Shown: one piece after another, positions 1-64,000 of the stretch | Numbering within the stretch: the first letter of the stretch is position 1 | How the letters are laid out: every line of letters starts with the position of its first letter | Assembly: GCA_963851265.1 (NCBI GenBank) | Contig: CAWKNZ010000002.1 | Location: 544,001-608,000, forward strand | From: an uncultured Gemmatimonadales bacterium | GTDB taxonomy: Bacteria; Gemmatimonadota; Gemmatimonadetes; Gemmatimonadales; Gemmatimonadaceae | Reading direction: 5' to 3' | DNA: 64,000 nt | Position numbers and translations under genes: made by a program | The notes under the pieces: generated by a model | Databases searched by the model: none | The model's input: the letters and a program-made list of their open reading frames with translations, nothing else | Told to the model about the DNA's origin: nothing

Positions 1-555
1 GTCCATCCGGTCCGCCACGCGCCCGATGAGGCCGCGGAGCTCGCGGCGCAGCCCGTCCGATACGGCGATCGGCGCGTCGCTCGCCCGGAGGGCTGCCCGG
101 AGCGCCCAGCGCCGGCGCGCGGCGCTCGTCTCGTGCCCGGTTCCGTGCATCGTGATCACGTGCCGCACGCGGCTGCCTGCGGTGGCGGCCGCGCCGAACA
201 TCGCGAGTCCGATCATGTGGCTGTGCAGAACGTCCGCCTTCATGTCGGCCATCGCGCGCCGGATCTCCGCGACCGGCGTCCACCGCACGCGCCCGAGCGA
301 CAACGGCCGGCTCGGGACGTCGACTCCCCGCAGTTGCGCATCCAGCCACCCCGAGCCTCGCGCCGGGATCAGCAGCTCGACGTGGTGTCCGCGTGCGCGC
401 AAACCGGTGGCGAGGTGCGCGAGCATCGTCTCGGCCCCTCCCATGCGGTCCGACTCGGTCGCGAGCGCGATGCGCAGCGGCCGTGCTGCGTCGCGATCCG
501 CTGCCGCGATCGGTCGACCGTCGCGACCCGCGGCGTACACCGGGGCGGCGCTCAT
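1..555 (-). CDS. GT4-family glycosyltransferase, N-terminal part (runs off window edge)
   Basis: Not in ORF track. ATG at 555 overlaps the upstream TGA (ATGA). Translation MSAAPVYAAG...LRIALATESDRMGGAETMLAHLATGLRARGHHVELL...DVLHSH...HVITMHG is a typical GT4 N-terminal domain; open to position 1. Confidence 0.85.
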   Translation of the reverse strand, partial: MSAAPVYAAGRDGRPIAAADRDAARPLRIALATESDRMGGAETMLAHLATGLRARGHHVELLIPARGSGWLDAQLRGVDVPSRPLSLGRVRWTPVAEIRRAMADMKADVLHSHMIGLAMFGAAATAGSRVRHVITMHGTGHETSAARRRWALRAALRASDAPIAVSDGLRRELRGLIGRVADRMD

Positions 556-1406
556 GCCGCGGCAGACATTTCGGTCACGAGCGACTCGATCTCCGAGCCG
601 TCGCCCACGCGGGCCACGACTGCGAACGCGTCGCCGGCGGTGGCGCGGCGCAGGACGCTCGCGTGGTTGGTCCGCGTGTCATCGTGTGTACGACACAGCA
701 CGAGAAGGCCGCGTGCGCGGACGTACGTGCGGAGGTGGGCGATCATGCGCTCGAGCGTCGGCTGGTCGAAATAGTCACGATTGAGCACGTTCGCCGCACG
801 GACGACGTCGAATCGGTCGCGCCACTCGGGACGGAGCGTCGTCAGGTCGTGTTCGCGGACGGTCACGCGCGCGTGGCGCGCGAGGCGTGGCGAGATGAGC
901 TGCACGGGGGTACCCCGTGCGGCGCCGGCCGGTCCGCCGACCAGGCGTTCGGCCGCATCGAACACTTGCTGAAGTGCCGCGCGGGCGCTCGACCCGGCGG
1001 GATCATGGGGTCGCCCCTTAACGGCGACCGGCGTCGCGATCTGGAGTACGTGCCCCTTCGGGTCACACAGCAGATCGACGCCGGCAATCCGCAGCAGGAA
1101 TGCAGAGACGGAGAGGTCGACCGCGACGACCTCCGGTTCCATGCCGTGCTCGGCTAGTGTGTCCATCAGTTCGAGCGTCGTCACGCCCGACGACACGCCG
1201 ACGTCGAGCACGTCGGCGTGCGTTCCGGGCGTGAGCGCCCTCGCGACCGCCGCGTCGACGTCGGGCATGCGGTCGGGGTACGTCGTCTTGTACGTACCGT
1301 TTGGCAGGCGCAGGTTGCGGAAGAAGCGAGTCTCGGTCGCGACCTCCGCCTCCGCCAACCGGTCCGCGGCTGGGAAAAAGAATGCTCGGGCCGACGGCAT
1401 CGACAT
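552..1406 (-). CDS. Class I SAM-dependent methyltransferase-like protein (CheR-like C-terminal motifs), EPS-cluster associated
   Basis: VLDVGVSSGVTT resembles SAM motif I; VREHDL and FDVVRAANVLNRDYF...RGLLVL resemble later motifs. Confidence 0.65.
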   Translation of the reverse strand: MSMPSARAFFFPAADRLAEAEVATETRFFRNLRLPNGTYKTTYPDRMPDVDAAVARALTPGTHADVLDVGVSSGVTTLELMDTLAEHGMEPEVVAVDLSVSAFLLRIAGVDLLCDPKGHVLQIATPVAVKGRPHDPAGSSARAALQQVFDAAERLVGGPAGAARGTPVQLISPRLARHARVTVREHDLTTLRPEWRDRFDVVRAANVLNRDYFDQPTLERMIAHLRTYVRARGLLVLCRTHDDTRTNHASVLRRATAGDAFAVVARVGDGSEIESLVTEMSAAA

Positions 1407-1419
1407 CCCGCGACCCGCC

Positions 1420-2478
1420 TCAGCGTTGCGGCGCGGCGAGCGCGTCGAGCGGAACCGGCGTCGCAGGCGGGAGGCGGCGCACAGGTGTCGCGCTACGGCC
1501 TTCGCTGCGGTACCACGCGACCGTACGCCGGATGCCCTCGTCGAGCGTCACGCGGGGTCGGAATCCCGCTGCGCGCACCTTGTCCGCTTCGAACTTGGTT
1601 TGGTCGGCCGCGAGCTTTCGTACGCGGGCCGACGAGATCGGCAGGTTGCGACCCGTGAGTCGAATGACGAGGTCGAAAGGAGCGGCGAGAGCGATCGCCA
1701 TCTCGAGCGGCAACCGAAGCCGCGGCGCGGGGCGACCGAGCGCGGCCGAGATCACGGCGGCGATCTGCGCGCTGGTGAGATCAGGCTTTTCGACCCAGTG
1801 GAACGCGTCGAATGGTGCACCCGCCGGCCGGTCCCAAAGGTAGAGCGTCGCGTCGACGAGGTTCTCGACGTACGACAGACTCTTCACGTTGTCACCCGCC
1901 CCGACCTGGACGAACAACCCGCTGTCGATCTGGCGTATGAGCGAAAACATGTTCGCGAAGTTGCCAGCCCCGAACGTCACGGTCGGCCGAATGATCAGCG
2001 CGCGCCGATCGGGCGCGCCTTCCGCCCACCGCCGGAAGACGTGTTCGCCGGCGAGCTTCGAGGCGCCGTAATCGCTGTTGGGCGCGGTGGGGCTGTCTTC
2101 GTGGTGAGGTTCCGGTGCGTTCCCGAAGATCGCCACACTCGAGTAGAAGCACACGTCGCGCACGCCCGCCGCGTCCATGGCTGCGCACAGTACCTTCGCC
2201 GCGCCCTCATTCACGCCGAAGTACGTTGCGTGGTCGATCCCGAAATCGTGGTGCGCGGCCGCGAGGTGGAACACCGCATCGCAGCCGTCGAGCGCGGCGC
2301 GAACGGCCGCGGGGTCGCGGACGTCTCCACGGATGAACCGCACGGACGACGTGTTGCCGTCGAGCAGCGGCGCATCCCGCGCGATGTCCAGCACCGTGAC
2401 GCGGTCGCCCCGCGCGATCAGGGCGGTGCAGAGCAGCCGTCCTATGAATCCGGCTCCGCCGGTTACGAGGTAGTGCAT
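1420..2478 (-). CDS. NAD-dependent epimerase/dehydratase (extended SDR)
   Basis: Start re-called at MHYLVTGGAGFIG; HLAA, YSSVAIFG and the YGASK catalytic motif. Confidence 0.9.
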   Translation of the reverse strand: MHYLVTGGAGFIGRLLCTALIARGDRVTVLDIARDAPLLDGNTSSVRFIRGDVRDPAAVRAALDGCDAVFHLAAAHHDFGIDHATYFGVNEGAAKVLCAAMDAAGVRDVCFYSSVAIFGNAPEPHHEDSPTAPNSDYGASKLAGEHVFRRWAEGAPDRRALIIRPTVTFGAGNFANMFSLIRQIDSGLFVQVGAGDNVKSLSYVENLVDATLYLWDRPAGAPFDAFHWVEKPDLTSAQIAAVISAALGRPAPRLRLPLEMAIALAAPFDLVIRLTGRNLPISSARVRKLAADQTKFEADKVRAAGFRPRVTLDEGIRRTVAWYRSEGRSATPVRRLPPATPVPLDALAAPQR

Positions 2479-2554
2479 CAATTGCGAGGTTGACCGGGTG
2501 TCTTCGGGTGACGACGGCCGAAGGTCGATGTCACCCGCCCTGTTGTCGTCCCAC

Positions 2555-3766
2555 TCACGGCGCGGGATCGGGCACGTCCTCGGGCGCCTGCCCGGCCGCG
2601 ACCGCTTCGAGGGCTCGAGCCGAGTTCTCGACGAGGCGCGCGGCTGTGAAGGTCGACGCGATGTGCGCGCGCGCCCGCGCGCCGAGGGCGCCGCGCGCGT
2701 CGCCGTCGAGCGCGAGCACGCGGAGTATGCCGGCGGCGAGCGCGTCCGGTGCGTGTGGGGGAACGACGACGCCCGCGTCGCCGACGACGAACCGTGCGTC
2801 GCCGCTCGCAGCGGCGACGCACGGCGTGCCGCACGCCATGCCTTCGGCGAGCACGTTTGGAAACCCCTCGCCAAACACAGACGCGCTCACTACCACGTCC
2901 GCCGCGTTGTAGAGTCCGACGACGTCGCGGACCGCCGGAATCCACGTCACGCGATCGGCGATGCGGTGATGCTCGGCAACCGACCGCAGCTCGTCGCGAA
3001 CGCGGTCCGGCCCGTCGCCGGCGCACACGATGCGGATCCGCCGGTCAGGCGATGCGGCCAGCACGCGCGCGGCGGCGTCTAGGAAGACCGCATGTCCTTT
3101 CATCGGGTCCATGCGCGCCGGGAGTGCAATCACCGCGTCGCGAACGTCGACGCCGGCCGACGCTCGCCATCTCCGGCCGGCATCGGGGTCGGGCCGGAAG
3201 TGCTCCACATCGATCCCGTTCGGGATGACGATGAACCGGTCGCGCGGGTATCCCTCGGCGACATGGGACGCACGACCGGCGAAGGAGTTGGCGATCACGA
3301 GGTCCGGGAACCGGGACAGACGGACGCCCGCGCGATGCACTCGCCGGCGAAATGCCGTGTACGCTTCCGGGTCCTGATCCGAGATTCGCACTCCCCACAC
3401 CACGCGCGCGCCGGCGGCGCGGCCCGCGAGGAGCGAGATCTCGTTCGCCGGGATCATGTAGCCGTGCACGACGTGCGGCCGGATCTCGCGCGTCAGTTGC
3501 ACCAAGCGGCGGAAGAAGCTCGCGACGTCCCAGCGGCCCGTCTTCCCGATCGCGATGCGGCGCACGTGGGGCGCGTCGTCAAGGCTCTCCCAGATCGGGC
3601 CGGCGGAGTCGTACATCGACACGAGCGTGACGTCGAAGCGGCTCACTGGCAGCCCGCGCGCAAGCAGGGCGAGCTGCCGCTCGGCACCGCCGACCGCGAT
3701 CTCGCGAATCAGGAACATGATGCGAATCCGCCCGCCGGGCGGGCTGGTCGCGCGACGAACTGTCAT
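2555..3766 (-). CDS. GT4-family glycosyltransferase
   Basis: GGAERQL, IPNGID, EGFPNVLAEGMACG (E-x7-E); start at ATG 3766 is approximate. Confidence 0.9.
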   Translation of the reverse strand: MTVRRATSPPGGRIRIMFLIREIAVGGAERQLALLARGLPVSRFDVTLVSMYDSAGPIWESLDDAPHVRRIAIGKTGRWDVASFFRRLVQLTREIRPHVVHGYMIPANEISLLAGRAAGARVVWGVRISDQDPEAYTAFRRRVHRAGVRLSRFPDLVIANSFAGRASHVAEGYPRDRFIVIPNGIDVEHFRPDPDAGRRWRASAGVDVRDAVIALPARMDPMKGHAVFLDAAARVLAASPDRRIRIVCAGDGPDRVRDELRSVAEHHRIADRVTWIPAVRDVVGLYNAADVVVSASVFGEGFPNVLAEGMACGTPCVAAASGDARFVVGDAGVVVPPHAPDALAAGILRVLALDGDARGALGARARAHIASTFTAARLVENSARALEAVAAGQAPEDVPDPAP

Positions 3767-3927
3767 CCTGTGCGTGAATATACTTGCCCACGTCAGCCAG
3801 TTCGGCGGGTCGCGCATAGTTTTTTGCGATCGTCGCGCGGTCGCGTCGCGCGGATCACGTGACGACCCTGACGCGGCCGTCGCTCGACTCGTGCGCCGCC
3901 GTCGAGACTACCAGGTGCTCCCCGCCC

Positions 3928-4995
3928 ATGTCTGCTGCCGTCCTCGTCACCGGCGCCGCCGGCTTCATCGGAATGCACGTCGCCGAGCGGCTGCTCGCGC
4001 GTGGCGAGCGCGTAATCGGGTTGGACGATCTCAACAGCTATTACGACCCACGTCTGAAGGGCGCGCGACTCGATCGACTGCAAAGCCATCCGCATTTCGA
4101 GTTCGTCCGCCTGACGTTGGCGGACCGCGCGGGGATGGAGGCGCTGTTCGCGCGCGGCGACATCGAGCGCGTGGTGCATCTCGCGGCGCAGGCCGGCGTG
4201 CGCCACTCGATCGAACACCCGCACGACTACATCGACGCGAACCTCGTCGGCTTCCTGCACGTGCTCGAAGGGTGCCGGCACGCGACCGTTCGTCACCTCG
4301 TGTACGCGTCGACGTCGTCGGTGTACGGGCTGAACACGGCGATGCCGTTCAGCGTGCACCACGACGCGAGTCACCCGATGAGTCTCTACGCCGCGACGAA
4401 GCGCGCGAACGAACTCATGGCTCATTCCTACAGCCACCTGTACGGGCTGCCGACCACGGGGCTCCGCTTCTTCACGGTCTACGGGCCGTGGGGGCGGCCC
4501 GACATGGCGCTGTTCAAGTTCGCCCGCGCCATCCTCGCCGGCGAACCGATCGACGTGTACAACAACGGCGACATGCAGCGGGACTTCACCTATGTCGACG
4601 ACATCGCCGAGGGCGTGATCCGCGCGCTCGACCGTCCCGCGGAGCCGGACCCTGCATGGGACCCTGCCGCACCTGATCCCGCGAACTCGTCGGCGCCGTA
4701 CCGCCTCTACAACATCGGGAATAGCGCGCCCGTTCAGCTGCTGCGATTCATCGCCGCCCTCGAGCGGTCGCTCGGCAGATCGGCCGAGATGCGCATGCTG
4801 CCGATGCAACCGGGAGATGTTCCGGCCACGTCCGCGGACGTCGCCGACCTGGTGCGAGACGTCGGGTTTGCGCCGGCCACGCCGGTCGAGGAAGGCGTGC
4901 GACGCTTCGCGGAGTGGTACCTCTCGTACTACGGCGTAGCAGCAGCAGGCGAGGGCGACACTCGGGCGACGGTCGGCGTGGCGAGTTCCGCGTAG
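3928..4995 (+). CDS. UDP-glucuronate 4-epimerase-like NAD-dependent epimerase
   Basis: [54 protein letters not shown]: Uge/LpsL/CapI signature. Confidence 0.92.
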
Positions 4996-6107
4996 AGCGC
5001 GAGGTGCGCGTCGACGCGCGCGTCGAGCGAGAAGCGGCGTATGGTGGCGGCGCGCGCCGCCGCAGCCCCGGGCGTGCGCGCCAGTGCGAGCCCGCGCCGG
5101 ATGCCGTCGGCGAGCGCACCGGGGTCGAAGGGCGGAACGACTACGCCGGCGAGCGGGTCGGTAAGCACTTCGGGGACTGCGCCGACGCGCGTCGCCACCA
5201 CGGGCACGTCGTGATCGAGCGCCTCCAGCATCACGTTCGGCAGCCCCTCGCTGCGCGACGGGATCACGACGCACGTCAGCTGCCCGTACACATGACCCAC
5301 ATCGCGGACGGTCCCCGCAAACGCCACGTGCGCGTCGAGGCCGAGGGCGCGCGCGCGCGCCGTTAATAGCGCGCGATCGGGGCCGTCGCCGACGACGACC
5401 GCCCGGAACTGCTCGCCGGCGTCGACGAGGCGCCGGCAAGCGTCGAGAAACAGGTCGACGCCCTTTTCCGACGAGAGCCGTCCCACGACGCCGAGGATCG
5501 CGTCGTCGGCGGCCGGCGCAGGTCGAAACAGCCCGCGGACGTCGAGCGCCGCCGAGTCCGGCGATCGCGGAAGCTGGGCGACCGCGTTGTACACGACGCG
5601 GACGCGGGTTCCCATCCGCGCGAACGCATCGCGGTGGACCGACGACATCACGGCAAGTCGATCGGCACGTGCCATCGCGCGGCGGTCGATCCAGTTGTAC
5701 GCGCGGACCTTGAGATTCTCGGTCGTGCCGCCGTGAAAGAAGGCGAGCCATCGCCAGCGCGGAGTCGACGCGGCGCGCAGTGCTGCCACGATCGCGGAGG
5801 GCTTGTACCCATGCGTTTCGACGACGTCCGGGTCGAACGCGGCGAGTGCCGCGGCGGCTCGCTTTACCATGCCGACGTCGGCCGGGCCGTACTCCGGGAC
5901 GATCACGTGGTCCGCCCCGAGTCCGTCGAGGTACGCCGCGTATGGCGCAGGCGCGCGCCCGGCGCGGTGAAACAGGACCACGCGATGGTCGACGCCGCGG
6001 TCACGGAGCGCCGGCCCCATGGGCGCGAGCTGCCGTCCCGCGCCAAACACTTCGTACGTGTCGATCAGCGCGGCGACACGCAGTCGCCGCTGCGGCGGGT
6101 CCGTCAG
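4929..6107 (-). CDS. GT4-family glycosyltransferase
   Basis: VGRLSSEKG and [13 protein letters not shown]. Start uncertain; CTG at 6107 overlapping the upstream TGA is proposed. Confidence 0.85.
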
Positions 6108-6907
6108 TGCGCGCCCTTCCGGAAGATCATCACCGGCAGCGTCATGCACATGATGCGTACGTCGAACCACACGCTCTGACGTCCGATGTAGTCGAGGTCG
6201 TACCGCACCTTCTCCTTCACATCCTCGAGGCACGAATCGTAACTGTGGTTGATCTGCGCCCAGCCCGTGATGCCGGGACGGACGCGAAGCCGCTGGGTGT
6301 ACTCGGGGATGTCGGCGCGCAGGCGGACGACGATGCTCGGGCGCTCGGGGCGCGGGCCGACGATGTTCATCTCACCGCGCAGCACGTTGATGAGCTGCGG
6401 GACCTCGTCGAGCCGCGTCTTGCGGATGACCGCGCCGACGGGCGTCACGCGCGCGTCCTGCTTGGTCGCCCACACCGCCTGCCCATTCGCCTCGGCATTC
6501 ACGCGCATCGAGCGGAACTTCAGGATCGTGAACGGCTGGCCACCGAGGTCTTCGACGCGGCGTTCGCCCGGGGCGTTCGCCGCGGGCCGACGCCAGCGGC
6601 GGTCGAGACCGACGCGCGTCTGCGTGTAGAACACGGGGCCGGGCGACGACAGCTTGACCGCGAGCGCCACGAGCACGCAAATCGGCGCGAGCAGGAGCAG
6701 GGCGACCGCCGCGATGACGATGTTCATCGCCCGCGTGAGCCACTCGAGTCGTTCGGCCGGAGTAACGCCAAGATCGTCCAGGGGGCCCGGAGCCGGCGTG
6801 CTGACCGCGGCCGTTGCGCCCGACGGCCACGGGGTGATGGCGATCTCACCCGTCGTGGCGAGCGTGGTGCGGCCGAGACCCACATGCGCGCTCACGTGCG
6901 CGTTCAC
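6104..6907 (-). CDS. Priming sugar-phosphate transferase (Bac_transf, WcaJ/WbaP catalytic domain)
   Basis: One TM segment then SPGPVFYTQTRVG, KFRSM, LDEVPQLINVLRGEMNIVGPRPERP, RPGITGWAQ; GTG start approximate. Confidence 0.92.
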   Translation of the reverse strand: MNAHVSAHVGLGRTTLATTGEIAITPWPSGATAAVSTPAPGPLDDLGVTPAERLEWLTRAMNIVIAAVALLLLAPICVLVALAVKLSSPGPVFYTQTRVGLDRRWRRPAANAPGERRVEDLGGQPFTILKFRSMRVNAEANGQAVWATKQDARVTPVGAVIRKTRLDEVPQLINVLRGEMNIVGPRPERPSIVVRLRADIPEYTQRLRVRPGITGWAQINHSYDSCLEDVKEKVRYDLDYIGRQSVWFDVRIMCMTLPVMIFRKGAH

Positions 6908-7002
6908 GAACGGCCCCGACCCGACGTTCCCATTCGGAACGAGGAGGCCGGGCGGCAGACTCGGCAGTGTGGATGAGGCAATCTCGCGGTGAAGCACGGC
7001 GG

Positions 7003-7911
7003 TCAGTTCGTGTTGTACGCCGAACGGATCAGGAGCAGCAAACTCGTGAGCGCCGAAATCCCGAAGAAAATGCTCGTCGCGCTCGGGAACCGGCTCCCCT
7101 TCGGCTCGTCGATCCGGACTTCGTCGCCGGACCGAATACCGAGGTCGTCGAGGGTGCGGCCGTCGCGGATCGCGACCTGGACCGCCTTCGTATCGTACAG
7201 CTGCTTCGACCCTCGACTCACCGTCATGCGCCCCTTCTTCTGGTTCGCGGCGCCGGGACCACCGGCGAGCGTGATCGCGTCGGCGAGCTGCCGGTCCGGA
7301 TCGACGGTGTAGTACCCGGGGCGGGGAACGGACCCGATGATCGCCACGCGCGTGAGCGGGACCACGCGAAGCCGCGGGTCGCGCACGTACTTCCGCTCGT
7401 ACTCGGCGACGGTGTTGGGCAGTTCGGACCGGAGGACGCCATTCAGCGGCGCGTCGGCCCACGTGTTGAGTGAGAACACCGGGCCCGTCGGGGCGTCGCG
7501 CACGATCACGGTGTCGCCACCCGTTCCCGGCCGGCCGAGCAGGAGGTCCTGGATGAGGAAGCGATCGCCCGAGCGAAAATCGCCTAGGGTCAGACGGCGC
7601 CGGATTTCGTCGACTTCGTCGCGGCGCGACTTGCCCGCGTTGCTCACCGTGTCGAGGCGGGCGAGCGAGTCGAGACGTGTCGTCAGCTGCGACCGGGTCG
7701 CATCGGGCGTGTACGCGGTCACGGACGTCGGCACCGGCCGCTCGCTGAGCACCGCGGCCACCTGGGGTGCCGGCTGTGGCGATTGCGTCTGCTGCGGCTG
7801 TACGGGGGCCTGCGCGAACGCCACTCCCGCCGGGGCGAGCAGCGCGGCGCACAGGCCGGCCCGCCAGCACTGGGCGAGCAACCCGCGGCAGAAGACGAAG
7901 TAAGGCATCAT
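7003..7911 (-). CDS. Polysaccharide export protein with SLBB domain (Wza/OPX-like)
   Basis: Signal peptide (AFA|Q), VAIIGSVPRPGYY, LADAITLAGG, IRSGDEVRI, C-terminal hydrophobic helix; next to a wzc-like gene. Confidence 0.8.
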   Translation of the reverse strand: MMPYFVFCRGLLAQCWRAGLCAALLAPAGVAFAQAPVQPQQTQSPQPAPQVAAVLSERPVPTSVTAYTPDATRSQLTTRLDSLARLDTVSNAGKSRRDEVDEIRRRLTLGDFRSGDRFLIQDLLLGRPGTGGDTVIVRDAPTGPVFSLNTWADAPLNGVLRSELPNTVAEYERKYVRDPRLRVVPLTRVAIIGSVPRPGYYTVDPDRQLADAITLAGGPGAANQKKGRMTVSRGSKQLYDTKAVQVAIRDGRTLDDLGIRSGDEVRIDEPKGSRFPSATSIFFGISALTSLLLLIRSAYNTN

Positions 7912-8109
7912 AGAATCGGATGGGAAACGGCCGTGCGCATCACCGGCTCGGTCGTCGCCACGCGTTTATCGTACCGCCGCCGGTGCCTCACGGCAATGAA
8001 TGTCGGCATGCAGCAAGGAAAAAGTAGCGTCACGAAACCGCGCCGTGCCGCACACGACGCGCGTCACGGCCGGGTCGTAGCATCGACGCTTCGCCCCGGC
8101 CGCGGCGCG

Positions 8110-10593
8110 CTAGCGGCCTGCCGTCTCGCGCGCGTCGTCGCGCGCCGACGCGGTCTCGCCCGGGAGCAGGGGCTGCTCGGGCGCCGTGTCGTCGACGACG
8201 ACGTAGTCAGGATCGTACGAGTAGTACTGGTACATGTTCGTCTCGGTCCCCACGCCGTTGAGGATCGCGCCCGCGACGGCGACGGGAAGGTGGTCGAAGA
8301 TCTTGAGCTTCGCCTTCGCGAGCCGCACGTCGGTGACGCCGCTACGGAGGACGACGGCGAGCTGGCCGCACGCGGTGCCGACGGCGTAGGCGTCGGTGCC
8401 AGCGCCTAACGGCGGCGTGTCGACGATGATCGCGTCGTGGTCGGCGCCGAGAGCGGCGAGCAGCTGCGGCAGGCGCGCGGTGGCGAGCAGCTCGGGGGCC
8501 CGGCGGTGCCGCTGACCGCCCGGCACGACCCAGAGGTTCTCGTGCCCCGTAGGGTGCACGACCTCCGACAGGAGGCTCGTGCCCTCGAGATACTCGACGA
8601 GCCCCGGCGACGCGGGGAGGTCGAACGTGCCGTTGAGCTGACCGCGGCGCACGTCGGCGTCGACGAGCACGGTCTTCCACCCGCCCTGCGCAAAGGCGAG
8701 CGCGAGGTTACTCGCGATGAGGGATTTCCCGTCGCCGGCGCCGGGGCTGGTGATCCCGATCGCGACCGGTTGGTTGGGCGCTGCGGCGTATCGCACGTTG
8801 AGGCGCAGCGCGCGGAACGCCTCGACGATCTGCGCCGCGCGCTCGGCGGACTGCCTGCCGCGGCCGTCATCGATGCGAGGTACGACGCCGAGCACCGAAA
8901 GGCCGAGCTCGCGCGTGACCTGTTCGGGGTAGCGGAAGCGGCGGTCGAGGATGTCGAGGAGGAGGGCCAGCACGACGCCGAGGGCTAGGCCCCCCGCGGT
9001 CGCGAGCGCGACGAGGCGGCTGCCGGTGCTGCTGGACGGCGTGAGCGGCATCACCGCCGAGTCGAGGACCTTGACGTCCGGCACCGAGGCCTGCTGTGCG
9101 AGGCTCGCGCCCGCGTAGTCGGACCGGAGGCGCGAATAAATGTCACCCTGCACCGAGACCTCGCGCCGGAGCGCGCCCTCGGCGGTGGTCCGAGCTGGGA
9201 TGGACTGCAGTTCGCGGGTCGCGGCGCCGAGTTGCTGCTGGACCGACGCCTCGCGGGTCTTCAGTGCGCCGATAAAGGCGTTGTTCTGCCGCAGCACGTT
9301 CTCGCGCGCGGCCGCGACGGCCTGCCGCTGGATCTTGACCGACGGCTCGGAATCGGTGAAGACGATTCGCGCCTTGTCGAGCTTGGTCTGTTGCTCGTTG
9401 TAGTCGGCGATGGCGGCCTTGAGCGGCGCCGCGCCCGGATCGCGGGCGACCGTGCTCACCGAATTGATGGCATCGACCGGCAGCGGACCGCCGGTCCGGA
9501 TCTGCTGCCCGATGCGCTCCAGCTGCTCGCGATCCGTGCGCGTCCCGTCGAGTTCGATCTTGCGAATCGCGAAGTTGTTGATCACCGGATCGCGCGTCAC
9601 CGTACCACCGCCGTTCGCGTCGCCCGCCGACACGACGACCTCCGACGGCTGCGTGATCGCGCCGACGCGGAACTGCTCGAGCGCGCGCTCCGACCCCTCG
9701 AGCTTCTGGCGCGCGGCTTCGAGCTGCGCGGCCAGCGTCGTCGCCTGCTGGTTCAGCTCGCGCTTCTTCAGATCGGTGGCGACGGTCACGAACTGGTCGA
9801 GCATCGCGTTCAGCGTCGCGGCCGGCCGCTGCTCGGCCGTCCCGTGCAGGCGCAGGTAGATGATCGGACTGCGCTCGTCGACGAACACGCCGAAGCGGTT
9901 GAGGACGTCGATGGTTGCTTCGCGCGGCGTGACCACCGTGAACTCGACCGACCGCTTGGCACTGCCGACCACATTGGCGCGCGGCGCCCACGCGAAGCCG
10001 GCCTTCCGGCCGATAGAGTCGCCGACGACTCCGGACTCGTTGACGGCGCCGACCTTGTCGGTCAGCGTCCAGCGTCCGGCGTTGACGTTGAGCGTGTAGT
10101 CGCCCGGGAAAAACCGATTCTGCGTGCGGTCGATCCCGAAGTTCGCGAACAGCAGCGAGTCGGACGCGTGCTGCGGACGGACGTAGAGCGCGAGTCGCAG
10201 CACCACGGGATCGGTGATCGCCGGGGCGCGGAGCAGGTCGCGCCACCCGCTGATTTGCGTGAGCGCGCCGCCGCGGGCTGTCCCGCCCGATCCGCCGGTC
10301 TGTGCAGACGGGGTGGTGAAGACGTCGGCGTTGACATCGTACTCCGGAGTCACGAACCGGCCGGCGACGACGCCCCCGATCGCTCCGATTGCCGTCGTCG
10401 CGACAATGATCCACTTGAAGCGCTGGAGGGCGCTCGCCAGGCGGCCGACGGTGATCGCGCTCGCCAGACCGCCCTCTTCGGGCGGCGGTCCGTACGCGGC
10501 CGCGGGGTCATACCCCTGGAGGCCGGCTGGCTCGGCGGGGGCGGGCAGCGACGGCTCGCCGCCAATCGGGACGGGCGTCAGGTTCGCAGACAT
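8110..10593 (-). CDS. wzc: Polysaccharide co-polymerase / tyrosine autokinase (Wzc-like)
   Basis: Two TM segments around a coiled-coil domain, Walker A SPGAGDGKS, LVDADVRR, IIVDTPP, C-terminal Tyr cluster YQYYSYDPDY. Confidence 0.92.
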   Translation of the reverse strand: MSANLTPVPIGGEPSLPAPAEPAGLQGYDPAAAYGPPPEEGGLASAITVGRLASALQRFKWIIVATTAIGAIGGVVAGRFVTPEYDVNADVFTTPSAQTGGSGGTARGGALTQISGWRDLLRAPAITDPVVLRLALYVRPQHASDSLLFANFGIDRTQNRFFPGDYTLNVNAGRWTLTDKVGAVNESGVVGDSIGRKAGFAWAPRANVVGSAKRSVEFTVVTPREATIDVLNRFGVFVDERSPIIYLRLHGTAEQRPAATLNAMLDQFVTVATDLKKRELNQQATTLAAQLEAARQKLEGSERALEQFRVGAITQPSEVVVSAGDANGGGTVTRDPVINNFAIRKIELDGTRTDREQLERIGQQIRTGGPLPVDAINSVSTVARDPGAAPLKAAIADYNEQQTKLDKARIVFTDSEPSVKIQRQAVAAARENVLRQNNAFIGALKTREASVQQQLGAATRELQSIPARTTAEGALRREVSVQGDIYSRLRSDYAGASLAQQASVPDVKVLDSAVMPLTPSSSTGSRLVALATAGGLALGVVLALLLDILDRRFRYPEQVTRELGLSVLGVVPRIDDGRGRQSAERAAQIVEAFRALRLNVRYAAAPNQPVAIGITSPGAGDGKSLIASNLALAFAQGGWKTVLVDADVRRGQLNGTFDLPASPGLVEYLEGTSLLSEVVHPTGHENLWVVPGGQRHRRAPELLATARLPQLLAALGADHDAIIVDTPPLGAGTDAYAVGTACGQLAVVLRSGVTDVRLAKAKLKIFDHLPVAVAGAILNGVGTETNMYQYYSYDPDYVVVDDTAPEQPLLPGETASARDDARETAGR

Positions 10594-10793
10594 CTACGAG
10601 GGGAGCGCGGAGGAACGGCCGCTCGGGCCGTGATATGGACGGTCGTGGACATGGCAATCGGGGCGGAGTGTCGGCGCGGTGCGGCACCGACCGTAGCACC
10701 GGCGCAGCAGCAGCTCGAGGTGTGGCACGGGCCACTCAAGCCGAAACCGTACCCGACCGACACCACAGCGTGCACCAACACAGCCGTCCCACT

Positions 10794-10809
10794 TGCGACG
10801 GCTGTGCCG
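10794..10809 (-). promoter_or_regulatory. Candidate sigma-54 (-24/-12) promoter for the wzc operon
   Basis: Minus strand CGGCAC-AGCCG-TCGCA has GG-N10-GC spacing; intergenic, points at wzc, next to a sigma-54 activator gene. Confidence 0.5.
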
Positions 10810-10961
10810 CATCGCCGGATGCTGGCACCCGGGACGTCGTCGGCCACGTACCCCGTTCGGCGGAAAAAAGTGTCGCCGTCCCGCGAAGTCGAGAGCCGCC
10901 CCGCACCGCAGCACGCCTGCTCCGCGGGCGTACCTCCTCTGTAGGACCCCGCCCCCCTCCC

Positions 10962-12548
10962 ATGTCCGACTCCCGCTTCGCGGTCCCTTCGTCCGACTCG
11001 GCCTCGTCCGCGCCGGCACTCCGAATTTTGGTCGTCGACGACGATCGTACCCTGCGCGAAGGCTGTGCAAACATTCTGCGCCTGGACGGCCACCACGTCG
11101 TGACCTTCGGTCGCGGCGAGGAGGCGATCGACGCGGCGGAGCGTCAGCACTTCGACATCGCGCTCGTCGATCTGTACATGACGCCGATCAGCGGCATGGA
11201 CGTGTTACGTGCGATCGCGGCCACGAGCCGCGACACACTCGTCGTCGTGATGACCGGGAATCCCACGGTCGCGTCGAGCCTCGACGCGCTGCGGGCTGGT
11301 GCGTGGGACTACCTGCCGAAGCCCTTCTCCGCGTCGCACCTGCAGGTCCTCGTCGGGCGGGCGGCGCATGCCGCGCGCGGCGGCCGTGCACCGCGCGAGC
11401 TGCGCATCGAGAGTTCGGCGGCAGGGATGACCGGCTCCGCGGGAGGCGGGGGTGTCGGCGGTCCGGTCGCGCCGGCCGGGCGCGGCCCGTCGGCGGTGTC
11501 CGACGTACCCGGTCCGCGCCCGTCGGGTGACACCGACACGCTGATCGGCGACTCGGCTGCGCTGCGGCAGGCCGTCGCGATGGCGCGGCGGGTCGCGCCG
11601 GCCGATGCGTCGGTGATGATCTTCGGCGAGAGTGGGACGGGGAAGGAGGTGATCGCGCACTTCATCCACCGCCACAGCCGGCGGGCGGGGCGGAAGATGA
11701 TCGCGATCAACTGCGCGGCCATCCCGGGACCGCTGCTCGAGAGCGAGATGTTCGGTCACAAGAAGGGGGCGTTCACCGGCGCCGACCGCGACAAGGCAGG
11801 CCTGCTCGAAACGGCGGACGGCGGAACGCTCTTTCTCGACGAGCTGGGCGAGATGCCGATGCCGCTCCAGGCGAAGCTGCTGCGCGTGCTGCAGGACGGC
11901 GTGGTCCGCCGCGTCGGCAGCGAGCGGCAGGACGCGGTCGTGAACGTGCGGTTCATCGCCGCGACCAACCGCGATCCGCACGAAGCGGTGAAGCAGGGTC
12001 TGCTCCGTGAGGACCTGTTCTACCGCCTCTGCGTCGTGCCAATCAAGTTGCCGCCGCTGCGGCAGCGCCCCGAAGACGTTGCCGCACTCGCCCAGCACTT
12101 CCTCGAGCGCTTCTGGCGCCGTCACCGCCCCGCGGGCTCGGCGCGGCCCACGTTCTCGCCGTCGGCCCTCGCCTTCCTGCAGTCGCGCCCGTGGCGCGGG
12201 AACGTGCGCGAGCTTCAGAACGTGATCGAGCACGTGACGGTGGTCGCCGAAGCGGGGCGCCCGATCGAGCCCGACGACATTCCGCTGTACGAAGAGCATG
12301 CGGCGGTCGACGACGGCCTCGCTGCGGTGCCGACGGGGCTGTACACCGAGGCCTTCCACGCCGCCAAGGAGCAGCTCGTCACGCACTTCGAGCGCGAGTA
12401 CCTGAACCGGTTGTCGACCCGCGCCGCGGGCAACATGTCGCGCGCCGCGCGCCTCGCCGGCGTCGACCGGACAACGCTGTACCGTCTGATGGAGAAGCAC
12501 GGAATGCGGCGCGAGGACGCGCCGCTCATCACGGCCGTCGGAGCCTGA
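10962..12548 (+). CDS. Sigma-54-dependent response regulator (NtrC/AtoC family)
   Basis: Receiver (ILVVDDD, VDLYM, YLPKPF), AAA+ [28 protein letters not shown]-terminal Fis-type HTH. Confidence 0.95.
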
Positions 12549-12556
12549 GGCGCCAC

Positions 12557-13747
12557 GTGCGACGTACCCCAACGGGGCTCCGGCTCGTGCGTGGAGGAGG
12601 CGCCGACGAGGCGGCGGAACCGGCGCCGCACCCACTGACGACGCGCGGCGCGCAGCTTCTCGCGCCCCGCGGCTCGGCGAGCGGCGCGCCGCACGTCTGG
12701 GAGGAACTCGATCGCGCCGCCGCGTGGGTAAGTGACCACTGGACGGGCGACGCGCGTGAGGAGGTGCGCCACGCCTTGCGCGTGCTCTGCATCGCCCTCC
12801 GGAACGCCCCACATGATCCGGGCCCCGGCGGTGATCACGCACTCGGCGTGAGCGATCTGCCGTGGCGGGTGCCGGTGGCCGAGCTCGCCTGTCGTCTGCG
12901 GCGTCGGCTGGTCGAGCAGCTTCGCAGCGATGCTCTCCCGCTCGGCGCGGACGGTTCGGAGATCGCGCTCGGAATCGTCGCGACGCTCGACCGCGTCGAA
13001 TCGTCGGCCCGCGCCGACGGCGCGCGCTCAATCATGGATCAGCTCGGTGGGACGCACGCGCTCGAGTTGCTCGTCGAGGTTGCGCACGACATGCGCTCGC
13101 CCCTCGGCTCGATCCTGTTTCTCGTCGAGCGCTTGCGCGACGCGGGCGGGTTGGACGGGCCGCAAGCGCGACAGCTCGGGCTCGTGTACGGCGCCGCGTT
13201 CGGGCTCAGCACGGTCGTGAGCGACGTGATGGAGCTGGCCCGCGGGGGCGACCGGCTCGCCAGTGGCGCGAGCGCGGCTTTCGACGTCGGAGTGATCGTC
13301 GAGGACGTCCGGGCGATCGTCGCGCCGATCGCCGAGGAACGCGGGGTCGGGCTCGACGTGGTCGTCGGGGTGACGGGTCCGCGCGTGGGGCGCGCGACGG
13401 GGCTACAGCGCGTGCTCCTCAACCTCGTCACCAACGCGTTGAAATTCACGCCTGCCGGGACGGTGCAGGTCACCGTGCAGCCGGCGCCTGCCGAGCACGG
13501 GGCCGAGCGGGTGACGTTCACGGTCGCGGACTCGGGGCGCGGGATTCCGCCGAACGTGCTCGAGCAGCTGTTCCAGACGTTCCGCCGCGGGCCGGACATG
13601 CGGAGCCATGCGTTCTCGAGTGCGGGGCTCGGACTCGCAATCTGTCAGAAGCTGGTCGCTACGATGGGCGGCGAGCTTCAGGTGGAGTCGGCGATCGGAG
13701 AAGGCACGCAGTTCCGGTTCACGCTGGAGCTGCCCCGAGCTGGCTAG
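12557..13747 (+). CDS. Sensor histidine kinase, apparently cytoplasmic
   Basis: H-box VAHDMRSPL, N-box NLVTNALKF, DSGRGI, GLGLAI; no obvious TM helix; GTG 8 nt after the regulator stop. Confidence 0.88.
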   Translation: MRRTPTGLRLVRGGGADEAAEPAPHPLTTRGAQLLAPRGSASGAPHVWEELDRAAAWVSDHWTGDAREEVRHALRVLCIALRNAPHDPGPGGDHALGVSDLPWRVPVAELACRLRRRLVEQLRSDALPLGADGSEIALGIVATLDRVESSARADGARSIMDQLGGTHALELLVEVAHDMRSPLGSILFLVERLRDAGGLDGPQARQLGLVYGAAFGLSTVVSDVMELARGGDRLASGASAAFDVGVIVEDVRAIVAPIAEERGVGLDVVVGVTGPRVGRATGLQRVLLNLVTNALKFTPAGTVQVTVQPAPAEHGAERVTFTVADSGRGIPPNVLEQLFQTFRRGPDMRSHAFSSAGLGLAICQKLVATMGGELQVESAIGEGTQFRFTLELPRAG

Positions 13748-13943
13748 CGGCGGTCGCTCGCGGCCGTGAGAGGAGGCCGTGAGTGGAGCCGGTCTTGTGG
13801 GCACGATGCTGGGCACCACCCCGGACTACCCGATCACGGTCCGGCTCGCCATTGTATGGCGGGAGCGGCGCCCGTGTCGCCGCAGGGCAGTGCGCGGGAG
13901 CGAGGCCGGCGCAGTGTGTAGCTCCCTCCTCGCGGGATCGAGC

Positions 13944-15212
13944 GTGTCAGCTACTGTCGTGCGGCCTCGCGCAGGTGCCCGTGCGTCTGAGCGCGGGCCT
14001 GCGCGGTCAGCCGACGCCCAAGTGGAGGCCGCGAACCGTCCGGCGCGCCGTGATCTCGCGCTCGACGGACTGCGGGGACTCGCCGCACTGTCCGTCGTGA
14101 TCCACCACGCCGTGCTTGCGCTACCGTGGAGCGGGGCGGCGATCTACGATCCCGCCGGGCGCTGGTCGTCGATCCCCGGAATCGGGCCACTGAACGTGGT
14201 GTGGGCGGGGCACGAAGCCGTGCTGCTGTTCTTCGTTCTGAGTGCGTTCGTGCTCGTCGTGCGGTACGGAGTGGCCCGCCGACGGGAGTACTGGGCGTAC
14301 GTCGCACAGCGCGTCCCGCGGCTGTACGTGCCGTATGCCGTGGCGGTCGGACTCTCGTGTGCGCTGCTCACGCTGTGGCACCCGCCGCGAGCGGCGGGCG
14401 TGAGCGCATGGTTCGGCGCGATGTGGTCCGATCCGGTCACGCCGTCCATGTTGTTCGACTTGGCAGTGATGCAAGCTGGCGCCGCTCACAACGTCGACAC
14501 CTCCACATGGAGCCTCGGCGTCGAAATGCGGTTCTCGCTGTTGCTGCCGCTGTTCGCGGCGGCGGCCGTTCGGCTTCCGCTCTGGCGCGGTATCGCCGGC
14601 GCGGTCGTGCTCGCCGGCGCGGTGCACTTTGCCACGGCACGTTGGGCGTGGACGAGCAGCGGGCTGTATTACGCCCCGGTCTTCCTCGCCGGTGCGATCC
14701 TGGCGACGCACCGAGATCGTGTCACGGCCGACGCCGCTCGCCTGTCCCGTGCGGCGGCCGCCGCGCTGCTCGTTGTCGCGCTCGTCTGTTACACGTGGCG
14801 TTGGGAGATCACCGCGTGGTGGCCGTACGTCGCGCGAGCGGTCGCGGGAGGCGCGCACCGCGGGTCGCCGCCCCGGCTTCTCGTAGCGACGCTCGCCGAC
14901 GTCGTTCCGGTGATCGGGAGCATGGGACTGATCGTGCTCGCCATCGGAAACGGCCTCGTACGGCACACGCTCGAGCGGCCATGGGCGGAGTGGCTCGGGC
15001 GCATCTCCTTCAGCCTCTACCTCGTGCATCCCCTGGTCCTGCTGACCGTCGTGCATGGGTTGAACGGGCTGGTGTCTCCAACGGCGGCCGTCGTGCTTGC
15101 CGTCCTGGCTTCGTTCCCGGCCGCCGTGGTCGCGTACCACGCGATCGAGCTCCCGAGCCATCGTCTCGCACGCGCTGCGGGTCGCTGGGCCGCGCGTAGG
15201 GTCACGCCGTGA
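13944..15212 (+). CDS. Acyltransferase family 3 (OafA-like membrane O-acyltransferase)
   Basis: LDGLRGLAALSVVIHH, VLLFFVLSAF, WSLGVEMRFS, LGRISFSLYLVH, YHAIELP; start uncertain (13779, 13944 or 14022). Confidence 0.92.
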   Translation: MSATVVRPRAGARASERGPARSADAQVEAANRPARRDLALDGLRGLAALSVVIHHAVLALPWSGAAIYDPAGRWSSIPGIGPLNVVWAGHEAVLLFFVLSAFVLVVRYGVARRREYWAYVAQRVPRLYVPYAVAVGLSCALLTLWHPPRAAGVSAWFGAMWSDPVTPSMLFDLAVMQAGAAHNVDTSTWSLGVEMRFSLLLPLFAAAAVRLPLWRGIAGAVVLAGAVHFATARWAWTSSGLYYAPVFLAGAILATHRDRVTADAARLSRAAAAALLVVALVCYTWRWEITAWWPYVARAVAGGAHRGSPPRLLVATLADVVPVIGSMGLIVLAIGNGLVRHTLERPWAEWLGRISFSLYLVHPLVLLTVVHGLNGLVSPTAAVVLAVLASFPAAVVAYHAIELPSHRLARAAGRWAARRVTP

Positions 15213-15293
15213 GCCGTACCTGGTGGAAAGCAGTGCTCGCGGTGCGCGGCGAACCCGGCACGGTCCAGGGCATGGCTGCGTACATTTTCTTGC

Positions 15294-15839
15294 ATGATGC
15301 GTCAGCGAAACATCCCGGCCGACTCGCGTCCCGAGCGCTCGGTGGCGCACCCCGGCTACTGGCTCGTCAAGTCCGAGCCGACCTCGTTCAGCTTCGACGA
15401 CCTTCTCGCGGCGCCAGCTCGAACGACTCTGTGGGACGGCGTCCGTAACTATCAGGCGCGCAACTACATGCGTGACGGCATGCGTCCGGGCGACGGCGTG
15501 CTGTTCTACCACTCGAACACGCACCCGGTGGGTGTGGCCGGTTTGGCGGAGGTCGCGTCGACCGCGCGGCCCGACCCGACCGCGTTCGACCCCGCGCACG
15601 CCGCGTACGACGCGAAGAGTCGCCCCGAGGCGCCGACGTGGGTGGGGGTAGAGATCCGCGGCGTCGAGCGATTCGCGGAGGTGGTGCCGCTCGCGGCCCT
15701 GCATGCGGACCCGGCGTGCTCGAGCTTGCAGGCGTTGCGGCGCGGCAACCGGTTGAGTGTGACGCCGGTTTCCGAATCGGAGTGGAACGCGGTGTGCCGC
15801 CTTGGACGTCGCGGCGCCGCCGGTTCGGGCCGTGCATAG
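15294..15839 (+). CDS. EVE domain-containing protein
   Basis: YWLVKSEP, WDGVRNYQARN, GDGVLFYHS, RLSVTPV. Confidence 0.93.
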   Translation: MMRQRNIPADSRPERSVAHPGYWLVKSEPTSFSFDDLLAAPARTTLWDGVRNYQARNYMRDGMRPGDGVLFYHSNTHPVGVAGLAEVASTARPDPTAFDPAHAAYDAKSRPEAPTWVGVEIRGVERFAEVVPLAALHADPACSSLQALRRGNRLSVTPVSESEWNAVCRLGRRGAAGSGRA

Positions 15840-15900
15840 CTTAGACGGTCCGGAATTCAGCGCTGCGCATCCGGGCGCGCACTCCCAACGAGAGAACGGC

Positions 15901-17301
15901 ATGAGCCAGACGGATACGACCACGACGGCGGCGGGCGGCGCTTCCTCTTCGACGAACGGCACCCCGGGGGCGCTGGAACTGCGCGACCCGCGCACGGATC
16001 AGCAGGTCTCGTTGACGCTGCTCCCGCGAGGGACGGAGGGCGACGAGGCGGTGCGCGCGTCGGACCTGCGCAACGTGAAGCTCGCGGCGGGCGACTTCGG
16101 CGTGATGAGCTACGACCCGGCATTCATGAACACGGCGTCGTGCAAGAGCGCGATCACGTTCATCGACGGCGACCAGGGAATCCTGCGCTACCGCGGGTAT
16201 CCGATCGAGCAGCTGGCCGAGAGTTCGACGTTCCTCGAGGTCGCGTACCTGCTGCGGAACGGCGAGCTACCGGATCAGGGCGAGTATCAGAAGTGGACGC
16301 ACGACATCACGTACCACACGTACGTCCACGAGAACATCAAGCGTTTCCTGGAAGGCTTCCGCCACGACGCGCACCCGATGGCGATGCTGTGCAGCGCGGT
16401 GGCGGCGCTGTCGTCGTTCTACCCGGAAGCGAAGAACATCTTCGACCCGGAGGAGCGCTACCGCTCGATCATCCGCCTACTGGCGAAGTTGCCGACCGTG
16501 GCCGCGATGATCTACCGGCACATGAAGGGCATGCCGGTCGTGTATCCCGACAACTCGCTCAACTACACGGAGAACTACCTGTCGATGGTGGCGCGGATGA
16601 GCGAGCCGCGCTACGAGGCGAACCCGGTGTTCTCGCGCGCGCTGGAGGTGCTGTTCATCCTCCACGCGGACCACGAGCAGAACTGCTCGACCAGCGCGGT
16701 GCGGGCCGTGGGTTCGTCGCACGTCGATCCTTTCTCGGCGGTCGCGGCTGGGATCGCGGCGCTGTACGGGCCGCTCCACGGCGGGGCGAACGAGGCGGTG
16801 CTGCGGATGATCGAGGAGATCGGGCATCCGAAGAACGTGCCCGCCTTCATCGACGACGTGAAGAGCGGGAAGGGAAGCCGCCTCATGGGCTTCGGGCACC
16901 GGGTGTACAAGAGCTACGACCCGCGGGCGCGCATCGTGAAGGGGCTGGCGGACGAGGTGTTCGCGCAGGTCGGGATGGACAAGGACCTGGAGATCGCCCT
17001 GGAGCTGGAGCGGGTGGCGCTGAGCGACGATTATTTCGTGTCGCGTAAGCTCTATCCGAACGTGGACTTCTACACCGGGCTGATCTACCGCTCGATGGCG
17101 TTTCCGACGTCGTACTTCACGGTGCTGTTCGCCGTCGCGCGCGCGGCGGGGTGGCTGGCGCAGTGGGAGGAAATGCTGCTCGACAAGGAGCAGAAGATCG
17201 CGCGGCCGCGGCAGATCTACGTGGGGCCGGCAGAGCGCAATTACGAGACGCGGCTGACGGACAAGTTCCCGGCGGCGCGGAAGGATTCGATCCGGAAGTG
17301 A
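15901..17301 (+). CDS. gltA: Citrate synthase
   Basis: YDPAFMNTASCKSAITFIDG, LHADHEQNCST, GPLHGGANE, GFGHRVYK, YPNVDFY, RPRQIY. Confidence 0.97.
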   Translation: MSQTDTTTTAAGGASSSTNGTPGALELRDPRTDQQVSLTLLPRGTEGDEAVRASDLRNVKLAAGDFGVMSYDPAFMNTASCKSAITFIDGDQGILRYRGYPIEQLAESSTFLEVAYLLRNGELPDQGEYQKWTHDITYHTYVHENIKRFLEGFRHDAHPMAMLCSAVAALSSFYPEAKNIFDPEERYRSIIRLLAKLPTVAAMIYRHMKGMPVVYPDNSLNYTENYLSMVARMSEPRYEANPVFSRALEVLFILHADHEQNCSTSAVRAVGSSHVDPFSAVAAGIAALYGPLHGGANEAVLRMIEEIGHPKNVPAFIDDVKSGKGSRLMGFGHRVYKSYDPRARIVKGLADEVFAQVGMDKDLEIALELERVALSDDYFVSRKLYPNVDFYTGLIYRSMAFPTSYFTVLFAVARAAGWLAQWEEMLLDKEQKIARPRQIYVGPAERNYETRLTDKFPAARKDSIRK

Positions 17302-17332
17302 CGGCGTCAGGTTTCGACCGTCCGTTTCGCGG

Positions 17333-18091
17333 ATGAACATTCGCCGCCGCGTCGCCCTCTCGAACCACCCGCTCGGGGTCGCCGCCCGCCGCGCGTACCG
17401 GTCGTCGCTGAAAGTGCACGTTCCGGTACCGCGGCTGCTCGGCCGCGCGCTGCGCGTCGTCCACCATTCGGTGCGCGGCACGTACTACGGGGCGTACCGC
17501 CTTTTCGTGTGCGAGCCGCTCCTGCGCGCTGCCTCGACGTCGTACGGCCGGAACCTGCGGGGTGGAACGTTCATCCCGTGGGTGGTGGGCGGGGGCGACC
17601 TCGTGTTCGGCGACGACTGCGTGGTCGTCGGGAAGCTGAACGTGTGGTTCGCCACGCGTTTCTCGGACCGCCCAACGTTGACGATCGGTAACCGCACCGG
17701 GATCGGTCACGATTGCGCGTTCACCGTGGCGAAAGGGATCACGATCGGCGATGATTGCCACATCGCCGGCGGGACGCGGATGTTCGATTCGAGCGGGCAC
17801 CCGCTCGACCCGGAACGCCGACGTCTCGGCGAGCCGCCCGACGACGCCGACGTGAAGCCGATCACGATTGGCAACAACGTGTGGATCGGAGCGTACTCCA
17901 CGGTTTTTCCGGGCGTGACGATCGGCGAGAACAGCGTCGTCGCGACCGGGTCGGTGGTCACGGGCGACGTGCCGCCCAACACGCTCGTGGCCGGGTACCC
18001 GGCTCGACAGATCAAGAAGCTCGACGCCGCGGCGCCGCCCGCGACACCGTCATCGACGCGCCCGCACGTGGGCAGCCTGACACCCGCCTAA
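17333..18091 (+). CDS. Hexapeptide-repeat (LbH) acyltransferase, copy 1
   Basis: ITIGDDCHIAGG, DSSGHPLD, IGNNVWIG, PGVTIGENSVVATGSVVTGDVP, AGYPAR (MAT/GAT-like). Confidence 0.9.
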   Translation: MNIRRRVALSNHPLGVAARRAYRSSLKVHVPVPRLLGRALRVVHHSVRGTYYGAYRLFVCEPLLRAASTSYGRNLRGGTFIPWVVGGGDLVFGDDCVVVGKLNVWFATRFSDRPTLTIGNRTGIGHDCAFTVAKGITIGDDCHIAGGTRMFDSSGHPLDPERRRLGEPPDDADVKPITIGNNVWIGAYSTVFPGVTIGENSVVATGSVVTGDVPPNTLVAGYPARQIKKLDAAAPPATPSSTRPHVGSLTPA

Positions 18092-18105
18092 CCAGGCAAC
18101 CACAA

Positions 18106-18336
18106 ATGGAATCAGAAATCGATCGCATCGTCGCAATCGTCAAGCGAGTCGGCGAGATCGACGCGCTGGCGCCCGACCAGGATTTCTACCGCGCCGGTGT
18201 CGACTCGATGAAGGCGATGGACGTAATGCTCGACCTCGAGACGGAGTTTGGCGTCGCCGTGCCGGACGACAAGTTCGTCAAGGCGCGCACGCCCGAAGCG
18301 CTGCTGGCCCTCGTGCACGAGTTGCAGGCCGCCTGA
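18106..18336 (+). CDS. Acyl carrier protein (76 aa)
   Basis: Small acidic protein with GVDSM phosphopantetheine motif and LETEFGV. Confidence 0.9.
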   Translation: MESEIDRIVAIVKRVGEIDALAPDQDFYRAGVDSMKAMDVMLDLETEFGVAVPDDKFVKARTPEALLALVHELQAA

Positions 18337-18383
18337 CACCGTGCGGCGTCCCGCCACGCCGCGCAGCGCCTGCTCTGCTCCGC

Positions 18384-19154
18384 ATGATCAATCTTCGACG
18401 CGCGATCGCTCTGGGCGAGACGCCACTGACGCGCTCAGCGCGGCGTCTGTATCGGGGGTTCCGGCGGTTCCACCTTCCTGTTCCGCGCGCGATCGGCCGT
18501 CCGCTGTTTCTTACCTTCCGAGCACTCCGCGGTGCGTACTACGGGGGGTACCGGCTGCTCGTGTGCGAGCCGCTTTTCAAGGCCGCGTGCAGGTCGTACG
18601 GGCGGAACGTGCAGACGGGCGTATTCGTGCACTTCGTGCTTGGTGACGGCGACATCGTCGTTGGCAGCGATACGCTGGTCGACGGAAAGAGCAGTTTCGT
18701 GTTCGGCGCACGTTTCGCCGAACGGCCGACGCTATCGATCGGAGCGCGCACGTACGTTGGACACGATTGCACGTTTTCGACGTCCAAACAGATCAGCATT
18801 GGCGACGATTGCTACATCGCTTCGGGTTGCCACTTTCTCGACTCGCCGGGTCATCCGCTGGACCCCGGCCGCCGGCTCGCGCATCTACCACCTGATCCTG
18901 AGCAGGTCCGAGAGGTCGCAGTCGGCAACAACGTGTGGATCGGAACGCAGGCCATGATCATGCCGGGGGTGACGATCGGCGAGGGAAGTGTCGTCGCGGC
19001 CCGCGCGGTCGTGACTTCTGACGTTCCGGCGTACACGCTCGTCGGCGGCGTGCCGGCGCGTGCGCTGAAAACGCTCGCCCCTATCGACGAGTCTCGGGCG
19101 CCGGCCAACGCGCCGTCCGCGGGACGCGATCAGGCGCACGCTCACATCGCATAA
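18384..19154 (+). CDS. Hexapeptide-repeat (LbH) acyltransferase, copy 2
   Basis: Clear paralog of 17333..18091 (YYGGYRLLVCEPL vs YYGAYRLFVCEPL; DSPGHPLDP; NNVWIG). Confidence 0.9.
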   Translation: MINLRRAIALGETPLTRSARRLYRGFRRFHLPVPRAIGRPLFLTFRALRGAYYGGYRLLVCEPLFKAACRSYGRNVQTGVFVHFVLGDGDIVVGSDTLVDGKSSFVFGARFAERPTLSIGARTYVGHDCTFSTSKQISIGDDCYIASGCHFLDSPGHPLDPGRRLAHLPPDPEQVREVAVGNNVWIGTQAMIMPGVTIGEGSVVAARAVVTSDVPAYTLVGGVPARALKTLAPIDESRAPANAPSAGRDQAHAHIA

Positions 19155-19168
19155 GTAGAGGGCGGATT

Positions 19169-20191
19169 ATGGACGCGTTCGTTACCGCGCTGACGTACGT
19201 GCTCCCGGAGAAGGTGGTCACCAACGACGACCTTCAGGCGGAGAACACGGATTGGGACATGGCGCGCATCGGCGGCAAGGTCGGCATCACGAGGCGACAC
19301 ATCGCGGCCGAGGACGAGACGTCGTCAGATCTCGCGTACGAAGCCGGCCGCAAGCTGCTCGACGCGACCGGGATCGATCGGGCGAGTATCGACTGCCTGA
19401 TCTTCTGCACGCAAACGCCCGACCACGTGTTGCCGACAAGCGCGTGCATCCTCCAACAGAGACTCGGGCTGGGTACGCACGTCGCGGCGTTCGATTTCAA
19501 CCAGGGTTGTTCGGGCTACATCTACGGGCTCGGGATCGCGAAGGCGTTCATCGCGGCGGGGATGGCGAAGCGCGTCCTGTTTCTGACGGGCGAGACGTAC
19601 TCGAAACTCGTTCACCCGCGCGACCGGACCGTGCGCGTGCTGTTCGGCGACGCGGGGTCGGCGACGCTCATCACCGCCGAACCCGGCGGTGCGCGCATCG
19701 GGGCCGTACGTCTCGGGTCCGACGGCAGCGGGGCGGAGAATCTGATGGTTCGCGCTGGCGGCTTCAGGCGCGCGCGCACGGCGGCGACGAGCGTCGAAAC
19801 GACGGACGAGATCGGGTGCACGCGCACTGACGAGCACCTATTCATGGACGGCCAGGCGATCACCGTGTTCGCGCTGCAGCGCGTCCCGCTACTGATCGAC
19901 GAGACGCTCAAGGAGGCGGGACTCGCTCCGGACGCGGTCGACCATTTCGTGTTTCACCAGGCGAACGCGTTCATGAACGAGCGCCTACGAACGCGACTGA
20001 AAGTGCCTGCCGAGAAGGTGCCGACTTTCATGGAGTCGGTCGGCAACACGGTCGTGAACACGATCCCGATCGTTCTGCGCGAGTCGGGCGCACGATTCAC
20101 GGCTGGTCAGCGCGTTCTCGCCGTGGGTTTCGGCGTCGGCTATTCGTGGGGTGCGGCGGTGTTGGACTGGGGCGACGTCCAGCTGGTGTAG
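19169..20191 (+). CDS. 3-oxoacyl-ACP synthase III-like (FabH family)
   Basis: Cys-His-Asn triad in QGCSG, FHQAN, VGNT; LFGDAG; GFGVGYSWG. Confidence 0.93.
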   Translation: MDAFVTALTYVLPEKVVTNDDLQAENTDWDMARIGGKVGITRRHIAAEDETSSDLAYEAGRKLLDATGIDRASIDCLIFCTQTPDHVLPTSACILQQRLGLGTHVAAFDFNQGCSGYIYGLGIAKAFIAAGMAKRVLFLTGETYSKLVHPRDRTVRVLFGDAGSATLITAEPGGARIGAVRLGSDGSGAENLMVRAGGFRRARTAATSVETTDEIGCTRTDEHLFMDGQAITVFALQRVPLLIDETLKEAGLAPDAVDHFVFHQANAFMNERLRTRLKVPAEKVPTFMESVGNTVVNTIPIVLRESGARFTAGQRVLAVGFGVGYSWGAAVLDWGDVQLV

Positions 20192-20945
20192 TCCCCGCGG
20201 GAGCATCGGAGGCGCTGCGTTCATCGCGCCGCGATGCGGCGGGGCACCCGAGCGCCGCGTGCGTCGCGCACTGCGGCCGGACGGGGCACAGTTCGCAACG
20301 CCGCACCCGAGCCGTGCAGACGATCGCGCCGAGTTCCATCAGCGCCTGGTTGTGCGTCCAGGCGGCGCGGCCGGTCCGCGGTAAAATGATTTCGGCGAGG
20401 CGCCAGATCCGCGCGAGGTCGCGCGGCCGCTTGGGGTCAAGCTCGGGTGCGAATACGCGCGCGAGCACCCGGCCGACGTTCGTGTCGACGAGCGCGGTAC
20501 GGCGTTCGTAGGCGAAGCTGGCCACGGCGCCCGCGGTGTACGCGCCGACGCCCGGCAGTTGCCGGAGAGCCGCGGGTTCGGCGGGGATGTCGCCGTGGCC
20601 GGAAGCGTTGGTCACCTGGCGCGCGAGCGCGTGCAGATTGCGGGCGCGCGCGTAATACCCGAGGCCGGCCCACGCGCCGGTCACGTGCTCGACCGGGGCT
20701 TCGGCCACGTGGCCTAACGTGGGGAAGCGCTCGAGGAATCGCGCGTAGTAGTCGACCACGCGCGCGACCTGAGTTTGCTGGAGCATGAATTCCGAGACGA
20801 TGACGCGGTACGGGTCGCGCGTCTGGCGCCACGGCAGGTCCCGGCCCGACTGGCGGAACCACGCGCGCAGGCGGCGGCCGAAGGCCTGGGCTCGGACGGC
20901 GTCGATCGCGGGCTCGTCGCCCGGGCGGACGCCGCGTCGGCTCAC
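20097..20945 (-). CDS. mutY: A/G-specific adenine glycosylase (short form)
   Basis: DLPWR, VSEFMLQQT, WAGLGYYARARN, HhH LPGVGAYTA, VDTNV, 4Fe-4S C-x6-C-x2-C-x5-C; GTG overlaps the upstream stop. Confidence 0.9.
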   Translation of the reverse strand: MSRRGVRPGDEPAIDAVRAQAFGRRLRAWFRQSGRDLPWRQTRDPYRVIVSEFMLQQTQVARVVDYYARFLERFPTLGHVAEAPVEHVTGAWAGLGYYARARNLHALARQVTNASGHGDIPAEPAALRQLPGVGAYTAGAVASFAYERRTALVDTNVGRVLARVFAPELDPKRPRDLARIWRLAEIILPRTGRAAWTHNQALMELGAIVCTARVRRCELCPVRPQCATHAALGCPAASRRDERSASDAPAGTTPAGRRPSPTPPHPTNSRRRNPRRERADQP

Positions 20946-21565
20946 GCCGGCTCGGAGGCCTGAGCGGCGCCGGGCACCCGCTTCACGACACGCGCCGGGT
21001 TTCCGGCGATGATCGAGTCCGCCGGGTACGTACCGGCGCAGACGGCCCCGTAGCCCACGACCGAGTTGCGCCCGATGCGCGTTCCGGGCAGGACCCCCAC
21101 GGCGGAGCCGAGCCACACGTTCTCGTCGAGCACGACCGGCGAGACGCGGACGGGGGCGTCCGGGTTGTGCCGGTCGACGTGCGTGCTGTGGGCGTTCGTG
21201 TCGGCGATCGACGCGTCGCTCAGGATCGCGCGCGGGCCGATCGTGATACGTTCGCTGCAGCCGAACCGCGTACCGTTGAGGTAGCTGTGGCTGCCGATCT
21301 CGATGACGGCGTCGCGCGTGTTGGTCCACGGCGTGACGACGCGTTCGATGTTGACGTGGTCGCCGAACACGACGCGGCCGGGCCCGCGGATGACGAGTCG
21401 GCCCGCGACGCGGAAGTGCTTGCCCGCCGACACGCGACGGCCGAGCGCCCTACACCAGAGAATCGTCCATCGACCGCGGGCCAGTGCGACGACTTCTGTT
21501 ATCGCCGCACCCGGGTTGGCGAGCCCTTTCCTGAACTTCGATCGCTTCGGTCGAACGTTGCTCAC
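20942..21565 (-). CDS. Hexapeptide-repeat (LbH) acyltransferase, copy 3
   Basis: ITIGPRAIL, DTNAH, ENVWLG, PGTRIGRNSVVG, AGNPARVVK. Confidence 0.88.
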   Translation of the reverse strand: MSNVRPKRSKFRKGLANPGAAITEVVALARGRWTILWCRALGRRVSAGKHFRVAGRLVIRGPGRVVFGDHVNIERVVTPWTNTRDAVIEIGSHSYLNGTRFGCSERITIGPRAILSDASIADTNAHSTHVDRHNPDAPVRVSPVVLDENVWLGSAVGVLPGTRIGRNSVVGYGAVCAGTYPADSIIAGNPARVVKRVPGAAQASEPA

Positions 21566-22845
21566 TGCACCGTCTTGGTTTTGCGCCGCAGGAAGTCCAT
21601 CAGCACGAACTGGCCTAACGTCATCGTGCTCGTGAAGTACGCCTTCCCCCGCGCGATCTCGCTCACCCGCTTCACGAACTCGACGAGCGACCGGTCGCGC
21701 GCGAGCATGAACGTGTTGATCATGATCCCCGCCCGCCGGCAGTCGGCGACCTCCTTCAGCGTCTCGGCCAGCACGCCCGCGTCGAGTCCCATCGGATTCT
21801 TGTAGATCATCCCGTTCGGCAGCGTGAGCGCGCTCGGCTTGCCGTCGGTGATCATCACGATCTGGCGCATGTCCTTCTTCTGCGCCTGCAGGATGCGCCG
21901 GGCGAGTTTCAGGCCCTCGGCGGTGTTCGTGTGGTACGGGCCGACCTGCGCGTGCGCGAGCTGCGAGATCGGGATCTCTTCGGCCGAATCGTGGAAGAGC
22001 ACCACGCGGACCGTGTCTCCGGGAAACTGCGTGCGGATCAGGTGCGCCAGCGCGAGGGCGACCTTCTTGGCCGGGGTGAAGCGGTCCTCGCCGTAGAGAA
22101 TCATCGAGTGCGACGTGTCGAGCATGAGCACCGTCGCGCAGCTCGAGCGGTACTCGGCCTGGCGCACCATGAGGTCCGGGTAGTCGAGGTCCATCGGGAC
22201 CTCGATCTTGCCCGTGCGCGCGAGCGAGTTCTTGAGCGTCTCGTTGATGTCGAGGTTCATCACGTCGCCGAACTCGTACGGCTTGCTGAAGCCGTCGCTC
22301 TCGATGCCCGTCGACAGGTACGGCGTGTCGTGGCTGCCGACGCTGCTCTTCCCGAGGCTGCCTAACAGGTGGCGGAGCGTCTTGTAGCCGAGGAAGTCGA
22401 TGCCCTTGTCCGTGAGGTTGAACTGGACGTCCTTGCTCGCCGCGTGGCCGACCGAGCCCTTGCCCGTGACCGGCTGCTGCGCGCCGGGCATCTGCGGGGC
22501 GGGGCCGTCGGTCTTGAGGAACCCCTCGCTCACGAGGCGCTGCACGAGCTGGTCGAGCAGTTCGGCGAGCTTGGCGTTCGCGTCGTCGTCGCCGTCGCCG
22601 CGGAGCGCCTCGAGCATCTCCGGGGTGAACTGGCCGCTCTCGAGCAGGGCGTCGAGGATGGCCTGCTTCAGCCCGTCGAGCGACCGGTCGGCATCCTCGC
22701 CCGTCTCACCCCAGAACGGGTGCGACTGCGCACCGCCGGCGAAGCCGGAGTCGAGCAGGAAACCGGCGAGCTTGTCGAGCAGCGACTGCAGGTCGACCGC
22801 GTCGGCGATCTCGGGGCTGTACTTCGTGTACGTGTGGAAACGCAT
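21562..22845 (-). CDS. VWA domain-containing protein
   Basis: MIDAS-like [18 protein letters not shown]. Confidence 0.9.
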
Positions 22846-23009
22846 CGACGGCGGCTCGCGACGGGGGCGGAAAGGCGAGAACGGAAGCTACTGCGTGCTA
22901 CCCGGGTGCGGCGCGGAGGTGCGGCGGGCGGCAAGACCGCCGCTGCGCGCGGAGGATCGCGGACCGCTGCAGTCGCGTTTCCGCGTCGCGCCGGGGACCC
23001 GCGCGGTGG

Positions 23010-25724
23010 TCAGACCTCGGCGGGTTGCGCGCCGAGGACCGCACCGACGCGGTGCACGAGCATTTCGGGAGTGAAGGGCTTCGGCAGGAACGCGACGGTG
23101 TCGGCCGATACGCCGCGGTGGAGGACCTCGTCCTCCGTGTACCCAGAGGTGAACAGGACCCGAGTGTCGGGACGTTCCTGAGCGAGTGCTTCGGCCAGTT
23201 CGCGGCCGCTCATGCCGGGCATGACGACGTCGGTGAGGAGCAGGTCGATGGGGCCGCGGTGCGTGCGCGCGACCGCCAGCGCCTGCATGCCCTCCTCCGC
23301 CACGAGCACACGGTAGCCGTTGCGCGTGAGTGCCTCGCGCGCGATGGTGCGCACGGTGCGCTCGTCCTCGACGAGGAGCACCGTCGTCGGCGTGTCGTGG
23401 GCGTCGCGCAGCGGCGCACCCACGTAGACGCCGTGTGCGGGCGTGCTTCCCTGGCGCCCCGGCGCCGCGGCGACGCGCGGCAGGTAGAGCGCGAATGTAC
23501 TGCCCACGCCGGGCACGCTCGTCACGCGCACGACGCCGCCGGCCTGCGTGACGATGCCGTACACGGTCGCGAGCCCGAGCCCGGTGCCCTTGCCGCGCGC
23601 CTTGGTGGTGAAGAACGGTTCGAAGATCCGGGCCTGCGTGGCGTCGTCCATGCCGACCCCCGTATCGCTGACCGCGAGCCGCACCCAGGGTCCGGTCGCG
23701 ACGCCGGGGTGCTTGGGGTCGGGCGCGTGGACGTCGATGTCGGAAACCCGCACGCCGAGCGTGCCGCCCGCGGGCATCGCGTCGCGCGCGTTGAGCACGA
23801 GATTCATCACCACCTGCTCGAGCTGGCCGCGGTCGGCGAGCACGCGGCCGACCGCCACGTCATGCGCGGGCCGCGCGTCGAGCCGCACGTCCTCGCCGAT
23901 CACGCGGGCGAGCATGGGCTGGAGCTCGGCGACGACGTCGGCGGGCGAGAGGAGCGTGAACTGCGTGACGTGGCCGCGGCTGAAGCTGAGAATCTGGCCG
24001 GTGAGCGCGGCGGCCCGGCGCGCGGAGTCGCGGATCATGGCCATGTCCTCGCGGACGGGCGAGTCGTGCGGGAGGTCCGACAGGGCCAGGTCGCAGGCGC
24101 CGAGGATGCCGGTGAGAAGGTTGTTGAAATCGTGCGCGATTCCGCCGGCGAAGCGACCGAGCGCCTCCATCTTCTGACCGCGCCGCAGCTGCTCCTGCGA
24201 CTCCGCGAGGGCACGCTCGGCTTCGCGGCGCGCGGTGACGTCGACCGCGACGGAGAGGCGTGCGGGGCGGCCCTCGTACTCGGTACCGGCGGTGTAGACC
24301 TCGGCGTCGAACTCCGTTCCGTCGCGCCGCAGGTGCCGCCAGACGCGCGCCGCGCGACGCGAGCCCACCGAGGGCGGGGGCGGCCACACGGCGGCCTCGG
24401 CGAGAAACGTGGGGCGCTCGGGTTCGGGGCGCAGGTCGAGGAGGTTTCGGCGCGTGAACTCCTCGCGGTGGTACCCGTACTGCGCGACGGCCGCGTCGTT
24501 CGCCGCGAGGATCTCGTAGGTCGCCACGTCGGCCAGATACATCGGGAGCGGCGACGACTCGAACAACGAACGGTAGCGTTGTTCGCTGCGGTGCAGCTCC
24601 GCGGTGCGCGCGGTGATGGTCGCGGCCATTTCGCTGAACGTCGCGGCGAGCGTCCCGAGTTCGCCGGGGAGGTGATCGGGCGTGCGGCGCGAGTAGTCGC
24701 CTGCGGCGAGCGCCGTCGCGTCGGCCGCGAGATCGCCGAGCGGACGGGTGATGCGGCGCGCCGCGACGATGGCGAGGAGGATCGCCACGGCGAAGGTGAT
24801 CGCGTCGAGTGCGACGTCGCGCCGCAGGTCTTTGGCGATCGGGGCGAGGGCGGCCGACGTGGGAAGGGCGACGTACACGCGCCACGGGAGCACGCGAGGA
24901 CGGACGGCTGCGACGAGCCGGCCATCCCCCGCGTCGTGCTCGTCGTCGATGAACACGCCGTCAATGCCGTCGAGCGCGCGCGGGGGGTGCATCAGCTCGG
25001 CGATGGGGCGGCCGATCCAGCCTGGCGCGGTCGGTACGCGCGACGCGATCAAGCCGCGCGCGTCGGCGAGAACGATCGACGATCCCTGCGGCAGTCCTTC
25101 GGTATCCAGCGTCCGTCCGAGCGTGGCGAGGTGCACGGTGCCGAGGACGACGCCCCGAACCCGTGCCGCACCGGGCTGACCGACCGACGCCACGACGGGC
25201 TGCGCGAAGATCACCGAACGAACTCCCGTGTCCGGGCGCGCCTGTACCGGATCCGCGACGACGAGGCGGCCGGTGGCGACCGCCTGCTGGAAGTACGGAC
25301 GGTCTGCGGCGTTGACCGCGGCGCGGGCGGGGATCGGTCGGTGGGAGGTGCCGATGTTGGCACCCGACCGCGTTTGCACCCACAGGTTGGTGACGACCGG
25401 CTCGGGGATCGCGCTCTTGATGGCGAGCAGCAGCGAGTCGTTGACGGCCGTTCCCGCGCTGTCGGTGCGCACCTGCGGCGCGAGCGCGACCAGCAGCGTC
25501 TCGATGATGCGAGCGCGCTCGTCGAGGCGGCTGGCGACGTGGCGCGCCGTCTCGAGCGCGCGCGATTCGGCCGCGGCGCGCGCCTCGACGGCGCGGGTGT
25601 GCGCGCGCGACGCCGTGAGCACGATGAACGGGGCGGTCGCGCCGCCGGCCAGGAGGATGAGTCCCATGCGGACGGTCGGGCCATGCCGCCGCGCGCCACG
25701 GACGTCGCGGACGGCTCGCGCCAT
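23010..25724 (-). CDS. Hybrid sensor kinase (Cache-like, HAMP, PAS, HisKA, HATPase, receiver)
   Basis: Two TMs, ITRPL HAMP, PAS, GIAHDFNNLLT, NARDAM, FEPFFTTK, GTGLGL, receiver DVVMP/KPF; start uncertain (up to 25877). Confidence 0.92.
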   Translation of the reverse strand: MARAVRDVRGARRHGPTVRMGLILLAGGATAPFIVLTASRAHTRAVEARAAAESRALETARHVASRLDERARIIETLLVALAPQVRTDSAGTAVNDSLLLAIKSAIPEPVVTNLWVQTRSGANIGTSHRPIPARAAVNAADRPYFQQAVATGRLVVADPVQARPDTGVRSVIFAQPVVASVGQPGAARVRGVVLGTVHLATLGRTLDTEGLPQGSSIVLADARGLIASRVPTAPGWIGRPIAELMHPPRALDGIDGVFIDDEHDAGDGRLVAAVRPRVLPWRVYVALPTSAALAPIAKDLRRDVALDAITFAVAILLAIVAARRITRPLGDLAADATALAAGDYSRRTPDHLPGELGTLAATFSEMAATITARTAELHRSEQRYRSLFESSPLPMYLADVATYEILAANDAAVAQYGYHREEFTRRNLLDLRPEPERPTFLAEAAVWPPPPSVGSRRAARVWRHLRRDGTEFDAEVYTAGTEYEGRPARLSVAVDVTARREAERALAESQEQLRRGQKMEALGRFAGGIAHDFNNLLTGILGACDLALSDLPHDSPVREDMAMIRDSARRAAALTGQILSFSRGHVTQFTLLSPADVVAELQPMLARVIGEDVRLDARPAHDVAVGRVLADRGQLEQVVMNLVLNARDAMPAGGTLGVRVSDIDVHAPDPKHPGVATGPWVRLAVSDTGVGMDDATQARIFEPFFTTKARGKGTGLGLATVYGIVTQAGGVVRVTSVPGVGSTFALYLPRVAAAPGRQGSTPAHGVYVGAPLRDAHDTPTTVLLVEDERTVRTIAREALTRNGYRVLVAEEGMQALAVARTHRGPIDLLLTDVVMPGMSGRELAEALAQERPDTRVLFTSGYTEDEVLHRGVSADTVAFLPKPFTPEMLVHRVGAVLGAQPAEV

Positions 25725-26052
25725 CCCTCGCCGGATCCACGAAGCGGATGCGGGGCGGGCACCGCGTCCGTCCTGGAGAGCGGAGGCTTCGGGCACCCGT
25801 GAGGCGTGAGGCGCCGCCGAGCGACTCGGCGGGATTTCGGAGGGCACGATGGCAGCGACTTCTGAGCGGGCCGGCACGCGACGGCAACGCCGTGGCGAAC
25901 ACGCCGATGCTCAGAAGCGAGTCACCAGCGTCGTGGGCGCGACATGGAACCGCGCCCGTCGCGATGCGCTCGCGCCCCGGCGGTGAGCACCGCCGGGGCG
26001 CGACGAGGTCGCGTTGGGGTCAAACGTACAGATCAGACGGGCGTCGCGCGCC

Positions 26053-27537
26053 TCAGGAACCGAACAGGTCCTCGCCCGGGCGGCGACGCTTTTCGGATAC
26101 CGCGCGGCCGTACTGCCCGCGGTCGTTGCGCGAGATCTTGCGCCGCGCGACGAGCGCTTCGAGCACCAGCTCGCACGCGGCCGCAGTCGCCCCGGGATCG
26201 TCGGGGGTCGCGAGACCCGTCCGGTGGACGATGTCGAGGAGCTGCGGCACCGCGCTGAACGCCTGGGCGACGAGCGTGGAGGGCTGCTCGTCGTCGACCT
26301 GGAGCGCGCCGCCCTCGTCGAACCAGATGATGACCTGGTCGAGGTTGGGCGTACCCGCGCGGGCCTTGAGCGTGGCGTCGGCCGCGCGCCGGATCAGCTC
26401 GCGCGCGATGGAGGCGCCGCCGACGAGTTCGCCTTCGTACTCGAGTTCGAGCTTGCCGGTGATCGCGGGCAGCGCGGCGAAGATGTCGGCGATGCGTGGG
26501 ACGACCTCGGTCTCGCCGGTGCGCACGGCACGCCGCTCCGCGTTGCTCACCACGTTCTCCATGACCGTGATGGGCATGCGCTGCGAGACGCCCGAGCGCT
26601 TGTCCACGCGCTTGTCGCCGCGCGCCTCGAACGCAACGCGCTCGATGACCTCGGAGACGAGCTCGGGAACGCGCACGGCGCGCGCGAACTCGTCGCGGGT
26701 TTCGCCCGCGCCCTGGCGCGCGGTCCACGCCTCCTGCTGCGTGATCGCCATCCCGAGCTCGACCTCTTCGGGGTAGTGGGTCACGATCTCGGAGCCGATG
26801 CGGTCCTTGAGCGGCGTGATGATCTTGCCGCGGGCCGTGTAGTCCTCGGGGTTGGCGGTGAAGCAGAGGAGGACGTCGAGCGGGAGGCGCACGGGGTAGC
26901 CCTTAATCTGGACGTCCCCCTCCTGCATGATGTTGAACAGGCCCACCTGCACCTTGCCGGCGAGGTCGGGAAGTTCGTTGAGGGCGAAGATGCCGCGGTT
27001 GGCGCGCGGCAGCATGCCATACTGGATGGTGAGCTCGTCGGAGAGCAGGTGCCCGCCGCGCGCGGCCTTGATCGGGTCGACGTCGCCGATGATGTCGGCG
27101 ATGGTCACGTCGGGGGTGGCGAGCTTCTCGACGAAGCGCATGTCGCGGTCGACCCAGGCGATGGGCGTGTCGTCGCCCTGCTCGGCGATGAGCTGCTTGC
27201 CGAACTTGCTGATGGGCCGGAACGGGTCGTCGTTGACCTCGCTCCCGGCCAGCACGGGCATTTCGGGGTCGAGGAGGGTGACGAGCGCGCGCAGGATGCG
27301 GCTCTTGGCCTGCCCGCGGAGGCCTAACAGGATGAAGTTGTGTCGCGAGAGCAGGGCGTTGACGATCTGCGGCATGACGGTGTCCTCGTAACCGAGGACG
27401 CCTTCGAAGAGCGGGCCGCCGGCGGCGAGGCGGGCGAGCAGGTTGCGGCGCAGTTCGTCCTTCACGGAGCGCGCGCGGCGCTCGGCATACCCGGCGGCGC
27501 GCAGGGCGCCGAGGGTGTTGGGCAGCGTGGTCGTCAC
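26053..27537 (-). CDS. AAA+ ATPase, Mg-chelatase ChlI-like family (likely VWA partner)
   Basis: Walker A variant GLRGQAKS, RANRGIFALNELPDL, TANPEDYT, PLKDRIG; GTG start at 27537. Confidence 0.85.
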   Translation of the reverse strand: MTTTLPNTLGALRAAGYAERRARSVKDELRRNLLARLAAGGPLFEGVLGYEDTVMPQIVNALLSRHNFILLGLRGQAKSRILRALVTLLDPEMPVLAGSEVNDDPFRPISKFGKQLIAEQGDDTPIAWVDRDMRFVEKLATPDVTIADIIGDVDPIKAARGGHLLSDELTIQYGMLPRANRGIFALNELPDLAGKVQVGLFNIMQEGDVQIKGYPVRLPLDVLLCFTANPEDYTARGKIITPLKDRIGSEIVTHYPEEVELGMAITQQEAWTARQGAGETRDEFARAVRVPELVSEVIERVAFEARGDKRVDKRSGVSQRMPITVMENVVSNAERRAVRTGETEVVPRIADIFAALPAITGKLELEYEGELVGGASIARELIRRAADATLKARAGTPNLDQVIIWFDEGGALQVDDEQPSTLVAQAFSAVPQLLDIVHRTGLATPDDPGATAAACELVLEALVARRKISRNDRGQYGRAVSEKRRRPGEDLFGS

Positions 27538-27622
27538 AAAAGGGGGCGAGAGAGGACGGTGCGCGAGGGCGGACGCGAGAACCCCGTGCTTTCGCGCAAG
27601 AGTGTGCAACGCTTCGCGCGGC

Positions 27623-27650
27623 TTGACACGTTTCCGGGGGTCCGTAACTT
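27623..27650 (+). promoter_or_regulatory. Candidate sigma-70 promoter for the small lipoprotein gene
   Basis: TTGACA-N16-TAACTT in a divergent intergenic region. Confidence 0.65.
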
Positions 27651-27766
27651 CTCGGTGCCGAACCCGAGCGCGACAGCCACCAAATCTACGGCGGCCGGTC
27701 ACTCGGAGCGTGGCGTGTTCATCCCCGTACGCGCCCGATACCCCCGATTCTCTTTAGGAGATCCTG

Positions 27767-28024
27767 ATGAAGCGCTTCGCTTTCGCCGCCGCTGCGGTGG
27801 TGCTCGCTGCTTGTTCGACGAAGGAACAGACCCCGGCCGCCGATACGGCTGCCCCCGCGATGACCCCGGCTCCGGCCGCGGGCGCGACCGGCGCCGCCGC
27901 CGGCACGGACAGCACGGCGATGAAGGCCGCGAACAAGATGGACACGGCCGCGAAGAAGATGGACAGCGCCGCGTCGAAGATGAACGACACGGCCATGAAG
28001 GGCGGGATGAAGAAGACCCCGTGA
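27767..28024 (+). CDS. Small Ala/Met/Lys-rich lipoprotein (85 aa)
   Basis: AGGAG RBS, signal peptide with LAAC lipobox, own promoter and downstream hairpin. Confidence 0.85.
   Translation: MKRFAFAAAAVVLAACSTKEQTPAADTAAPAMTPAPAAGATGAAAGTDSTAMKAANKMDTAAKKMDSAASKMNDTAMKGGMKKTP
27926..27988 (+). repeat. Three imperfect 21-bp tandem repeats in the lipoprotein gene
   Basis: gccgcgaacaagatggacacg / gccgcgaagaagatggacagc / gccgcgtcgaagatgaacgac encode AANKMDT-AAKKMDS-AASKMND. Confidence 0.85.
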
Positions 28025-28058
28025 TTCTGGGGTAAGGCACGGGTCGCTCCGGCGACCG

Positions 28059-28090
28059 AGAGGGGCGACGAGCAATCGTCGCCCCTCTTT
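28059..28090. terminator. Probable intrinsic terminator between convergent genes
   Basis: Perfect 13-bp stem AGAGGGGCGACGA / TCGTCGCCCCTCT with GCAA loop and a short T run. Confidence 0.8.
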
Positions 28091-28096
28091 GCGTCG

Positions 28097-29248
28097 TCAC
28101 TCCTCGCGCGTGCTACCGGCGAACGGCAGCGTGGCGACGGTGACGCCGCGTTCGGCGGGGCCGTCGTCGGCGGTCCAGCGCGCGCGAAGCGTGGCGCCGA
28201 GCTCGACTTCGCGGCGCACCATGCCGATGGCCACGCCGCCGAGACGCGGAGAGATGGCGCTACTCCGGACCTCGCCGACGACCTTGTCGGCGTCATCGAC
28301 GAGCTCGGCGCTGCGCGGGACGGCGGCCTCATCGGGTGGGTAGGCGATGCCGCGCAGATGCCGGTTCACGTGGCCGCGGAAGTGGATGCGCGCCACGACT
28401 TCCTGTCCGGTGTAGCAACCTTTCACGTACGAGATCGCGTGGAGTGCATCGAGGTTGGCCTCCTGCGGGATCGTCGTCTCGTCGATGTCGACGCCCCATT
28501 CGGGGTAGCCCGCTTCGATGCGTGCGATGGTGTACGCGTCGTCGCTTCCAACGACCACGCCGGCTACGGCGTGGCGCACGCGTTCCCACGCCGCGTCGTA
28601 TTGCTCGAGCGGCGCGATCACGAGGAATCCGTCGAGCCCGAGATCCGGCACGCGGGCCACGAGCAGCGGCGCACCCGCGAACGCGATCGTCGCGTGTGCG
28701 TACTCCGGAAGCGCCGCGACGGCCGCCGGCGGCGCGCCAAACGCTTCTGCGACGGCGTCGCGCGCGCGTACGCCGTAGACGCCGAACGCGCGCAGGCTCT
28801 CGTGCTCGCGGCGGTAGGGCGCCGAGCGCGGGTTGACGAATTTCCGAATCAACGCGCTCCAGCCTTCCGCCGCACGCGGCGGCACGTCGACGACGAGCCC
28901 GACGCCGTCGAGCCAGTTGGTGCCCGACCCGGGGTCGCACGCGAACACGCGCACGTCGGCGGTGATGCGGCCCTTGGGCGTGAGGGCGGCGGCGTAGCAG
29001 CCGAGGTCGGGGGCGAGCCCTGCGACGTCGTTCGTCACGAGCCCGGTCACGGTTTCGGCTGCCTTGGGGCCGCGGAACGTCCAGAGATCGCGCGCGCCGT
29101 GCGATACGAGGAGGGCGCCGGTGCGTAGCGCCGCGTACTGCGTGGCAACGTCGGGGTCGCGCTGGGCGAGCGTCCCGAGCGCGTGCGGCACGCCGTGGCT
29201 GCGGGCGGCGGAGATCGGGATGACGGCGGACTCGGAGGGATCGCTCAT
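28097..29248 (-). CDS. ygfZ: Folate-binding YgfZ/GcvT-domain protein
   Basis: Signature KGCYTGQEVVAR, GLVTNDV, LTPKGR; ATGA overlap start. Confidence 0.9.
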   Translation of the reverse strand: MSDPSESAVIPISAARSHGVPHALGTLAQRDPDVATQYAALRTGALLVSHGARDLWTFRGPKAAETVTGLVTNDVAGLAPDLGCYAAALTPKGRITADVRVFACDPGSGTNWLDGVGLVVDVPPRAAEGWSALIRKFVNPRSAPYRREHESLRAFGVYGVRARDAVAEAFGAPPAAVAALPEYAHATIAFAGAPLLVARVPDLGLDGFLVIAPLEQYDAAWERVRHAVAGVVVGSDDAYTIARIEAGYPEWGVDIDETTIPQEANLDALHAISYVKGCYTGQEVVARIHFRGHVNRHLRGIAYPPDEAAVPRSAELVDDADKVVGEVRSSAISPRLGGVAIGMVRREVELGATLRARWTADDGPAERGVTVATLPFAGSTREE

Positions 29249-29970
29249 CGGCGCGGGACGGACAGGAGCTGGACGGAGGCAAGGCGCGGCGGGAACTCCG
29301 CATCGACTGCGGTGCGGACCCCAGCGAGAGTCAGGCCGCGGACCGGAACGTCGCGCCCGACGAGCACGGGGCTCGCACCCGACTGACGTGCCGCGTCGAA
29401 ACCGGTGCGGCCTGCCACGAGTGCCGCGACCGTATCCGACGGACCGCGCGGTCCTACCGGCCGCGCTACCGCGAGCGTGTTTCCGCGCCGCGTGCGCGCG
29501 ACTGCGTGGCGATAGCGGCCCAGCGCCGTGGTGAAGCCGGCGCCGTCGTCGCAGGCCGCAATGAACCGGACGTGCTCGAGAAGCCCGGCGTGGGCCAGCA
29601 CACGCTCCGCGTCGTTGCGGCGCCATGCGGTCACCACGCCGAGCCGGCACTCCGCCGCGAGTGTCCGCACGGCGTCGGCTGCGCCGTCGACGAGGGTGAC
29701 CCCGGCTGCGATCCGGGTCGCGTACTCGCGTTCGGCGCGCAGGGCGGCGAGCGCGAGAGCGGTCTCATCACCGGCGCCGATGGGGGCACCGTCGCTCGTG
29801 CGGGCACGCGCGACCGCATGCACGAAATCATCGACGGTCGACGAGACGTCGTCGTCGGCCACGACCGTTTCCGGGGTGGGCTCGCCGAGCGCCGCAGCGA
29901 CTGCCTCGGCGCGCGCGAGTCGCGTGTCGACCACAACTCCGTCGAGTTCGATCAGCACGGACGCGATCAT
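29245..29970 (-). CDS. HAD-like protein with degenerate catalytic motif
   Basis: VLIELDGVVVDT (motif I with Glu), LVDGA, LGVVT. Confidence 0.65.
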   Translation of the reverse strand: MIASVLIELDGVVVDTRLARAEAVAAALGEPTPETVVADDDVSSTVDDFVHAVARARTSDGAPIGAGDETALALAALRAEREYATRIAAGVTLVDGAADAVRTLAAECRLGVVTAWRRNDAERVLAHAGLLEHVRFIAACDDGAGFTTALGRYRHAVARTRRGNTLAVARPVGPRGPSDTVAALVAGRTGFDAARQSGASPVLVGRDVPVRGLTLAGVRTAVDAEFPPRLASVQLLSVPRR

Positions 29971-30052
29971 GCGGACAGTCTACACCATGCGTCGCAGGTC
30001 ACATGCAGCAGACGGATTATTCTGCCGGTGACGGACGTCACCGATTAGCCGC

Positions 30053-30823
30053 TCACGCCAGCGGGCTACTCGCGTCGTGTGGACCGTGACCGTTGGAGCG
30101 GGCGCGCGTGTGGAGCGCGGCGCGGGATTCGACGTCGGCGACGGCTCGTTCGAGAAGACGCGCCACGTAGAGCGTCCGCTCGACCGGGTCCGACGAGCCG
30201 AGTACGCGCTGACGCGTGGCCAACTCCAGCTCGATCGCGCCGGCGACGGCGAAGGCGACCAGGGCGTCGTCTGCGGGAATCGGCGACTCGACAGCCGGGG
30301 TGGCTGCGAGCGGACCCGTGGGCGTGCCGAACGATGGCGTCGCGGAAGCGCCGGCGGGCGCGTCGAGCGGCGGTTCGTCGGCGAGTGTGCGGGCGCCCCG
30401 GATCACGCGGGCAAATGCGGCGCGGGCGCGCCGGGCCGCGTCGGCGAGGGCGATGCGATCGATGTCGGGCGCGTCGCCGAACGGCCGTACCTGCGCGACG
30501 TGGTACGGCGTGCCCGCGGCGATGAGGCGTTCGAACGCGAATCGCTCACCCGCGTCGACGAGGATGTTGCTGCGACCGTCCCCGAGCGGCACGGCTTCGC
30601 GGATCGTGGCGAAGCAGCCGACGTGACCCGCGGGGATCGCGCGCTCGTCGTCGCCGGTGCGGAGGATGATGCCGAATCGACCGTCGGCCGCGCGCACGTC
30701 GGCGACCATCGCGCGGTAGCGCGGCTCGAAGATGTGGAGCTGGAGCTGTGTGCCGGGAAAGAGGACCAGAGCCAGCGGGAAGAGCGGAATCCGGGTCGTC
30801 TCGCCCGACTGGGCCTGGGTCAC
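30053..30823 (-). CDS. Stand-alone Lon substrate-binding domain protein
   Basis: IPLFPL.LVLFPG, LHIFEPRYRAMV, DGRSNI. Confidence 0.9.
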   Translation of the reverse strand: MTQAQSGETTRIPLFPLALVLFPGTQLQLHIFEPRYRAMVADVRAADGRFGIILRTGDDERAIPAGHVGCFATIREAVPLGDGRSNILVDAGERFAFERLIAAGTPYHVAQVRPFGDAPDIDRIALADAARRARAAFARVIRGARTLADEPPLDAPAGASATPSFGTPTGPLAATPAVESPIPADDALVAFAVAGAIELELATRQRVLGSSDPVERTLYVARLLERAVADVESRAALHTRARSNGHGPHDASSPLA

Positions 30824-31227
30824 GCGGACGGGACGATCAGGCGCCCGATCATCGCGCGCAACTCGGCGAGTTCAAACGGCTTGTTGAGCACCGGACAGGC
30901 CGATCGTTTCAGGAACTCGGACGCCTCGGGCGAGACCGAATCGCCGGTCGACAGGATGAGGCGGTCGAGCAGCGCGGGCCGTTCGACGGCGAGCCGTTCG
31001 TACAGGTCCATGCCCGAGATGTCGGGCATGCGCAGGTCCGAGATGATGACGTCGTAGTGCGGACCGCCGTCGGCGAGCAGGAGGTTGAGCGCCTGCCCGC
31101 CGTTTTCCGCGTCGTCGACCACCCAGCCCTGGCGCTGGAAGAACCGTCGCAGCGCGTGTCGAATGACCGGCTCGTCGTCGACGAGCAGGGCGCGGTACGG
31201 AGCCGGTTGGCTCAGATCGTTCGGCAT
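30820..31227 (-). CDS. Single-domain response regulator
   Basis: LLVDDE, ISDLRMP, LSTG, NKPF; start at ATG 31227. Confidence 0.9.
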   Translation of the reverse strand: MPNDLSQPAPYRALLVDDEPVIRHALRRFFQRQGWVVDDAENGGQALNLLLADGGPHYDVIISDLRMPDISGMDLYERLAVERPALLDRLILSTGDSVSPEASEFLKRSACPVLNKPFELAELRAMIGRLIVPSA

Positions 31228-31392
31228 GACGGGAGGTGCGGGGGTCTGCCAATGCCGGCGGGGATGCTGCGGCCGGTCGTCGGAGGAGCGCACGCAACGG
31301 GGGGCGGCGCCGGCAAAGCTAGCGCCGCCCCCCGCCAACGGCGGCGCCAGGCCGCGGCCCGCGCGCGGCCTGGTCGCGCGCCGCGCGGCCGC

Positions 31393-32346
31393 TCACGCCG
31401 CCGTCCAGAACTCGCTGAGGGCGGGGCCGTGCGCAGACTCGCGCAGCTTGGCGAACGCGCGCTCGCGAATCTGGCGGATGCGCTCGCGCGTCACGCCCAT
31501 GACGGCGCCGATCCGCTCGAGGGTCATCTCCTCGGAGCCGGGTTCGAGCCCGTAGTACAGCACGAGGATGCGGCGCTCGCGCGGCGTGAGGCAGTGTTGG
31601 AGCGCGTACTGCAACTGCTCACAGACGAGCCGGTCGGCGAGCGCGTCGTCGGCGTCGATCGTCCGGTCGTCGGCGATGCGCTCGCCGAAGGTGCCGGCCT
31701 CGCGCGCGGCGCGGTCGATGGGCGCGTCGAGCGCGATCTCGGGCGCGGCCATCTGGCGGCACTGGCGGACGATCTCGGGCGCCTCGCCGAGCAGCTCGGC
31801 GAGTTCGTCGTCGGACGGGTCGCGGCCGAGGCGTTGGGCGAGGATCGCGTGCGCACGGCCGGCGCGGATGAGCGCGGTATTCTGGTTGAGCGGCACGCGG
31901 ACGGCGCGCGTTTGTTCGGCGAGCGCCTTGAGCACCGCCTGACGGACCCACCACACGGCGTACGAGATGAACTTGACCCCCTGATCCGGGTCGAACTTCC
32001 GCACCGCCTTGAGCAAGCCCTCGTTGCCGATCGCGACGAGGTCGGCCAGTTCGAGGCCGCGTCCCTGGTAGCGCTTCACGTACGAGATCACGAACCGCAA
32101 GTTCGCGGTGACGAGGCGTTCTGCGGCGGCCGTGTCGCCCAGGCGCGCGAGGTGGGCGAGTCGCCGCTCCTCCTCGACGTCGTTGATGAGCGGCAGACGC
32201 TGGATGTCGCTCAGGTACTGGTCGAACGACGTGCTCGCGGCGAAGGGGGAGGGGAGCGTCGTTCGGCCCGAGGGCGCGAGGGGGCGCGACATCGACCGGG
32301 CGGGAAGGGACGCCGTGGGGCGGGACGCGGCGGGCACACGCTGCAT
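31393..32346 (-). CDS. Alternative sigma-70 family factor (RpoD-like, no region 1.1)
   Basis: YLSDI, ANLRFVIS, KFDPDQGVKFISYAVWWVRQ, TLERIG...TRERIRQI; GAGGT before ATG 32346. Confidence 0.93.
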   Translation of the reverse strand: MQRVPAASRPTASLPARSMSRPLAPSGRTTLPSPFAASTSFDQYLSDIQRLPLINDVEEERRLAHLARLGDTAAAERLVTANLRFVISYVKRYQGRGLELADLVAIGNEGLLKAVRKFDPDQGVKFISYAVWWVRQAVLKALAEQTRAVRVPLNQNTALIRAGRAHAILAQRLGRDPSDDELAELLGEAPEIVRQCRQMAAPEIALDAPIDRAAREAGTFGERIADDRTIDADDALADRLVCEQLQYALQHCLTPRERRILVLYYGLEPGSEEMTLERIGAVMGVTRERIRQIRERAFAKLRESAHGPALSEFWTAA

Positions 32347-32430
32347 GAACACCTCTCACGAGGGCGACGGCAGGTGGCGGGCGGCGCCGGGGTGGGGAGG
32401 ACGGGGCGCGCCCAGGGCTAGTGCGGGAGC

Positions 32431-32445
32431 GCCACGGTAATGCCA
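32431..32445 (-). promoter_or_regulatory. Candidate sigma-54 promoter upstream of the sigma factor gene
   Basis: Minus strand TGGCAT-TACCG-TGGC has GG-N10-GC spacing; intergenic, about 85 nt before the start. Confidence 0.5.
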
Positions 32446-32480
32446 CGATTGGAGCCGGTCAATAGTGACCGGCCGGGCGC

Positions 32481-32654
32481 TCAGCGACGCCGCGTCGACC
32501 GCGGGCGCGCGGACGCGACGGCGAGCGCGCCCGCGACGGCGACGAGCACGAGAGCCGCCGTCCAGAGCGGTGGAACGTTGAGCAGCACGGCGCCGACGGC
32601 GACGCCCGCGAGCAGCAGGGCGAACAGGGCCAGGTAGATGGCGGTCGGCGTCAT
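32481..32654 (-). CDS. Small two-TM membrane protein (57 aa)
   Basis: MTPTAIYLALFALLLAGVAVGAVLLNVPPLWTAALVLVAVAGALAVASARPRSTRRR; ATG 7 nt after the previous stop. Confidence 0.7.
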   Translation of the reverse strand: MTPTAIYLALFALLLAGVAVGAVLLNVPPLWTAALVLVAVAGALAVASARPRSTRRR

Positions 32655-32661
32655 GAGGAGC

Positions 32662-33474
32662 TCAGTCTCCGAGGGCGACGAGGGACGCGATCCCCGGCCG
32701 AGTGCCGAACCGTTCGGCGTCGGCGCAGTCGGGCGTCCAGATGTCGAGGTGGGTACCGTGGACCGCGCCTCCGGTGTCCTCGACGCGAAAGCGGCCGAGG
32801 TAGCGACCGGCGGCAAAGACTTCGACGTGACGCAACATCGGAAAGATTCGCGGATCGGCGGCGACGATGCCGGCGCGCGTGGGGGTGCCCTGTCGCGTGG
32901 TGCCGCGCAGGCAGTACGCCGTGAGCGTGACGGTGACGGGCTGCCCGGGACGCGCCCGCGCGGCGAGCGCGCGCAGGATCGGGAAGTCGGGCGTGAGCGC
33001 GCGGGGAAGACTGAGCCGCGGCATGATGAGTGGCGAGGCGAACGTGCGGAGCGCCGCGAAGGGCTTGGGCAGGCGGTCGCGCCAGGCGGCCGCGGCACCG
33101 GCCGCGCTGTCCGCGGGCGACGCGAGCACCTCGACCGGGTCGTGCCACCACTCGCTGAGCACGGTCACTGGCGCGTGGCGTGCGACGGTGTCGGCCGGCG
33201 GCGGTGCCGGTGCAGTACCGACCGGAGCGAGGATCGGGGCCGCGGGTGCGTCGCGGTCGGCGTGGCGGGTGGCCGCACGTCGGCTGAGGACGATCATCGC
33301 GGCGACCGCCAGCCAGCCGACGGCCAGCGCCGGGTGTGGCGTCGAGGACCGCCGGCGCGGTAACCGTTGCGGTAATACCTCGCGGCGGTCCCGCGGCTCG
33401 GGGTCGACCGGCTGTTCGTCCTCTTGCGGGCGATGGCCGAATGGCTGGTCGCCGAACCACTCGCGCTCGGTCAC
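32662..33474 (-). CDS. Membrane-anchored 3D-domain protein
   Basis: LTAYC, VAADP, VEDTGGAV, LDIW (three Asp); GTGA overlap with the aroB stop. Confidence 0.88.
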   Translation of the reverse strand: MTEREWFGDQPFGHRPQEDEQPVDPEPRDRREVLPQRLPRRRSSTPHPALAVGWLAVAAMIVLSRRAATRHADRDAPAAPILAPVGTAPAPPPADTVARHAPVTVLSEWWHDPVEVLASPADSAAGAAAAWRDRLPKPFAALRTFASPLIMPRLSLPRALTPDFPILRALAARARPGQPVTVTLTAYCLRGTTRQGTPTRAGIVAADPRIFPMLRHVEVFAAGRYLGRFRVEDTGGAVHGTHLDIWTPDCADAERFGTRPGIASLVALGD

Positions 33475-34571
33475 GCGCTGCAGGCGGCCAGGGCGTCGCG
33501 AACGACCTGATCGGAGAGCGGCACGGTCCACCGTCCGCCGCCTTCGGCCATCGCGCCGATGCGAGTGGGGAGCGCGTACTCGATCGTGCCGCGCCGCGCC
33601 TTCTTGTCGAGGCGCATGCAGTCGAGGATGGCGTCTGCGCTGATCGCGGCCGGCGCCGTGATGGGGAGCGCGCCAGCGACGAGCGCATCGCGGATCCGGC
33701 CCGCGGTGCCCGACTCCGCGACATCCGCCAGTTCGGCGGCGGTGGCCTCGACGACCATCCCGATCGCGACCGCCTCGCCGTGGCGGAGGGCATAGCCGCT
33801 CAGCGCTTCCACGGCGTGGCCGATGGTATGGCCGAGGTTGAGCACGTGGCGTCGGCCTCGCTCGCGCGGGTCGTCGGCGACCACGCGCGCCTTGACGGCG
33901 ATGCTCGCGGCGATGAATTCGGCGAGCGTCGCGGTGTCGTGCGTCGGGTCCGCAGCCGCGAGCAGCGCGCTGGCGGCGGCGAAGTGGGAGGCGCTCGCGA
34001 TGACGCCGTGCTTCAGTGCCTCGACGGCTCCCGCCCGCAGGTCGGCGATGGGCAGCGTGGCGAGCGCGTCGGGGTCGACGACGACGAGTGCCGGCGGATG
34101 GAAGGCGCCGACGAGGTTCTTCCCCGCGGTCGTGTCGACGGCGACCTTGCCGCCCACGCTCGCGTCGACCATGGCGAGCAGCGTCGTCGGAACCTGGACC
34201 ACGGGCAGGCCGCGCATGTAGGTGGCCGCCACGAATCCGGCGAGGTCGCCGACGACGCCGCCGCCGAGTGCGAGAACGGCGGTGTCGCGCCCGCAGCCGG
34301 CGGCGAGCATCGCGTCCGTGAGCGCGGCCCACTCCTCCCGGGTCTTGTGCGCTTCGCCCGGCGGCACGGTGAGGAGCAGGGTCGGCCGGGTTCCCACGCC
34401 GTCGAGTTGCGCGACGACGGTGGCCGCATGGTGCGTTGCGACGGTCGCGTCGGCGATGACCACCCAGCGGTCAGCGCCGATGCCGTCGACGAAGGTGTGG
34501 AGGGCGCGGAGTGCGCCGGGTCCGACGAGGACGCGGTAGGAGAGGAGACCCGCCGCGGCGTCGCTTACCAC
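33471..34571 (-). CDS. aroB: 3-dehydroquinate synthase
   Basis: GEAHK, LGGGVVGDLAGF, PTTLLAMVDASVGGK, GKNLVGAF, LNLGHTIGHAVE, HGEAV. Confidence 0.96.
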   Translation of the reverse strand: MVSDAAAGLLSYRVLVGPGALRALHTFVDGIGADRWVVIADATVATHHAATVVAQLDGVGTRPTLLLTVPPGEAHKTREEWAALTDAMLAAGCGRDTAVLALGGGVVGDLAGFVAATYMRGLPVVQVPTTLLAMVDASVGGKVAVDTTAGKNLVGAFHPPALVVVDPDALATLPIADLRAGAVEALKHGVIASASHFAAASALLAAADPTHDTATLAEFIAASIAVKARVVADDPRERGRRHVLNLGHTIGHAVEALSGYALRHGEAVAIGMVVEATAAELADVAESGTAGRIRDALVAGALPITAPAAISADAILDCMRLDKKARRGTIEYALPTRIGAMAEGGGRWTVPLSDQVVRDALAACSA

Positions 34572-35116
34572 GTCGCCTCGTCGGCCCCCGCCCGGTGGTT
34601 GGCGACGCGCGCGAGCACGAAGAGCAGGTCGGACAGGCGGTTGAGGTACATGACCACGAGGGTCGGCACCTCGACCTCGCGCGCGAGTGCGACGACGCGG
34701 CGTTCGGCGCGGCGGCACACGGTGCGGGCGACGTGGAGCGCCGCCGCCTTGGGCGTGCCGCCAGGGAGGATGAACGCGCGCAGCGGCTCGAGCTCGCGGT
34801 CGCCGTCATCGATCGCCTGTTCGAGCTGGGCGACGCGCGCCTCGCCGAGGTCGGCCTTGGTGAGCTGTTCGTGCATCCGGTCGCGGTCGGGCGTGGCCAG
34901 CAGGGCGCCGATCGCGAACAGGTCGCGCTGCACGGGGACGAGCACCTCGTCGATGCGCGGCATCAGTTCGATGGCACGCGCGAGGCCGAGTGCGGCGTTG
35001 AGTTCGTCGACGTCGCCGTACGCGTCGACGCGGACGTCGTCCTTGCCGACGCGGCCGCCGCCGAAGAGGGCGGTGTCGCCGCGGTCGCCCGTCCGGGTGT
35101 AGATCTTCAGGGTCAT
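34565..35116 (-). CDS. ATP:cob(I)alamin adenosyltransferase, PduO type
   Basis: KIYTRTGDRG, YGDVDELN, FILPGG, RTVCRRAER, YLNRLSDLLF. Confidence 0.95.
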   Translation of the reverse strand: MTLKIYTRTGDRGDTALFGGGRVGKDDVRVDAYGDVDELNAALGLARAIELMPRIDEVLVPVQRDLFAIGALLATPDRDRMHEQLTKADLGEARVAQLEQAIDDGDRELEPLRAFILPGGTPKAAALHVARTVCRRAERRVVALAREVEVPTLVVMYLNRLSDLLFVLARVANHRAGADEATW

Positions 35117-35197
35117 GGGCCGGAAGGTAGTCGGGGCGGCGTTTGGGGCGCTCTTACTTTGCGAGATGCACACATCGGACGGAACACCTTGGACGGC

Positions 35198-36262
35198 ATG
35201 AACGCACAGACCGGCTCGAACGGCCAGGCCCACCCGCTCGTCGACATCACGGTCATCGGTGGGGGTCCTGCGGGGCTCTTCGCCATGTTCTACGCCGGGA
35301 TGCGGCAGGCGACCGCGCAGGTGGTCGACGCCCTGCCGCAGCTCGGGGGTCAGCTCACGGCGCTGTATCCCGAGAAGTACATCTTCGACGTCGCGGGCTT
35401 TCCGCAGGTGCTCGCGAAGGACCTCGTGAAGTCGCTCGCCGACCAGGCGTCACGCTGGGACTTTCCGACGCACCTCAACCGCCGCGTGACCGGGCTCCGC
35501 GAGGCGCAGGACGGCGACGGCCGGCCGCACTTCGTGCTCGAGACCACGGACGGCGAGTTCCCGACGCGTGCGCTGGTGATCGCGGCGGGGATCGGGGCGT
35601 TCTCGCCGCGCCGGCTGCCGCAGCCGGTCGCCGAGGGGTGGTACGGGCGCGGCATCTACGACGTGGTCACCAACCCGGACCACTACCGCGATCAGCACGT
35701 GGTGATCATCGGCGGCGGCGACTCGGCGTTCGACTGGGGCACGCAGATGGTCGGCAAGGCGGCGCACGTGACGATCGTCCACCGCAGCGACCGCTTCCGC
35801 GCGCACGGCGCGACGGTGGCGGAGTTCAAGGCGCACGCCGACGCGGGCCGCGCCACGCTGCTCACCTTCCACGAGCTGGCGGACATCCGGGTGCACGCGG
35901 ACGGCGAGCGGTTCAGCCACCTCGTGCTGAAGGACGTCAAGGCGAAGACGACGCGCGAGATCGAGGCCGACGTGGTGCTGCCGATGCTGGGCTTCGTGAG
36001 CGACCTCGGGCCGCTGGCCGAGTGGGGGCTCACGCTCGATAAGGACGAGATCATCGTCAACTCGCGAATGGAGACCGGGCGCGAGGGGATCTACGCCGCG
36101 GGCGATGTGACGACCTATCCGGGGAAGCTCAAGCTGATCGCGTCGGGGTTCTCGGAGGCGGCGATCGCGGTGAACCAGGCCGTGCACTGGATCCACCCCG
36201 AAAAGAAGGTCACGCCGGGTCACAGCTCGAACATGATCGTGTTCGGGCAGAAGGACGACTGA
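35198..36262 (+). CDS. TrxR-like ferredoxin--NADP(+) reductase (YumC type)
   Basis: IGGGPAG, GGQLTALYPEKYIFDV, GGGDSA, YPGKLKLI, GHSS; no CxxC. Confidence 0.9.
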   Translation: MNAQTGSNGQAHPLVDITVIGGGPAGLFAMFYAGMRQATAQVVDALPQLGGQLTALYPEKYIFDVAGFPQVLAKDLVKSLADQASRWDFPTHLNRRVTGLREAQDGDGRPHFVLETTDGEFPTRALVIAAGIGAFSPRRLPQPVAEGWYGRGIYDVVTNPDHYRDQHVVIIGGGDSAFDWGTQMVGKAAHVTIVHRSDRFRAHGATVAEFKAHADAGRATLLTFHELADIRVHADGERFSHLVLKDVKAKTTREIEADVVLPMLGFVSDLGPLAEWGLTLDKDEIIVNSRMETGREGIYAAGDVTTYPGKLKLIASGFSEAAIAVNQAVHWIHPEKKVTPGHSSNMIVFGQKDD

Positions 36263-36295
36263 CGGCCCGGCCGTCCCGGGCGCGCGTCGGGCGCG

Positions 36296-37228
36296 TCAGT
36301 CGTAGCGTACGCGGGGGTCGGCCTTCGCGTACGCCACGTCGGTGAGCATGTTCACGAGCACGAACACGCCGCTCAGGAAGAGCACGCTCCCCTGGATGGC
36401 GGGCAGGTCGCGGCGGCTGATCGCGTTGACGACGTAGCGTCCGAGGCCGGGCCACGAGAAGATGGTCTCGGTGAGGATGCTGCCCGTCAGGTAATAGCCG
36501 AAGTCGAGGCCGAGCACGGTCACCACCGGGACGAGCGCGTTGCGGAGCGCGTGTTTGGCGACCACCGCGCGCTCGGCCAGCCCCTTCGCGCGGGCGGTGC
36601 GCACGTACTCGCCGCCCAACACCTCGAGCATCGCCGAGCGGGTGACGCGGGCGAGGAAGGCGACGGAGCGGGTGCCGAGGGCGAGGGCCGGGAGGACGAG
36701 GTACCGGGCGCCCGCGAGGCCGGGCGCGTAGCCCGAGGCGGGGAGCCAGCGGAGGCGGACCGCGAAGAGTAGGATCGCGAGCAGGCCGACCCAGTAGACC
36801 GGGAAGGAGATGCCGAGGTACGCGGCGCCCAACGCGATCCGGTCGGTCGCGCCGCCGGGGTTGCGGGCGGAGAGCACGCCGAGCGTGACGCCCGCGACGG
36901 TCGCGAAGAGCATCGCCGTGCCCGCGAGCAGCAGCGTCTTCGGGAAGCGCTCGGCCACGTCGCGCGCGATCGGGCGGTCGGTGATGAACGAGCGGCCGAG
37001 GTCGCCGCGGAGCACGCCGCCCGCGTAGTGGGCGAACTGCGCCGGGAGCGACTCGTCGAGGTGGAGGTCGTGGCGGAGGCGGGCGATGGTGGCGGGGTCG
37101 GCGCGCTCGCCGACCATCTCCTGCACCGGGTCGCCGGGGGCGACGAAGAGGAGAAGGAAGGTGACGACGACGACGCCCGCGAGCGTCGGCACGGCGAGGA
37201 GCAGCCGGCGGAGGAGGTAGGCGCCCAC
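36296..37228 (-). CDS. Peptide ABC transporter permease (DppB/OppB-like)
   Basis: PGDP, GDLGRS, YVRTARAKGL, HALRNA, ETIFSWPGLG. Confidence 0.95.
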   Translation of the reverse strand: MGAYLLRRLLLAVPTLAGVVVVTFLLLFVAPGDPVQEMVGERADPATIARLRHDLHLDESLPAQFAHYAGGVLRGDLGRSFITDRPIARDVAERFPKTLLLAGTAMLFATVAGVTLGVLSARNPGGATDRIALGAAYLGISFPVYWVGLLAILLFAVRLRWLPASGYAPGLAGARYLVLPALALGTRSVAFLARVTRSAMLEVLGGEYVRTARAKGLAERAVVAKHALRNALVPVVTVLGLDFGYYLTGSILTETIFSWPGLGRYVVNAISRRDLPAIQGSVLFLSGVFVLVNMLTDVAYAKADPRVRYD

Positions 37229-37250
37229 GGGGCTCGCGCCTAACGGCTCG

Positions 37251-38921
37251 TCAGCGCGCCGCTCCGGCCGCCGCGCCCGCCGACGGCGGGGTGGCGGGCG
37301 GCGGGGTGGCCGCGGCGCCGTTGCTGTGGTCGACCGTCACGCCGAGCCAGCGCTGGCCGTTGTAGATGGTGGGCACCTGGAAGTTGCGGATCCAGGGCTG
37401 CACGGCGTACAGCGCGTTGTAGTGGAACAGGTAGAGCATGGGCGCGTCGGCGAAGGCCGTCGAGTCGGCCTGGCGCGAGAGGGCGGCGCGCTGCTGGTCG
37501 TCGAGCGTGCGGCGGGCGAGGGTCACGAGTGAGTCGACGCGCCGGTTGGCGTAGAAGCTCAGGTTGCCGCCCGCGCCCTTGCTCGTGGAGGCGAGCAGTG
37601 GCGTGAGGAAGGCGTCCGCGTCGGGGTAGTCGGCGAACCAGTCCTTCACCACGAGGTCGACCTGCCCGTTGCGGGCGGCTTCACGCACGCTCGGCGCGTC
37701 GCGCTGCACGAGGGTGGCGCGGATGTTCGCGGCCTTCAGGTAGCCCTGGATGGATTGCGCGATGCGCGAGACCGTCGCCTGCTGCGACGACCAGAGTTGC
37801 ACGTCGATCCCGTTGGCGAACCCGGCGGCGGCGAGAAGCTGCCGCGCGCGCGCGGGGTCATAGGGGTAGGGCGCGCGGTCGTCGGCGAGCGAGTCGAGCG
37901 CGCCCGGAATCACGCCCGAGGCGCGCACGCCGCGCCCGGCGACGAGGCGGTCGAGGATCGCCTTCTTGTCGACGGCCATGTTGATGGCCTGCCGCACGCG
38001 GACGTCGGCGAGCGGGCCGCGCGTGGTGTTGATGGCGACGTAGTAGAGCCGCAGCGCGGGCGCGCTCTGGAGGCGGGCCTGGCGCTCGTCGGTCTGCTCC
38101 CAGGTGCGCGTCTCGCCCTCGGGCACCGCGAGCACGTCGACCGTGCCGTTCTCGAACTCGGCGACCGCGGTGGACTGCTCGGGGATGATGCGCGCGGTGA
38201 GCGTGTCGACCGCGGGCGGGCCGCCCCAGTAGCTCGTGTTGCGCGCGAAGCGCAGGTAGTCGTCGTGCTTCCAGTCGACGAAGCGCCACGGCCCGGTGCC
38301 CACGGGGTGCTGCCCGAAGTCCGCGCCGGCCGACGGCGCGACGACCGACGCGACGGGCATGGCGAGCAGCTTGGGGAAGATCGCGAGCGCCGTGTCGAGG
38401 GTGACCTGCACGGTGCTGTCGTCGAGGGCGCGCGCGCCGGTGAGCGTGGTGCCGCGGCCCGCGGCGAAGGCGCGGGCGCCCTGGATGGCGAAGAGCGGCA
38501 GCGCGTTGCCGCCCTTCGTGGACGGGCTCAGCGCGCGGGCCCAGCTCGCGACGACCTGCCGGGCGATCAGCGGCGTGCCGTCGTGGAAACGCACACCCGG
38601 GCGCAGGTGGAACGTGTAGACGCGCCCGTCGGGCGAGACTTCCCAGCGCGTGGCGAGCCCGGGGGCGACGCGCGCGTCGGGGGTGAAGCGCGTGAGGCCG
38701 TCGAAGACGTAGGCGACCGCGCGCCCGGTGGGTACGTCGGTGGCGAGCGCGGGATCGAGCGAGCGCGGGTCGTACTCGTCGCGCGAGTCGACGAAGCCGT
38801 GCCGGTTCGGCGCCGCGTCGCCGCCGCGGCACGACGCGCCGGCGAGCAGGGCGGTGGCGAGGACGGCGGCGGAGCGGGTGCGGGAGCGCGGGAACGACGC
38901 GAACGGGGACGGCGCGAGCAT
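37251..38921 (-). CDS. Peptide ABC transporter substrate-binding protein (family 5)
   Basis: SLDP, YTFHLRPGVRFHDG, PVGTGPW, VRVRQAI, YDPARARQLLAAAG; possible lipobox GASC. Confidence 0.95.
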   Translation of the reverse strand: MLAPSPFASFPRSRTRSAAVLATALLAGASCRGGDAAPNRHGFVDSRDEYDPRSLDPALATDVPTGRAVAYVFDGLTRFTPDARVAPGLATRWEVSPDGRVYTFHLRPGVRFHDGTPLIARQVVASWARALSPSTKGGNALPLFAIQGARAFAAGRGTTLTGARALDDSTVQVTLDTALAIFPKLLAMPVASVVAPSAGADFGQHPVGTGPWRFVDWKHDDYLRFARNTSYWGGPPAVDTLTARIIPEQSTAVAEFENGTVDVLAVPEGETRTWEQTDERQARLQSAPALRLYYVAINTTRGPLADVRVRQAINMAVDKKAILDRLVAGRGVRASGVIPGALDSLADDRAPYPYDPARARQLLAAAGFANGIDVQLWSSQQATVSRIAQSIQGYLKAANIRATLVQRDAPSVREAARNGQVDLVVKDWFADYPDADAFLTPLLASTSKGAGGNLSFYANRRVDSLVTLARRTLDDQQRAALSRQADSTAFADAPMLYLFHYNALYAVQPWIRNFQVPTIYNGQRWLGVTVDHSNGAAATPPPATPPSAGAAAGAAR

Positions 38922-39056
38922 GACTTGGGGCTGAGGACGCGGCGGCGTAAGGTAATCCGCCGCGGACCCCGGGTCCGCGCGTTGACCGCTCCGGTCACGC
39001 CGGAGAACTTACGCGCCGCTCATGTCCACCGATCTGGCCGTCCACCCGCCCACGTT

Positions 39057-41291
39057 TTGACGCGCGCCCTCGCCGCGCTCGCCGCCGCCCTGCTCGCGGG
39101 CGCCGCGGTCGGCGGCCCGCGGCGCGCCGGCGCGCAGGACCTGCGGTGCGAGCGCGGGGATCGCGAAGTGCGCTCGCTCCGCTTCACCGGCAACCGCGCG
39201 TTCAGCGACGGCGAACTCGCGCGCGTGGTGGTCACCACGCCCTCGGCCCTCCTGAGCGGCATCGGGCTCGGGCCGCACCGCTGCCTCAACCCCGACGAGT
39301 TTCCGCGCGACGTGCTGCGCCTCGTTGCGTACTACCGCAAGCGCGGCTACCGCACGGCCAGCGTCGACACGATCGTGCGGCCGACGGGCGGCTCCGCGGC
39401 GCGGCCGCACGTCGCGGTCACCTTCGCCATCCGCGAGGGGACACCCGTGCGACTCGACTCGCTCACGGTGGCCGGCCTCGCCGACGTGCGCCCCGGCCCG
39501 CGGACCCGCGCGCGCGCCGCGATCCGGCTACGCCCGGGCGACGTGTTCGACCTCGTGGCGCTGGAGGCGGGGCGCGACACGCTCCGCGACCGGCTGCGCA
39601 ACGGCGGCTACCCGCGGGCCGACGCGCTCCTCTCCTACGACACCGACTCGACGCGCCTGCGGGCCGTGGCCCGGGTGACGGTCGTGCCCGGGCCGCTCAC
39701 GCGCATCGGGCGGATCGTCGTGAGCGGCACCGGTCCCGACGGCGGCGCGCCGCACATCCCCGACCGGGTGGTGCGCGGGACGCTCGGCATCCGTCCCGGC
39801 GATCCGGTGCGGCTCAACGATTTGCTCGAGGCGCAGCGCACGCTCTATCAGACGGACGCGTACCGGCGTGTGGACGTGCGGCTCGACACGGCCGCGCGCG
39901 CGCCCCGGGCGGACGGCGTGGTCTACGACGACCTGTTCGTCACCGCCGACGAGGGCCCGCTGCGCTCCGCGGAGGCGTCCGCGGGGTGGGCCACGCTCGA
40001 CTGCTTCCGGCTGCGGGCCGACATCACCGACCGCTACTTCATTCCGCAGGCGCAGCGGCTGGAGCTGTCGGGGCGGCTGTCGCGCATCGGGGTGGGGCAT
40101 CCGCTCGCCTTCGCGCCCGGGCTGTGCGCGCCGCCGGCGCGCAGCGACGCCTACGGCGACACGGCCAACTACTACCTCGGCGCCACGGTGCGCCAGCCGT
40201 CGTTCTTCCGGCTGCGGCGCGTGCCGAGCGTCACGGTGTTCACGTCGCGCGCCTCCGAGTACAACGCGTTCGAGCGCGTGACGCCGTTAGGCGCGCTCTT
40301 CTCGCTCGCCTCGCGCCCGGGCTCGCGCCTGCCGAGCACGTTCACGTACCAGCTGGAGCGGGGGCGCACGGGGGCGAACGCGGCGGTGTTCTGCGCGGTG
40401 TTCTCGGCGTGCGACGACCTCACGCGCTCCGCGCTCGACCGCAACCGCACGGTGGGCACGCTCGGCTACGCGCTCGTGCGCAACCGGGCCAACGACCCGC
40501 TCAACCCGACGGCGGGGAACGTCGAGCGCCTCACGCTGCGGCACTCCTCGGCGCTCACCGGATCGGAGGCGACGCAGCGCTTCAACAAGGCGGTGGTGGA
40601 CGCGACGTACTACCGGACGGTCGTGGGCGGCGGCGTGTTCACCGCGCACGTGCAGGGCGGCACGCTGCTCGGCGACGCGCCGCAGCAGGAGCGGCTGTTC
40701 GCGGGCGGGCCGACCACGGTGCGCGGCTTCCGGCAGAACGAGCTCGGTCCGCAGGTCTACCTGCTGACCAACGTGGTCGCGGACACGGGGCGGGGCCGGG
40801 ACACCACGTACCACGCGGCGCCGGGCGCGGGGCCGGAGCGCACCATCCCGGCCGGCGGGAACACCCTCGTGGTGGGCAACCTGGAGTTGCAGCTGCGAAG
40901 CCCCGTTCTCCCGGACCTGCTCGCGGTGGCGCTGTTCACCGACGCGGGCGAGGTGTTCAACCGCGGGAGCGCCGGGACGACGGCGACCGGCGGCTCGCGC
41001 AGCCTGCGCGTGACGCCGGGCGCGGGGGTGCGCGTGCGGTCGCCGTTCGGCGCGATCCGGGTGGACCTCGGGTACAATCCGTACGCGGCGACGGCCGGTC
41101 CGGCGTACTACATCACGCCCGGCGACGCGCAGTCGCAGCGGCTGTACTGCGTGTCGCCGGGGAGTACGGGCGGCATCGTGGGCACGTCGGGGGCGAGCGG
41201 CCGCGGGTGTCCTCCCACGTACCGGCCGCCGAGTAGCTCCAGCTTCCTGCGCCGGTTGAATCCGAGCATCTGGATCGGCCAGGCGTTCTGA
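39057..41291 (+). CDS. Omp85 (BamA/TamA) family outer membrane protein
   Basis: POTRA motifs (FTGN, YYRKRGY, LRNGGY), FAGGPTTVRGF, C-terminal IGQAF; TTG start approximate. Confidence 0.92.
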   Translation: MTRALAALAAALLAGAAVGGPRRAGAQDLRCERGDREVRSLRFTGNRAFSDGELARVVVTTPSALLSGIGLGPHRCLNPDEFPRDVLRLVAYYRKRGYRTASVDTIVRPTGGSAARPHVAVTFAIREGTPVRLDSLTVAGLADVRPGPRTRARAAIRLRPGDVFDLVALEAGRDTLRDRLRNGGYPRADALLSYDTDSTRLRAVARVTVVPGPLTRIGRIVVSGTGPDGGAPHIPDRVVRGTLGIRPGDPVRLNDLLEAQRTLYQTDAYRRVDVRLDTAARAPRADGVVYDDLFVTADEGPLRSAEASAGWATLDCFRLRADITDRYFIPQAQRLELSGRLSRIGVGHPLAFAPGLCAPPARSDAYGDTANYYLGATVRQPSFFRLRRVPSVTVFTSRASEYNAFERVTPLGALFSLASRPGSRLPSTFTYQLERGRTGANAAVFCAVFSACDDLTRSALDRNRTVGTLGYALVRNRANDPLNPTAGNVERLTLRHSSALTGSEATQRFNKAVVDATYYRTVVGGGVFTAHVQGGTLLGDAPQQERLFAGGPTTVRGFRQNELGPQVYLLTNVVADTGRGRDTTYHAAPGAGPERTIPAGGNTLVVGNLELQLRSPVLPDLLAVALFTDAGEVFNRGSAGTTATGGSRSLRVTPGAGVRVRSPFGAIRVDLGYNPYAATAGPAYYITPGDAQSQRLYCVSPGSTGGIVGTSGASGRGCPPTYRPPSSSSFLRRLNPSIWIGQAF

Positions 41292-41340
41292 CCGGTCGCG
41301 ACCGGCCGCTCTCTTAACTTCGTTCGACCCCCGCTCCGCC

Positions 41341-44300
41341 GTGCCTCGCTCCCGCCGCCGACTCGCCGCCTACCTCGCGGCTGGCACCCTCCTCGTCGTC
41401 GCCGGCGGGGCGGTCGGGCTCGTCGTCGCCGTGACCCAGACGAACGCCGGGCACGACTGGCTCCGCAGCAAGCTGCTGTCGACGGTCGCGCCGAGCGTGC
41501 GCGGGCGGCTGTACGTGGGCGCGATCAGCGGGGGGTTGTTCTCCGGCGTCACCGTCGATTCGGTCGAGTTGCGGAGTGCGGACGACTCGCTCGTGGCGGC
41601 GGTCGGACGGGTGCACGTCGCGTACGCGCTCCGCGACCTGATCGACAAGCGCGTGTTCCTCAAGCGCGTCGACCTCGACCGCCCGGTGATCCACCTACGG
41701 CAGTTCGAGGATGGGCACTGGAACTACAACGGCCTGTTCAGGACGAGTGCGGACAGCACGCCGAAGAGTGGGCCGGGGTTCGGGGATTTCATCGTCGCCG
41801 ATTCGGTGCGGGTGCGCGGGCTGCAGTTCGCGCTCACGCTGGCGTGGCACCCCGCCGATTCGCTGCGCGGCGCACGGCGCGACAGCGCGATCCGCGTCGC
41901 GCTCGCCGGTCGCACGCAGGGCGGGGCGGAGATCCGGCGCGTCGGGCGGTACTACAACCGCACGTACCGCTGGAGCGGCGACGCCGACCTGCCCGGGATG
42001 CGCATCGCGCGGCCGGACAGCGCGGGGCTCCGGTTCCAGGTGGCGCGGCTGGACCTCGACGAGACGGACCCGCCGTTCCGCTGGCGCAACATCCGCGGCG
42101 ACGTGCGGATCCTCGGCGACACGCTCCATGCCGACTTCCCGCACTGGGACCTCCCGGGGAGCACGGGGCAGGGGCACGCGACCGTGGTGTGGGGGAGCGA
42201 CCTGCCGATCCGGTGGGACATCCGCGTGCATGCCGATTCGATGGCGCTGGCGGACGTCTCGTGGGTGTACCCGACGCTGCCGACCACCGGCGGCGGCTCG
42301 ATGGACCTGTACATGCACAACCGGCGCGGCGACCTGCGCATCATGGAGTACGCGCTGTCCAACATGGACGTGCGTACGACGCGCTCGCACCTGACCGGGG
42401 CGATGACGTTCGCGGTGGGCGCGCCGGTGTTAGGCGTGCAGGACGTCGACGTCGCGCTGCAGCCGGTGAACTGGGACCTGCTGCGCACGTTCAACGGCAA
42501 GGCGCTGCCGTACGACTTCCAGGGCACGCTCACCGGCACGGTGAAGGCGCGCGGCGGCCCGGTGAACCGCTTCGCGGTGGACGACGCGCAGGTGACCTAC
42601 GACGACGCGCACGTGCCGGGCGCCGTGTCGCGCGTGCGGCTCGCGGGCGCGCTCGACATCCTCCGGCCGGCCGACACGCGCTTTCTCGGACTGCGGGTGA
42701 CGGACGCGTTCGTCGACCTGCGGACGCTCGAGTTCCTCAACCCGAGCTTCCCGCGGCTGCGCGGCGTGGTGACGGGGAGCACGACGCTCGACTCGCTCTA
42801 CACCGACGTGCGGCTGAGCGACGCGCGCCTGACGCACAGCGACGGCCCCGGCGCGGCGAGCACGTTCACCGGCGGTGGGCGGGTCACGTTTGGCGAGGGG
42901 CCCACGCCGACGCGCTACGACCTGACGCTGGCGGCGGAGCCGCTGTCGTTCACGACGCTGGCGCGCTCGTACCCACTGGTGGCGGTGCGCGGGTCGTACG
43001 CCGGGCCGCTGCGCATCACGGGCGCGACCGACAGTCTGGGGCTCGTCACCACGCTCACCGGGCCGGGGGGGACGCTCGCGTACGACGGGATCGTCAACGC
43101 GCTCGACCCGCGGTACGGGGCGACGGGCGCGTTCACGGGGACGGGGCTCGACCTGCGCACGCTGTTCGACGACCAGCGCCTGCCGCGCACGACGCTCGAC
43201 CTGCGCGCATCGCTCGCCCTCGTCGGTACGGGGCTGGCCGACCTCGCCGGCACGCTGCGCGCGGACCTCGGCCGCTCCGAGATCGGCGGCGTGCGCGCGT
43301 ACGGCGGCGCGGCCGCGCTGCGCTTCGCCGGTGGGCGCATGGCAGTCGACACGCTACGGCTCGAGACCGCGGCGGGGCAGGTGGCGGGCGCGGGCGGGCT
43401 CGGGCTGGCTGGGCCGGCGCGCGACTCGCTGCGGCTCGCGATCTCGATCGATTCGTTAGGCGGGCTGCGGCGGTGGCTGTCGCCGAGCGCGGTGACGGCC
43501 GAGCGCGCGGCGGTCGCGGGCGCGAGCCCGGCGGCGCGGGCGGCGGCGCGCGACCCCGTCGCGCGGCTGGTGGACGAGGCCACGCGGCGGCCGGTGGCGG
43601 GCGTGATCGCGCGCGTGGCCGGGACCGCCGGGACGGACCCGGCCGCCGCCGCGGCACCGGCGCGCGATTCGGCGGGCGCCCCCGCGGGAGGTGCCACGGC
43701 GGCGGCGCCGCCCGCGACCACCGACTCGCTCGCCGGCACGCTGCGCGCGACGGTCACGCTCGCCGGAACGCTCGACAGCGCGGCCGCCGACGGGCTCCGC
43801 GCGTCGGCCGCGGTCGACGGGCGCGGGCTCGTCTACGGCGGGTTCGCTGCGCGCGCGCTCACGCTGCGCGTGGGGGCCACGTCGCTCCGCTCGGTGCCGA
43901 ACGTGACCCTCGCGGCGACCGCGGATTCCGCGAGTGCTGGGGCGGTGACGTTCGCGAGCGCGGCGGCGCACTTCAGCGGGACGACCGCGGGCGGGCGCTA
44001 CGACGTGGCGATGGGGAGCGATTCCGGGCTGTCGCTCTCGGGCGCGGGGCACACGGTGAGCGTGGGCGACAGCACTGTGGTCGCGCTCGACAGCGCGCGC
44101 GTGGTGCCGCGCCCGGGGCACCTGTGGACGCTGGCGGCGCCGACGCGCTTCGTCGCGCGTGGCGGTACGGCGCTCGCGCCGGGCACGGGCGAGGCGGGCG
44201 GGGTCCTCGCGCTCGATCCGTTCACCCTGCGCGGCGAAGGCGAGGACCTGGGGTCGCGTCTGACGCTCGCGGCGACGCTGCCCGAGCGGGGCCCGGTCAC

Positions 44301-46209
44301 GGGCACGTTCAACGCGACGGCGGTGTCGATCCAGGACGTGGCCGAGGTAGCGGGGGCCGGGCGCGCGGTGCTGCCCGTGGACGGGCGGCTCGACGCGACG
44401 GTGCGGCTCACCGGCACGCGCGCCGAGCCGCTGCTCGTGGCGCGTGCGGGGGTGGGGGCGTTGCGGCTGGGCACCGGGACGGCGACGGCGCGGCTCGACA
44501 GCGCGACGCTCGCCGCGGACTACGGCGCGCACCGCCTGCAACTCGACCTCGGCGCGTTCGCCGCCGGGCGGCGGCTGCTCGCCGCCACGGGCTCGCTCCC
44601 CATCGACCTCGCGCTCGAGCCGTCGGCCGGGCGGCTCCCGCAGGGGACGGCGCCGTCGGACTCGCTGCGCGCGCGCGTGCGCGCCGACTCGCTCGACCTC
44701 GCGCTCGTGGCCGCGCTCGCGCCGGGCGTGCACGACGCGCGGGGCCACCTCGCGGCGACGTTCGACGTGGGCGGCACGTGGAAGGCGCCCCGGCTCGACG
44801 GAGAGCTGCGCATCCCCGCGGGCTCGCTCACGAGCGACGCGTCGGGCACGCGGCTCGAGGACGTGCGCGCCGACGTCGCGCTGCTCGGCGACAGCGTGGC
44901 GGTGCGGCGACTCTCGGTGCGGAGTGGGGGCGCCGGCGACACGCTCGCCGTCACCGGGTGGGTGAAGCTGGCGCCGGCGGACGACCCGGCGCTCGCGCTG
45001 CGCGTGACCGCACGCGACTTCCTCGCCGTCGACCGCGCGCGAGTCGCGACGCTGGCGATCTCGACGCCGACGCCGCTCGACATCCGGGGCACCTTCGGCG
45101 CGGCGCAGGTGAGCGGCGCGGTTCGCGCGGAGCGCGGCCGGATCTACATCCCGGAACTCGTCGACAAGCGGATCATCGACCTCAACGAGTACCGCGACGT
45201 CGTCGACACCACGGTGTTCCGCAACCGCACCCTGCTGCCCGGCGCGCCTGCGGCCTTCGTGGCGAACCTCGCGCTCAACGACGTGCGGCTCTCGGTGGGT
45301 GACGACGTGTGGCTGCGGAACGCGGAGGCGAACATCAAGCTCGGCGGGTCGCTCGCGGTGACGCGCGCCGTCGTGCAGGTGAACGGGCGCGCAGTCCCGC
45401 AGCTCGCGCTGCTGGGCTCGCTCGCGGTGGAGCGCGGGACGTACCGCCTCGACCTGCTGCCGCTGGCGCAGCCGAGCTTCGACGTGCAGCCGGGGACGCT
45501 GCGCTTCTTCGGCGCGGGCGACCTCAACCCGGTCCTCGACATCCGCGCGGTGCACGTGGTGCGGCAGACGCGGCAGTTCACCAACAGCCCCGACGTGCAC
45601 GTGCAGGTCGCGATCGGCGGCACGCTCAACCAGCCCACGCTGCAGCTGTCGAGCACCGACAACCCGCCGATCCCGGACACGGACCTCATCAGCTACCTCG
45701 TCACGGGCGAGCCCGCGGCGGCCATCTTCGGCAACGCGCAGTCGAGCGACCAGCTCGCGGCCGCGGCGTCGATCGTCTCGCGCCTCGCGGGCAGCCTCGT
45801 GTCGGGCGCGCTGTCGCGCGGCAACGGGCCTTTCGACATCATCTCGGTCGAGACCGGCGCGGTCACCGCCGACCCGGCGCTCGCCCGCTCGACCAACAGC
45901 TTCTCCAACATCCTCTCGAGCACGCGCCTGGGCGTGGGCGGCCAGCTCGGACAGAAGACGTTCTACACGTTCAGCACGGGGTTCTGCAGCTTCTCGCAGA
46001 ACAGCGACGCGTCCACCAACCTGTTCAACAACTTCACGCGCGGGCTCGGCGTGCGGGTCGAGCGGCGGGTGACGAACACGTTCTCGGTGCAGGTGGGCGT
46101 CGAACCCGCGCTGGCGCAACAGGCCTGCCTGACCAATGCGACCACGCGCTACTTCCAGCAGACGCCGTCGCAGGGAAGCCTCGACTTCACCAAGCGGTGG
46201 ACGTTCTAG
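41341..46209 (+). CDS. tamB: TamB/AsmA-like translocation and assembly module protein
   Basis: N-terminal anchor, 1622 aa beta-rich, C-terminal NPVLDIRA, IGGTLNQPTLQLSS, DLISYLVTG; directly after an Omp85 gene. Confidence 0.88.
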   Translation: MPRSRRRLAAYLAAGTLLVVAGGAVGLVVAVTQTNAGHDWLRSKLLSTVAPSVRGRLYVGAISGGLFSGVTVDSVELRSADDSLVAAVGRVHVAYALRDLIDKRVFLKRVDLDRPVIHLRQFEDGHWNYNGLFRTSADSTPKSGPGFGDFIVADSVRVRGLQFALTLAWHPADSLRGARRDSAIRVALAGRTQGGAEIRRVGRYYNRTYRWSGDADLPGMRIARPDSAGLRFQVARLDLDETDPPFRWRNIRGDVRILGDTLHADFPHWDLPGSTGQGHATVVWGSDLPIRWDIRVHADSMALADVSWVYPTLPTTGGGSMDLYMHNRRGDLRIMEYALSNMDVRTTRSHLTGAMTFAVGAPVLGVQDVDVALQPVNWDLLRTFNGKALPYDFQGTLTGTVKARGGPVNRFAVDDAQVTYDDAHVPGAVSRVRLAGALDILRPADTRFLGLRVTDAFVDLRTLEFLNPSFPRLRGVVTGSTTLDSLYTDVRLSDARLTHSDGPGAASTFTGGGRVTFGEGPTPTRYDLTLAAEPLSFTTLARSYPLVAVRGSYAGPLRITGATDSLGLVTTLTGPGGTLAYDGIVNALDPRYGATGAFTGTGLDLRTLFDDQRLPRTTLDLRASLALVGTGLADLAGTLRADLGRSEIGGVRAYGGAAALRFAGGRMAVDTLRLETAAGQVAGAGGLGLAGPARDSLRLAISIDSLGGLRRWLSPSAVTAERAAVAGASPAARAAARDPVARLVDEATRRPVAGVIARVAGTAGTDPAAAAAPARDSAGAPAGGATAAAPPATTDSLAGTLRATVTLAGTLDSAAADGLRASAAVDGRGLVYGGFAARALTLRVGATSLRSVPNVTLAATADSASAGAVTFASAAAHFSGTTAGGRYDVAMGSDSGLSLSGAGHTVSVGDSTVVALDSARVVPRPGHLWTLAAPTRFVARGGTALAPGTGEAGGVLALDPFTLRGEGEDLGSRLTLAATLPERGPVTGTFNATAVSIQDVAEVAGAGRAVLPVDGRLDATVRLTGTRAEPLLVARAGVGALRLGTGTATARLDSATLAADYGAHRLQLDLGAFAAGRRLLAATGSLPIDLALEPSAGRLPQGTAPSDSLRARVRADSLDLALVAALAPGVHDARGHLAATFDVGGTWKAPRLDGELRIPAGSLTSDASGTRLEDVRADVALLGDSVAVRRLSVRSGGAGDTLAVTGWVKLAPADDPALALRVTARDFLAVDRARVATLAISTPTPLDIRGTFGAAQVSGAVRAERGRIYIPELVDKRIIDLNEYRDVVDTTVFRNRTLLPGAPAAFVANLALNDVRLSVGDDVWLRNAEANIKLGGSLAVTRAVVQVNGRAVPQLALLGSLAVERGTYRLDLLPLAQPSFDVQPGTLRFFGAGDLNPVLDIRAVHVVRQTRQFTNSPDVHVQVAIGGTLNQPTLQLSSTDNPPIPDTDLISYLVTGEPAAAIFGNAQSSDQLAAAASIVSRLAGSLVSGALSRGNGPFDIISVETGAVTADPALARSTNSFSNILSSTRLGVGGQLGQKTFYTFSTGFCSFSQNSDASTNLFNNFTRGLGVRVERRVTNTFSVQVGVEPALAQQACLTNATTRYFQQTPSQGSLDFTKRWTF

Positions 46210-46309
46210 CCGGCGCGGGCGCGTCGAGCGCGCTCGCGCTCGAGGTGCCCCCGCTCGGCGCCGCCGCGGGGCGCGTTCCGGGGGGAGCGTTCCGGCGCGC
46301 TGCTCGCGC

Positions 46310-47227
46310 GTGCTGCTGGTCGTGAACCCGCTCGCACGCCGCTCGCCCGCGCGGGAGCGCGCGGCCGTCGCGGCGTTCGGCCGCGCAGGCGTCGCGTGCG
46401 ACGTGCGGCGGACCGAGGCGGCGGGCCACGCCGCCGTCCTCGCGCGCGCGCTCGTGCCGGGCGCGAGGGCCGACGCGGTGGCGCCGTACGACGCCGTGTT
46501 CGTGCTCGGCGGCGACGGAACGGCGATGGACGTGGTCGGCGCCCTCGCCGGGACGGGCGTGGCGGTCGGCGTCCTCCCGGGCGGGACGGGCAACCTCGTC
46601 GCCCGTACGCTCGGCATCCCGTTGGACACGGCGCGCGCCGTGGCGGCGCTGCTCGCGGGCGGGCGCGCGCGCGTGGACCTCGGCGCGCTGCGCGTGGCCG
46701 GCGCGCCGGCGGCGCGCCCGTTCGCGTTCGCGGCGGGGGTGGGGGTGGACGCGCGGATGATCGAGGGCACGTCGGCCGCGTGGAAGCGGCGCGTGGGCGT
46801 GTTCGCGTACGCGGTGACGGCCGCGCGCGCCGTGATCGCCGGCGAGCGCTTCGCCGTGCGCGTGGTCGTCGACGGCGAGGAGGTGCGGGCCAACGCGAGC
46901 GCGGTGATCGTCGCAAACTTCGGGGCCGTGCTCGGCGACTTGTTCCGGTTCGGCCCGGACATCCGCGAGGACGACGGGCGACTCGACGTCTGCATCTTCC
47001 AGCCGACGTCGTTCGCGAGTTCGGCGGGCGCGTTCCTGCGCCTGCTGCGGAAGGACTTCCGCCCGCACGCCGCGCTCGTCTACCGGGCGGGGCGCACCAT
47101 CGCCGTCGAGACCGACCCGCCGCGCCCCGTGCAGGCCGACGGCGAACTCCTGGGGCGCACGCCGTTCGTCGTCGACACGCTCCCGCTCGCGGCGACCCTC
47201 CTCGTGCCGCGTGCCCGCCATGTCTGA
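46310..47227 (+). CDS. Diacylglycerol kinase family (YegS/DgkB-like) lipid kinase
   Basis: VVNP, GGDGT, LPGGTGN, QADGE. Confidence 0.92.
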   Translation: MLLVVNPLARRSPARERAAVAAFGRAGVACDVRRTEAAGHAAVLARALVPGARADAVAPYDAVFVLGGDGTAMDVVGALAGTGVAVGVLPGGTGNLVARTLGIPLDTARAVAALLAGGRARVDLGALRVAGAPAARPFAFAAGVGVDARMIEGTSAAWKRRVGVFAYAVTAARAVIAGERFAVRVVVDGEEVRANASAVIVANFGAVLGDLFRFGPDIREDDGRLDVCIFQPTSFASSAGAFLRLLRKDFRPHAALVYRAGRTIAVETDPPRPVQADGELLGRTPFVVDTLPLAATLLVPRARHV

Positions 47228-48245
47228 CCTTCTCGCCGGGACGGGCGTACCGGTGGTGGACCTCGCCGCGTTCGGCCTCGCCGTCGGCCACGCGACCGAC
47301 GCGGAGGGCGCAACGGGGTGCACGGTCGTGCGCGGCCTCGACCACGCGCTCCGTGCGGCCGCGGCCGTCGTCGGGCGGGCGACGGGCACGCGCGAACTCG
47401 CCGCGATCGCGCCCGAAGGGCTCGTGGGACGGGCGGACGCCGTGCTCCTCACCGGCGGGTCGGCGTACGGGCTGGACGCGGCGGCGGGGGTGATGCGCTG
47501 GATGGCGGAGCGCGGGCGCGGCTTCCCGGTGGGCGCGGGCGTGGTGCCGATCGTGCCCGCGGCGGTGCTCTTCGACCTCGCTCCGTTGGGCAACTTCGAC
47601 GCGCGGCCGACGCCCGCGATGGCCTACGCCGCGTGCGACGCGGCCGCCGCGCGCGTCACCGAGCAGGGGAGCGTGGGCGCGGGCGCGGGGGCGACGGTGG
47701 GCAAGGCGATGGGCGCGGCCGGGGCGATGAAGGGCGGGGTCGGGTGCGCGGTGGCGGGGGAGGGAGCGCTCCGCGCCGCGGCAGTCGCGGCGGTGAACGC
47801 GTTCGGCGACGTGCGCGACGCGACGGGCGCGATCATCGCCGGGCTCCGGTCGCCCGACGGCGCGCTCGTCGATACGCTCGCCCTCTTGCTCGCCGGCGCG
47901 GCGGCCGCGCGGTCGTTCGCGGACGCCTCGCGGGCCGGCGCGAACACCACGCTCTGCGTCGTCGCGCTCTCGGCCGCGGTTGACCGCGTCGCGCTCGCGC
48001 AGGTGGCGCGGGCCAGCGCGGCCGCGCTCGCGCGACGGGTCACGCCGAGCGGAACGAGCTTCGACGGCGACGTCGTGTTCGCACTCTGTCCCGACGAGCC
48101 CGCCGCCGCGGCCGATCCGGCGTTCCTGCTCGCGGCCGAGGTGCTCGCGACCGCCGCACTCGAAACCGCGATCGAGCGCGCGGTGCGCTACGCCGTCGGC
48201 CGCGACGGGGTGCCGGGGCTCGCCGATCCCACTCCCGACGCGTGA
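47220..48245 (+). CDS. P1/S58 (DmpA-like) aminopeptidase
   Basis: TGCTVV, GTRE, LTGGSAYGL, VPIVP, GSVGAG, NTT putative autocleavage site, DGDVVF. Confidence 0.9.
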   Translation: MSDLLAGTGVPVVDLAAFGLAVGHATDAEGATGCTVVRGLDHALRAAAAVVGRATGTRELAAIAPEGLVGRADAVLLTGGSAYGLDAAAGVMRWMAERGRGFPVGAGVVPIVPAAVLFDLAPLGNFDARPTPAMAYAACDAAAARVTEQGSVGAGAGATVGKAMGAAGAMKGGVGCAVAGEGALRAAAVAAVNAFGDVRDATGAIIAGLRSPDGALVDTLALLLAGAAAARSFADASRAGANTTLCVVALSAAVDRVALAQVARASAAALARRVTPSGTSFDGDVVFALCPDEPAAAADPAFLLAAEVLATAALETAIERAVRYAVGRDGVPGLADPTPDA

Positions 48246-48250
48246 CGCCG

Positions 48251-49057
48251 ATGACCGAACCTATTCCAATGACGGGGTACGCCCTGGTGCGCGTCCCAGT
48301 CGCGCCCGTGCATGCGGAGCCACGCGTGTCGAGCGCGCAGACGACGCAGACCACGTACGGCCGGGTGCTCGTCGTCCGCGACCGCCGCGGCGACTGGTAC
48401 GACGCGCAGACGACGCCCGACGGCTACCGCGGCTGGATTCACGCCGGGTACGTCACGGCGGTCGACGACGAAGAGGGGGCGCCGGCTTCGGCGGCCGCCG
48501 CCACGCCCGGCGCGGGGCTCCGCGTCTCGCTCGGGTGCACCGTGCGCGCCGGCGCGCGCACACTCCGCCTTCCGTTGGGCGCGTGGGTCGGCGCGGACGC
48601 GGCGGTGCTCGACGGCGAGGCCGTCGAGATGAGCGCGCTCGCCGAGCGGTTCGAGCGCGATGGCGGGGCGGTCGTGGGCACGGCGTCACGCTATTTCGGG
48701 TCGACGAGTTACCAATGGGGCGGCGTCACGCCGTGGGGGGCGGACTGTTCGGGGTTCGTGCAGGCCGTGTTCGCGCTGCACGGCGTGGACGTGCCGCGCG
48801 ACGCGTCGCAGCAGATCGCCATCGGCGCCGACGCGGGGCGCGAGTTCGCCCTCCACGCGCCGGGCGACCTGCTCTTCTTTTCCGACCGCGACGACGGGCG
48901 CGCGACGCACGTCGGGCTCGCGGCAGGCGGCGGACGGATGCTGCACATCGCGCTCGGGCGCGGTGGGTTCGCCGCGGAAGACCTCGTGGGGGACGACGAC
49001 GCCTACGTGGTCGCGCTGCGCGCACGGTTCGTGGGGGCGCGGCGCGCGCTGCCCTGA
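48251..49057 (+). CDS. SH3 + NlpC/P60 (C40) peptidase, YkfC-like
   Basis: DGYRGWI, YQWGG, DCSGFV, PRDASQQ, GDLLFF, HVG; no signal peptide. Confidence 0.9.
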   Translation: MTEPIPMTGYALVRVPVAPVHAEPRVSSAQTTQTTYGRVLVVRDRRGDWYDAQTTPDGYRGWIHAGYVTAVDDEEGAPASAAAATPGAGLRVSLGCTVRAGARTLRLPLGAWVGADAAVLDGEAVEMSALAERFERDGGAVVGTASRYFGSTSYQWGGVTPWGADCSGFVQAVFALHGVDVPRDASQQIAIGADAGREFALHAPGDLLFFSDRDDGRATHVGLAAGGGRMLHIALGRGGFAAEDLVGDDDAYVVALRARFVGARRALP

Positions 49058-49118
49058 TCCCGTCACGCGGTGGGCCGCGGGGGTCCAGCAGCACGGGGGG
49101 ACCCGCTTAGGTTGCGGG

Positions 49119-50120
49119 ATGGCAACGACCGTGCAGGGCCTCGCGCCCGGCCCGTCGGACGTCGCGCCCGAGCCGGCGCCGACCCCGCGGCCGGGCGCGA
49201 CGCGCACCACCCCGCCCTCAGGCGCCCAATCCGCATCCGCCGCCGCCGGCACGCGCGCCGACCATGCGCTGCTCGTGCTCATGGCGCTCATCTGGGGCGT
49301 CAACTTCAGCGTGCTGAAGGTCGGGACGCGCTACGTCGACCCGGCCACGTTCAACGGCGCGCGCGTGCTGCTCGCGACGCTCGTGCTCGCGGTGGCCGCG
49401 GCGGTCCGCCGCGCCCCCGCCCCCTCGCGCGCCGACGCGCTGCGCCTCGTGCTGCTGGGCGTGCTCGGGAACGGCGTCTACCAGCTGTGCTTCATCGAGG
49501 GGCTCGCGCGCAGTGAGAGCGGGACCACGGCCCTGATTCTCGCGGGCGGGCCCGCCTTCATCGGCATCATCGGGCGGCTGGTCGGAACGGAGCGGCCGAG
49601 CGCGCGCGCGTGGGGCGGGATCGCGCTGCAGGTGGCCGGAGTCGCGGGCGTCGTGTTCGGCGCTGCGGCGGCGATGCCGGCTGCTGGAGCTACGAACGCG
49701 CCGGTGGGTGTGCTGCTCGTCGTCGCGGCGTCGCTCGCGTGGTCGGTGTACGCGGTACTGCTCAAGCCGCTCGCGCGGCGCGTGGATGGCGTGCAGGTCG
49801 CGGCGTGGACGCTCGCCGGCGGCGCGCTCACGCTCGGCGCCGCGGCCGTGCCGGCGATCGCGCGCGGGGCGCTCGGCGCGCTGCCGGTGCAGGGGTGGGC
49901 GGCGATGGCGTACAGCGGCGTGCTCGCCCTCTCGGTCGCGTACCTCTTCTACTACCGCGGCGTGCGCACGGTGGGCGCGGTGCGCACGGCGATGTACACC
50001 AACCTGCAGCCGGTGGTCGCGCTCGGCGTCGGCTTCGTGGCGTTAGGCGAACGGCCGGGCGGGTGGCAGCTCGTCGGCGCCGGGCTCATCGGCGCGGGCC
50101 TGCTTGCCTCGCGTGACTGA
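49119..50120 (+). CDS. DMT/EamA family transporter
   Basis: IWGVNF, about ten hydrophobic segments, NLQPVVA, LGE. Confidence 0.92.
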   Translation: MATTVQGLAPGPSDVAPEPAPTPRPGATRTTPPSGAQSASAAAGTRADHALLVLMALIWGVNFSVLKVGTRYVDPATFNGARVLLATLVLAVAAAVRRAPAPSRADALRLVLLGVLGNGVYQLCFIEGLARSESGTTALILAGGPAFIGIIGRLVGTERPSARAWGGIALQVAGVAGVVFGAAAAMPAAGATNAPVGVLLVVAASLAWSVYAVLLKPLARRVDGVQVAAWTLAGGALTLGAAAVPAIARGALGALPVQGWAAMAYSGVLALSVAYLFYYRGVRTVGAVRTAMYTNLQPVVALGVGFVALGERPGGWQLVGAGLIGAGLLASRD

Positions 50121-50145
50121 CCACCGACCCGTGACCGACCGCGTG

Positions 50146-50841
50146 ATGACGACCCGCCTCGTCCTGTTCGACATCGACGGCACACTGATCCGCGGCAACG
50201 GGGCCGCCAAACGCTCGTTCGAGGCCTCCCTCGTGGCCGCGTTCGGCACCGCGGGCGACACGAGCATCCCCTTCGACGGCAAGACGGATCCGCAGATCGC
50301 GCGTGAGCTGATGCGGTCGGCGGGCTTCGACGACGCGGCCATCGACGCGCGCATGGACGCCGTCGTCGCCGGGTACCTCGAGCGCCTCCGGGCCGAGCTG
50401 GTCGCGGGCACCGGCACGTTCGAGGCGCTGCCGGGTGTGCCGGCGCTGCTCGACGCACTCGCGGCGCGCGACGACGTCGTGCTCGGGCTGCTGACCGGGA
50501 ACGTCGCGGCGGGCGCGGCGGTGAAGCTCGGGGCGGCCGGGATCGACGCGTCACGGTTTCCGGTCGGGGCGTTCGGGAGCGACGGCGAGCACCGCCCCGA
50601 CCTCCCCGAAATCGCGCGCCGACGCGGCGAGGCGCTCGTCGGCGAACCGCTGCGCGGCGGCGACGTGGTCGTGATCGGGGACACCCCGGCCGACATCGGC
50701 TGCGCGCGCCCGATCGGCGCGCGCAGCGTCGGCGTGGCGACGGGGCGCTACGGCGTGGACGAGCTCGCGTCGCACGCCGCGGCGGCGGTGGTCGCCGATT
50801 TCTGCGACACCGCTTCCGCCGTGGCGGCGGTGCTCGGCTAG
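50146..50841 (+). CDS. HAD family hydrolase
   Basis: LFDIDGTL, GKTD, LTGN, IGDTPADI. Confidence 0.92.
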   Translation: MTTRLVLFDIDGTLIRGNGAAKRSFEASLVAAFGTAGDTSIPFDGKTDPQIARELMRSAGFDDAAIDARMDAVVAGYLERLRAELVAGTGTFEALPGVPALLDALAARDDVVLGLLTGNVAAGAAVKLGAAGIDASRFPVGAFGSDGEHRPDLPEIARRRGEALVGEPLRGGDVVVIGDTPADIGCARPIGARSVGVATGRYGVDELASHAAAAVVADFCDTASAVAAVLG

Positions 50842-50844
50842 CGC

Positions 50845-51375
50845 GTGGACGACGGTTCGTACGCGATCCCGGAGCTGACGCGCGCACTCCGCACGTTCGC
50901 GTCGCAACGCGGCGCGCCGGGCTCGGACCACGACCGCTACTTCGCGCCGCTCGTCGGCGCGCTGCGCGCGGCCCGCGACGCGCTCGCCGCCGGAGATCCG
51001 GCGCCGTGGCGGGCCGCGGAACGCGTGGACGCGCAGGGAGTGGCCGACGCCATGCGCGAGGCCTGTGGCGCGCTGGCCGAGGCGCGCGCTGCCGGGTCGG
51101 CGACCGCGCGCCGGGCGCTCGAGGCGGAATTGCTCGAACTCGCCGAGCCCACCTTCGCCGCGCTGGGCGAGGTAGGCGCGCGCGCCCGCGCGCTCGCCGA
51201 CGCGGACGCGGACGCGCGGGCCGCCGCGTGGGGTGCGTGGACGGCGGCGTTGGGCCGCGCGTTCGCCGCCGCCGACGCGTCGTGGGAGGCGTCGCTGCCC
51301 GCGCTCGCCGACCCGCGCGGGGGCGTCGGGCGCCTCTGGCGCTCGATCCTCCGCCAGCGCGGCGGGCGCGCGTGA
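50845..51375 (+). CDS. Hypothetical alpha-helical protein
   Basis: Fills the gap exactly between the HAD gene and acpS; no recognised motif. Confidence 0.65.
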   Translation: MDDGSYAIPELTRALRTFASQRGAPGSDHDRYFAPLVGALRAARDALAAGDPAPWRAAERVDAQGVADAMREACGALAEARAAGSATARRALEAELLELAEPTFAALGEVGARARALADADADARAAAWGAWTAALGRAFAAADASWEASLPALADPRGGVGRLWRSILRQRGGRA

Positions 51376-51382
51376 GGCGGCG

Positions 51383-51775
51383 GTGATCCTCGGCGTCGGG
51401 TTCGATCTCGTCGACATCGCGCGCGTCGCGGCGCTCCTCGAGTCCAAGGGCGAGCGCGCGGTCACGCGGCTGTTCTCACCCGCGGAGGCGGAGTACGCGC
51501 GGGCCCGCGCGGAGCCCGCACGCCACTTCGCCGCCCGATTTGCGGCGAAGGAGGCCGTGTACAAGGCGCTCGCCGGGACTGCGGAGGCGCGCGGCATCGG
51601 CTGGCGCGATACGGAGGTCGTGACCGCATGGGACGGGCGCCCGCAGGTCGTGCTGCACGGGCGCGCGGCCGAATGCGCGGCCGCGTTAGGTGTCGTGCGG
51701 GTGCACCTGTCGCTCACGCACGCCGAACTCGTCGCCGGCGCGGTGGTGGTGCTGGAGGGCGCGCCGCCGGCGTAG
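51383..51775 (+). CDS. acpS: Holo-[ACP] synthase
   Basis: GVGFDLV, AARFAAKEA.YKALA, GRP, LSLTH. Confidence 0.95.
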   Translation: MILGVGFDLVDIARVAALLESKGERAVTRLFSPAEAEYARARAEPARHFAARFAAKEAVYKALAGTAEARGIGWRDTEVVTAWDGRPQVVLHGRAAECAAALGVVRVHLSLTHAELVAGAVVVLEGAPPA

Positions 51776-52291
51776 CCGCCGGCGCACGCCCGTCTCGACG
51801 CGGCCCCCGCCGCCGAGGACGGCCAGGGTGAGCACGGTTCCCGAGAGCACTATCGCCCACGCCCCGACCCCCGCGGCCAGGCCGAGCCCGGCCGCGACCC
51901 AGATGGTCGTGGCGGTCGTGAGACCGCGCACCTCGCGCCGCTGGCGCGGTCGCGACCGGCCGGCGTCGGCGCCTGCGGGTGTCGCGCGAGCCCCGCGCGC
52001 GGCGCGCGGTGGTCGCACGGCGGGTGCGGGCTGTGGGTGCAGGATCACGCCCGCGCCGACGAAGCCGATCCCGGTGATCACGCCCTGCATCACGCGCGTG
52101 GCGCCGGCGGCGTCGGCCTGCGCGGCGGCGGCCGTGACGAGCGCCGCGCCTAACGCGACGAGCGCGTGCGTGCGCAGCCCGGCGGCCTTGCCGTGGAGGT
52201 TGCGGTTGACGCCTAGCGCCGCGCCGGCGAGCGTCGCGGCGGACAGCCGCGCGGCGATTTCGCCGAACGGCAGGAGACCGGACGCGATCAC
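51686..52291 (-). CDS. MgtC/SapB family membrane protein
   Basis: AGLRTHALV, ITGIGFVGAGVI, GLTTATTIW; GTGA overlap with the upstream gene. Confidence 0.88.
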   Translation of the reverse strand: MIASGLLPFGEIAARLSAATLAGAALGVNRNLHGKAAGLRTHALVALGAALVTAAAAQADAAGATRVMQGVITGIGFVGAGVILHPQPAPAVRPPRAARGARATPAGADAGRSRPRQRREVRGLTTATTIWVAAGLGLAAGVGAWAIVLSGTVLTLAVLGGGGRVETGVRRRLRRRRALQHHHRAGDEFGVRERQVHPHDT

Positions 52292-53409
52292 GGTGACGCG
52301 CTCACGGGTGCGACCCGCCATGCCGCCCAGTCGGCCCGCACCGCCTCCAGCATGTGCTCGGCCGAGTCGGCGAGCCAGTGCGCCCCGAGCGCATGGTCGG
52401 CGGCGCGCAGCTGCTCGGCGAGCACGCGCGGCGCGGTTCCGCCGAGGTGGACGTTCGCGGTCTCCCACCCCATCGCGTGCAGCAGGTGCCGCTCGTCGCG
52501 GCGCCGCGGAAGCTCGGCGAGGTCGAAGCGGCGCATGTCGGGCGCGAGGCGGCGCACGATCCACCGGCGCCGCGCGCGGTAGAACGGATCGACGCACCGC
52601 ACCGCGCCCTCGACCGTCTCGCGGATGCGAACGTCCGCCGCGCGCGGCGCGGACCCGGCGGCCCACGCGACCGCGCTCGGCGCGACGGCCTTCACCTCGC
52701 GCGCGATCCGCCCACCCTGCCACTGGGCGACGGCGACGAGCCGCGTGCGCCCGAGGCTCCCCACGCCAGCCACGCGCCGCGAGACGCGCGCGCGGAGTCC
52801 GCGCGCGGGCAGCGACGCGTCGAGCGCGCGGCACGCCCCGGGCGGCGGCCTGTCGTCCGCGGCGACTGCCGGGAGCGCGTCGAGCTTCGCCCAGAACGCT
52901 TCCGCGTCGGGCCGTTGCGCCTGCCACATCGCGCGGAGCCCCGAGTGCTGCTCCGCCAGCACGTACGGCATGCCGCCCGCGGCGAGCGCGTCGCGGTAGC
53001 CGCCGAGCACCGCGTCCGCCGCCGCCCGCGGGTCGCTCGCCAGCGCCTCGTGCTCGGCCGCGAGGTGCGCGCTCGCCGTTAGGCGCACGAGGTCGTGCGG
53101 CCAGGCGAGCGGCGCCGCCTCGTCGAAGTCGTTCACGCCCCACGCCAGCCGCCCCTCGGCGTCCCGCCACGTCCCGAAGTTCTCGACGTGCAGGTCGCCG
53201 ACGCTCGACACGCGGCGGAGTGCGGCGAGCTCGGGGCAGCGGCGCGGCCACCAGCTCGCCCAACGGTAGAACGTCGCCCGGAGGAACACGAACGGGCTCT
53301 CGCGCATGAGCGCGTGCTTGTGGACGAGGTCCGCCGCGATGAGGGGGGTGTAGCGGCCCAACCATGTTTCGTAGTCCGCGGTCGCGTCGCGGACGGTGCC
53401 AATTCCCAT
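52288..53409 (-). CDS. DUF2252 family protein
   Basis: MRESPFVFLRAT, GDLHVENFG, NDFDEA, RVAGVGSLG. Confidence 0.85.
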   Translation of the reverse strand: MGIGTVRDATADYETWLGRYTPLIAADLVHKHALMRESPFVFLRATFYRWASWWPRRCPELAALRRVSSVGDLHVENFGTWRDAEGRLAWGVNDFDEAAPLAWPHDLVRLTASAHLAAEHEALASDPRAAADAVLGGYRDALAAGGMPYVLAEQHSGLRAMWQAQRPDAEAFWAKLDALPAVAADDRPPPGACRALDASLPARGLRARVSRRVAGVGSLGRTRLVAVAQWQGGRIAREVKAVAPSAVAWAAGSAPRAADVRIRETVEGAVRCVDPFYRARRRWIVRRLAPDMRRFDLAELPRRRDERHLLHAMGWETANVHLGGTAPRVLAEQLRAADHALGAHWLADSAEHMLEAVRADWAAWRVAPVSASP

Positions 53410-53507
53410 GACCGACGATGGCGACGGTGATCCGCGTGCGCCATCGTCTGGTACCGCTAACCTGCCGTTAAGGACGCGTCCGCCATGCGGGAACGGGCCC
53501 TACGGGG

Positions 53508-53666
53508 TCACGTCTTCGCCCAGTCCCCGGTGGCCTGCGACGCGGCGGTGCCGCAGCCGCAACCATCGCCACATCCGGCCTTGGCCGGGCGCAGCGTCTT
53601 CCACGCCCGCCGCGCGACGAAGGCGAAGGCGACGGCGACCACGAGTAGGATGATGAAGGTCTGCAT
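53508..53666 (-). CDS. FeoB-associated Cys-rich small membrane protein (52 aa)
   Basis: Not in ORF track: MQTFIILLVVAVAFAFVARRAWKTLRPAKAGCGDGCGCGTAASQATGDWAKT; AGGAG RBS; 33 nt after feoB. Confidence 0.85.
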   Translation of the reverse strand: MQTFIILLVVAVAFAFVARRAWKTLRPAKAGCGDGCGCGTAASQATGDWAKT

Positions 53667-53699
53667 GCGCGCGTGCTCCTGCGGTCGTGAAGGTTCCGG

Positions 53700-55934
53700 C
53701 TACCCGAGTCCGAGCAACCGCCCACCCTGATACACCACGAACGCGGCGACCCAGGCGAGGGCGAGCATGTAGCCGAACTGCACCGCCGCCCAGCGCCATC
53801 CGGCCGAGCCGCCGCCGGTCTCGCGCACGGTCACCGCCACCGTGCTCATGCACATGAGCGCGTACACGTAGAACACCATCAACCCGATGGCGACGAGCGG
53901 CGTGTACACCGCACGCCCGGTGTGCGGGTCGCGGTCGGCGCGCAGCCGGTCGCGCAGCGCGGCGTCGACCTTGCCCGAGCCGTCGTCCTCGCCCACGCCG
54001 TAGATCGTGCCCATCGTCGAGACGAAGACCTCGCGGGCGGCGAAGCTCGCGGCGATCGACACGCCGATCTTCCAGTCGTAGCCGAGCGGCCGCACCGCGG
54101 GCTCGATCGCGTGGCCGATGCGGCCGAGCGCGGAGTGTTCGAGCTGCGCCTCCTTGCGCGCCGGCTCGGGAAGGCGCGCGTCGGCCGCGGAGCGGGGGTA
54201 AGTCGCCGCAGCCCACAGCACCACGGAGAGCGCGAGGATGACCGTGCCCGCGCGCTGCAGGAAGAGGCGCGCGCGCCCCGTGACCGAGATGGCGAGGCTC
54301 TTCACGCTCGGCCAGCGGTAGGGCGGCAGTTCGAGGATCATCGGGCGCACGGGGCCGCGCAGGAGCGTGCGCTTGAAGAGCGCCGCCGCGCCGAGCGCCG
54401 TGACCGTGCCGAGGAGGTACATCGCGAGCATCGTCGCGCCCTGCAGCGTGAGCACGCCGCCGAGGATCGCGGCCGGCGGCACGAACGCGCCGATGAGCAG
54501 CGTGTACACGGGCAGCCGCGCCGAGCAGCTCATGAGCGGCACGACCATGATCGTGGCGAGTCGGTCCTTCTCGTGCTCGACCGTGCGCGCGGCCATGATG
54601 CCGGGCACCGCGCACGCGTAGCCCGAGAGCATCGGGATGAAGCTCTTGCCGTGCAGCCCCACGCGCCGCATCACGCCGTCCATGAGGAACGCGGCGCGCG
54701 CCATGTACCCCGTGTCTTCCAGCACGCCGATGAACAGGAAGAGCATCGCGATCTGCGGCAGGAAGACGATCACGCTCCCGACGCCCGCGATGACGCCGTC
54801 GACGACGAGCGACCGCAGGTCGCCCGGCGGCATGAAGCTGCTCACCGTGTTGCCGATCCACCCGACGGCCGCCTGCATCGCGTCGCCCATCGGGCGCGCG
54901 ACCGAGAACACCGACTGGAACACGAGCGCCATCGTGACGAGGAAGAGCACCCACCCCCACACGCGGTGGAGCGCGACGGCGTCGAGGCGGTCCATCACCG
55001 TGCGGCCGCGCCGCGGCGTGCGCACCACCGCGCGCGCGAGCACTCCGCCGATCCAGCCGTAGCGCAGCTCGGCCTCGACGCGCTCCGGGGCGAGCCCCTC
55101 GGTGCGGAGCGCGGCGCGCGCCCCGTCGAGCGCGTCGAGCAGGCCCGGGACGGCGGCGAGGTGCGACTCCGGGATCGCGATGCCCAACAGGCGCAGCGCC
55201 TCCATCCCGGCCGGCGCGGGCGCGAAGCCCGCGCCGCGCAGACACGCCTCCACCGGCGCGAGCGCGGCGGCCACGGGCCCCGGCAACAGGAACTGGCGCC
55301 CCGAGCGCGGCAGCGTCGCGGCCCCGGCGATCGCGCGCTTGAGTTGCTCGACCCCCTCGCCGCGCTTGGCGACCGTCGGGATCACGGTCGCGCCCAGCTC
55401 GTGGATCAATTCGGGGACGTCGACGGTCACGCCCGCGGCGAGGGCCGCGTCGATCTGGTTGAGGGCGACGACCACGGGCAGCCCGAGCTCGAGCACCTGG
55501 CTCAGGAGAAACAGGTTACGCTCGAGGTGCTGTGCGTCGGCGACGACGACCACGACGTCGGGCACCGGCACGTCGCGCCCGCGGCCGAGCAGCACTTCGA
55601 GCGCGATGCGTTCGTCGGGCGATCCCGCCGACAGCGAGTAGCTGCCCGGCAGGTCGAGCACGCTCACGCGACGGTCGTCGGCGTTGCGGTAGTGCCCTTC
55701 GCTGCGTTCGACGGTCACGCCGGCGAAGTTGCCGACCTTCTGGCGCAGCCCCGTCAGCGCGTTGAAGAGGGTCGTCTTTCCCGTGTTCGGGTTGCCGATC
55801 AGGGCGACGCGGAGCGGGGCGGCGTTCGTCGGTGCGCCCGCGGATCCGGTCCCGGCGGCCGGCACCCGGCCGGTCCGACGACCTGCGAGGGGCGCGTCGG
55901 CCGCGCCCGGCGCCGTGGGCGCGGGCGAGGGCAT
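53700..55934 (-). CDS. feoB: Ferrous iron transporter B
   Basis: GNPNTGKTT, VGNFAGVTV, DLPGSYSL, GYMARAAF, MSCSARLP, ELPPY. Confidence 0.97.
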   Translation of the reverse strand: MPSPAPTAPGAADAPLAGRRTGRVPAAGTGSAGAPTNAAPLRVALIGNPNTGKTTLFNALTGLRQKVGNFAGVTVERSEGHYRNADDRRVSVLDLPGSYSLSAGSPDERIALEVLLGRGRDVPVPDVVVVVADAQHLERNLFLLSQVLELGLPVVVALNQIDAALAAGVTVDVPELIHELGATVIPTVAKRGEGVEQLKRAIAGAATLPRSGRQFLLPGPVAAALAPVEACLRGAGFAPAPAGMEALRLLGIAIPESHLAAVPGLLDALDGARAALRTEGLAPERVEAELRYGWIGGVLARAVVRTPRRGRTVMDRLDAVALHRVWGWVLFLVTMALVFQSVFSVARPMGDAMQAAVGWIGNTVSSFMPPGDLRSLVVDGVIAGVGSVIVFLPQIAMLFLFIGVLEDTGYMARAAFLMDGVMRRVGLHGKSFIPMLSGYACAVPGIMAARTVEHEKDRLATIMVVPLMSCSARLPVYTLLIGAFVPPAAILGGVLTLQGATMLAMYLLGTVTALGAAALFKRTLLRGPVRPMILELPPYRWPSVKSLAISVTGRARLFLQRAGTVILALSVVLWAAATYPRSAADARLPEPARKEAQLEHSALGRIGHAIEPAVRPLGYDWKIGVSIAASFAAREVFVSTMGTIYGVGEDDGSGKVDAALRDRLRADRDPHTGRAVYTPLVAIGLMVFYVYALMCMSTVAVTVRETGGGSAGWRWAAVQFGYMLALAWVAAFVVYQGGRLLGLG

Positions 55935-55936
55935 GG

Positions 55937-56236
55937 TCAGCGCGCGGGCGCTGCGGCCGGCGTGGTCGTGCCGAGCGCGCCGCCGTCGATCGGGCGAACG
56001 GTGATACCCGTCCCGAGGGCGCGACCCAGCGCGATGCGGGTGCCGCGCACCTCGATGAGCACCGCGTTGCGCGCATCGACGACGTTCACGTGGGCGCCTT
56101 CGCAGAGCCCGATGGCGCGGAGGCGGCACGCCTCCTGATCGCCGCAACGCACTTCCATCACCATCGCCCACGAGCCCGCGCGACAGCTCGCGAGCGTGCA
56201 CGCGCCGCCGGCCGGAGCGGACTCGGTTGCCGACAT
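55937..56236 (-). CDS. feoA: Ferrous iron transport protein A
   Basis: RLRAIGLCEGA, IEVRGTRIALG; immediately upstream of feoB; start approximate. Confidence 0.88.
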   Translation of the reverse strand: MSATESAPAGGACTLASCRAGSWAMVMEVRCGDQEACRLRAIGLCEGAHVNVVDARNAVLIEVRGTRIALGRALGTGITVRPIDGGALGTTTPAAAPAR

Positions 56237-56439
56237 GTCGACGACCGGCAGTGCGCGACGTGGCCGGCGGTCCTGCGAGCGACGAAAGAGGTTCAGCACG
56301 GACGGGTGCGGCGGAAGAGCGACGCCTCGCGAGTGCGGGGCGGGTCGCATGTACGCAATCTGACGGCCGGCGACAATCCCGTCAATCGGGTTCGGAATTC
56401 TGCGGCGTGGCTGTGGCGATTCGCCGGCCGGCGCTACCG

Positions 56440-57303
56440 TCAGGCCGCGAGCGGCTCCGACATCGGCTCGGCGTACACGCCGGGGCGGCCGGGACCGGGG
56501 GCGCGGCGCAGCTGCATCAGCGTCACGCCGACGAGCACGACGAGCACCGAGATCCCCTGCGCCGTGGTGAACGGGCCGAGAAAGCGGTCGTCCTTGGCGC
56601 GGAAGAACTCGACGATGAACCGCTCGACGCCGGCCAGCACGCAGTAGAGCCCGAACAGCCAGCCCTCGGCGTGCCGGTGACCGCGGAAACGCCAGAGCAC
56701 GGCGAACATGAGGAGCCCCATCGTCACCTCGTAGAGCTGCGTGGGGTGCACCCCGATCACGGCATCCGGGGGAGTGCCGGGGGGAAGGTGCGCGCCGAAC
56801 ATCTGCGTCATGGTCGCGGCGGTGCTGGGCGGCGCACCATTGGGGAACGAGACCGCGAGCGGGCCGTCCCACGGGCGCCCGTAGTCGTCGCCCACCGCCC
56901 AGCACCCCGTACGCCCCACCGCGTAGCCGGCCGCTATCGCGATTCCCGCGACGTCCGCGTAGCGCGCGAACGACAACCGCTTGAAGCGCACGGTCGCGTA
57001 GCAGAGCGCCACCGACCCGATGAAGCCACCCCAGAACACGAACCCGCCGCGGCTGAACAGCGCGTGCCAGTCGCGCATGAGGACGACGTAGTAGAGCTTC
57101 GCGCCGATCATCGTGCCGAGTAGCGCGGCCAGCACGATGTCCGGGGCGGACGCGGCGTGGTCGAGGTGTCCGCGGCGCGTGAGTTCGCGCACGACGATCA
57201 CCTGCGAGATCGCGAACGCGGCGAGCACCGCGAGCCCGAACCCGGTGAACTGGAGCGGCCCGACGTTGAACTGGAACGGTTGGGCGACGATCGGATGAGG
57301 CAT
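56440..57303 (-). CDS. lgt: Prolipoprotein diacylglyceryl transferase
   Basis: GAKLYY, FWGG, GRTGC, HPTQLYE, RFIVEFFR. Confidence 0.93.
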   Translation of the reverse strand: MPHPIVAQPFQFNVGPLQFTGFGLAVLAAFAISQVIVVRELTRRGHLDHAASAPDIVLAALLGTMIGAKLYYVVLMRDWHALFSRGGFVFWGGFIGSVALCYATVRFKRLSFARYADVAGIAIAAGYAVGRTGCWAVGDDYGRPWDGPLAVSFPNGAPPSTAATMTQMFGAHLPPGTPPDAVIGVHPTQLYEVTMGLLMFAVLWRFRGHRHAEGWLFGLYCVLAGVERFIVEFFRAKDDRFLGPFTTAQGISVLVVLVGVTLMQLRRAPGPGRPGVYAEPMSEPLAA

Positions 57304-57312
57304 GCGAGGAAG

Positions 57313-58383
57313 CTAGTGCGGGCGGAGCCCGGGGATCGGCAGCGACGCGTGCGCGCCGAGCCCGAGGCCGGCCACGTCCCCGCGCGCGAGGCGGAACTGC
57401 CCGGCGCGCGCGATCATCGCGGCGTTGTCGGTGGCGAGGCGCGGCGAGGGCGCGTACACCCGTGCGCCGCGCGGCCCGAGCCGCGCGCCCATCGCCCGCA
57501 CGAGCGCGCCGTTGCACGCGACGCCGCCGCCGAGCACCACGCGCGTGCGCCCGAACGCGCGGGCCGCGCGGTACGTCTTCTCGACCAGCGTCTCGACGAG
57601 CGCGTCCTGGAACCCGCGCGCGATGCCCGCACGCTCCGCGTCGAGCGTGCCGCGGGCCTCCGCCGCGCGCACCGCGTGCAGCACCGCGGTCTTGAGGCCG
57701 CTGAACGACACGTCGTAGTAGTCGGGGTCGTCGGGCTGCTGGTTGGCGCGCAGCATCGGGCGCGGGAAACGCGGTCCCGCGTCAGCTGCACCCCCGGCGG
57801 CGGCCAGGCGCTCGACGTGGCGCCCGCCGGGGTAGGGAAGCCCGAGCAGTTTGGCGACCTTGTCGAACGCCTCGCCCGCGGCATCGTCGCGCGTGGCGCC
57901 GAGCAGCGTGTACTCGCCCCACGCCGCGACGTCGAGGAGCAGCGTGTGCCCGCCCGAGACGAGCAGCGCGGTGAACGGCGGTTCGGCCTCGGGGTGCTCG
58001 AGCGCCGTCGCGAACAGGTGCCCTTCCATGTGGTGCACGGGCACGAGCGGCACGCCGAGCGTGTAGGCGAGCGCCTTCGCGTAGCTCACGCCCACCAGCA
58101 GCGCGCCGACGAGCCCGGGCGCGTGGGTGACCGCGACCGCGCCCACGTCGCGCACCGCAAGGCCGGCGTCGGCCAGGGTGCGCTCGACGACAGGCACTAC
58201 CGCGGTCAGGTGCGCGCGGCTCGCCAGCTCGGGGACGACGCCGCCGAAGATGCGGTGCACGTCCTGCGAGTAGATGACCAGCGAGCGGAGCGCCGGGCCC
58301 TCGACGACCGCGGCGGAGGTTTCGTCGCACGACGTCTCGATGCCGAGCACGCGGGTCGCGGCCGCGCCTGGCGCCGCGGTCAC
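57313..58383 (-). CDS. tsaD: tRNA N6-threonylcarbamoyltransferase
   Basis: LGIETSCDET, GGVVPELASRAH, HHMEGH, LVSGGHT, DDAAGEAFDK, TDNAAMI. Confidence 0.97.
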   Translation of the reverse strand: MTAAPGAAATRVLGIETSCDETSAAVVEGPALRSLVIYSQDVHRIFGGVVPELASRAHLTAVVPVVERTLADAGLAVRDVGAVAVTHAPGLVGALLVGVSYAKALAYTLGVPLVPVHHMEGHLFATALEHPEAEPPFTALLVSGGHTLLLDVAAWGEYTLLGATRDDAAGEAFDKVAKLLGLPYPGGRHVERLAAAGGAADAGPRFPRPMLRANQQPDDPDYYDVSFSGLKTAVLHAVRAAEARGTLDAERAGIARGFQDALVETLVEKTYRAARAFGRTRVVLGGGVACNGALVRAMGARLGPRGARVYAPSPRLATDNAAMIARAGQFRLARGDVAGLGLGAHASLPIPGLRPH

Positions 58384-58736
58384 GGGCGGTCGCCGACGGT
58401 CACGCCGCGCACCGCGAGCCCCGAGAGGCCGCGCGGGAGGATCACGTCTTCGGGACGCGGCGTGGCCGAGCGGGGCCCCGCGGCCGCGGCACGCGCGCGC
58501 AGCACCGGTGGCCGCACGGCGAGCAGGGCGATCGTCCCCGCGGCGCCGTCGACGAGCGCATACACGCCCCCCGCGGCCGCGTACGCGCCGGCCGTGCGCC
58601 CGAACACGCGCACCGGCACGTACGCGCGCGCCGGCTCCAGCGCGCGCACGAACAGCCAGAGCGCGACCGCGACCACCGCGCCCGCGAGCTTCTGCGGCAC
58701 GTGCCGCGCGTACCATGCGTTAGGCGGCGTCGCCAC
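58380..58736 (-). CDS. Small membrane-anchored protein, possibly a reduced YbbR/CdaR-like protein
   Basis: KLAGAVVAVALWLFV resembles YbbR N-termini; DVILPRGL; coupled to tsaD by GTGA. Confidence 0.5.
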   Translation of the reverse strand: MATPPNAWYARHVPQKLAGAVVAVALWLFVRALEPARAYVPVRVFGRTAGAYAAAGGVYALVDGAAGTIALLAVRPPVLRARAAAAGPRSATPRPEDVILPRGLSGLAVRGVTVGDRP

Positions 58737-58757
58737 GGGCCGGTCGTCCGCCGCGGG

Positions 58758-59342
58758 TCAGCGCGCGCCCGACTCGTCGAGCAGCCGGCCGATGAGCGCG
58801 CGGTTCTCGGGCGAGTTCCAGTCCTGCGCGTACGCCTTCTTGCGCACCACGCCGTCGGTGCCGATCACGAAATTCTCGGGCACGCCGGTCGACTGGTAGA
58901 CCTTCTGGATCGTCCCCGCCGAGTCGTGCAGCACGTCGTAGGTGACGTGGTACGGGGCGAGAAATTCGCGGATCTTCTTGGGCGCGTCGGCGCCCTCGTC
59001 CACGCTCACGGCGACGATCTTGAAGCCGCGCGGCGCGAAGTCGCGGTAGAGCGCCTCCAGGCTCGGGATCTCCTCGCGGCAGGGCGCGCACCACGTCGCC
59101 CAGATGTTGACCAGCACCACCTGCCCGCGGTAGTCCGCGAGCCCGCGCACGCCCGACGCCGGGCGCGCCGCGGCGCCGCGCGCGTCCGAGGTCTGCACGG
59201 CGTTCGCCGTGAACGCGGGCGCGGGGCCGCCGACGCTCACCGGGAAGAGTTCCTCGCCTAACGTACGCGAGGCGACCCAGAGGCCGCCGCCCAGGAGCGC
59301 GACGATCGCGGCGATGATGGTCCACTGCTGCCGTACCGTCAC
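58758..59342 (-). CDS. TlpA/ResA-like thiol:disulfide oxidoreductase
   Basis: N-terminal TM, NIWATWCAPCREE, GVPENFVI. Confidence 0.93.
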   Translation of the reverse strand: MTVRQQWTIIAAIVALLGGGLWVASRTLGEELFPVSVGGPAPAFTANAVQTSDARGAAARPASGVRGLADYRGQVVLVNIWATWCAPCREEIPSLEALYRDFAPRGFKIVAVSVDEGADAPKKIREFLAPYHVTYDVLHDSAGTIQKVYQSTGVPENFVIGTDGVVRKKAYAQDWNSPENRALIGRLLDESGAR

Positions 59343-60016
59343 GCGATCGCCTCGGTCGCGCGGGCCGCGGCGTCGCGCAGCGCGTGCAGCGCCGCGGCCG
59401 GGTCGGCCGCGGCGAACACGGCGTTGCCGGCGACGAAGGTGTCGGCCCCCGCGCGGCGGCAGCGCGCGATCGTGTCGGGCGCGATGCCGCCGTCGACCTC
59501 GAGGTGCGCCGCGCTGCGCGCCGCGTCCAGCAGCTGTCGCGCGCGCGCGATCTTTCCCTCTGTGTAGCCGATGAACTTCTGCCCGCCGTAGCCCGGGTTC
59601 ACCGTCATCACGAGCAGCAGGTCCAACTCGCCGACCACCTCGCTCACGTGCGCGAGCGGCGTGGCCGGGTTGAGTGCGACGCCCGCGCGGCAGCCGGCCT
59701 CGTGAATGTGCGCGAGCTGGCGGTCGAGGTGCGGCACCGCCTCGGCGTGGATCGTCATGCCGGTCGCGCCGGCCGCGGCGAACTCGTCGAAGTAGCGTTC
59801 GGGGAACTCCACCATCATGTGCACGTCGATCGGCAGCGCGGTCGAGCGGCGCACGGCGTCGATGACCTTGACGCCGAAGCTGAGGTTCGGGACGAAATGC
59901 CCGTCCATCACGTCGACGTGGATCTGGTCGGCGCCGCCGGCCTCGACGCGCGCGATCTCGTCGGCGAGACGGGCGAAGTCGGCGGCGAGGACGGAGGGGG
60001 CGAGGCGGATGGACAC
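59339..60016 (-). CDS. rpe: Ribulose-phosphate 3-epimerase
   Basis: APSVLAADF, HVDVMDGHFVPN, MTVNPGYGGQ, VDGG. Confidence 0.97.
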   Translation of the reverse strand: MSIRLAPSVLAADFARLADEIARVEAGGADQIHVDVMDGHFVPNLSFGVKVIDAVRRSTALPIDVHMMVEFPERYFDEFAAAGATGMTIHAEAVPHLDRQLAHIHEAGCRAGVALNPATPLAHVSEVVGELDLLLVMTVNPGYGGQKFIGYTEGKIARARQLLDAARSAAHLEVDGGIAPDTIARCRRAGADTFVAGNAVFAAADPAAALHALRDAAARATEAIA

Positions 60017-60099
60017 GGAGAGGGCGGTGCGGTTGACGGAAGATCGGTCGCGGCGGTCGCGACGACGGCACGCGGCCACGCCGCGTCGGTCCTACCCCG

Positions 60100-60429
60100 C
60101 TACGGCTGCGCCGCCACCACGATGGTGACCGTCGCCCCGCGCGGCTTCTGCGTGGTGGGCGCGGGCGACTGGTCGAGCACGGTCCCGGCCGGAACCGACG
60201 CGTTCACGCGCGGCGTGCCGGTCTGCGGATCGAACCCCGCCGCGCGCAGCGTCGACTCGGCGTCGTCCACCAGCTGCCCACGCACGTCGGGCACGGGACG
60301 GTCGTCGGGTACGAGGCGCGTCGGGAAGACGAACAGATACACCAGCACGTACGCCAGCAGGAACCCCGATGCCGCGACGATCGCATAGGGGATCGACCCG
60401 CGGACGGCGCTCCGAAACCCTCCGCTCAC
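60100..60429 (-). CDS. Single-PASTA-domain membrane protein
   Basis: TM then VPDVRG...L.AAGF...GTVLDQSP...GATVTIVV. Confidence 0.88.
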   Translation of the reverse strand: MSGGFRSAVRGSIPYAIVAASGFLLAYVLVYLFVFPTRLVPDDRPVPDVRGQLVDDAESTLRAAGFDPQTGTPRVNASVPAGTVLDQSPAPTTQKPRGATVTIVVAAQP

Positions 60430-61850
60430 GCGGCCTCACCCGCGACCGCCCCCGCGCGCCGCAGCCGCGCCGCGAACGCGCCGTCCACGCCGTGCCGCTG
60501 CGGCAGCACGCGCAGCCGTCCGGCGTCGAGCACCGCGTCGGGCACCACGCCCGCCGGGGGCGGCTCGAGCGTCCACTCGCCCGCGTGCTCGCCGAGGAAG
60601 CGGTCGACCACGCCGTCGTTCTCCTCGGCTTCGATCGAACAGGTCGAGTACACGAGCAGCCCGCCCGGCCGCACGAGCGCCGCGGCCGCGCGTACGATCG
60701 CGTGCTGCGTCGCGCTCGTCACCGCCACGTTGGAGGGCTTGAGGCGCCAGCGCGCGTCGGGGTGCCGGCGGAACGTGCCCGTGCCCGTGCACGGCGCGTC
60801 GACCAGCACGCCGTCGACCGCCCGCAGCGGCGCGTCGAGCACGTCGCCGGCGTACGGAAACACGTTCGACGCGCCGAGGCGCACGAGGTTGGCCCGCACG
60901 CGCGCGAGGCGAGGCGGCGAGCGGTCGCCCGCGTAGACGGCCGCGGCCGTCCGCGCGAGTTCGAGCGCCTTCCCGCCCGGCGCGGCGCACACGTCGGCCA
61001 CGTGCGCGCCGCGAGGGAACGCGGCGTACAGCGTGACGAACGTCGATGCCGGGTCCTGGACGTGCAGGTGTTGGCCGAGCGCGGGGCCGCCCGCGTCGGC
61101 GTCGCGCCCGATACGTGGCCCGATCAGCGAGCCGATGCCCGAGCCGCGGGCGAGCCGCACGCTGTCGGCGGGCCACGCGGCGCCGGGCGGGGGCGCTTCG
61201 GTGGCCACGCCCGCCGCGTGCAGCTCCTCGATCAGCGCCGCCGCACTCACGCCGTAGGGCCGCGCGACGACGGGCGCCTCGCCGTTGTTCGCGCGGAGCA
61301 GCGCGGCGGTGGCGTCCACGCCCCAGCGCTCGGCCCAACGCGTGACGAGCCAGAGCGGGTGCGAGAACTCGAGCGCGAGCCGCTCGAGCGGGTCGTCGGG
61401 CATCGCGACCGGCGGCGCTCCGTCCGGCCCGCGCTCGCGGTCCACGCGGCGCAGCACGGCGTTGGTCAGCGCGGCCGCGCCGTGCCCGGCGCGCGCCTTC
61501 GCCAGCTCGACCGTCTCGCCGATCGCGGCGTACGCGGGCACGCTCGTCATCCCGACGAGCTGGTAGACGCCGAGCCGCAGCAGGTCGACCACGTCGGGGT
61601 CGAGGCGCAGCAGTCCGCCGCGCACGCGGTCGGTGAGGATGGCGTCGAGCCACGCGCGTCGACGGAGCGTGCCCCACACCAGCTCCTGCAGCCAGCGGCG
61701 GTCGCGCGCGTCGAGCGCGACGGCGCGGCGTTCGAACGCGGCGTCCAACAACAACCCCTCGCCCAGGTCGGCGAGGATCGCGGCGGCAGCGACGCGCGAC
61801 GGCGTGACCGCGAGGCGGCGCCCCCCGGCGACCGACGCGCGCGCGGTCAC
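60426..61850 (-). CDS. rsmB: 16S rRNA m5C967 methyltransferase
   Basis: NusB-like N-terminus, [26 protein letters not shown]. Confidence 0.95.
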
Positions 61851-62404
61851 GGCGCGGCGCCGAGCTGGCCGAGCCAGATGCCGACGGCGAAGACGATCCC
61901 GCCGCCCACGATCACCTGCGCGACCGTGCGGCCGAGCGGGCTCTCCATGAAGTGGTAGCGGATGTAGGCGATCACGAGCAGCTCGACCACCACGACCCCG
62001 TAGGCCACCCAGAGGGCCGTGTGCAGGGTGCCGATGAGGAAGGGGAACGTGTGCCCCATGCCGCCGAGCAGGGTGCCGAGCCCGGTGACCGCGCCGCGCG
62101 TGAGCGGGCTGCCGCGCCCCGAGACCTTGCCGTCGTCGGAGAGGGCCTCGGCGAGCCCCATGCTGATGGCCGCGCCCACCGAGGCCGCGAGGCCGACGAA
62201 GAACGCGTCGTGCGCGCTGTTGGTCAGGCGGGCCGTGGCGAAGATCGGCGCGAGCGTGCTCACCGAGCCGTCCATGAGCCCCAGCAGCCCCGGCTGCACC
62301 ACCTGCAGCACGAACCGGTGCTCGTCCGGCGGCGTCGGAATCGGCGGCGCGTCGGCCGCGACCGCGAGTTCGTCGCGCGCGGGACCGGCGAGGAGGTCAG
62401 ACAT
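61847..62404 (-). CDS. VIT1/CCC1-family membrane protein (MbfA C-terminal-like, no ferritin domain)
   Basis: [41 protein letters not shown]. Confidence 0.85.
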
Positions 62405-63362
62405 CGGGAGTCGCGCTGGAAGGAGAATCGAACACGTCGCCGAGCTCGACGCCGCGGCCGCGCACCCAATCGGCCGCGGCGAGCCGTGCGCGGCCGGCGG
62501 GCTGCACGTGCGACACGCGCACCGCGTCCTCCCCGCACCGTACCACCAGGCCGTCCTCGCCGAACGCGATCACCTCGCCCGGCGCGACGTCGGGGCGCTC
62601 CTCGACGAGCGTTGGGCGTGCGCCGAACAGCTTCACCTCCGCGCCGCGCAGCACCGCGTACGCGCCGGGCCGCGGGTCGTACGCGCGCACCGCGCGCGCG
62701 ACGTCCTCCGCGGGGCGCGTCCAGTCGACGCGCGCGTCGGCCCGCGTGATCTTGGGCGCGTACGTGGCCGCCGCGTCGTCCTGCGGCGTCTCGCGTGCGG
62801 CGCCCACCTCGATCAGCGTCAGTGCCTCGATCAGCGCCTGCGCGCCGAGCTCCGCGAGGTGCTCCCACAGCTCGCCGTAGGTAGTGTCGGTGGCGATCGG
62901 CGTCTCGAGCGAGTGGATGACCGGGCCCGCGTCCAGCGCCGGCACCATGCGCATGATCGACACGCCCGTAGACGCGAGGCCGTGCAGCAGCGCGGCGCGG
63001 ATCGGGTCGGCGCCGCGGAAGGCGGGAAGGAGCGAGGCGTGGATGTTGAGCGTGCCGAGGGGCGGCAGGTCGATCACCGCCCTCGGCAGGATGTGGCCGT
63101 ACGCGACCACCACGGACAGGTCGGGTGCGAGGGCGGCGACTTCCGCGAGGAACGCGTCGCCCCTCGGCTTTTCCGGCTGCAGCACCGGCAGCCCCTCGGT
63201 GAGCGCGAGCGCCTTCACCGGCGACGGATCGAGCCGCGAGCGCGAGCGGCCGCGCGGCTTGTCGACGCCCGTCACGACGCCGACCACGTCGTATCCCTCG
63301 CCGAGCAGCGCGCGGAGCGGCGGGACCGCGAAGTCGGGGGTACCCCAGAAAAGGACGCGCAC
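62397..63362 (-). CDS. fmt: Methionyl-tRNA formyltransferase
   Basis: [29 protein letters not shown]. Confidence 0.97.
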
Positions 63363-63381
63363 GGTGCCGGGGCGGGCGCTG

Positions 63382-63942
63382 CTAGAGCGCCTCGTCGTTG
63401 TGCTGCGCGGCGAGGTCCTTGGCGGGCACCGTGAGCGCGCGGCGGAGGGCGGGATATTTCGTCTTCTCCCGTTCCCATTTCGCGAGCGCGGAGCGGCGCT
63501 TGAACGGACTCAGGTAGTCGAGAAAGAGGCGGCCGTGCAGGTGGTCGATCTCGTGCTGCAGGCAGCGGGCGAAGAGCTCCGCGGCCTCGATCTCGACCGC
63601 CTCGCCGTCGCGTCCGGTGCCGCGCACGACGACGCGCGCCGCGCGTTCGACGTCGGCGTACACGTCGGGGATCGACAGGCACCCCTCCTCGCCCTTCACC
63701 AACCCCTCGGTCTTGACGATCTCGGGGTTGAAGAGCGTGACGACCTGGCCGTCGACGTCGGCCACGAAGAGTCGCTCGCGGCGTCCCACCTGCGGCGCGG
63801 CCAGGCCGATGCCGCGCGCGGCGTGCATCGTCTCGTGCATCTGGTCGGCGAGCGCGCGCAACTCGTCGGTGACCTCGCGCACGGCGACCGTCGGCTGCCG
63901 GAGGGCCGGCGCGCCGAGCACGTGGATGTCGAGCAGGGCCAT
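63382..63942 (-). CDS. def: Peptide deformylase
   Basis: [19 protein letters not shown]. Confidence 0.97.
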
Positions 63943-64000
63943 CGTGCCGGTCGCTTCAGGCACCCGGGCGCGCCGCCGCGGCGGCCGGTCCGCCAACGCG

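What the first reader, a model, noticed from the sequence alone, without database searches (positions are those of the whole stretch)
8404..59262. Strongly over-represented dispersed heptamer GTTAGGC/GCCTAAC: candidate lineage-specific DNA signal
Seen: 15 exact copies by manual count. GCCTAAC on + at 8404, 18086, 20712, 21613, 22360, 27322, 37238, 52148, 59256; GTTAGGC on + at 40286, 42429, 43455, 50042, 53078, 58719; near-match GTTAGGT at 51685. TTAG/CTAA is otherwise scarce (about 6 other instances found), so most of these tetramers share identical flanks, usually CGTTAGGC or TGTTAGGC. Eleven copies read in frame as TTA-GGC (Leu-Gly), a codon normally avoided at this GC content. The other four are intergenic (37238), across a stop codon (18086) or antisense to that reading (53078, 58719), which points to selection on DNA rather than protein. 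Both orientations occur. Established: dispersed motifs of this kind include DNA uptake sequences, HIP1, Chi and KOPS, and the heptamer fits the integron attC core GTTRRRY/RYYYAAC. Inference: an uncharacterised uptake, recombination, methylation or nucleoid-protein binding signal.
Basis: partly seen in the sequence, partly recalled or inferred. Interest (0 to 1): 0.85.

Follow-up and report, generated by a model that had tools for sequence, protein, structure and literature searches.

The report
Genome-wide DNA word YGTTAGGC, integron-core look-alike
This soil bacterium and scattered relatives have written one exact eight-letter DNA word into their genes, stop codons and spacers far more often than chance, much like the "self tags" a few bacteria use when exchanging DNA, and the word spells the core recombination site of this order's integrons; what reads it is unknown.

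Summary
The window has 15 GTTAGGC/GCCTAAC copies at the stated coordinates (shuffles give 2.4). The genome has 1,762, which is 71% of all its TTAG tetramers. The full word is YGTTAGGC, the most over-represented 8-mer in the genome (1,396 against 58 expected).

It is a DNA-level signal. It occurs in every usable reading frame on both strands, across stop codons and between genes. It shows no transcription-strand preference once opportunity is counted, and no replication polarity. Copies avoid each other within about 300 bp. They are kept at orthologous sites more often than ordinary 7-mers, yet turn over between species.

Word-rich lineages are scattered through Gemmatimonadales (18 of 401 phylum genomes), always with the same word. 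Four of four word-poor relatives have no substitute word.

The word equals the R''/R' boxes of this order's integron attC sites, but richness does not track intI. Chi/KOPS-like, methylase-linked and extra-FtsK readings are disfavoured.

The best reading is an uptake-sequence-like self tag with an unknown reader (about 0.4). The scan had already reported this word from at least six other windows of this genome.

The parts
8404..8410 (-). Word copy, in frame CCG-TTA-GGC (Pro-Leu-Gly), residue 728 of 827 of a Wzz/GNVR/CbiA-type chain-length/tyrosine-kinase-like gene (8110-10593, minus)
   Evidence: The orthologous site is ATTAGGC in G004 and the exact word in G001.
18086..18092 (-). Word copy whose complement GCC-TAA-C supplies the TAA stop of a hexapeptide-repeat transferase gene (17333-18091, plus). 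It is the only window copy with G rather than C/T before the word.
   Evidence: Not aligned in G004 or G001. Genome-wide, 119 of 412 TAA stops lie in GCCTAAC.
20712..20718 (-). Word copy, intergenic by my gene calls. It would be in frame TTA-GGC if the ORF 20097-21329 (minus) is real.
   Evidence: Exact word at the orthologous site in both G004 and G001.
21613..21619 (-). Word copy, in frame ACG-TTA-GGC (Thr-Leu-Gly) in a VWA-domain gene (21562-22845, minus)
   Evidence: Conserved in G004 and G001.
22360..22366 (-). Word copy, in frame CTG-TTA-GGC (Leu-Leu-Gly) in the same VWA-domain gene
   Evidence: Exact word in G004; G001 has GTTGGGC (TTG-GGC).
27322..27328 (-). Word copy, in frame CTG-TTA-GGC in a gene with no Pfam family (26053-27537, minus)
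   Evidence: G004 and G001 have CTC-GGC/CTC-GGG, so Leu-Gly is kept and the word is specific to G000.
37238..37244 (-). Word copy in the 22-bp spacer between two minus-strand genes (36296-37228 and 37251-38921)
   Evidence: Exact word in G004, absent in G001.
40286..40292 (+). Word copy, in frame CCG-TTA-GGC in an Omp85/POTRA outer-membrane assembly gene (39057-41291, plus)
   Evidence: Exact word in G004; G001 has GGTGGGC.
42429..42435 (+). Word copy, in frame GTG-TTA-GGC in a TamB-family gene (41341-46209, plus)
   Evidence: Conserved in G004 and G001.
43455..43461 (+). Word copy, in frame TCG-TTA-GGC in the same TamB-family gene
   Evidence: Conserved in G004 and G001.
50042..50048 (+). Word copy, in frame GCG-TTA-GGC (Ala-Leu-Gly) in an EamA transporter gene (49119-50120, plus)
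   Evidence: G004 has CTC-GGC; G001 has the word.
51685..51691 (+).
   Evidence: One search confirms the sequence. Both G004 and G001 carry exact GTTAGGC at the orthologous place, so this is a C-to-T loss in G000.
52148..52154 (-). Word copy, intergenic by my gene calls. It would be in frame TTA-GGC if the ORF 51686-53365 (minus) is real.
   Evidence: Exact word in G004; G001 has CTC-GGC.
53078..53084 (+). Word copy antisense to a DUF2252 gene (52288-53409, minus), read there as CGC-CTA-ACG (Arg-Leu-Thr)
   Evidence: Absent in G004 and G001.
58719..58725 (+). Word copy antisense to a small gene (58380-58736, minus), read there as CCG-CCT-AAC (Pro-Pro-Asn), residue 4 of 118
   Evidence: Falls in an indel or unrelated sequence in G004 and G001.
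59256..59262 (-). Word copy, in frame ACG-TTA-GGC in an AhpC/TSA-thioredoxin-like gene (58758-59342, minus)
   Evidence: Conserved in G004 and G001.

Best explanation
YGTTAGGC is a functional DNA-level word, not a by-product of codons or composition. An as yet unidentified protein that reads all seven core base pairs (plus a pyrimidine in front) on double-stranded DNA, in either orientation, gives a small advantage to chromosomal DNA that carries a copy every few hundred to few thousand bases. Point mutations that create the word are therefore retained wherever the protein code tolerates them, even at the cost of the genome's rarest codon and of occasional amino-acid changes. Examples are CTG to TTG to TTA before GGC, CCN to CCT before AAC, and flanks of TAA/TAG stops. 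I think the advantage most likely lies in DNA exchange. The word would act like the uptake sequences of Neisseriaceae and Pasteurellaceae, a self tag that biases which DNA is taken up (or otherwise transferred) and recombined, so that it spreads partly by molecular drive. Shown here: the enrichment, frame independence, strand symmetry, absence of polarity, short-range repulsion, orthologous conservation with turnover, the phyletic scatter, and the identity with the attC R box. Inferred: that a protein reads it, and that the process is DNA uptake or exchange.
For: DNA-level selection:
- Copies fall in all six usable placements: 987 sense TTA-GGC, 197 antisense CCT-AAC, 108 GCC-TAA stops, 76 xGT-TAG stops, 71 antisense CTA, 24 GTT-AGG, and 299 intergenic, of 1,762.
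- Occupancy of synonymous-compatible sites is 9.2% sense (982/10,690) and 13.7% for the best antisense placement (194/1,415), so transcription strand does not matter.
- 119 of 412 TAA stops and 81 of 718 TAG stops lie in the word.
- Intergenic copies show the same flank preferences.

Sharp specificity:
- CGTTAGGC is 28x and TGTTAGGC 26x an order-2 expectation. All 24 one-off forms together are 0.99x (4,147 against 4,180), and the synonymous stepping stone CGTTGGGC is 2.2x.

Symmetry:
- 708 forward and 688 reverse.
- Sense/antisense counts are 555/188 in plus genes and 532/188 in minus genes.
- Neighbouring words in opposite-strand genes share orientation 160/431 = 0.371 against 0.382 expected. 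Intergenic neighbours are 140 same and 147 different.

One copy per neighbourhood:
- Among 1,257 gaps between coding copies, 2.5% are under 300 bp against 9.0% (sd 0.7) in 300 opportunity-matched resamplings, and 0.24% against 3.2% are under 100 bp.

Maintenance with turnover:
- 49 of 83 G000 copies are exact at the orthologous site in G004 (83% nucleotide identity). The controls are 34% for all 7-mers, 40% for GCTCGGC and 16% for GTTGGGC.
- In 80 kb aligned in three congeners, 74 sites carry the word in at least one genome and 9 in all three.

Self-tag pattern:
- Occupancy rises from 4.4% in the quartile of genes with the least native codon usage to 9.3% in the most native.
- In RpoB the conserved Ala-Leu-Gly is GCG-TTA-GGC in G000, G001, G004 and G012, and CTC/CTG in word-poor genomes. 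G012 even has Ala to Gly where that makes a word.

Exchange machinery is present in G000: ComEC, ComEA-like proteins, one beside PilB/PilT genes, 9 N-methyl pilin-like genes, DprA, two secretins and three PilT-family ATPases.

A few intergenic inverted pairs form hairpins, as Neisseria DUS pairs do.

No paper found links Gemmatimonadota to uptake sequences (0 papers).
Against: - Nothing here shows uptake, transformation or binding. The competence genes are near-universal and occur in word-poor genomes too: ComEC in G288, and the PilA-like paralogue's globular domain in 28 of 31 relatives whatever their word load.
- Known uptake sequences drift into lineage-specific dialects with their receptor. 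Here independent lineages in three families carry the identical word, and 4 of 4 word-poor relatives sampled (400 kb each) have no alternative word.
- One-mismatch forms are not over-represented, whereas they are 3x and 5.8x expected in H. influenzae and N. gonorrhoeae (PMC1939737, section 5 read). The 80-90-fold drop seen there would predict only about 1.3x here, which my crude model could not resolve.
- The repulsion between copies reaches only about 300 bp, shorter than the kilobase fragments usually taken up.
- The exact identity with the attC R box is unexplained by a plain uptake model.
Confidence: 0.4

Rival explanations
1. Integron-linked signal. The dispersed words are lone R boxes read by the integron integrase or an IntI/Xer-type relative. 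They could serve as secondary (attG-like) recombination or docking sites. Alternatively they are written because some exchange step is tuned to the attC core shared by the order's cassette pool.
For: - In word-poor genomes the clustered, same-strand hits spaced about 550 bp apart are canonical attC arrays. Each is GCCTAAC, a 90-142 nt imperfect hairpin, then (C)GTTAGGC. This holds for 7 of 7 copies on the array strand in G021 C80 (next to intI), for 25 of 29 in G021 C95, for 7 of 8 in G019 C3 and for 8 of 9 in G374 C2.
- G000 has its own attC-like elements with 8-bp arms GCCTAACG...CGTTAGGC on C10 (4) and at C6:1591-1708, near intI pieces.
- The consensus R'' RYYYAAC / R' GTTRRRY and integrase use of non-classical genomic attG sites are in print (PMC12901181, passages read).
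- One fixed word in independent lineages with no dialects fits a specificity anchored outside each genome.
- A random hyper-abundant 7-mer would equal this exact box about 1 time in 8,000 (my arithmetic).
Against: - intI over the curated cut-off is found in 18 of 31 relatives with no relation to word load. Word-poor G005, G006, G007, G009, G010, G014, G019, G020, G024, G025, G026, G028 and G029 have it. Word-rich G002, G008 and G018 show only generic Xer-like hits, and G001 and G012 only broken pieces. Some of these genomes are 78-93% complete.
- Dispersed copies lack the L box and hairpin. Only about 8 of 1,762 sit in attC-like pairs.
- Most copies lie inside conserved genes such as rpoB, where cassette insertion would be lethal.
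- Precise insertion and excision would not write the word.
Confidence: 0.2
2. Binding sites of an abundant chromosome-organising (nucleoid-associated) protein that needs one site every few hundred bases or more.
For: The word is orientation-independent and non-polar, its position within genes is uniform (KS p = 0.14), and copies closer than about 300 bp are avoided while 500-1000 bp gaps are in excess.
Against: - I recall no nucleoid protein with an exact 8-bp site and thousands of selected copies (recalled, not searched).
- The trait is scattered among close relatives, even within one genus (G288 has 66 copies against 3,479-4,141 in three congeners). That is odd for a housekeeping organiser.
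- The one large word-free hole, around parAB/gidA in G000, is not kept in G004 or G299.
Confidence: 0.15
3. A word tied to DNA modification or repair: a methylase target used for strand discrimination or self-marking (HIP1-like, Campylobacter CtsM-like, MutH-like), or enriched by very-short-patch-type biased repair.
For: Precedents exist for hyper-abundant words that co-occur with methylases (recalled: HIP1 in cyanobacteria). The word is asymmetric, like Type IIG/III/BREX targets (recalled).
Against: - PF02384 gives only broken pieces in G000 and nothing in G001, G002, G008, G017 or G018.
- PF01555 gives nothing in G000, G001, G002 or G018.
- PF00145 gives nothing in any of the five g1 genomes, G008 or G012.
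- PF02086 gives nothing in G000, G001, G004 or G012.
- Single-step biased repair cannot make TTA from CTC, and one-off forms are neither depleted nor enriched overall.
Confidence: 0.05
4. A recognition word of a mobile DNA-transfer machine, such as a conjugative FtsK/TraB-like double-strand translocase or a gene-transfer-agent packaging protein, that mobilises chromosomal segments.
For: Eight-base asymmetric words are what FtsK-family gamma domains read (recalled: KOPS, SRS, Streptomyces TraB TRS). A mobile reader would explain one word in scattered lineages.
Against: Every one of the 29 relatives with a match has exactly one FtsK_SpoIIIE gene, whether word-rich or word-poor. Plasmid contigs may be missing from these bins. 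Packaging proteins were not searched.
Confidence: 0.05
5. A polar guide or protection signal such as Chi (RecBCD/AddAB) or KOPS (FtsK).
For: The length and copy number resemble E. coli Chi (8-mer, about 1,000 copies; recalled).
Against: There is no orientation bias on any of 12 contigs, and no excess co-orientation of neighbouring copies after allowing for gene strand (p = 0.36 and 0.69). GC skew is too weak to place replichores, so the neighbour test carries the weight.
Confidence: 0.03

Closest known systems
DNA uptake sequences: DUS of Neisseriaceae (read by minor pilin ComP) and USS of Pasteurellaceae
   Same: A short exact word at roughly one per 1-3 kb, equal on both strands, inside genes in several frames and between genes. 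It overrides codon preference, is richer in native than in atypical genes, occasionally forms inverted pairs making hairpins, and is conserved yet turning over.
   Different: Uptake bias is untested. It lies in a different phylum with no known transformation. There are no dialects: the same word recurs in separate lineages and word-poor relatives have nothing instead. One-mismatch forms are not detectably enriched (against PMC1939737 section 5). The word equals an integron recombination box.
Integron attC R''/R' boxes (RYYYAAC / GTTRRRY) and non-classical genomic attG sites
   Same: Letter-for-letter identity with the R'' and R' boxes of attC sites in this order, including the preceding C (consensus from PMC12901181, passages).
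   Different: Dispersed copies are single boxes without an L box or hairpin. They lie mostly in essential coding sequence and do not track intI.
HIP1 (GCGATCGC) of cyanobacteria
   Same: A hyper-abundant exact octamer written through coding regions against codon expectation, patchy among relatives, function unknown (recalled).
   Different: HIP1 is palindromic and associated with cognate methylases (recalled). This word is asymmetric, and G000 and G001 lack intact members of four methylase families.
Chi and KOPS/SRS polar octamers
   Same: An eight-base asymmetric word with about a thousand copies.
   Different: Those are co-oriented with replication. This word shows no polarity.

Membership tests
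DNA uptake sequence (DUS/USS) | Short exact word, hundreds to thousands of copies, far above expectation, equal on both strands | tested here: met
   1,762 copies of the 7-mer. The 8-mer occurs 1,396 times against 58 expected, with 708 forward and 688 reverse.
DNA uptake sequence (DUS/USS) | Competent cells preferentially take up DNA that carries the word | not testable with these tools
   Needs uptake or transformation competition assays in a cultured word-rich strain.
DNA uptake sequence (DUS/USS) | A dedicated surface receptor (ComP in Neisseria) that binds the word | tested here: inconclusive
   G000 has 9 pilin-like genes. The one extra PilA-like paralogue tested has homologues in 28 of 31 relatives regardless of word load. 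Minor-pilin clusters were not tested.
DNA uptake sequence (DUS/USS) | Uptake machinery present (type IV pilus, secretin, PilT, ComEA, ComEC, DprA) | tested here: met
   This is necessary but not specific: ComEC is also in word-poor G288.
DNA uptake sequence (DUS/USS) | Related lineages carry diverged dialects of the word | tested here: not met
   The same word occurs in all word-rich lineages of three families. There is no substitute word in 4 of 4 word-poor genomes sampled at 400 kb each: top 8-mer z is 11 or less, against about 50 in equal samples of G000 and G004.
DNA uptake sequence (DUS/USS) | Graded over-representation of one-mismatch forms | tested here: inconclusive
   All 24 one-off forms total 4,147 against 4,180 expected. 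In H. influenzae and N. gonorrhoeae they are 3x and 5.8x (PMC1939737, section 5). The expected effect here (about 1.3x) is within the error of my model.
Integron attC / attI site | R box matching GTTRRRY / RYYYAAC | tested here: met
   GTTAGGC fits the consensus and is the actual R' (and its complement the R'') of attC sites in G021, G019, G374 and G000. Consensus from PMC12901181.
Integron attC / attI site | Paired R''-L''...L'-R' imperfect hairpin of about 60-140 nt | tested here: not met
   Only about 8 convergent pairs at 66-149 bp fold this way. The other roughly 1,750 copies are single.
Integron attC / attI site | Occurs with an integron integrase | tested here: not met
   intI is over the cut-off in 18 of 31 relatives, unrelated to word load.
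Chi / KOPS polar signals | Copies co-oriented along each replichore | tested here: not met
   orientation follows only gene strand, and neighbour co-orientation is at expectation.
HIP1-like methylase-linked word | Palindromic word with a cognate DNA methylase in the genome | tested here: not met
   The word is not a palindrome. There is no intact PF02384, PF01555, PF00145 or PF02086 member in G000 or G001.

The most novel reading that the evidence does not exclude
A DNA-exchange step, most simply the uptake receptor, in Gemmatimonadales is tuned to the integron attC R box. Cells would then preferentially capture free gene cassettes. In lineages where this exchange is frequent, molecular drive has copied the cassette 'address label' thousands of times into the chromosome's own genes. 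That would tie natural transformation to the integron cassette pool. It would also explain why unrelated lineages converge on one identical word with no dialects.
Probability: 0.12. Interest if true: 0.9.

Novelty: new variant of a known kind. Interest (0 to 1): 0.75.

Why it matters
Selected genome-wide words with a known role are very few (DUS, USS, Chi, KOPS), and HIP1 remains unexplained. A new one in a soil phylum with few cultured members would point to an unrecognised, sequence-specific DNA process there, probably DNA exchange. Its identity with the integron attC core, and its recurrence unchanged in separate lineages, raises a testable link between how cassettes travel and how chromosomes are marked. 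Practically, the word is a marker for binning contigs and for spotting imported DNA in these genomes.

Tried and rejected
- Max-order Markov z-scores hide the word, because its own sub-words are made of it (1,762 against 1,722 'expected'). I used order 2-3 models instead.
- GC skew and gene-strand-corrected GC3 skew show no replichore signal. Polarity was therefore tested by contig symmetry and neighbour co-orientation instead.
- My first idea was that the dense same-strand clusters in word-poor genomes were mis-binned or transferred DNA from word-rich organisms. They are integron cassette arrays.
- intI as driver: no correlation.
- Extra PilA-like pilin as a differential reader: present nearly everywhere.
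- ComEC loss as the explanation for word-poor G288: ComEC is present there.
- Methylase families PF02384, PF01555, PF00145 and PF02086: not shared by word-rich genomes.
- Extra FtsK/TraB-like translocase: one copy per genome everywhere.
- dif-like reading of the one GCCTAAC-N6-GTTAGGC pair (C2:11210): it is simply a long perfect hairpin.
- The largest word-free gap (45 kb, around gidA/parA/parB/mnmE) as a functional exclusion zone near the origin: not conserved in G004 or G299.
- Ssn-type single-strand nucleases (PMC11893778, passages) target 20-50 nt hairpin repeats, not bare 8-mers, so I did not pursue them.
- The first RpoB tree mixed in wrong ORFs and was redone.
- A literature search for the heptamer itself returns 2,205 papers. 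The 25 listed were primers and the like, so it cannot show absence.

Full report
**Observation.** The window is G000:C2:544001-608000 of a 4.60-Mb, 12-contig, 73% G+C assembly. Its RpoB is 82-84% identical to MAGs labelled Gemmatimonas, Gemmatimonadaceae or Gemmatimonadetes. That confirms the family name I first saw in earlier notes of this scan.

In 100 shuffles the mean was 2.37 and the largest 7. One search confirms 21 TTAG/CTAA tetramers: 15 in the word and 6 elsewhere, one of them the near-match GTTAGGT at 51685.

By my own crude gene caller (3,602 genes, 88% coding), 9 copies are in frame as xxG-TTA-GGC. That becomes 11 if two alternative long ORFs are the true frames. One copy supplies a TAA stop, two are antisense and one is plainly intergenic. 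The host genes are ordinary: Omp85, TamB, EamA, AhpC/TSA-like, VWA and a Wzz-type kinase.

**Genome-wide picture.**
- GTTAGGC occurs 1,762 times, which is 71% of all 2,470 TTAG tetramers.
- The base before is C (79%) or T (14%). Both CGTTAGGC and TGTTAGGC are about 27-fold over an order-2 expectation, so the word is YGTTAGGC.
- CGTTAGGC is the top 8-mer of the genome: 1,396 against 58.3, z 175.
- 996 of 1,271 TTA codons precede GGC.

The 1,762 copies divide as follows:

| Placement | Copies |
|---|---|
| Sense TTA-GGC | 987 |
| Intergenic | 299 |
| Antisense CCT-AAC | 197 |
| GCC-TAA stop | 108 |
| xGT-TAG stop | 76 |
| Antisense CTA | 71 |
| Sense GTT-AGG | 24 |

Counting only sites where a synonymous change could write the word, occupancy is as follows:

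| Placement | Occupied / compatible | Occupancy |
|---|---|---|
| Sense Leu-Gly | 982 / 10,690 | 9.2% |
| Antisense Pro-Asn | 194 / 1,415 | 13.7% |
| Antisense CTA | 70 / 1,859 | 3.8% |
| Val-Arg | 23 / 3,371 | 0.7% |

The excess of sense copies therefore reflects opportunity, not a transcription-strand effect. In addition, 119 of 412 TAA stops and 81 of 718 TAG stops sit in the word. One-off forms are not enriched (4,147 against 4,180), apart from the degenerate first position and the stepping stone CGTTGGGC at 2.2x. This is a sharply specified DNA-level signal.

**Symmetry and spacing.**
- Forward and reverse counts are equal (708/688).
- Sense/antisense counts are the same in plus and minus genes (555/188 and 532/188), and on each contig.
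- GC skew gives no replichore information here, so I used a test that needs none. Neighbouring copies in genes of opposite strand share orientation in 160 of 431 cases (0.371 against 0.382 expected). For the same strand it is 464 of 731 (0.635 against 0.618). Intergenic neighbours are 140 same and 147 different. There is no polarity.
- Position within genes is uniform.
- Copies repel each other at short range. I compared them with 300 resamplings of the compatible sites:

| Gap | Observed | Resampled (sd) |
|---|---|---|
| Under 100 bp | 0.24% | 3.2% (0.43) |
| Under 300 bp | 2.5% | 9.0% (0.73) |
| Under 500 bp | 7.2% | 14.2% (0.94) |

Gaps of 500-1000 bp are in excess.
- Occupancy rises with native codon usage, from 4.4% in the lowest quartile to 9.3% in the highest.

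**Evolution.** The region is collinear with G004 and G001, congeners at about 83% and 82% nucleotide identity.
- Of 83 G000 copies in aligned blocks, 49 (59%) are exact in G004. The controls are 34% for all 7-mers, 40% for GCTCGGC and 16-27% for other rare-codon words. For G001 the figure is 11 of 24.
- Turnover is nevertheless high. In 80 kb aligned in all three genomes, 74 sites carry the word somewhere: 9 in all three, 26 only in G001, 17 only in G004 and 3 only in G000. Another 10 are shared by G004 and G001 but missing in G000.
- Over 252 kb, G004 has 124 copies and G000 has 76 at aligned positions. Given the RpoB tree, G000 seems to be losing words relative to its sister. This is an inference from one region.
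- In the window, 9 of 15 copies are exact in G004 and 7 in G001. The near-match at 51685 is a decayed copy of a word kept in both.
- In RpoB, a universally conserved Ala-Leu-Gly is GCG-TTA-GGC in G000, G001, G004 and G012, and CTC/CTG in 17 other genomes. G012 carries 10 words in rpoB, including an Ala-to-Gly change that makes one. Word positions mostly differ between lineages.

**Distribution.** Among 31 relatives the 8-mer is rich in all five genomes of the genus (727-2,415). It is also rich in G008 (605), G012 (6,360 in 5.1 Mb), G017 (460), G018 (516) and G030 (345, another family). G016 is weak (194), and the other 19 are poor at 65 or fewer.

In a draw of 401 genomes of the phylum at 80% completeness or better, those with 300 copies or more were distributed as follows:

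| Group | Genomes with 300+ copies |
|---|---|
| f1 | 13 of 95 |
| f2 (all genus g75) | 5 of 166 |
| f3 | 0 of 5 |
| Nine other families | 0 of 135 |

Within genus g42, three genomes have 3,479-4,141 copies, while G288 (RpoB 92% identical over 736 residues) has 66 in the genome and none in rpoB.

On a quick RpoB tree of 27 rows, word-rich lineages are interspersed with poor ones. G002, G008, G013 and G014 gave no rpoB match, and G005 and G017 are partial. The rich lineages are g1, G012+G018, G017 (beside poor G015), weak G016 (beside poor G011) and G030 (beside poor f3).

Four of four word-poor genomes sampled (G006, G015, G029, G028; 400 kb each) have no alternative hyper-abundant 7- or 8-mer. 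Their top 8-mer z is 11 or less, against about 50 in equal samples of G000 and G004. The trait is therefore present or absent with one fixed word, not a family of dialects.

These tallies include unpublished genomes G011, G078, G117 and G198, all word-poor.

**Integron link.** In word-poor genomes the hits cluster on one strand at about 550-bp spacing. These are cassette arrays with canonical attC sites: GCCTAAC, a 90-142 nt imperfect hairpin, then (C)GTTAGGC. One array lies beside intI (G021 C80); others are in G021 C95, G019 C3 and G374 C2.

G000 has attC-like elements of its own: four on C10 between 188.9 and 203.8 kb, and one at C6:1591-1708 near intI pieces. The word is thus exactly the R-box duplex of this order's integrons. 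The consensus is from PMC12901181 (passages), and integrons in Gemmatimonadota from PMC8618304 (passage).

Word load does not follow intI, which is over the cut-off in 18 of 31 relatives, both rich and poor. All but about 8 copies are lone boxes.

**Other candidate readers.**
- G000 has a full uptake kit. So do word-poor genomes where I looked.
- Four DNA-methylase families are not shared by word-rich genomes. G000 has only broken PF02384 pieces, and G001 has none of the four.
- Every relative with a match has a single FtsK gene (29 of 31).

**A hole that misled me.** The largest word-free gap (45 kb, C1:182,876-227,962, normal G+C) holds gidA, parA, parB and mnmE. The same neighbourhood in G004 and G299 is full of words. 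In G000 the block is 75-82% identical to G004 while its flanks are about 87% identical. It looks like an imported or otherwise divergent block rather than an exclusion zone.

**Reading.** The evidence supports a protein-read, orientation-free DNA word kept by selection or drive.
- It works most like an uptake sequence, which is my best reading at about 0.4.
- It fails the dialect feature, and uptake itself is untested.
- The attC identity is too exact to ignore, so an integron-linked rival gets about 0.2.
- Nucleoid-protein sites get about 0.15.
- Methylation-linked, transfer-machine and Chi/KOPS readings are weak.

**Literature searches.**
- (Gemmatimonadota plus 'DNA uptake sequence'): 0 papers.
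- (Gemmatimonadetes, integron, attC): 2 papers, unrelated by title and abstract.
- (Gemmatimonadota, integron, cassette): 7 papers, none about such a word by title and abstract.
- ('DNA uptake sequence' plus attC): 15 papers, 10 listed. By their titles and abstracts these do not link uptake sequences to attC. I read passages of only one of them.
- (the heptamer itself): uninformative.

I found no description in print within that library. Subscription journals are not covered. The scan itself has reported this word from at least six other windows of this genome.

Noticed in passing
G000:C1:182876-227962 (L166-L168), outside the window: The largest word-free gap in the genome (45 kb, G+C 0.738). 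It holds gidA/mnmG, parA, parB, mnmE and other housekeeping genes. It is 75-82% identical to G004 while its flanks are about 87% identical. The same neighbourhood in G004 and G299 carries many words. It is possibly a large homologous import from a word-poor donor.
   Followed up: partly
G000:C6:1591-6044 and G000:C10:188935-203792: G000's own integron remnants. intI matches come in two pieces about 2 kb apart (C6:5244-6044 and 3005-3166), so the gene is possibly interrupted, with an attC-like element at C6:1591-1708. There are also four attC-like elements on C10 with no integrase seen nearby.
   Followed up: partly
G000 C2:410-730 kb against G004 and G001 (includes the window): G000 carries fewer words than its congeners at aligned positions (76 against 124 in G004). 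Polarised by G001, it shows 10 losses and 3 gains, against 2 losses and 17 gains in G004. The driving process may be weakened in G000.
   Followed up: partly
G000:C7:759615-764501: A membrane-anchored ComEA-like gene (about 199 aa, missed by my gene caller) directly upstream of PilB-, PilT- and a third pilus-ATPase/PilC-like gene. This looks like a competence-style cluster.
   Followed up: partly
G000:C7:771474-772495 and G000:C9:923-1858: N6_Mtase (PF02384) matches split over several frames. They are apparently decayed Type I/IIG methylase genes.
   Followed up: no
G004:C2:340001-740000 (L057-L076); G029:C1 and G028:C1 samples: Other, lower-copy repeat families. G004 has a 10-mer family around CAGGATGACA/TCATCCTGAG (24-27 copies per 400 kb, 66-107x). 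G029 has CTGCCCCGCT (49 copies, 17x). G028 has GTTGCCAGAC (20 copies, 53x). They are probably parts of longer dispersed repeats.
   Followed up: no
window:51686-53409: Two long overlapping minus-strand ORFs in different frames (51686-53365 and 52288-53409). The DUF2252 match covers only part of the profile in two stretches. This may be a frameshift or a mis-called gene.
   Followed up: no
window:16001-20000: A local dip in G+C to 0.661 in a 0.70-0.77 background, next to polysaccharide-type genes (Wzz-like kinase, hexapeptide transferase).
   Followed up: no
G000:C2:11210, C2:116117, C7:601245, C7:567606, C8:177680: Intergenic inverted pairs of the word embedded in longer perfect palindromes (terminator-like hairpins), reminiscent of paired DUS in Neisseria terminators.
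   Followed up: partly

What the first reader, a model, noticed from the sequence alone, without database searches (positions are those of the whole stretch)
17333..20191. Acyltransferase-ACP-acyltransferase-KS III cassette: candidate ACP-dependent glycan acylation system
Seen: four tightly packed genes (gaps 14, 47 and 14 nt). Two paralogous hexapeptide acyltransferases flank a dedicated ACP (GVDSM), followed by a FabH-like enzyme with an intact Cys-His-Asn triad; no reductase, dehydratase or ligase is in the cassette. It lies about 2 kb from a Wzc-type EPS locus and an AT3 acyltransferase. Established: MAT/GAT-like LbH enzymes normally use acyl-CoA, LpxA/LpxD-type LbH enzymes use acyl-ACP, and some KS III homologs act as acyl transferases. 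Inference: the KS III builds or loads a short (for example 3-oxo or 3-hydroxy) acyl group on the ACP and the LbH pair transfers it to an NDP-sugar or polysaccharide repeat unit. I do not recognise this arrangement as a characterised pathway.
Basis: partly seen in the sequence, partly recalled or inferred. Interest (0 to 1): 0.72.

Follow-up and report, generated by a model that had tools for sequence, protein, structure and literature searches.

The report
Carrier-protein acylation module near polysaccharide genes
Four real genes in this bacterium most likely build a short acyl group on their own small carrier protein and attach it to a surface sugar, a variant of a route already known from Pseudomonas flagellin glycans but using a different class of transferase that relatives pair with several interchangeable loading enzymes.

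Summary
The four genes, gaps (14/47/14 nt) and motifs are real. The ACP and KS III are not the housekeeping copies: a full fab operon lies elsewhere, at 25% and 32% identity. The KS III belongs to a clade that includes the Burkholderia glumae flagellin-island KS III (48%). An ACP + KS III + hexapeptide (LbH) transferase set for sugar acylation is already described in the Pseudomonas syringae viosamine island, so the logic is not new. Two corrections: wzc is 6.7 kb away, not 2 kb. And the two LbH genes are not a conserved pair. LbH1-ACP-KS III is a recurring module; LbH2 is the resident gene of this site (77% to a congener's copy; AU test rejects sisterhood). What is new: the transferase is MAT/GAT-like, not VioB-like. 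Its clade is fused to this ACP clade in at least 7 proteins. In relatives the adjacent loader is a KS III, an adenylation enzyme or an aminoacyl-tRNA-synthetase-like ligase, and congeners carry FkbH-ACP at the same site. Best reading: an acetoacetyl or 3-hydroxybutyryl group O-linked to a surface glycan (0.55). Acceptor and chemistry are untested. Verdict: new variant of a known kind, interest 0.42.

The parts
17333..18091 (+). LbH1 (P0001): hexapeptide-repeat acyltransferase of the MAT/GAT fold class with a basic helical N-terminal extension; the LbH that travels with the ACP and KS III
   Evidence: Pfam Hexapep; best NCBIfam maltose O-acetyltransferase 95 bits, below cut-off 314; AF2 model pLDDT 93.9 with helices 3-67; Foldseek top hits MAT/GAT; His156, Trp184; clade with all 9 LbH hits that share a contig length with a KS III hit
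18106..18336 (+). Dedicated acyl carrier protein (P0002), Ser34 in GVDSM; member of an ACP clade found beside or fused to this LbH clade
   Evidence: Pfam PP-binding 53 bits; 25% to own AcpP against 43-57% to LbH-adjacent ACPs of G004, G231, G429; fusions
18384..19154 (+). LbH2 (P0003): second acyltransferase of the same family; orthologue of the lone LbH gene at this site in congener G002
   Evidence: 53% to LbH1; 77% to the G002 gene behind citrate synthase; separate clade, SH-aLRT 99; AU p = 3e-9 against grouping with LbH1
19169..20191 (+). KS III (P0004), Cys114-His263-Asn293; non-housekeeping clade shared with the B. glumae flagellin-island KS III and PDB 3GWA
   Evidence: Pfam; below TIGR00747 fabH cut-off, 237.6 against 292.1; 32% to own FabH, 48% to the B. 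glumae island KS III; tree; PDB 3GWA E 1e-96 against 3e-53 for the best FabH-type chain
20942..21565 (-). Third LbH acyltransferase (P0005), behind mutY; context, resident at this site in relatives
   Evidence: Pfam Hexapep; 84%, 78% and 68% to copies in G002, G004 and G316 at the same site
13779..15212 (+). AT3 family membrane acyltransferase; context, not shown to be part of the module (start codon probably downstream of 13779)
   Evidence: Pfam Acyl_transf_3 110 bits; no match at this position in the G001, G002, G004 or G316 stretches
7003..10593 (-). wza-like export gene (7003-7911) and wzc tyrosine kinase (8110-10593) of the neighbouring polysaccharide locus; context, likely source of the acceptor
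   Evidence: SLBB/EpsE, TIGR01007 above cut-off
51392..51694 (+). holo-ACP synthase AcpS (matched stretch), candidate activator of the ACP; context
   Evidence: PF01648 above cut-off at G000:C2:595392-595694; TIGR00516 above cut-off

Best explanation
LbH1-ACP-KS III is a small acyl-donor module for decorating a surface glycan, working like the P. syringae Acp/VioS/VioB set without its own reductase. (1) AcpS or the genome's second PPTase primes Ser34 of the ACP (enzymes present; step inferred). (2) Housekeeping FabD loads malonyl in trans (gene present; step inferred). (3) The KS III condenses a short acyl-CoA, most simply acetyl-CoA, with malonyl-ACP to give acetoacetyl-ACP (triad shown; reaction inferred). 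(4) The group stays 3-oxo or is reduced in trans by FabG to 3-hydroxybutyryl (inferred). (5) LbH1, a His-dependent MAT/GAT-class trimer, takes the acyl group from the ACP and esterifies a sugar hydroxyl on a nucleotide sugar or lipid-linked repeat unit of the neighbouring Wzc/Wza polysaccharide (ACP partnership supported by fusions; O-linkage and acceptor inferred). LbH2 is the older resident transferase of the site; it may use the same donor or plain acetyl-CoA.
For: Separate complete fab operon plsX-fabH-fabD-fabG-acpP at G000:C2:1339942-1344205. KS III tree splits the P0004 clade (18 rows) from the FabH rows (15 rows, with the genome's own), SH-aLRT 100; the clade holds the B. glumae island KS III, whose neighbours are flagellin, vioA, ACP, SDR and acetyltransferase. 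Precedent: vioS/acp/vioR/vioB, with vioR and vioB mutants lacking the 3-hydroxybutyryl-viosamine (PMC3927599). Triad is Cys-His-Asn, not the Cys-His-Asp of the transferases ChlB3/CerJ (PMC9573744). LbH-ACP fusions with both Pfam domains in 7 proteins: P0068, P0112, P0117, P0328, P0352, P0294 and L115. G004 has LbH-ACP-KS III in order, KS III 69%. 9 of 120 LbH hits share a longest-contig length with one of 119 KS III hits, 8 of the top 16; offset control mean 1.1, maximum 4. At the same chromosomal site 3 of 4 congeners (G002, G003, G004) and G316 carry an LbH of this family plus FkbH and an ACP. 9 of 11 other close-clade LbH loci read have an ACP within 7 kb or fused.
Against: No biochemical or genetic data. 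No reductase in the cassette, whereas 5 of 9 more distant KS III clade loci read have an SDR beside the KS III (G033, G061, G077, G712, B. glumae; none seen in G557, G569, L121, L132, three of which are short contigs). The closest full copy (G004:C5) lies among relaxase, VirB4-like, integrase and IS genes with no polysaccharide genes seen in the 55 kb read, and has an extra adenylation enzyme that G000 lacks as an orthologue (best hits 33%, to NRPS domains). The LbH of that copy falls outside the LbH1 clade. 2 of 11 close-clade LbH loci (G410, G014) show no ACP in 20 kb, so the family can sit without one. wzc is 6.7 kb away and divergent. The contig-length match is indirect and gives no gene order.
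Confidence: 0.55

Rival explanations
1. The KS III acts only as a transacylase that moves an acetyl or other short acyl group from CoA to the ACP; the LbH then adds a plain acyl ester to the glycan. Same module, no chain extension.
For: No reductase and no malonyl transferase in the cassette. In relatives the gene beside the ACP is a pure loader: adenylation enzyme, FAAL-like enzyme or aaRS-like ligase. KS III-fold acyltransferases exist (PMC9573744). The clade has HQANAF where the FabH rows have HQANxR; that this Arg docks ACP is recalled.
Against: The condensing-type Cys-His-Asn triad is intact, unlike ChlB3/CerJ. An ACP detour brings little for a plain acetyl group, which MAT/GAT enzymes take from CoA (recalled). 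In G004 the KS III sits beside a separate adenylation loader.
Confidence: 0.17
2. The cassette is an incomplete remnant of the A-domain-LbH-ACP-KS III unit that landed at this site. The ACP and KS III are idle, and the LbH enzymes work as ordinary acetyl-CoA-dependent polysaccharide O-acetyltransferases like SypM.
For: The G004 copy has an adenylation enzyme with no orthologue in G000. Distant members of the LbH family sit in ordinary EPS loci, with an ACP hit in only 1 of 14 such loci using four ACP queries. The best NCBIfam and PDB matches are CoA-dependent acetyltransferases.
Against: All four frames are intact with catalytic residues kept. Close orthologues of the KS III at 82-91% identity exist in several data sets. 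One shared contig length is only 2,252 bp, too short to hold a 1.7 kb adenylation gene besides LbH, ACP and KS III, though it could lie off the contig end. The ACP clade is fused to the LbH clade.
Confidence: 0.14
3. The module acylates something other than the neighbouring polysaccharide: a small molecule, a lipid, or a protein glycan such as flagellin.
For: The G004:C5 copy is in a mobile region with a beta-lactamase-family serine hydrolase downstream and no EPS genes seen. The nearest annotated KS III is in a flagellin island, and G000 has flagellin-family genes on another contig. MAT/GAT-class enzymes have broad small-molecule acceptors (recalled).
Against: G231 has LbH-ACP inside a polysaccharide locus, and most LbH family loci read contain glycosyltransferase, Wzy or Wzc genes. 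The home site in congeners carries glycosyltransferase, polysaccharide deacetylase or AT3 genes. No aminotransferase (vioA type) lies near the cassette; the four full-length DegT matches are elsewhere.
Confidence: 0.14

Closest known systems
Viosamine island of Pseudomonas syringae pv. tabaci 6605 (vioS KS III, acp, vioR, vioB, vioA) and P. aeruginosa PAK orfA-E; PMC3927599
   Same: Stand-alone ACP + KS III + acetyltransferase-type enzyme clustered to put a short acyl group (3-hydroxybutyryl) on a sugar. The window's KS III groups with the KS III of the like island in B. glumae.
   Different: No reductase, aminotransferase or glycosyltransferase in the cassette. The transferase is MAT/GAT-like, not NeuD/PglB/VioB: P0001 scores 53 bits on TIGR03570 (cut-off 160.8), the B. 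glumae enzyme 190, and they align over only 51 aa. Acceptor probably a hydroxyl on EPS, not an amino sugar on flagellin (inferred). VioS itself was not compared.
MAT/GAT-class hexapeptide O-acetyltransferases (Maa, LacA) and the SypM-type EPS O-acetyltransferase of Vibrio syp loci
   Same: LbH fold, His and Trp of the active site. Full-length 28% match to an LbH in an Oceanospirillum EPS locus that I read as syp-like by eye. SypM is described as an O-acetyltransferase (PMC5801674).
   Different: Below every NCBIfam cut-off; a 67-residue basic helical N-terminus; tied to a dedicated ACP. SypM itself was not compared, so the link to SypM is a lead.
LpxA/LpxD (acyl-ACP-dependent LbH enzymes of lipid A synthesis)
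   Same: LbH transferase proposed to take its acyl group from an ACP (recalled for LpxA/LpxD).
   Different: Only weak repeat-level similarity (P0003 34 bits on TIGR01853, cut-off 242.5); not among the Foldseek hits listed; dedicated rather than housekeeping ACP.
KS III-fold acyltransferases CerJ / ChlB3 (PMC9573744)
   Same: KS III fold working with an ACP next to a sugar-acylation step.
   Different: They use Cys-His-Asp; P0004 keeps Cys-His-Asn.
Vibrio cholerae O1 tetronate genes rfbK-O (recalled; also named in earlier finding e1-761397)
   Same: ACP + adenylating loader + transferase in a glycan locus, like the G004 and L115 variants.
   Different: Not tested here; no KS III in that route as I recall it.

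Membership tests
Viosamine-island acylation system | Dedicated ACP and non-housekeeping KS III clustered with an acyltransferase | tested here: met
Viosamine-island acylation system | KS III related to the island type | tested here: met
   48% to the B. glumae island KS III and same side of an SH-aLRT 100 split; P. syringae VioS sequence not compared
Viosamine-island acylation system | 3-oxoacyl-ACP reductase (VioR) in the cluster | tested here: not met
   none in or beside the cassette
Viosamine-island acylation system | VioB/NeuD-type N-acyltransferase | tested here: not met
   TIGR03570 53-55 bits against cut-off 160.8; 51-aa alignment only
Viosamine-island acylation system | Sugar aminotransferase (VioA) in the cluster | tested here: not met
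   four full-length PF01041 matches, none near C2:561-564 kb
Housekeeping FabH/AcpP | Above fabH and acpP equivalog cut-offs, in the fab operon, grouping with FabH | tested here: not met
   TIGR00747 237.6 < 292.1 and TIGR00517 22.3 < 70.45; the genome's own copies pass; tree
KS III-like acyltransferases (CerJ/ChlB3) | Cys-His-Asp triad | tested here: not met
   Cys114-His263-Asn293
MAT/GAT-class LbH O-acyltransferases | LbH fold with catalytic His loop and conserved Trp | tested here: met
MAT/GAT-class LbH O-acyltransferases | Acetyl-CoA as donor | not testable with these tools
   needs an enzyme assay; fusions to ACP point to another donor
SypM-type EPS O-acetyltransferase | Sequence orthology to V. 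fischeri SypM | not tested
   only a proxy was compared: 28% full-length to the LbH of a locus judged syp-like by eye
LpxA/LpxD | Family HMM and fold match | tested here: not met
ACP-dependent LbH transferase (functional claim) | Physical and catalytic use of acyl-ACP(P0002) | tested here: inconclusive

The most novel reading that the evidence does not exclude
A clade of MAT/GAT-class O-acyltransferases has switched from acetyl-CoA to its own ACP clade and forms a plug-in 'LbH-ACP' platform for ester decoration of bacterial exopolysaccharides. The cargo is set by whichever loader is next to it: KS III (3-oxo/3-hydroxy-acyl, this window), amino-acid adenylation enzyme (G004), fatty acyl-AMP ligase-like enzyme (L115) or SerRS-like amino acid:[carrier protein] ligase (G231, G429). 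The last would give that ligase family a downstream acceptor step.
Probability: 0.4. Interest if true: 0.65.

Novelty: new variant of a known kind. Interest (0 to 1): 0.42.

Why it matters
The genes behind many non-acetyl ester groups on bacterial polysaccharides are poorly known (my background knowledge). If LbH1 takes acyl-ACP, it would be a MAT/GAT-class O-acyltransferase using a carrier protein, and the loader gene beside the ACP would predict the substituent from sequence. The system is three small soluble proteins and can be tested in vitro. The surprise is moderate: ACP + KS III + transferase sets in glycan islands are already in print.

Tried and rejected
Conserved four-gene order: not seen in any locus read; LbH1 and LbH2 as recent tandem duplicates rejected. 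Housekeeping role rejected. Genome samples were sparse and scored only 6 candidates per genome, so they are lower bounds: A1 matched 11 of 401 in the own phylum at 1e-40, 1 of 401 (the centre itself) around G429 and 2 of 401 around G430 at 1e-65; P0004 matched 4 of 331 and 3 of 331 at 1e-62; P0002 matched 2 of 51 in the family, the second being an unrelated ACP domain with no LbH or KS III nearby. Search for longer fusions (442-2000 aa) of the LbH N-terminal part: none among 1101 candidates, weak evidence. First KS III tree held a mis-framed Ralstonia row; it was rebuilt without it and with fewer rows. Complex prediction LbH1 trimer + ACP: tool not available, nothing folded. Sequencing runs: no RNA holder listed; the one DNA holder gave short pieces, some 100% identical inside the cassette, none spanning it, and may be the source sample. 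Promoter/terminator scan: nothing above shuffles. Plasmid and phage searches: two KS III plasmid hits, otherwise Maa or FabH. Protein Atlas: only Hexapep clusters. Literature: 10 full-text searches; none listed a paper on this LbH-ACP-KS III module; three returned nothing, and subscription papers are largely missing. Four paper ids were not held. PMC4618531 proved irrelevant. Earlier scan notes by sequence and place: nothing.
Full report
Observation. Pfam gives Hexapep, PP-binding, Hexapep and ACP_syn_III. Catalytic residues are intact: KS III Cys114-His263-Asn293, ACP Ser34, LbH His156/157 and Trp184/185 (His and Trp align with maltose O-acetyltransferase; their roles are recalled). The LbH genes are 53% identical. 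The distance claim is half right: AT3 is 2.1 kb away, wzc 6.7 kb and divergent. A third LbH gene lies at 20942-21565 on the - strand. Homologues named and 58 point to Gemmatimonadaceae.

Not housekeeping. The genome has plsX-fabH-fabD-fabG-acpP, followed by a fabF-like ORF, at C2:1339942-1345464. P0004 is 32% identical to that FabH and P0002 25% to that AcpP. In a 33-row tree P0004 falls on the other side of an SH-aLRT 100 split from all 15 FabH-type rows, together with the KS III of a Burkholderia glumae cluster (48%) annotated flagellin, fliD, fliT, TPR, vioA, KS III, ACP, SDR, acetyltransferase. The best PDB match is 3GWA at E 1e-96 against 3e-53 for the best FabH-type chain. Among 60 relatives only G004 (69%) and G033 (45%) have this KS III type; all other hits are 38% or less.

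What is conserved. The unit that recurs is LbH-ACP, often followed by KS III. G004:C5 has adenylation enzyme-LbH-ACP-KS III-serine hydrolase among relaxase, VirB4-like, integrase and IS genes. 9 of 120 LbH1 homologues share their longest-contig length with one of 119 KS III homologues, including 8 of the 16 best; shifting lengths gives a mean of 1.1 and a maximum of 4 matches over 400 offsets. This is indirect and gives no gene order. All 9 fall in one 13-row clade with LbH1 (SH-aLRT 97). The G004:C5 LbH does not, which shows partners have been swapped. The ACP belongs to its own clade: 43-57% to LbH-adjacent ACPs in G004, G231 and G429, 30% or less to the other ACP types tested. Seven proteins carry both this LbH and an ACP domain by Pfam (P0068, P0112, P0117 from 120 hits; L115; P0328, P0352, P0294); P0112 and P0117 are close kin. 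P0401 matches the LbH profile only and P0332 only by eye. The gene beside the ACP varies: KS III here; an amino-acid adenylation enzyme (TIGR01733 above cut-off) in G004; a fatty acyl-AMP-ligase-like enzyme in L115; and a SerRS-like amino acid:[ACP] ligase (NF005479 about 150 bits, below cut-off 357; PDB 3MEY E 6e-26) followed by a similar-length unannotated gene I read as GNAT-like in G231 and G429. G126 has an asparagine-synthase-like gene and a different ACP before the LbH. Of 11 other close-clade LbH loci read, 4 have this ACP type adjacent or fused, 3 another ACP type adjacent, 2 an FkbH-ACP pair 4.7-6.3 kb away, and 2 none in 20 kb. Of 14 more distant LbH loci, 1 gave an ACP hit with four queries, and 2 have a KS III of this clade nearby; several are short. 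These loci are related, so the counts are not independent.

The two LbH genes are not a pair. The stretch between citrate synthase and the vWA gene varies across the genus. G002 has a lone LbH 77% identical to LbH2 right behind citrate synthase, with FkbH and an ACP 4.7 kb on. G003 and G004 have another LbH of the family (46-49%) with an ACP, FkbH and a glyoxalase-fold gene. G001 has none. G316 has an LbH, the third LbH, a deacetylase, an ACP and FkbH. G000 has no full FkbH. LbH2 groups with the G002 gene (SH-aLRT 99-100), and holding LbH1 and LbH2 together is rejected, p-AU 3e-9 (the group was named after the first tree was seen). The simplest history, inferred, is that an LbH1-ACP-KS III module merged with the resident LbH2 at a site that in relatives holds a different ACP-based donor module. 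That swap at one site beside wzc/wza, glycosyltransferases, deacetylases and AT3 genes is the best argument for a glycan target.

Structure. The AF2 model of LbH1 (pLDDT 93.9) has three N-terminal helices (3-67) before the beta-helix. The first 70 residues carry a net charge of +12, the ACP -8; the helices are amphipathic, not transmembrane. They could bind membrane or ACP; neither is shown. Foldseek and profile searches rank maltose and galactoside O-acetyltransferases first. The enzymes are not VioB/NeuD-type N-acyltransferases, and no sugar aminotransferase is near, so O-acylation is the likelier chemistry. A complex with the ACP could not be predicted.

Mechanism. Most likely (0.55): holo-ACP (AcpS is in the window) is malonylated by FabD in trans; the KS III makes acetoacetyl-ACP; FabG may reduce it; LbH1 transfers the group to a sugar hydroxyl of the surface polysaccharide or its precursor. 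Shown: genes, residues, clades, fusions, neighbourhoods. Inferred: every reaction, the donor and the acceptor. Rivals: KS III as plain transacylase (0.17), idle remnant with CoA-dependent LbH enzymes (0.14), non-EPS acceptor (0.14). Against the main reading: no reductase, although 5 of 9 more distant KS III clade loci have an SDR; and the G004:C5 copy is not near polysaccharide genes and has a loader missing here.

Comparison with the known. PMC3927599 (passages and section 2.1 read) describes vioS (KS III), acp, vioR and vioB in the P. syringae viosamine island, homologous to P. aeruginosa PAK orfB-E. vioR and vioB mutants lose the 3-hydroxybutyryl-viosamine; vioS and acp mutants were not reported in what I read, so ACP use is inferred there too. 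The cassette works like that set but fails membership on reductase, aminotransferase and transferase class. PMC9573744 (passages) gives the Cys-His-Asp triad of KS III-fold transferases. PMC5801674 (passages) names SypM as an O-acetyltransferase. PMC3958885, PMC6594144 and PMC4618531 (passages) added only background. Supplements were not opened. Ten searches listed no paper on this module, but the library lacks most subscription journals. Earlier scan notes describe many other ACP-fed glycan acylation cassettes; they are unchecked and suggest the general theme is common.

Verdict. Real, dedicated and probably glycan-directed; a new variant of a known kind. The new element is a MAT/GAT-class transferase clade bound to its own ACP clade with interchangeable loaders. 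Interest 0.42; 0.65 if the platform reading (probability 0.4) holds.

Noticed in passing
L209:7240-10334 (G231) and L035:9980-13237 (G429, Acidobacteriaceae): Same cassette in two phyla: LbH, ACP, SerRS-like amino acid:[ACP] ligase, then an unannotated gene read as GNAT-like by eye; in G231 it lies inside a polysaccharide locus. A candidate downstream use for these ligases.
   Followed up: partly
window 20942-21565 (-): Third LbH acyltransferase overlapping the long mutY frame; conserved at this site in G002, G004 and G316 (68-84%).
   Followed up: partly
L244, L245, L246, L210 (G002, G003, G004, G316, site behind citrate synthase): FkbH + ACP (+ glyoxalase-fold or deacetylase genes) with LbH at the site where the window has ACP-KS III; in G003 and G004 the ACP gene is inverted relative to both neighbours.
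   Followed up: partly
L031, L033, L034 (G004:C5:95000-150000): Adenylation enzyme-LbH-ACP-KS III-serine hydrolase among relaxase, VirB4-like, integrase and IS genes; genes resembling a contractile-tail cluster follow (read by eye).
   Followed up: partly
G000:C2:103573-106070 (L247:13574-16071): A 587-aa LbH protein whose C-terminal part matches the first 139 positions of FkbH (below cut-off), next to another LbH, in a second EPS locus beside two NRPS/PKS genes and a second PPTase.
   Followed up: partly
G000:C2:530600-532289 (left of the window; L248): Exosortase and EpsI genes adjoin the polysaccharide locus, so it is of the PEP-CTERM/exosortase type; protein glycans are another possible acceptor.
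   Followed up: partly
L220:11236-12337 (B. glumae record NZ_DQ996271.1): An unannotated second KS III-like gene between the ACP and the SDR appears split over two frames in this record.
   Followed up: no
window 19169-20191 against 20097-21329: The longest mutY frame overlaps the KS III end on the opposite strand; homology to relatives stops near residue 363-376, so the tail may be spurious or the genes converge with overlap.
   Followed up: no
window 18384-19154: LbH2 has lower GC3 (0.75) than its neighbours (0.84-0.91) although it looks like the resident gene; unexplained.
   Followed up: no
P0417 (cluster of P0026): The LbH family reaches Planctomycetota: Isosphaera pallida Isop_0330, a cultured strain whose neighbourhood was not read.
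   Followed up: no
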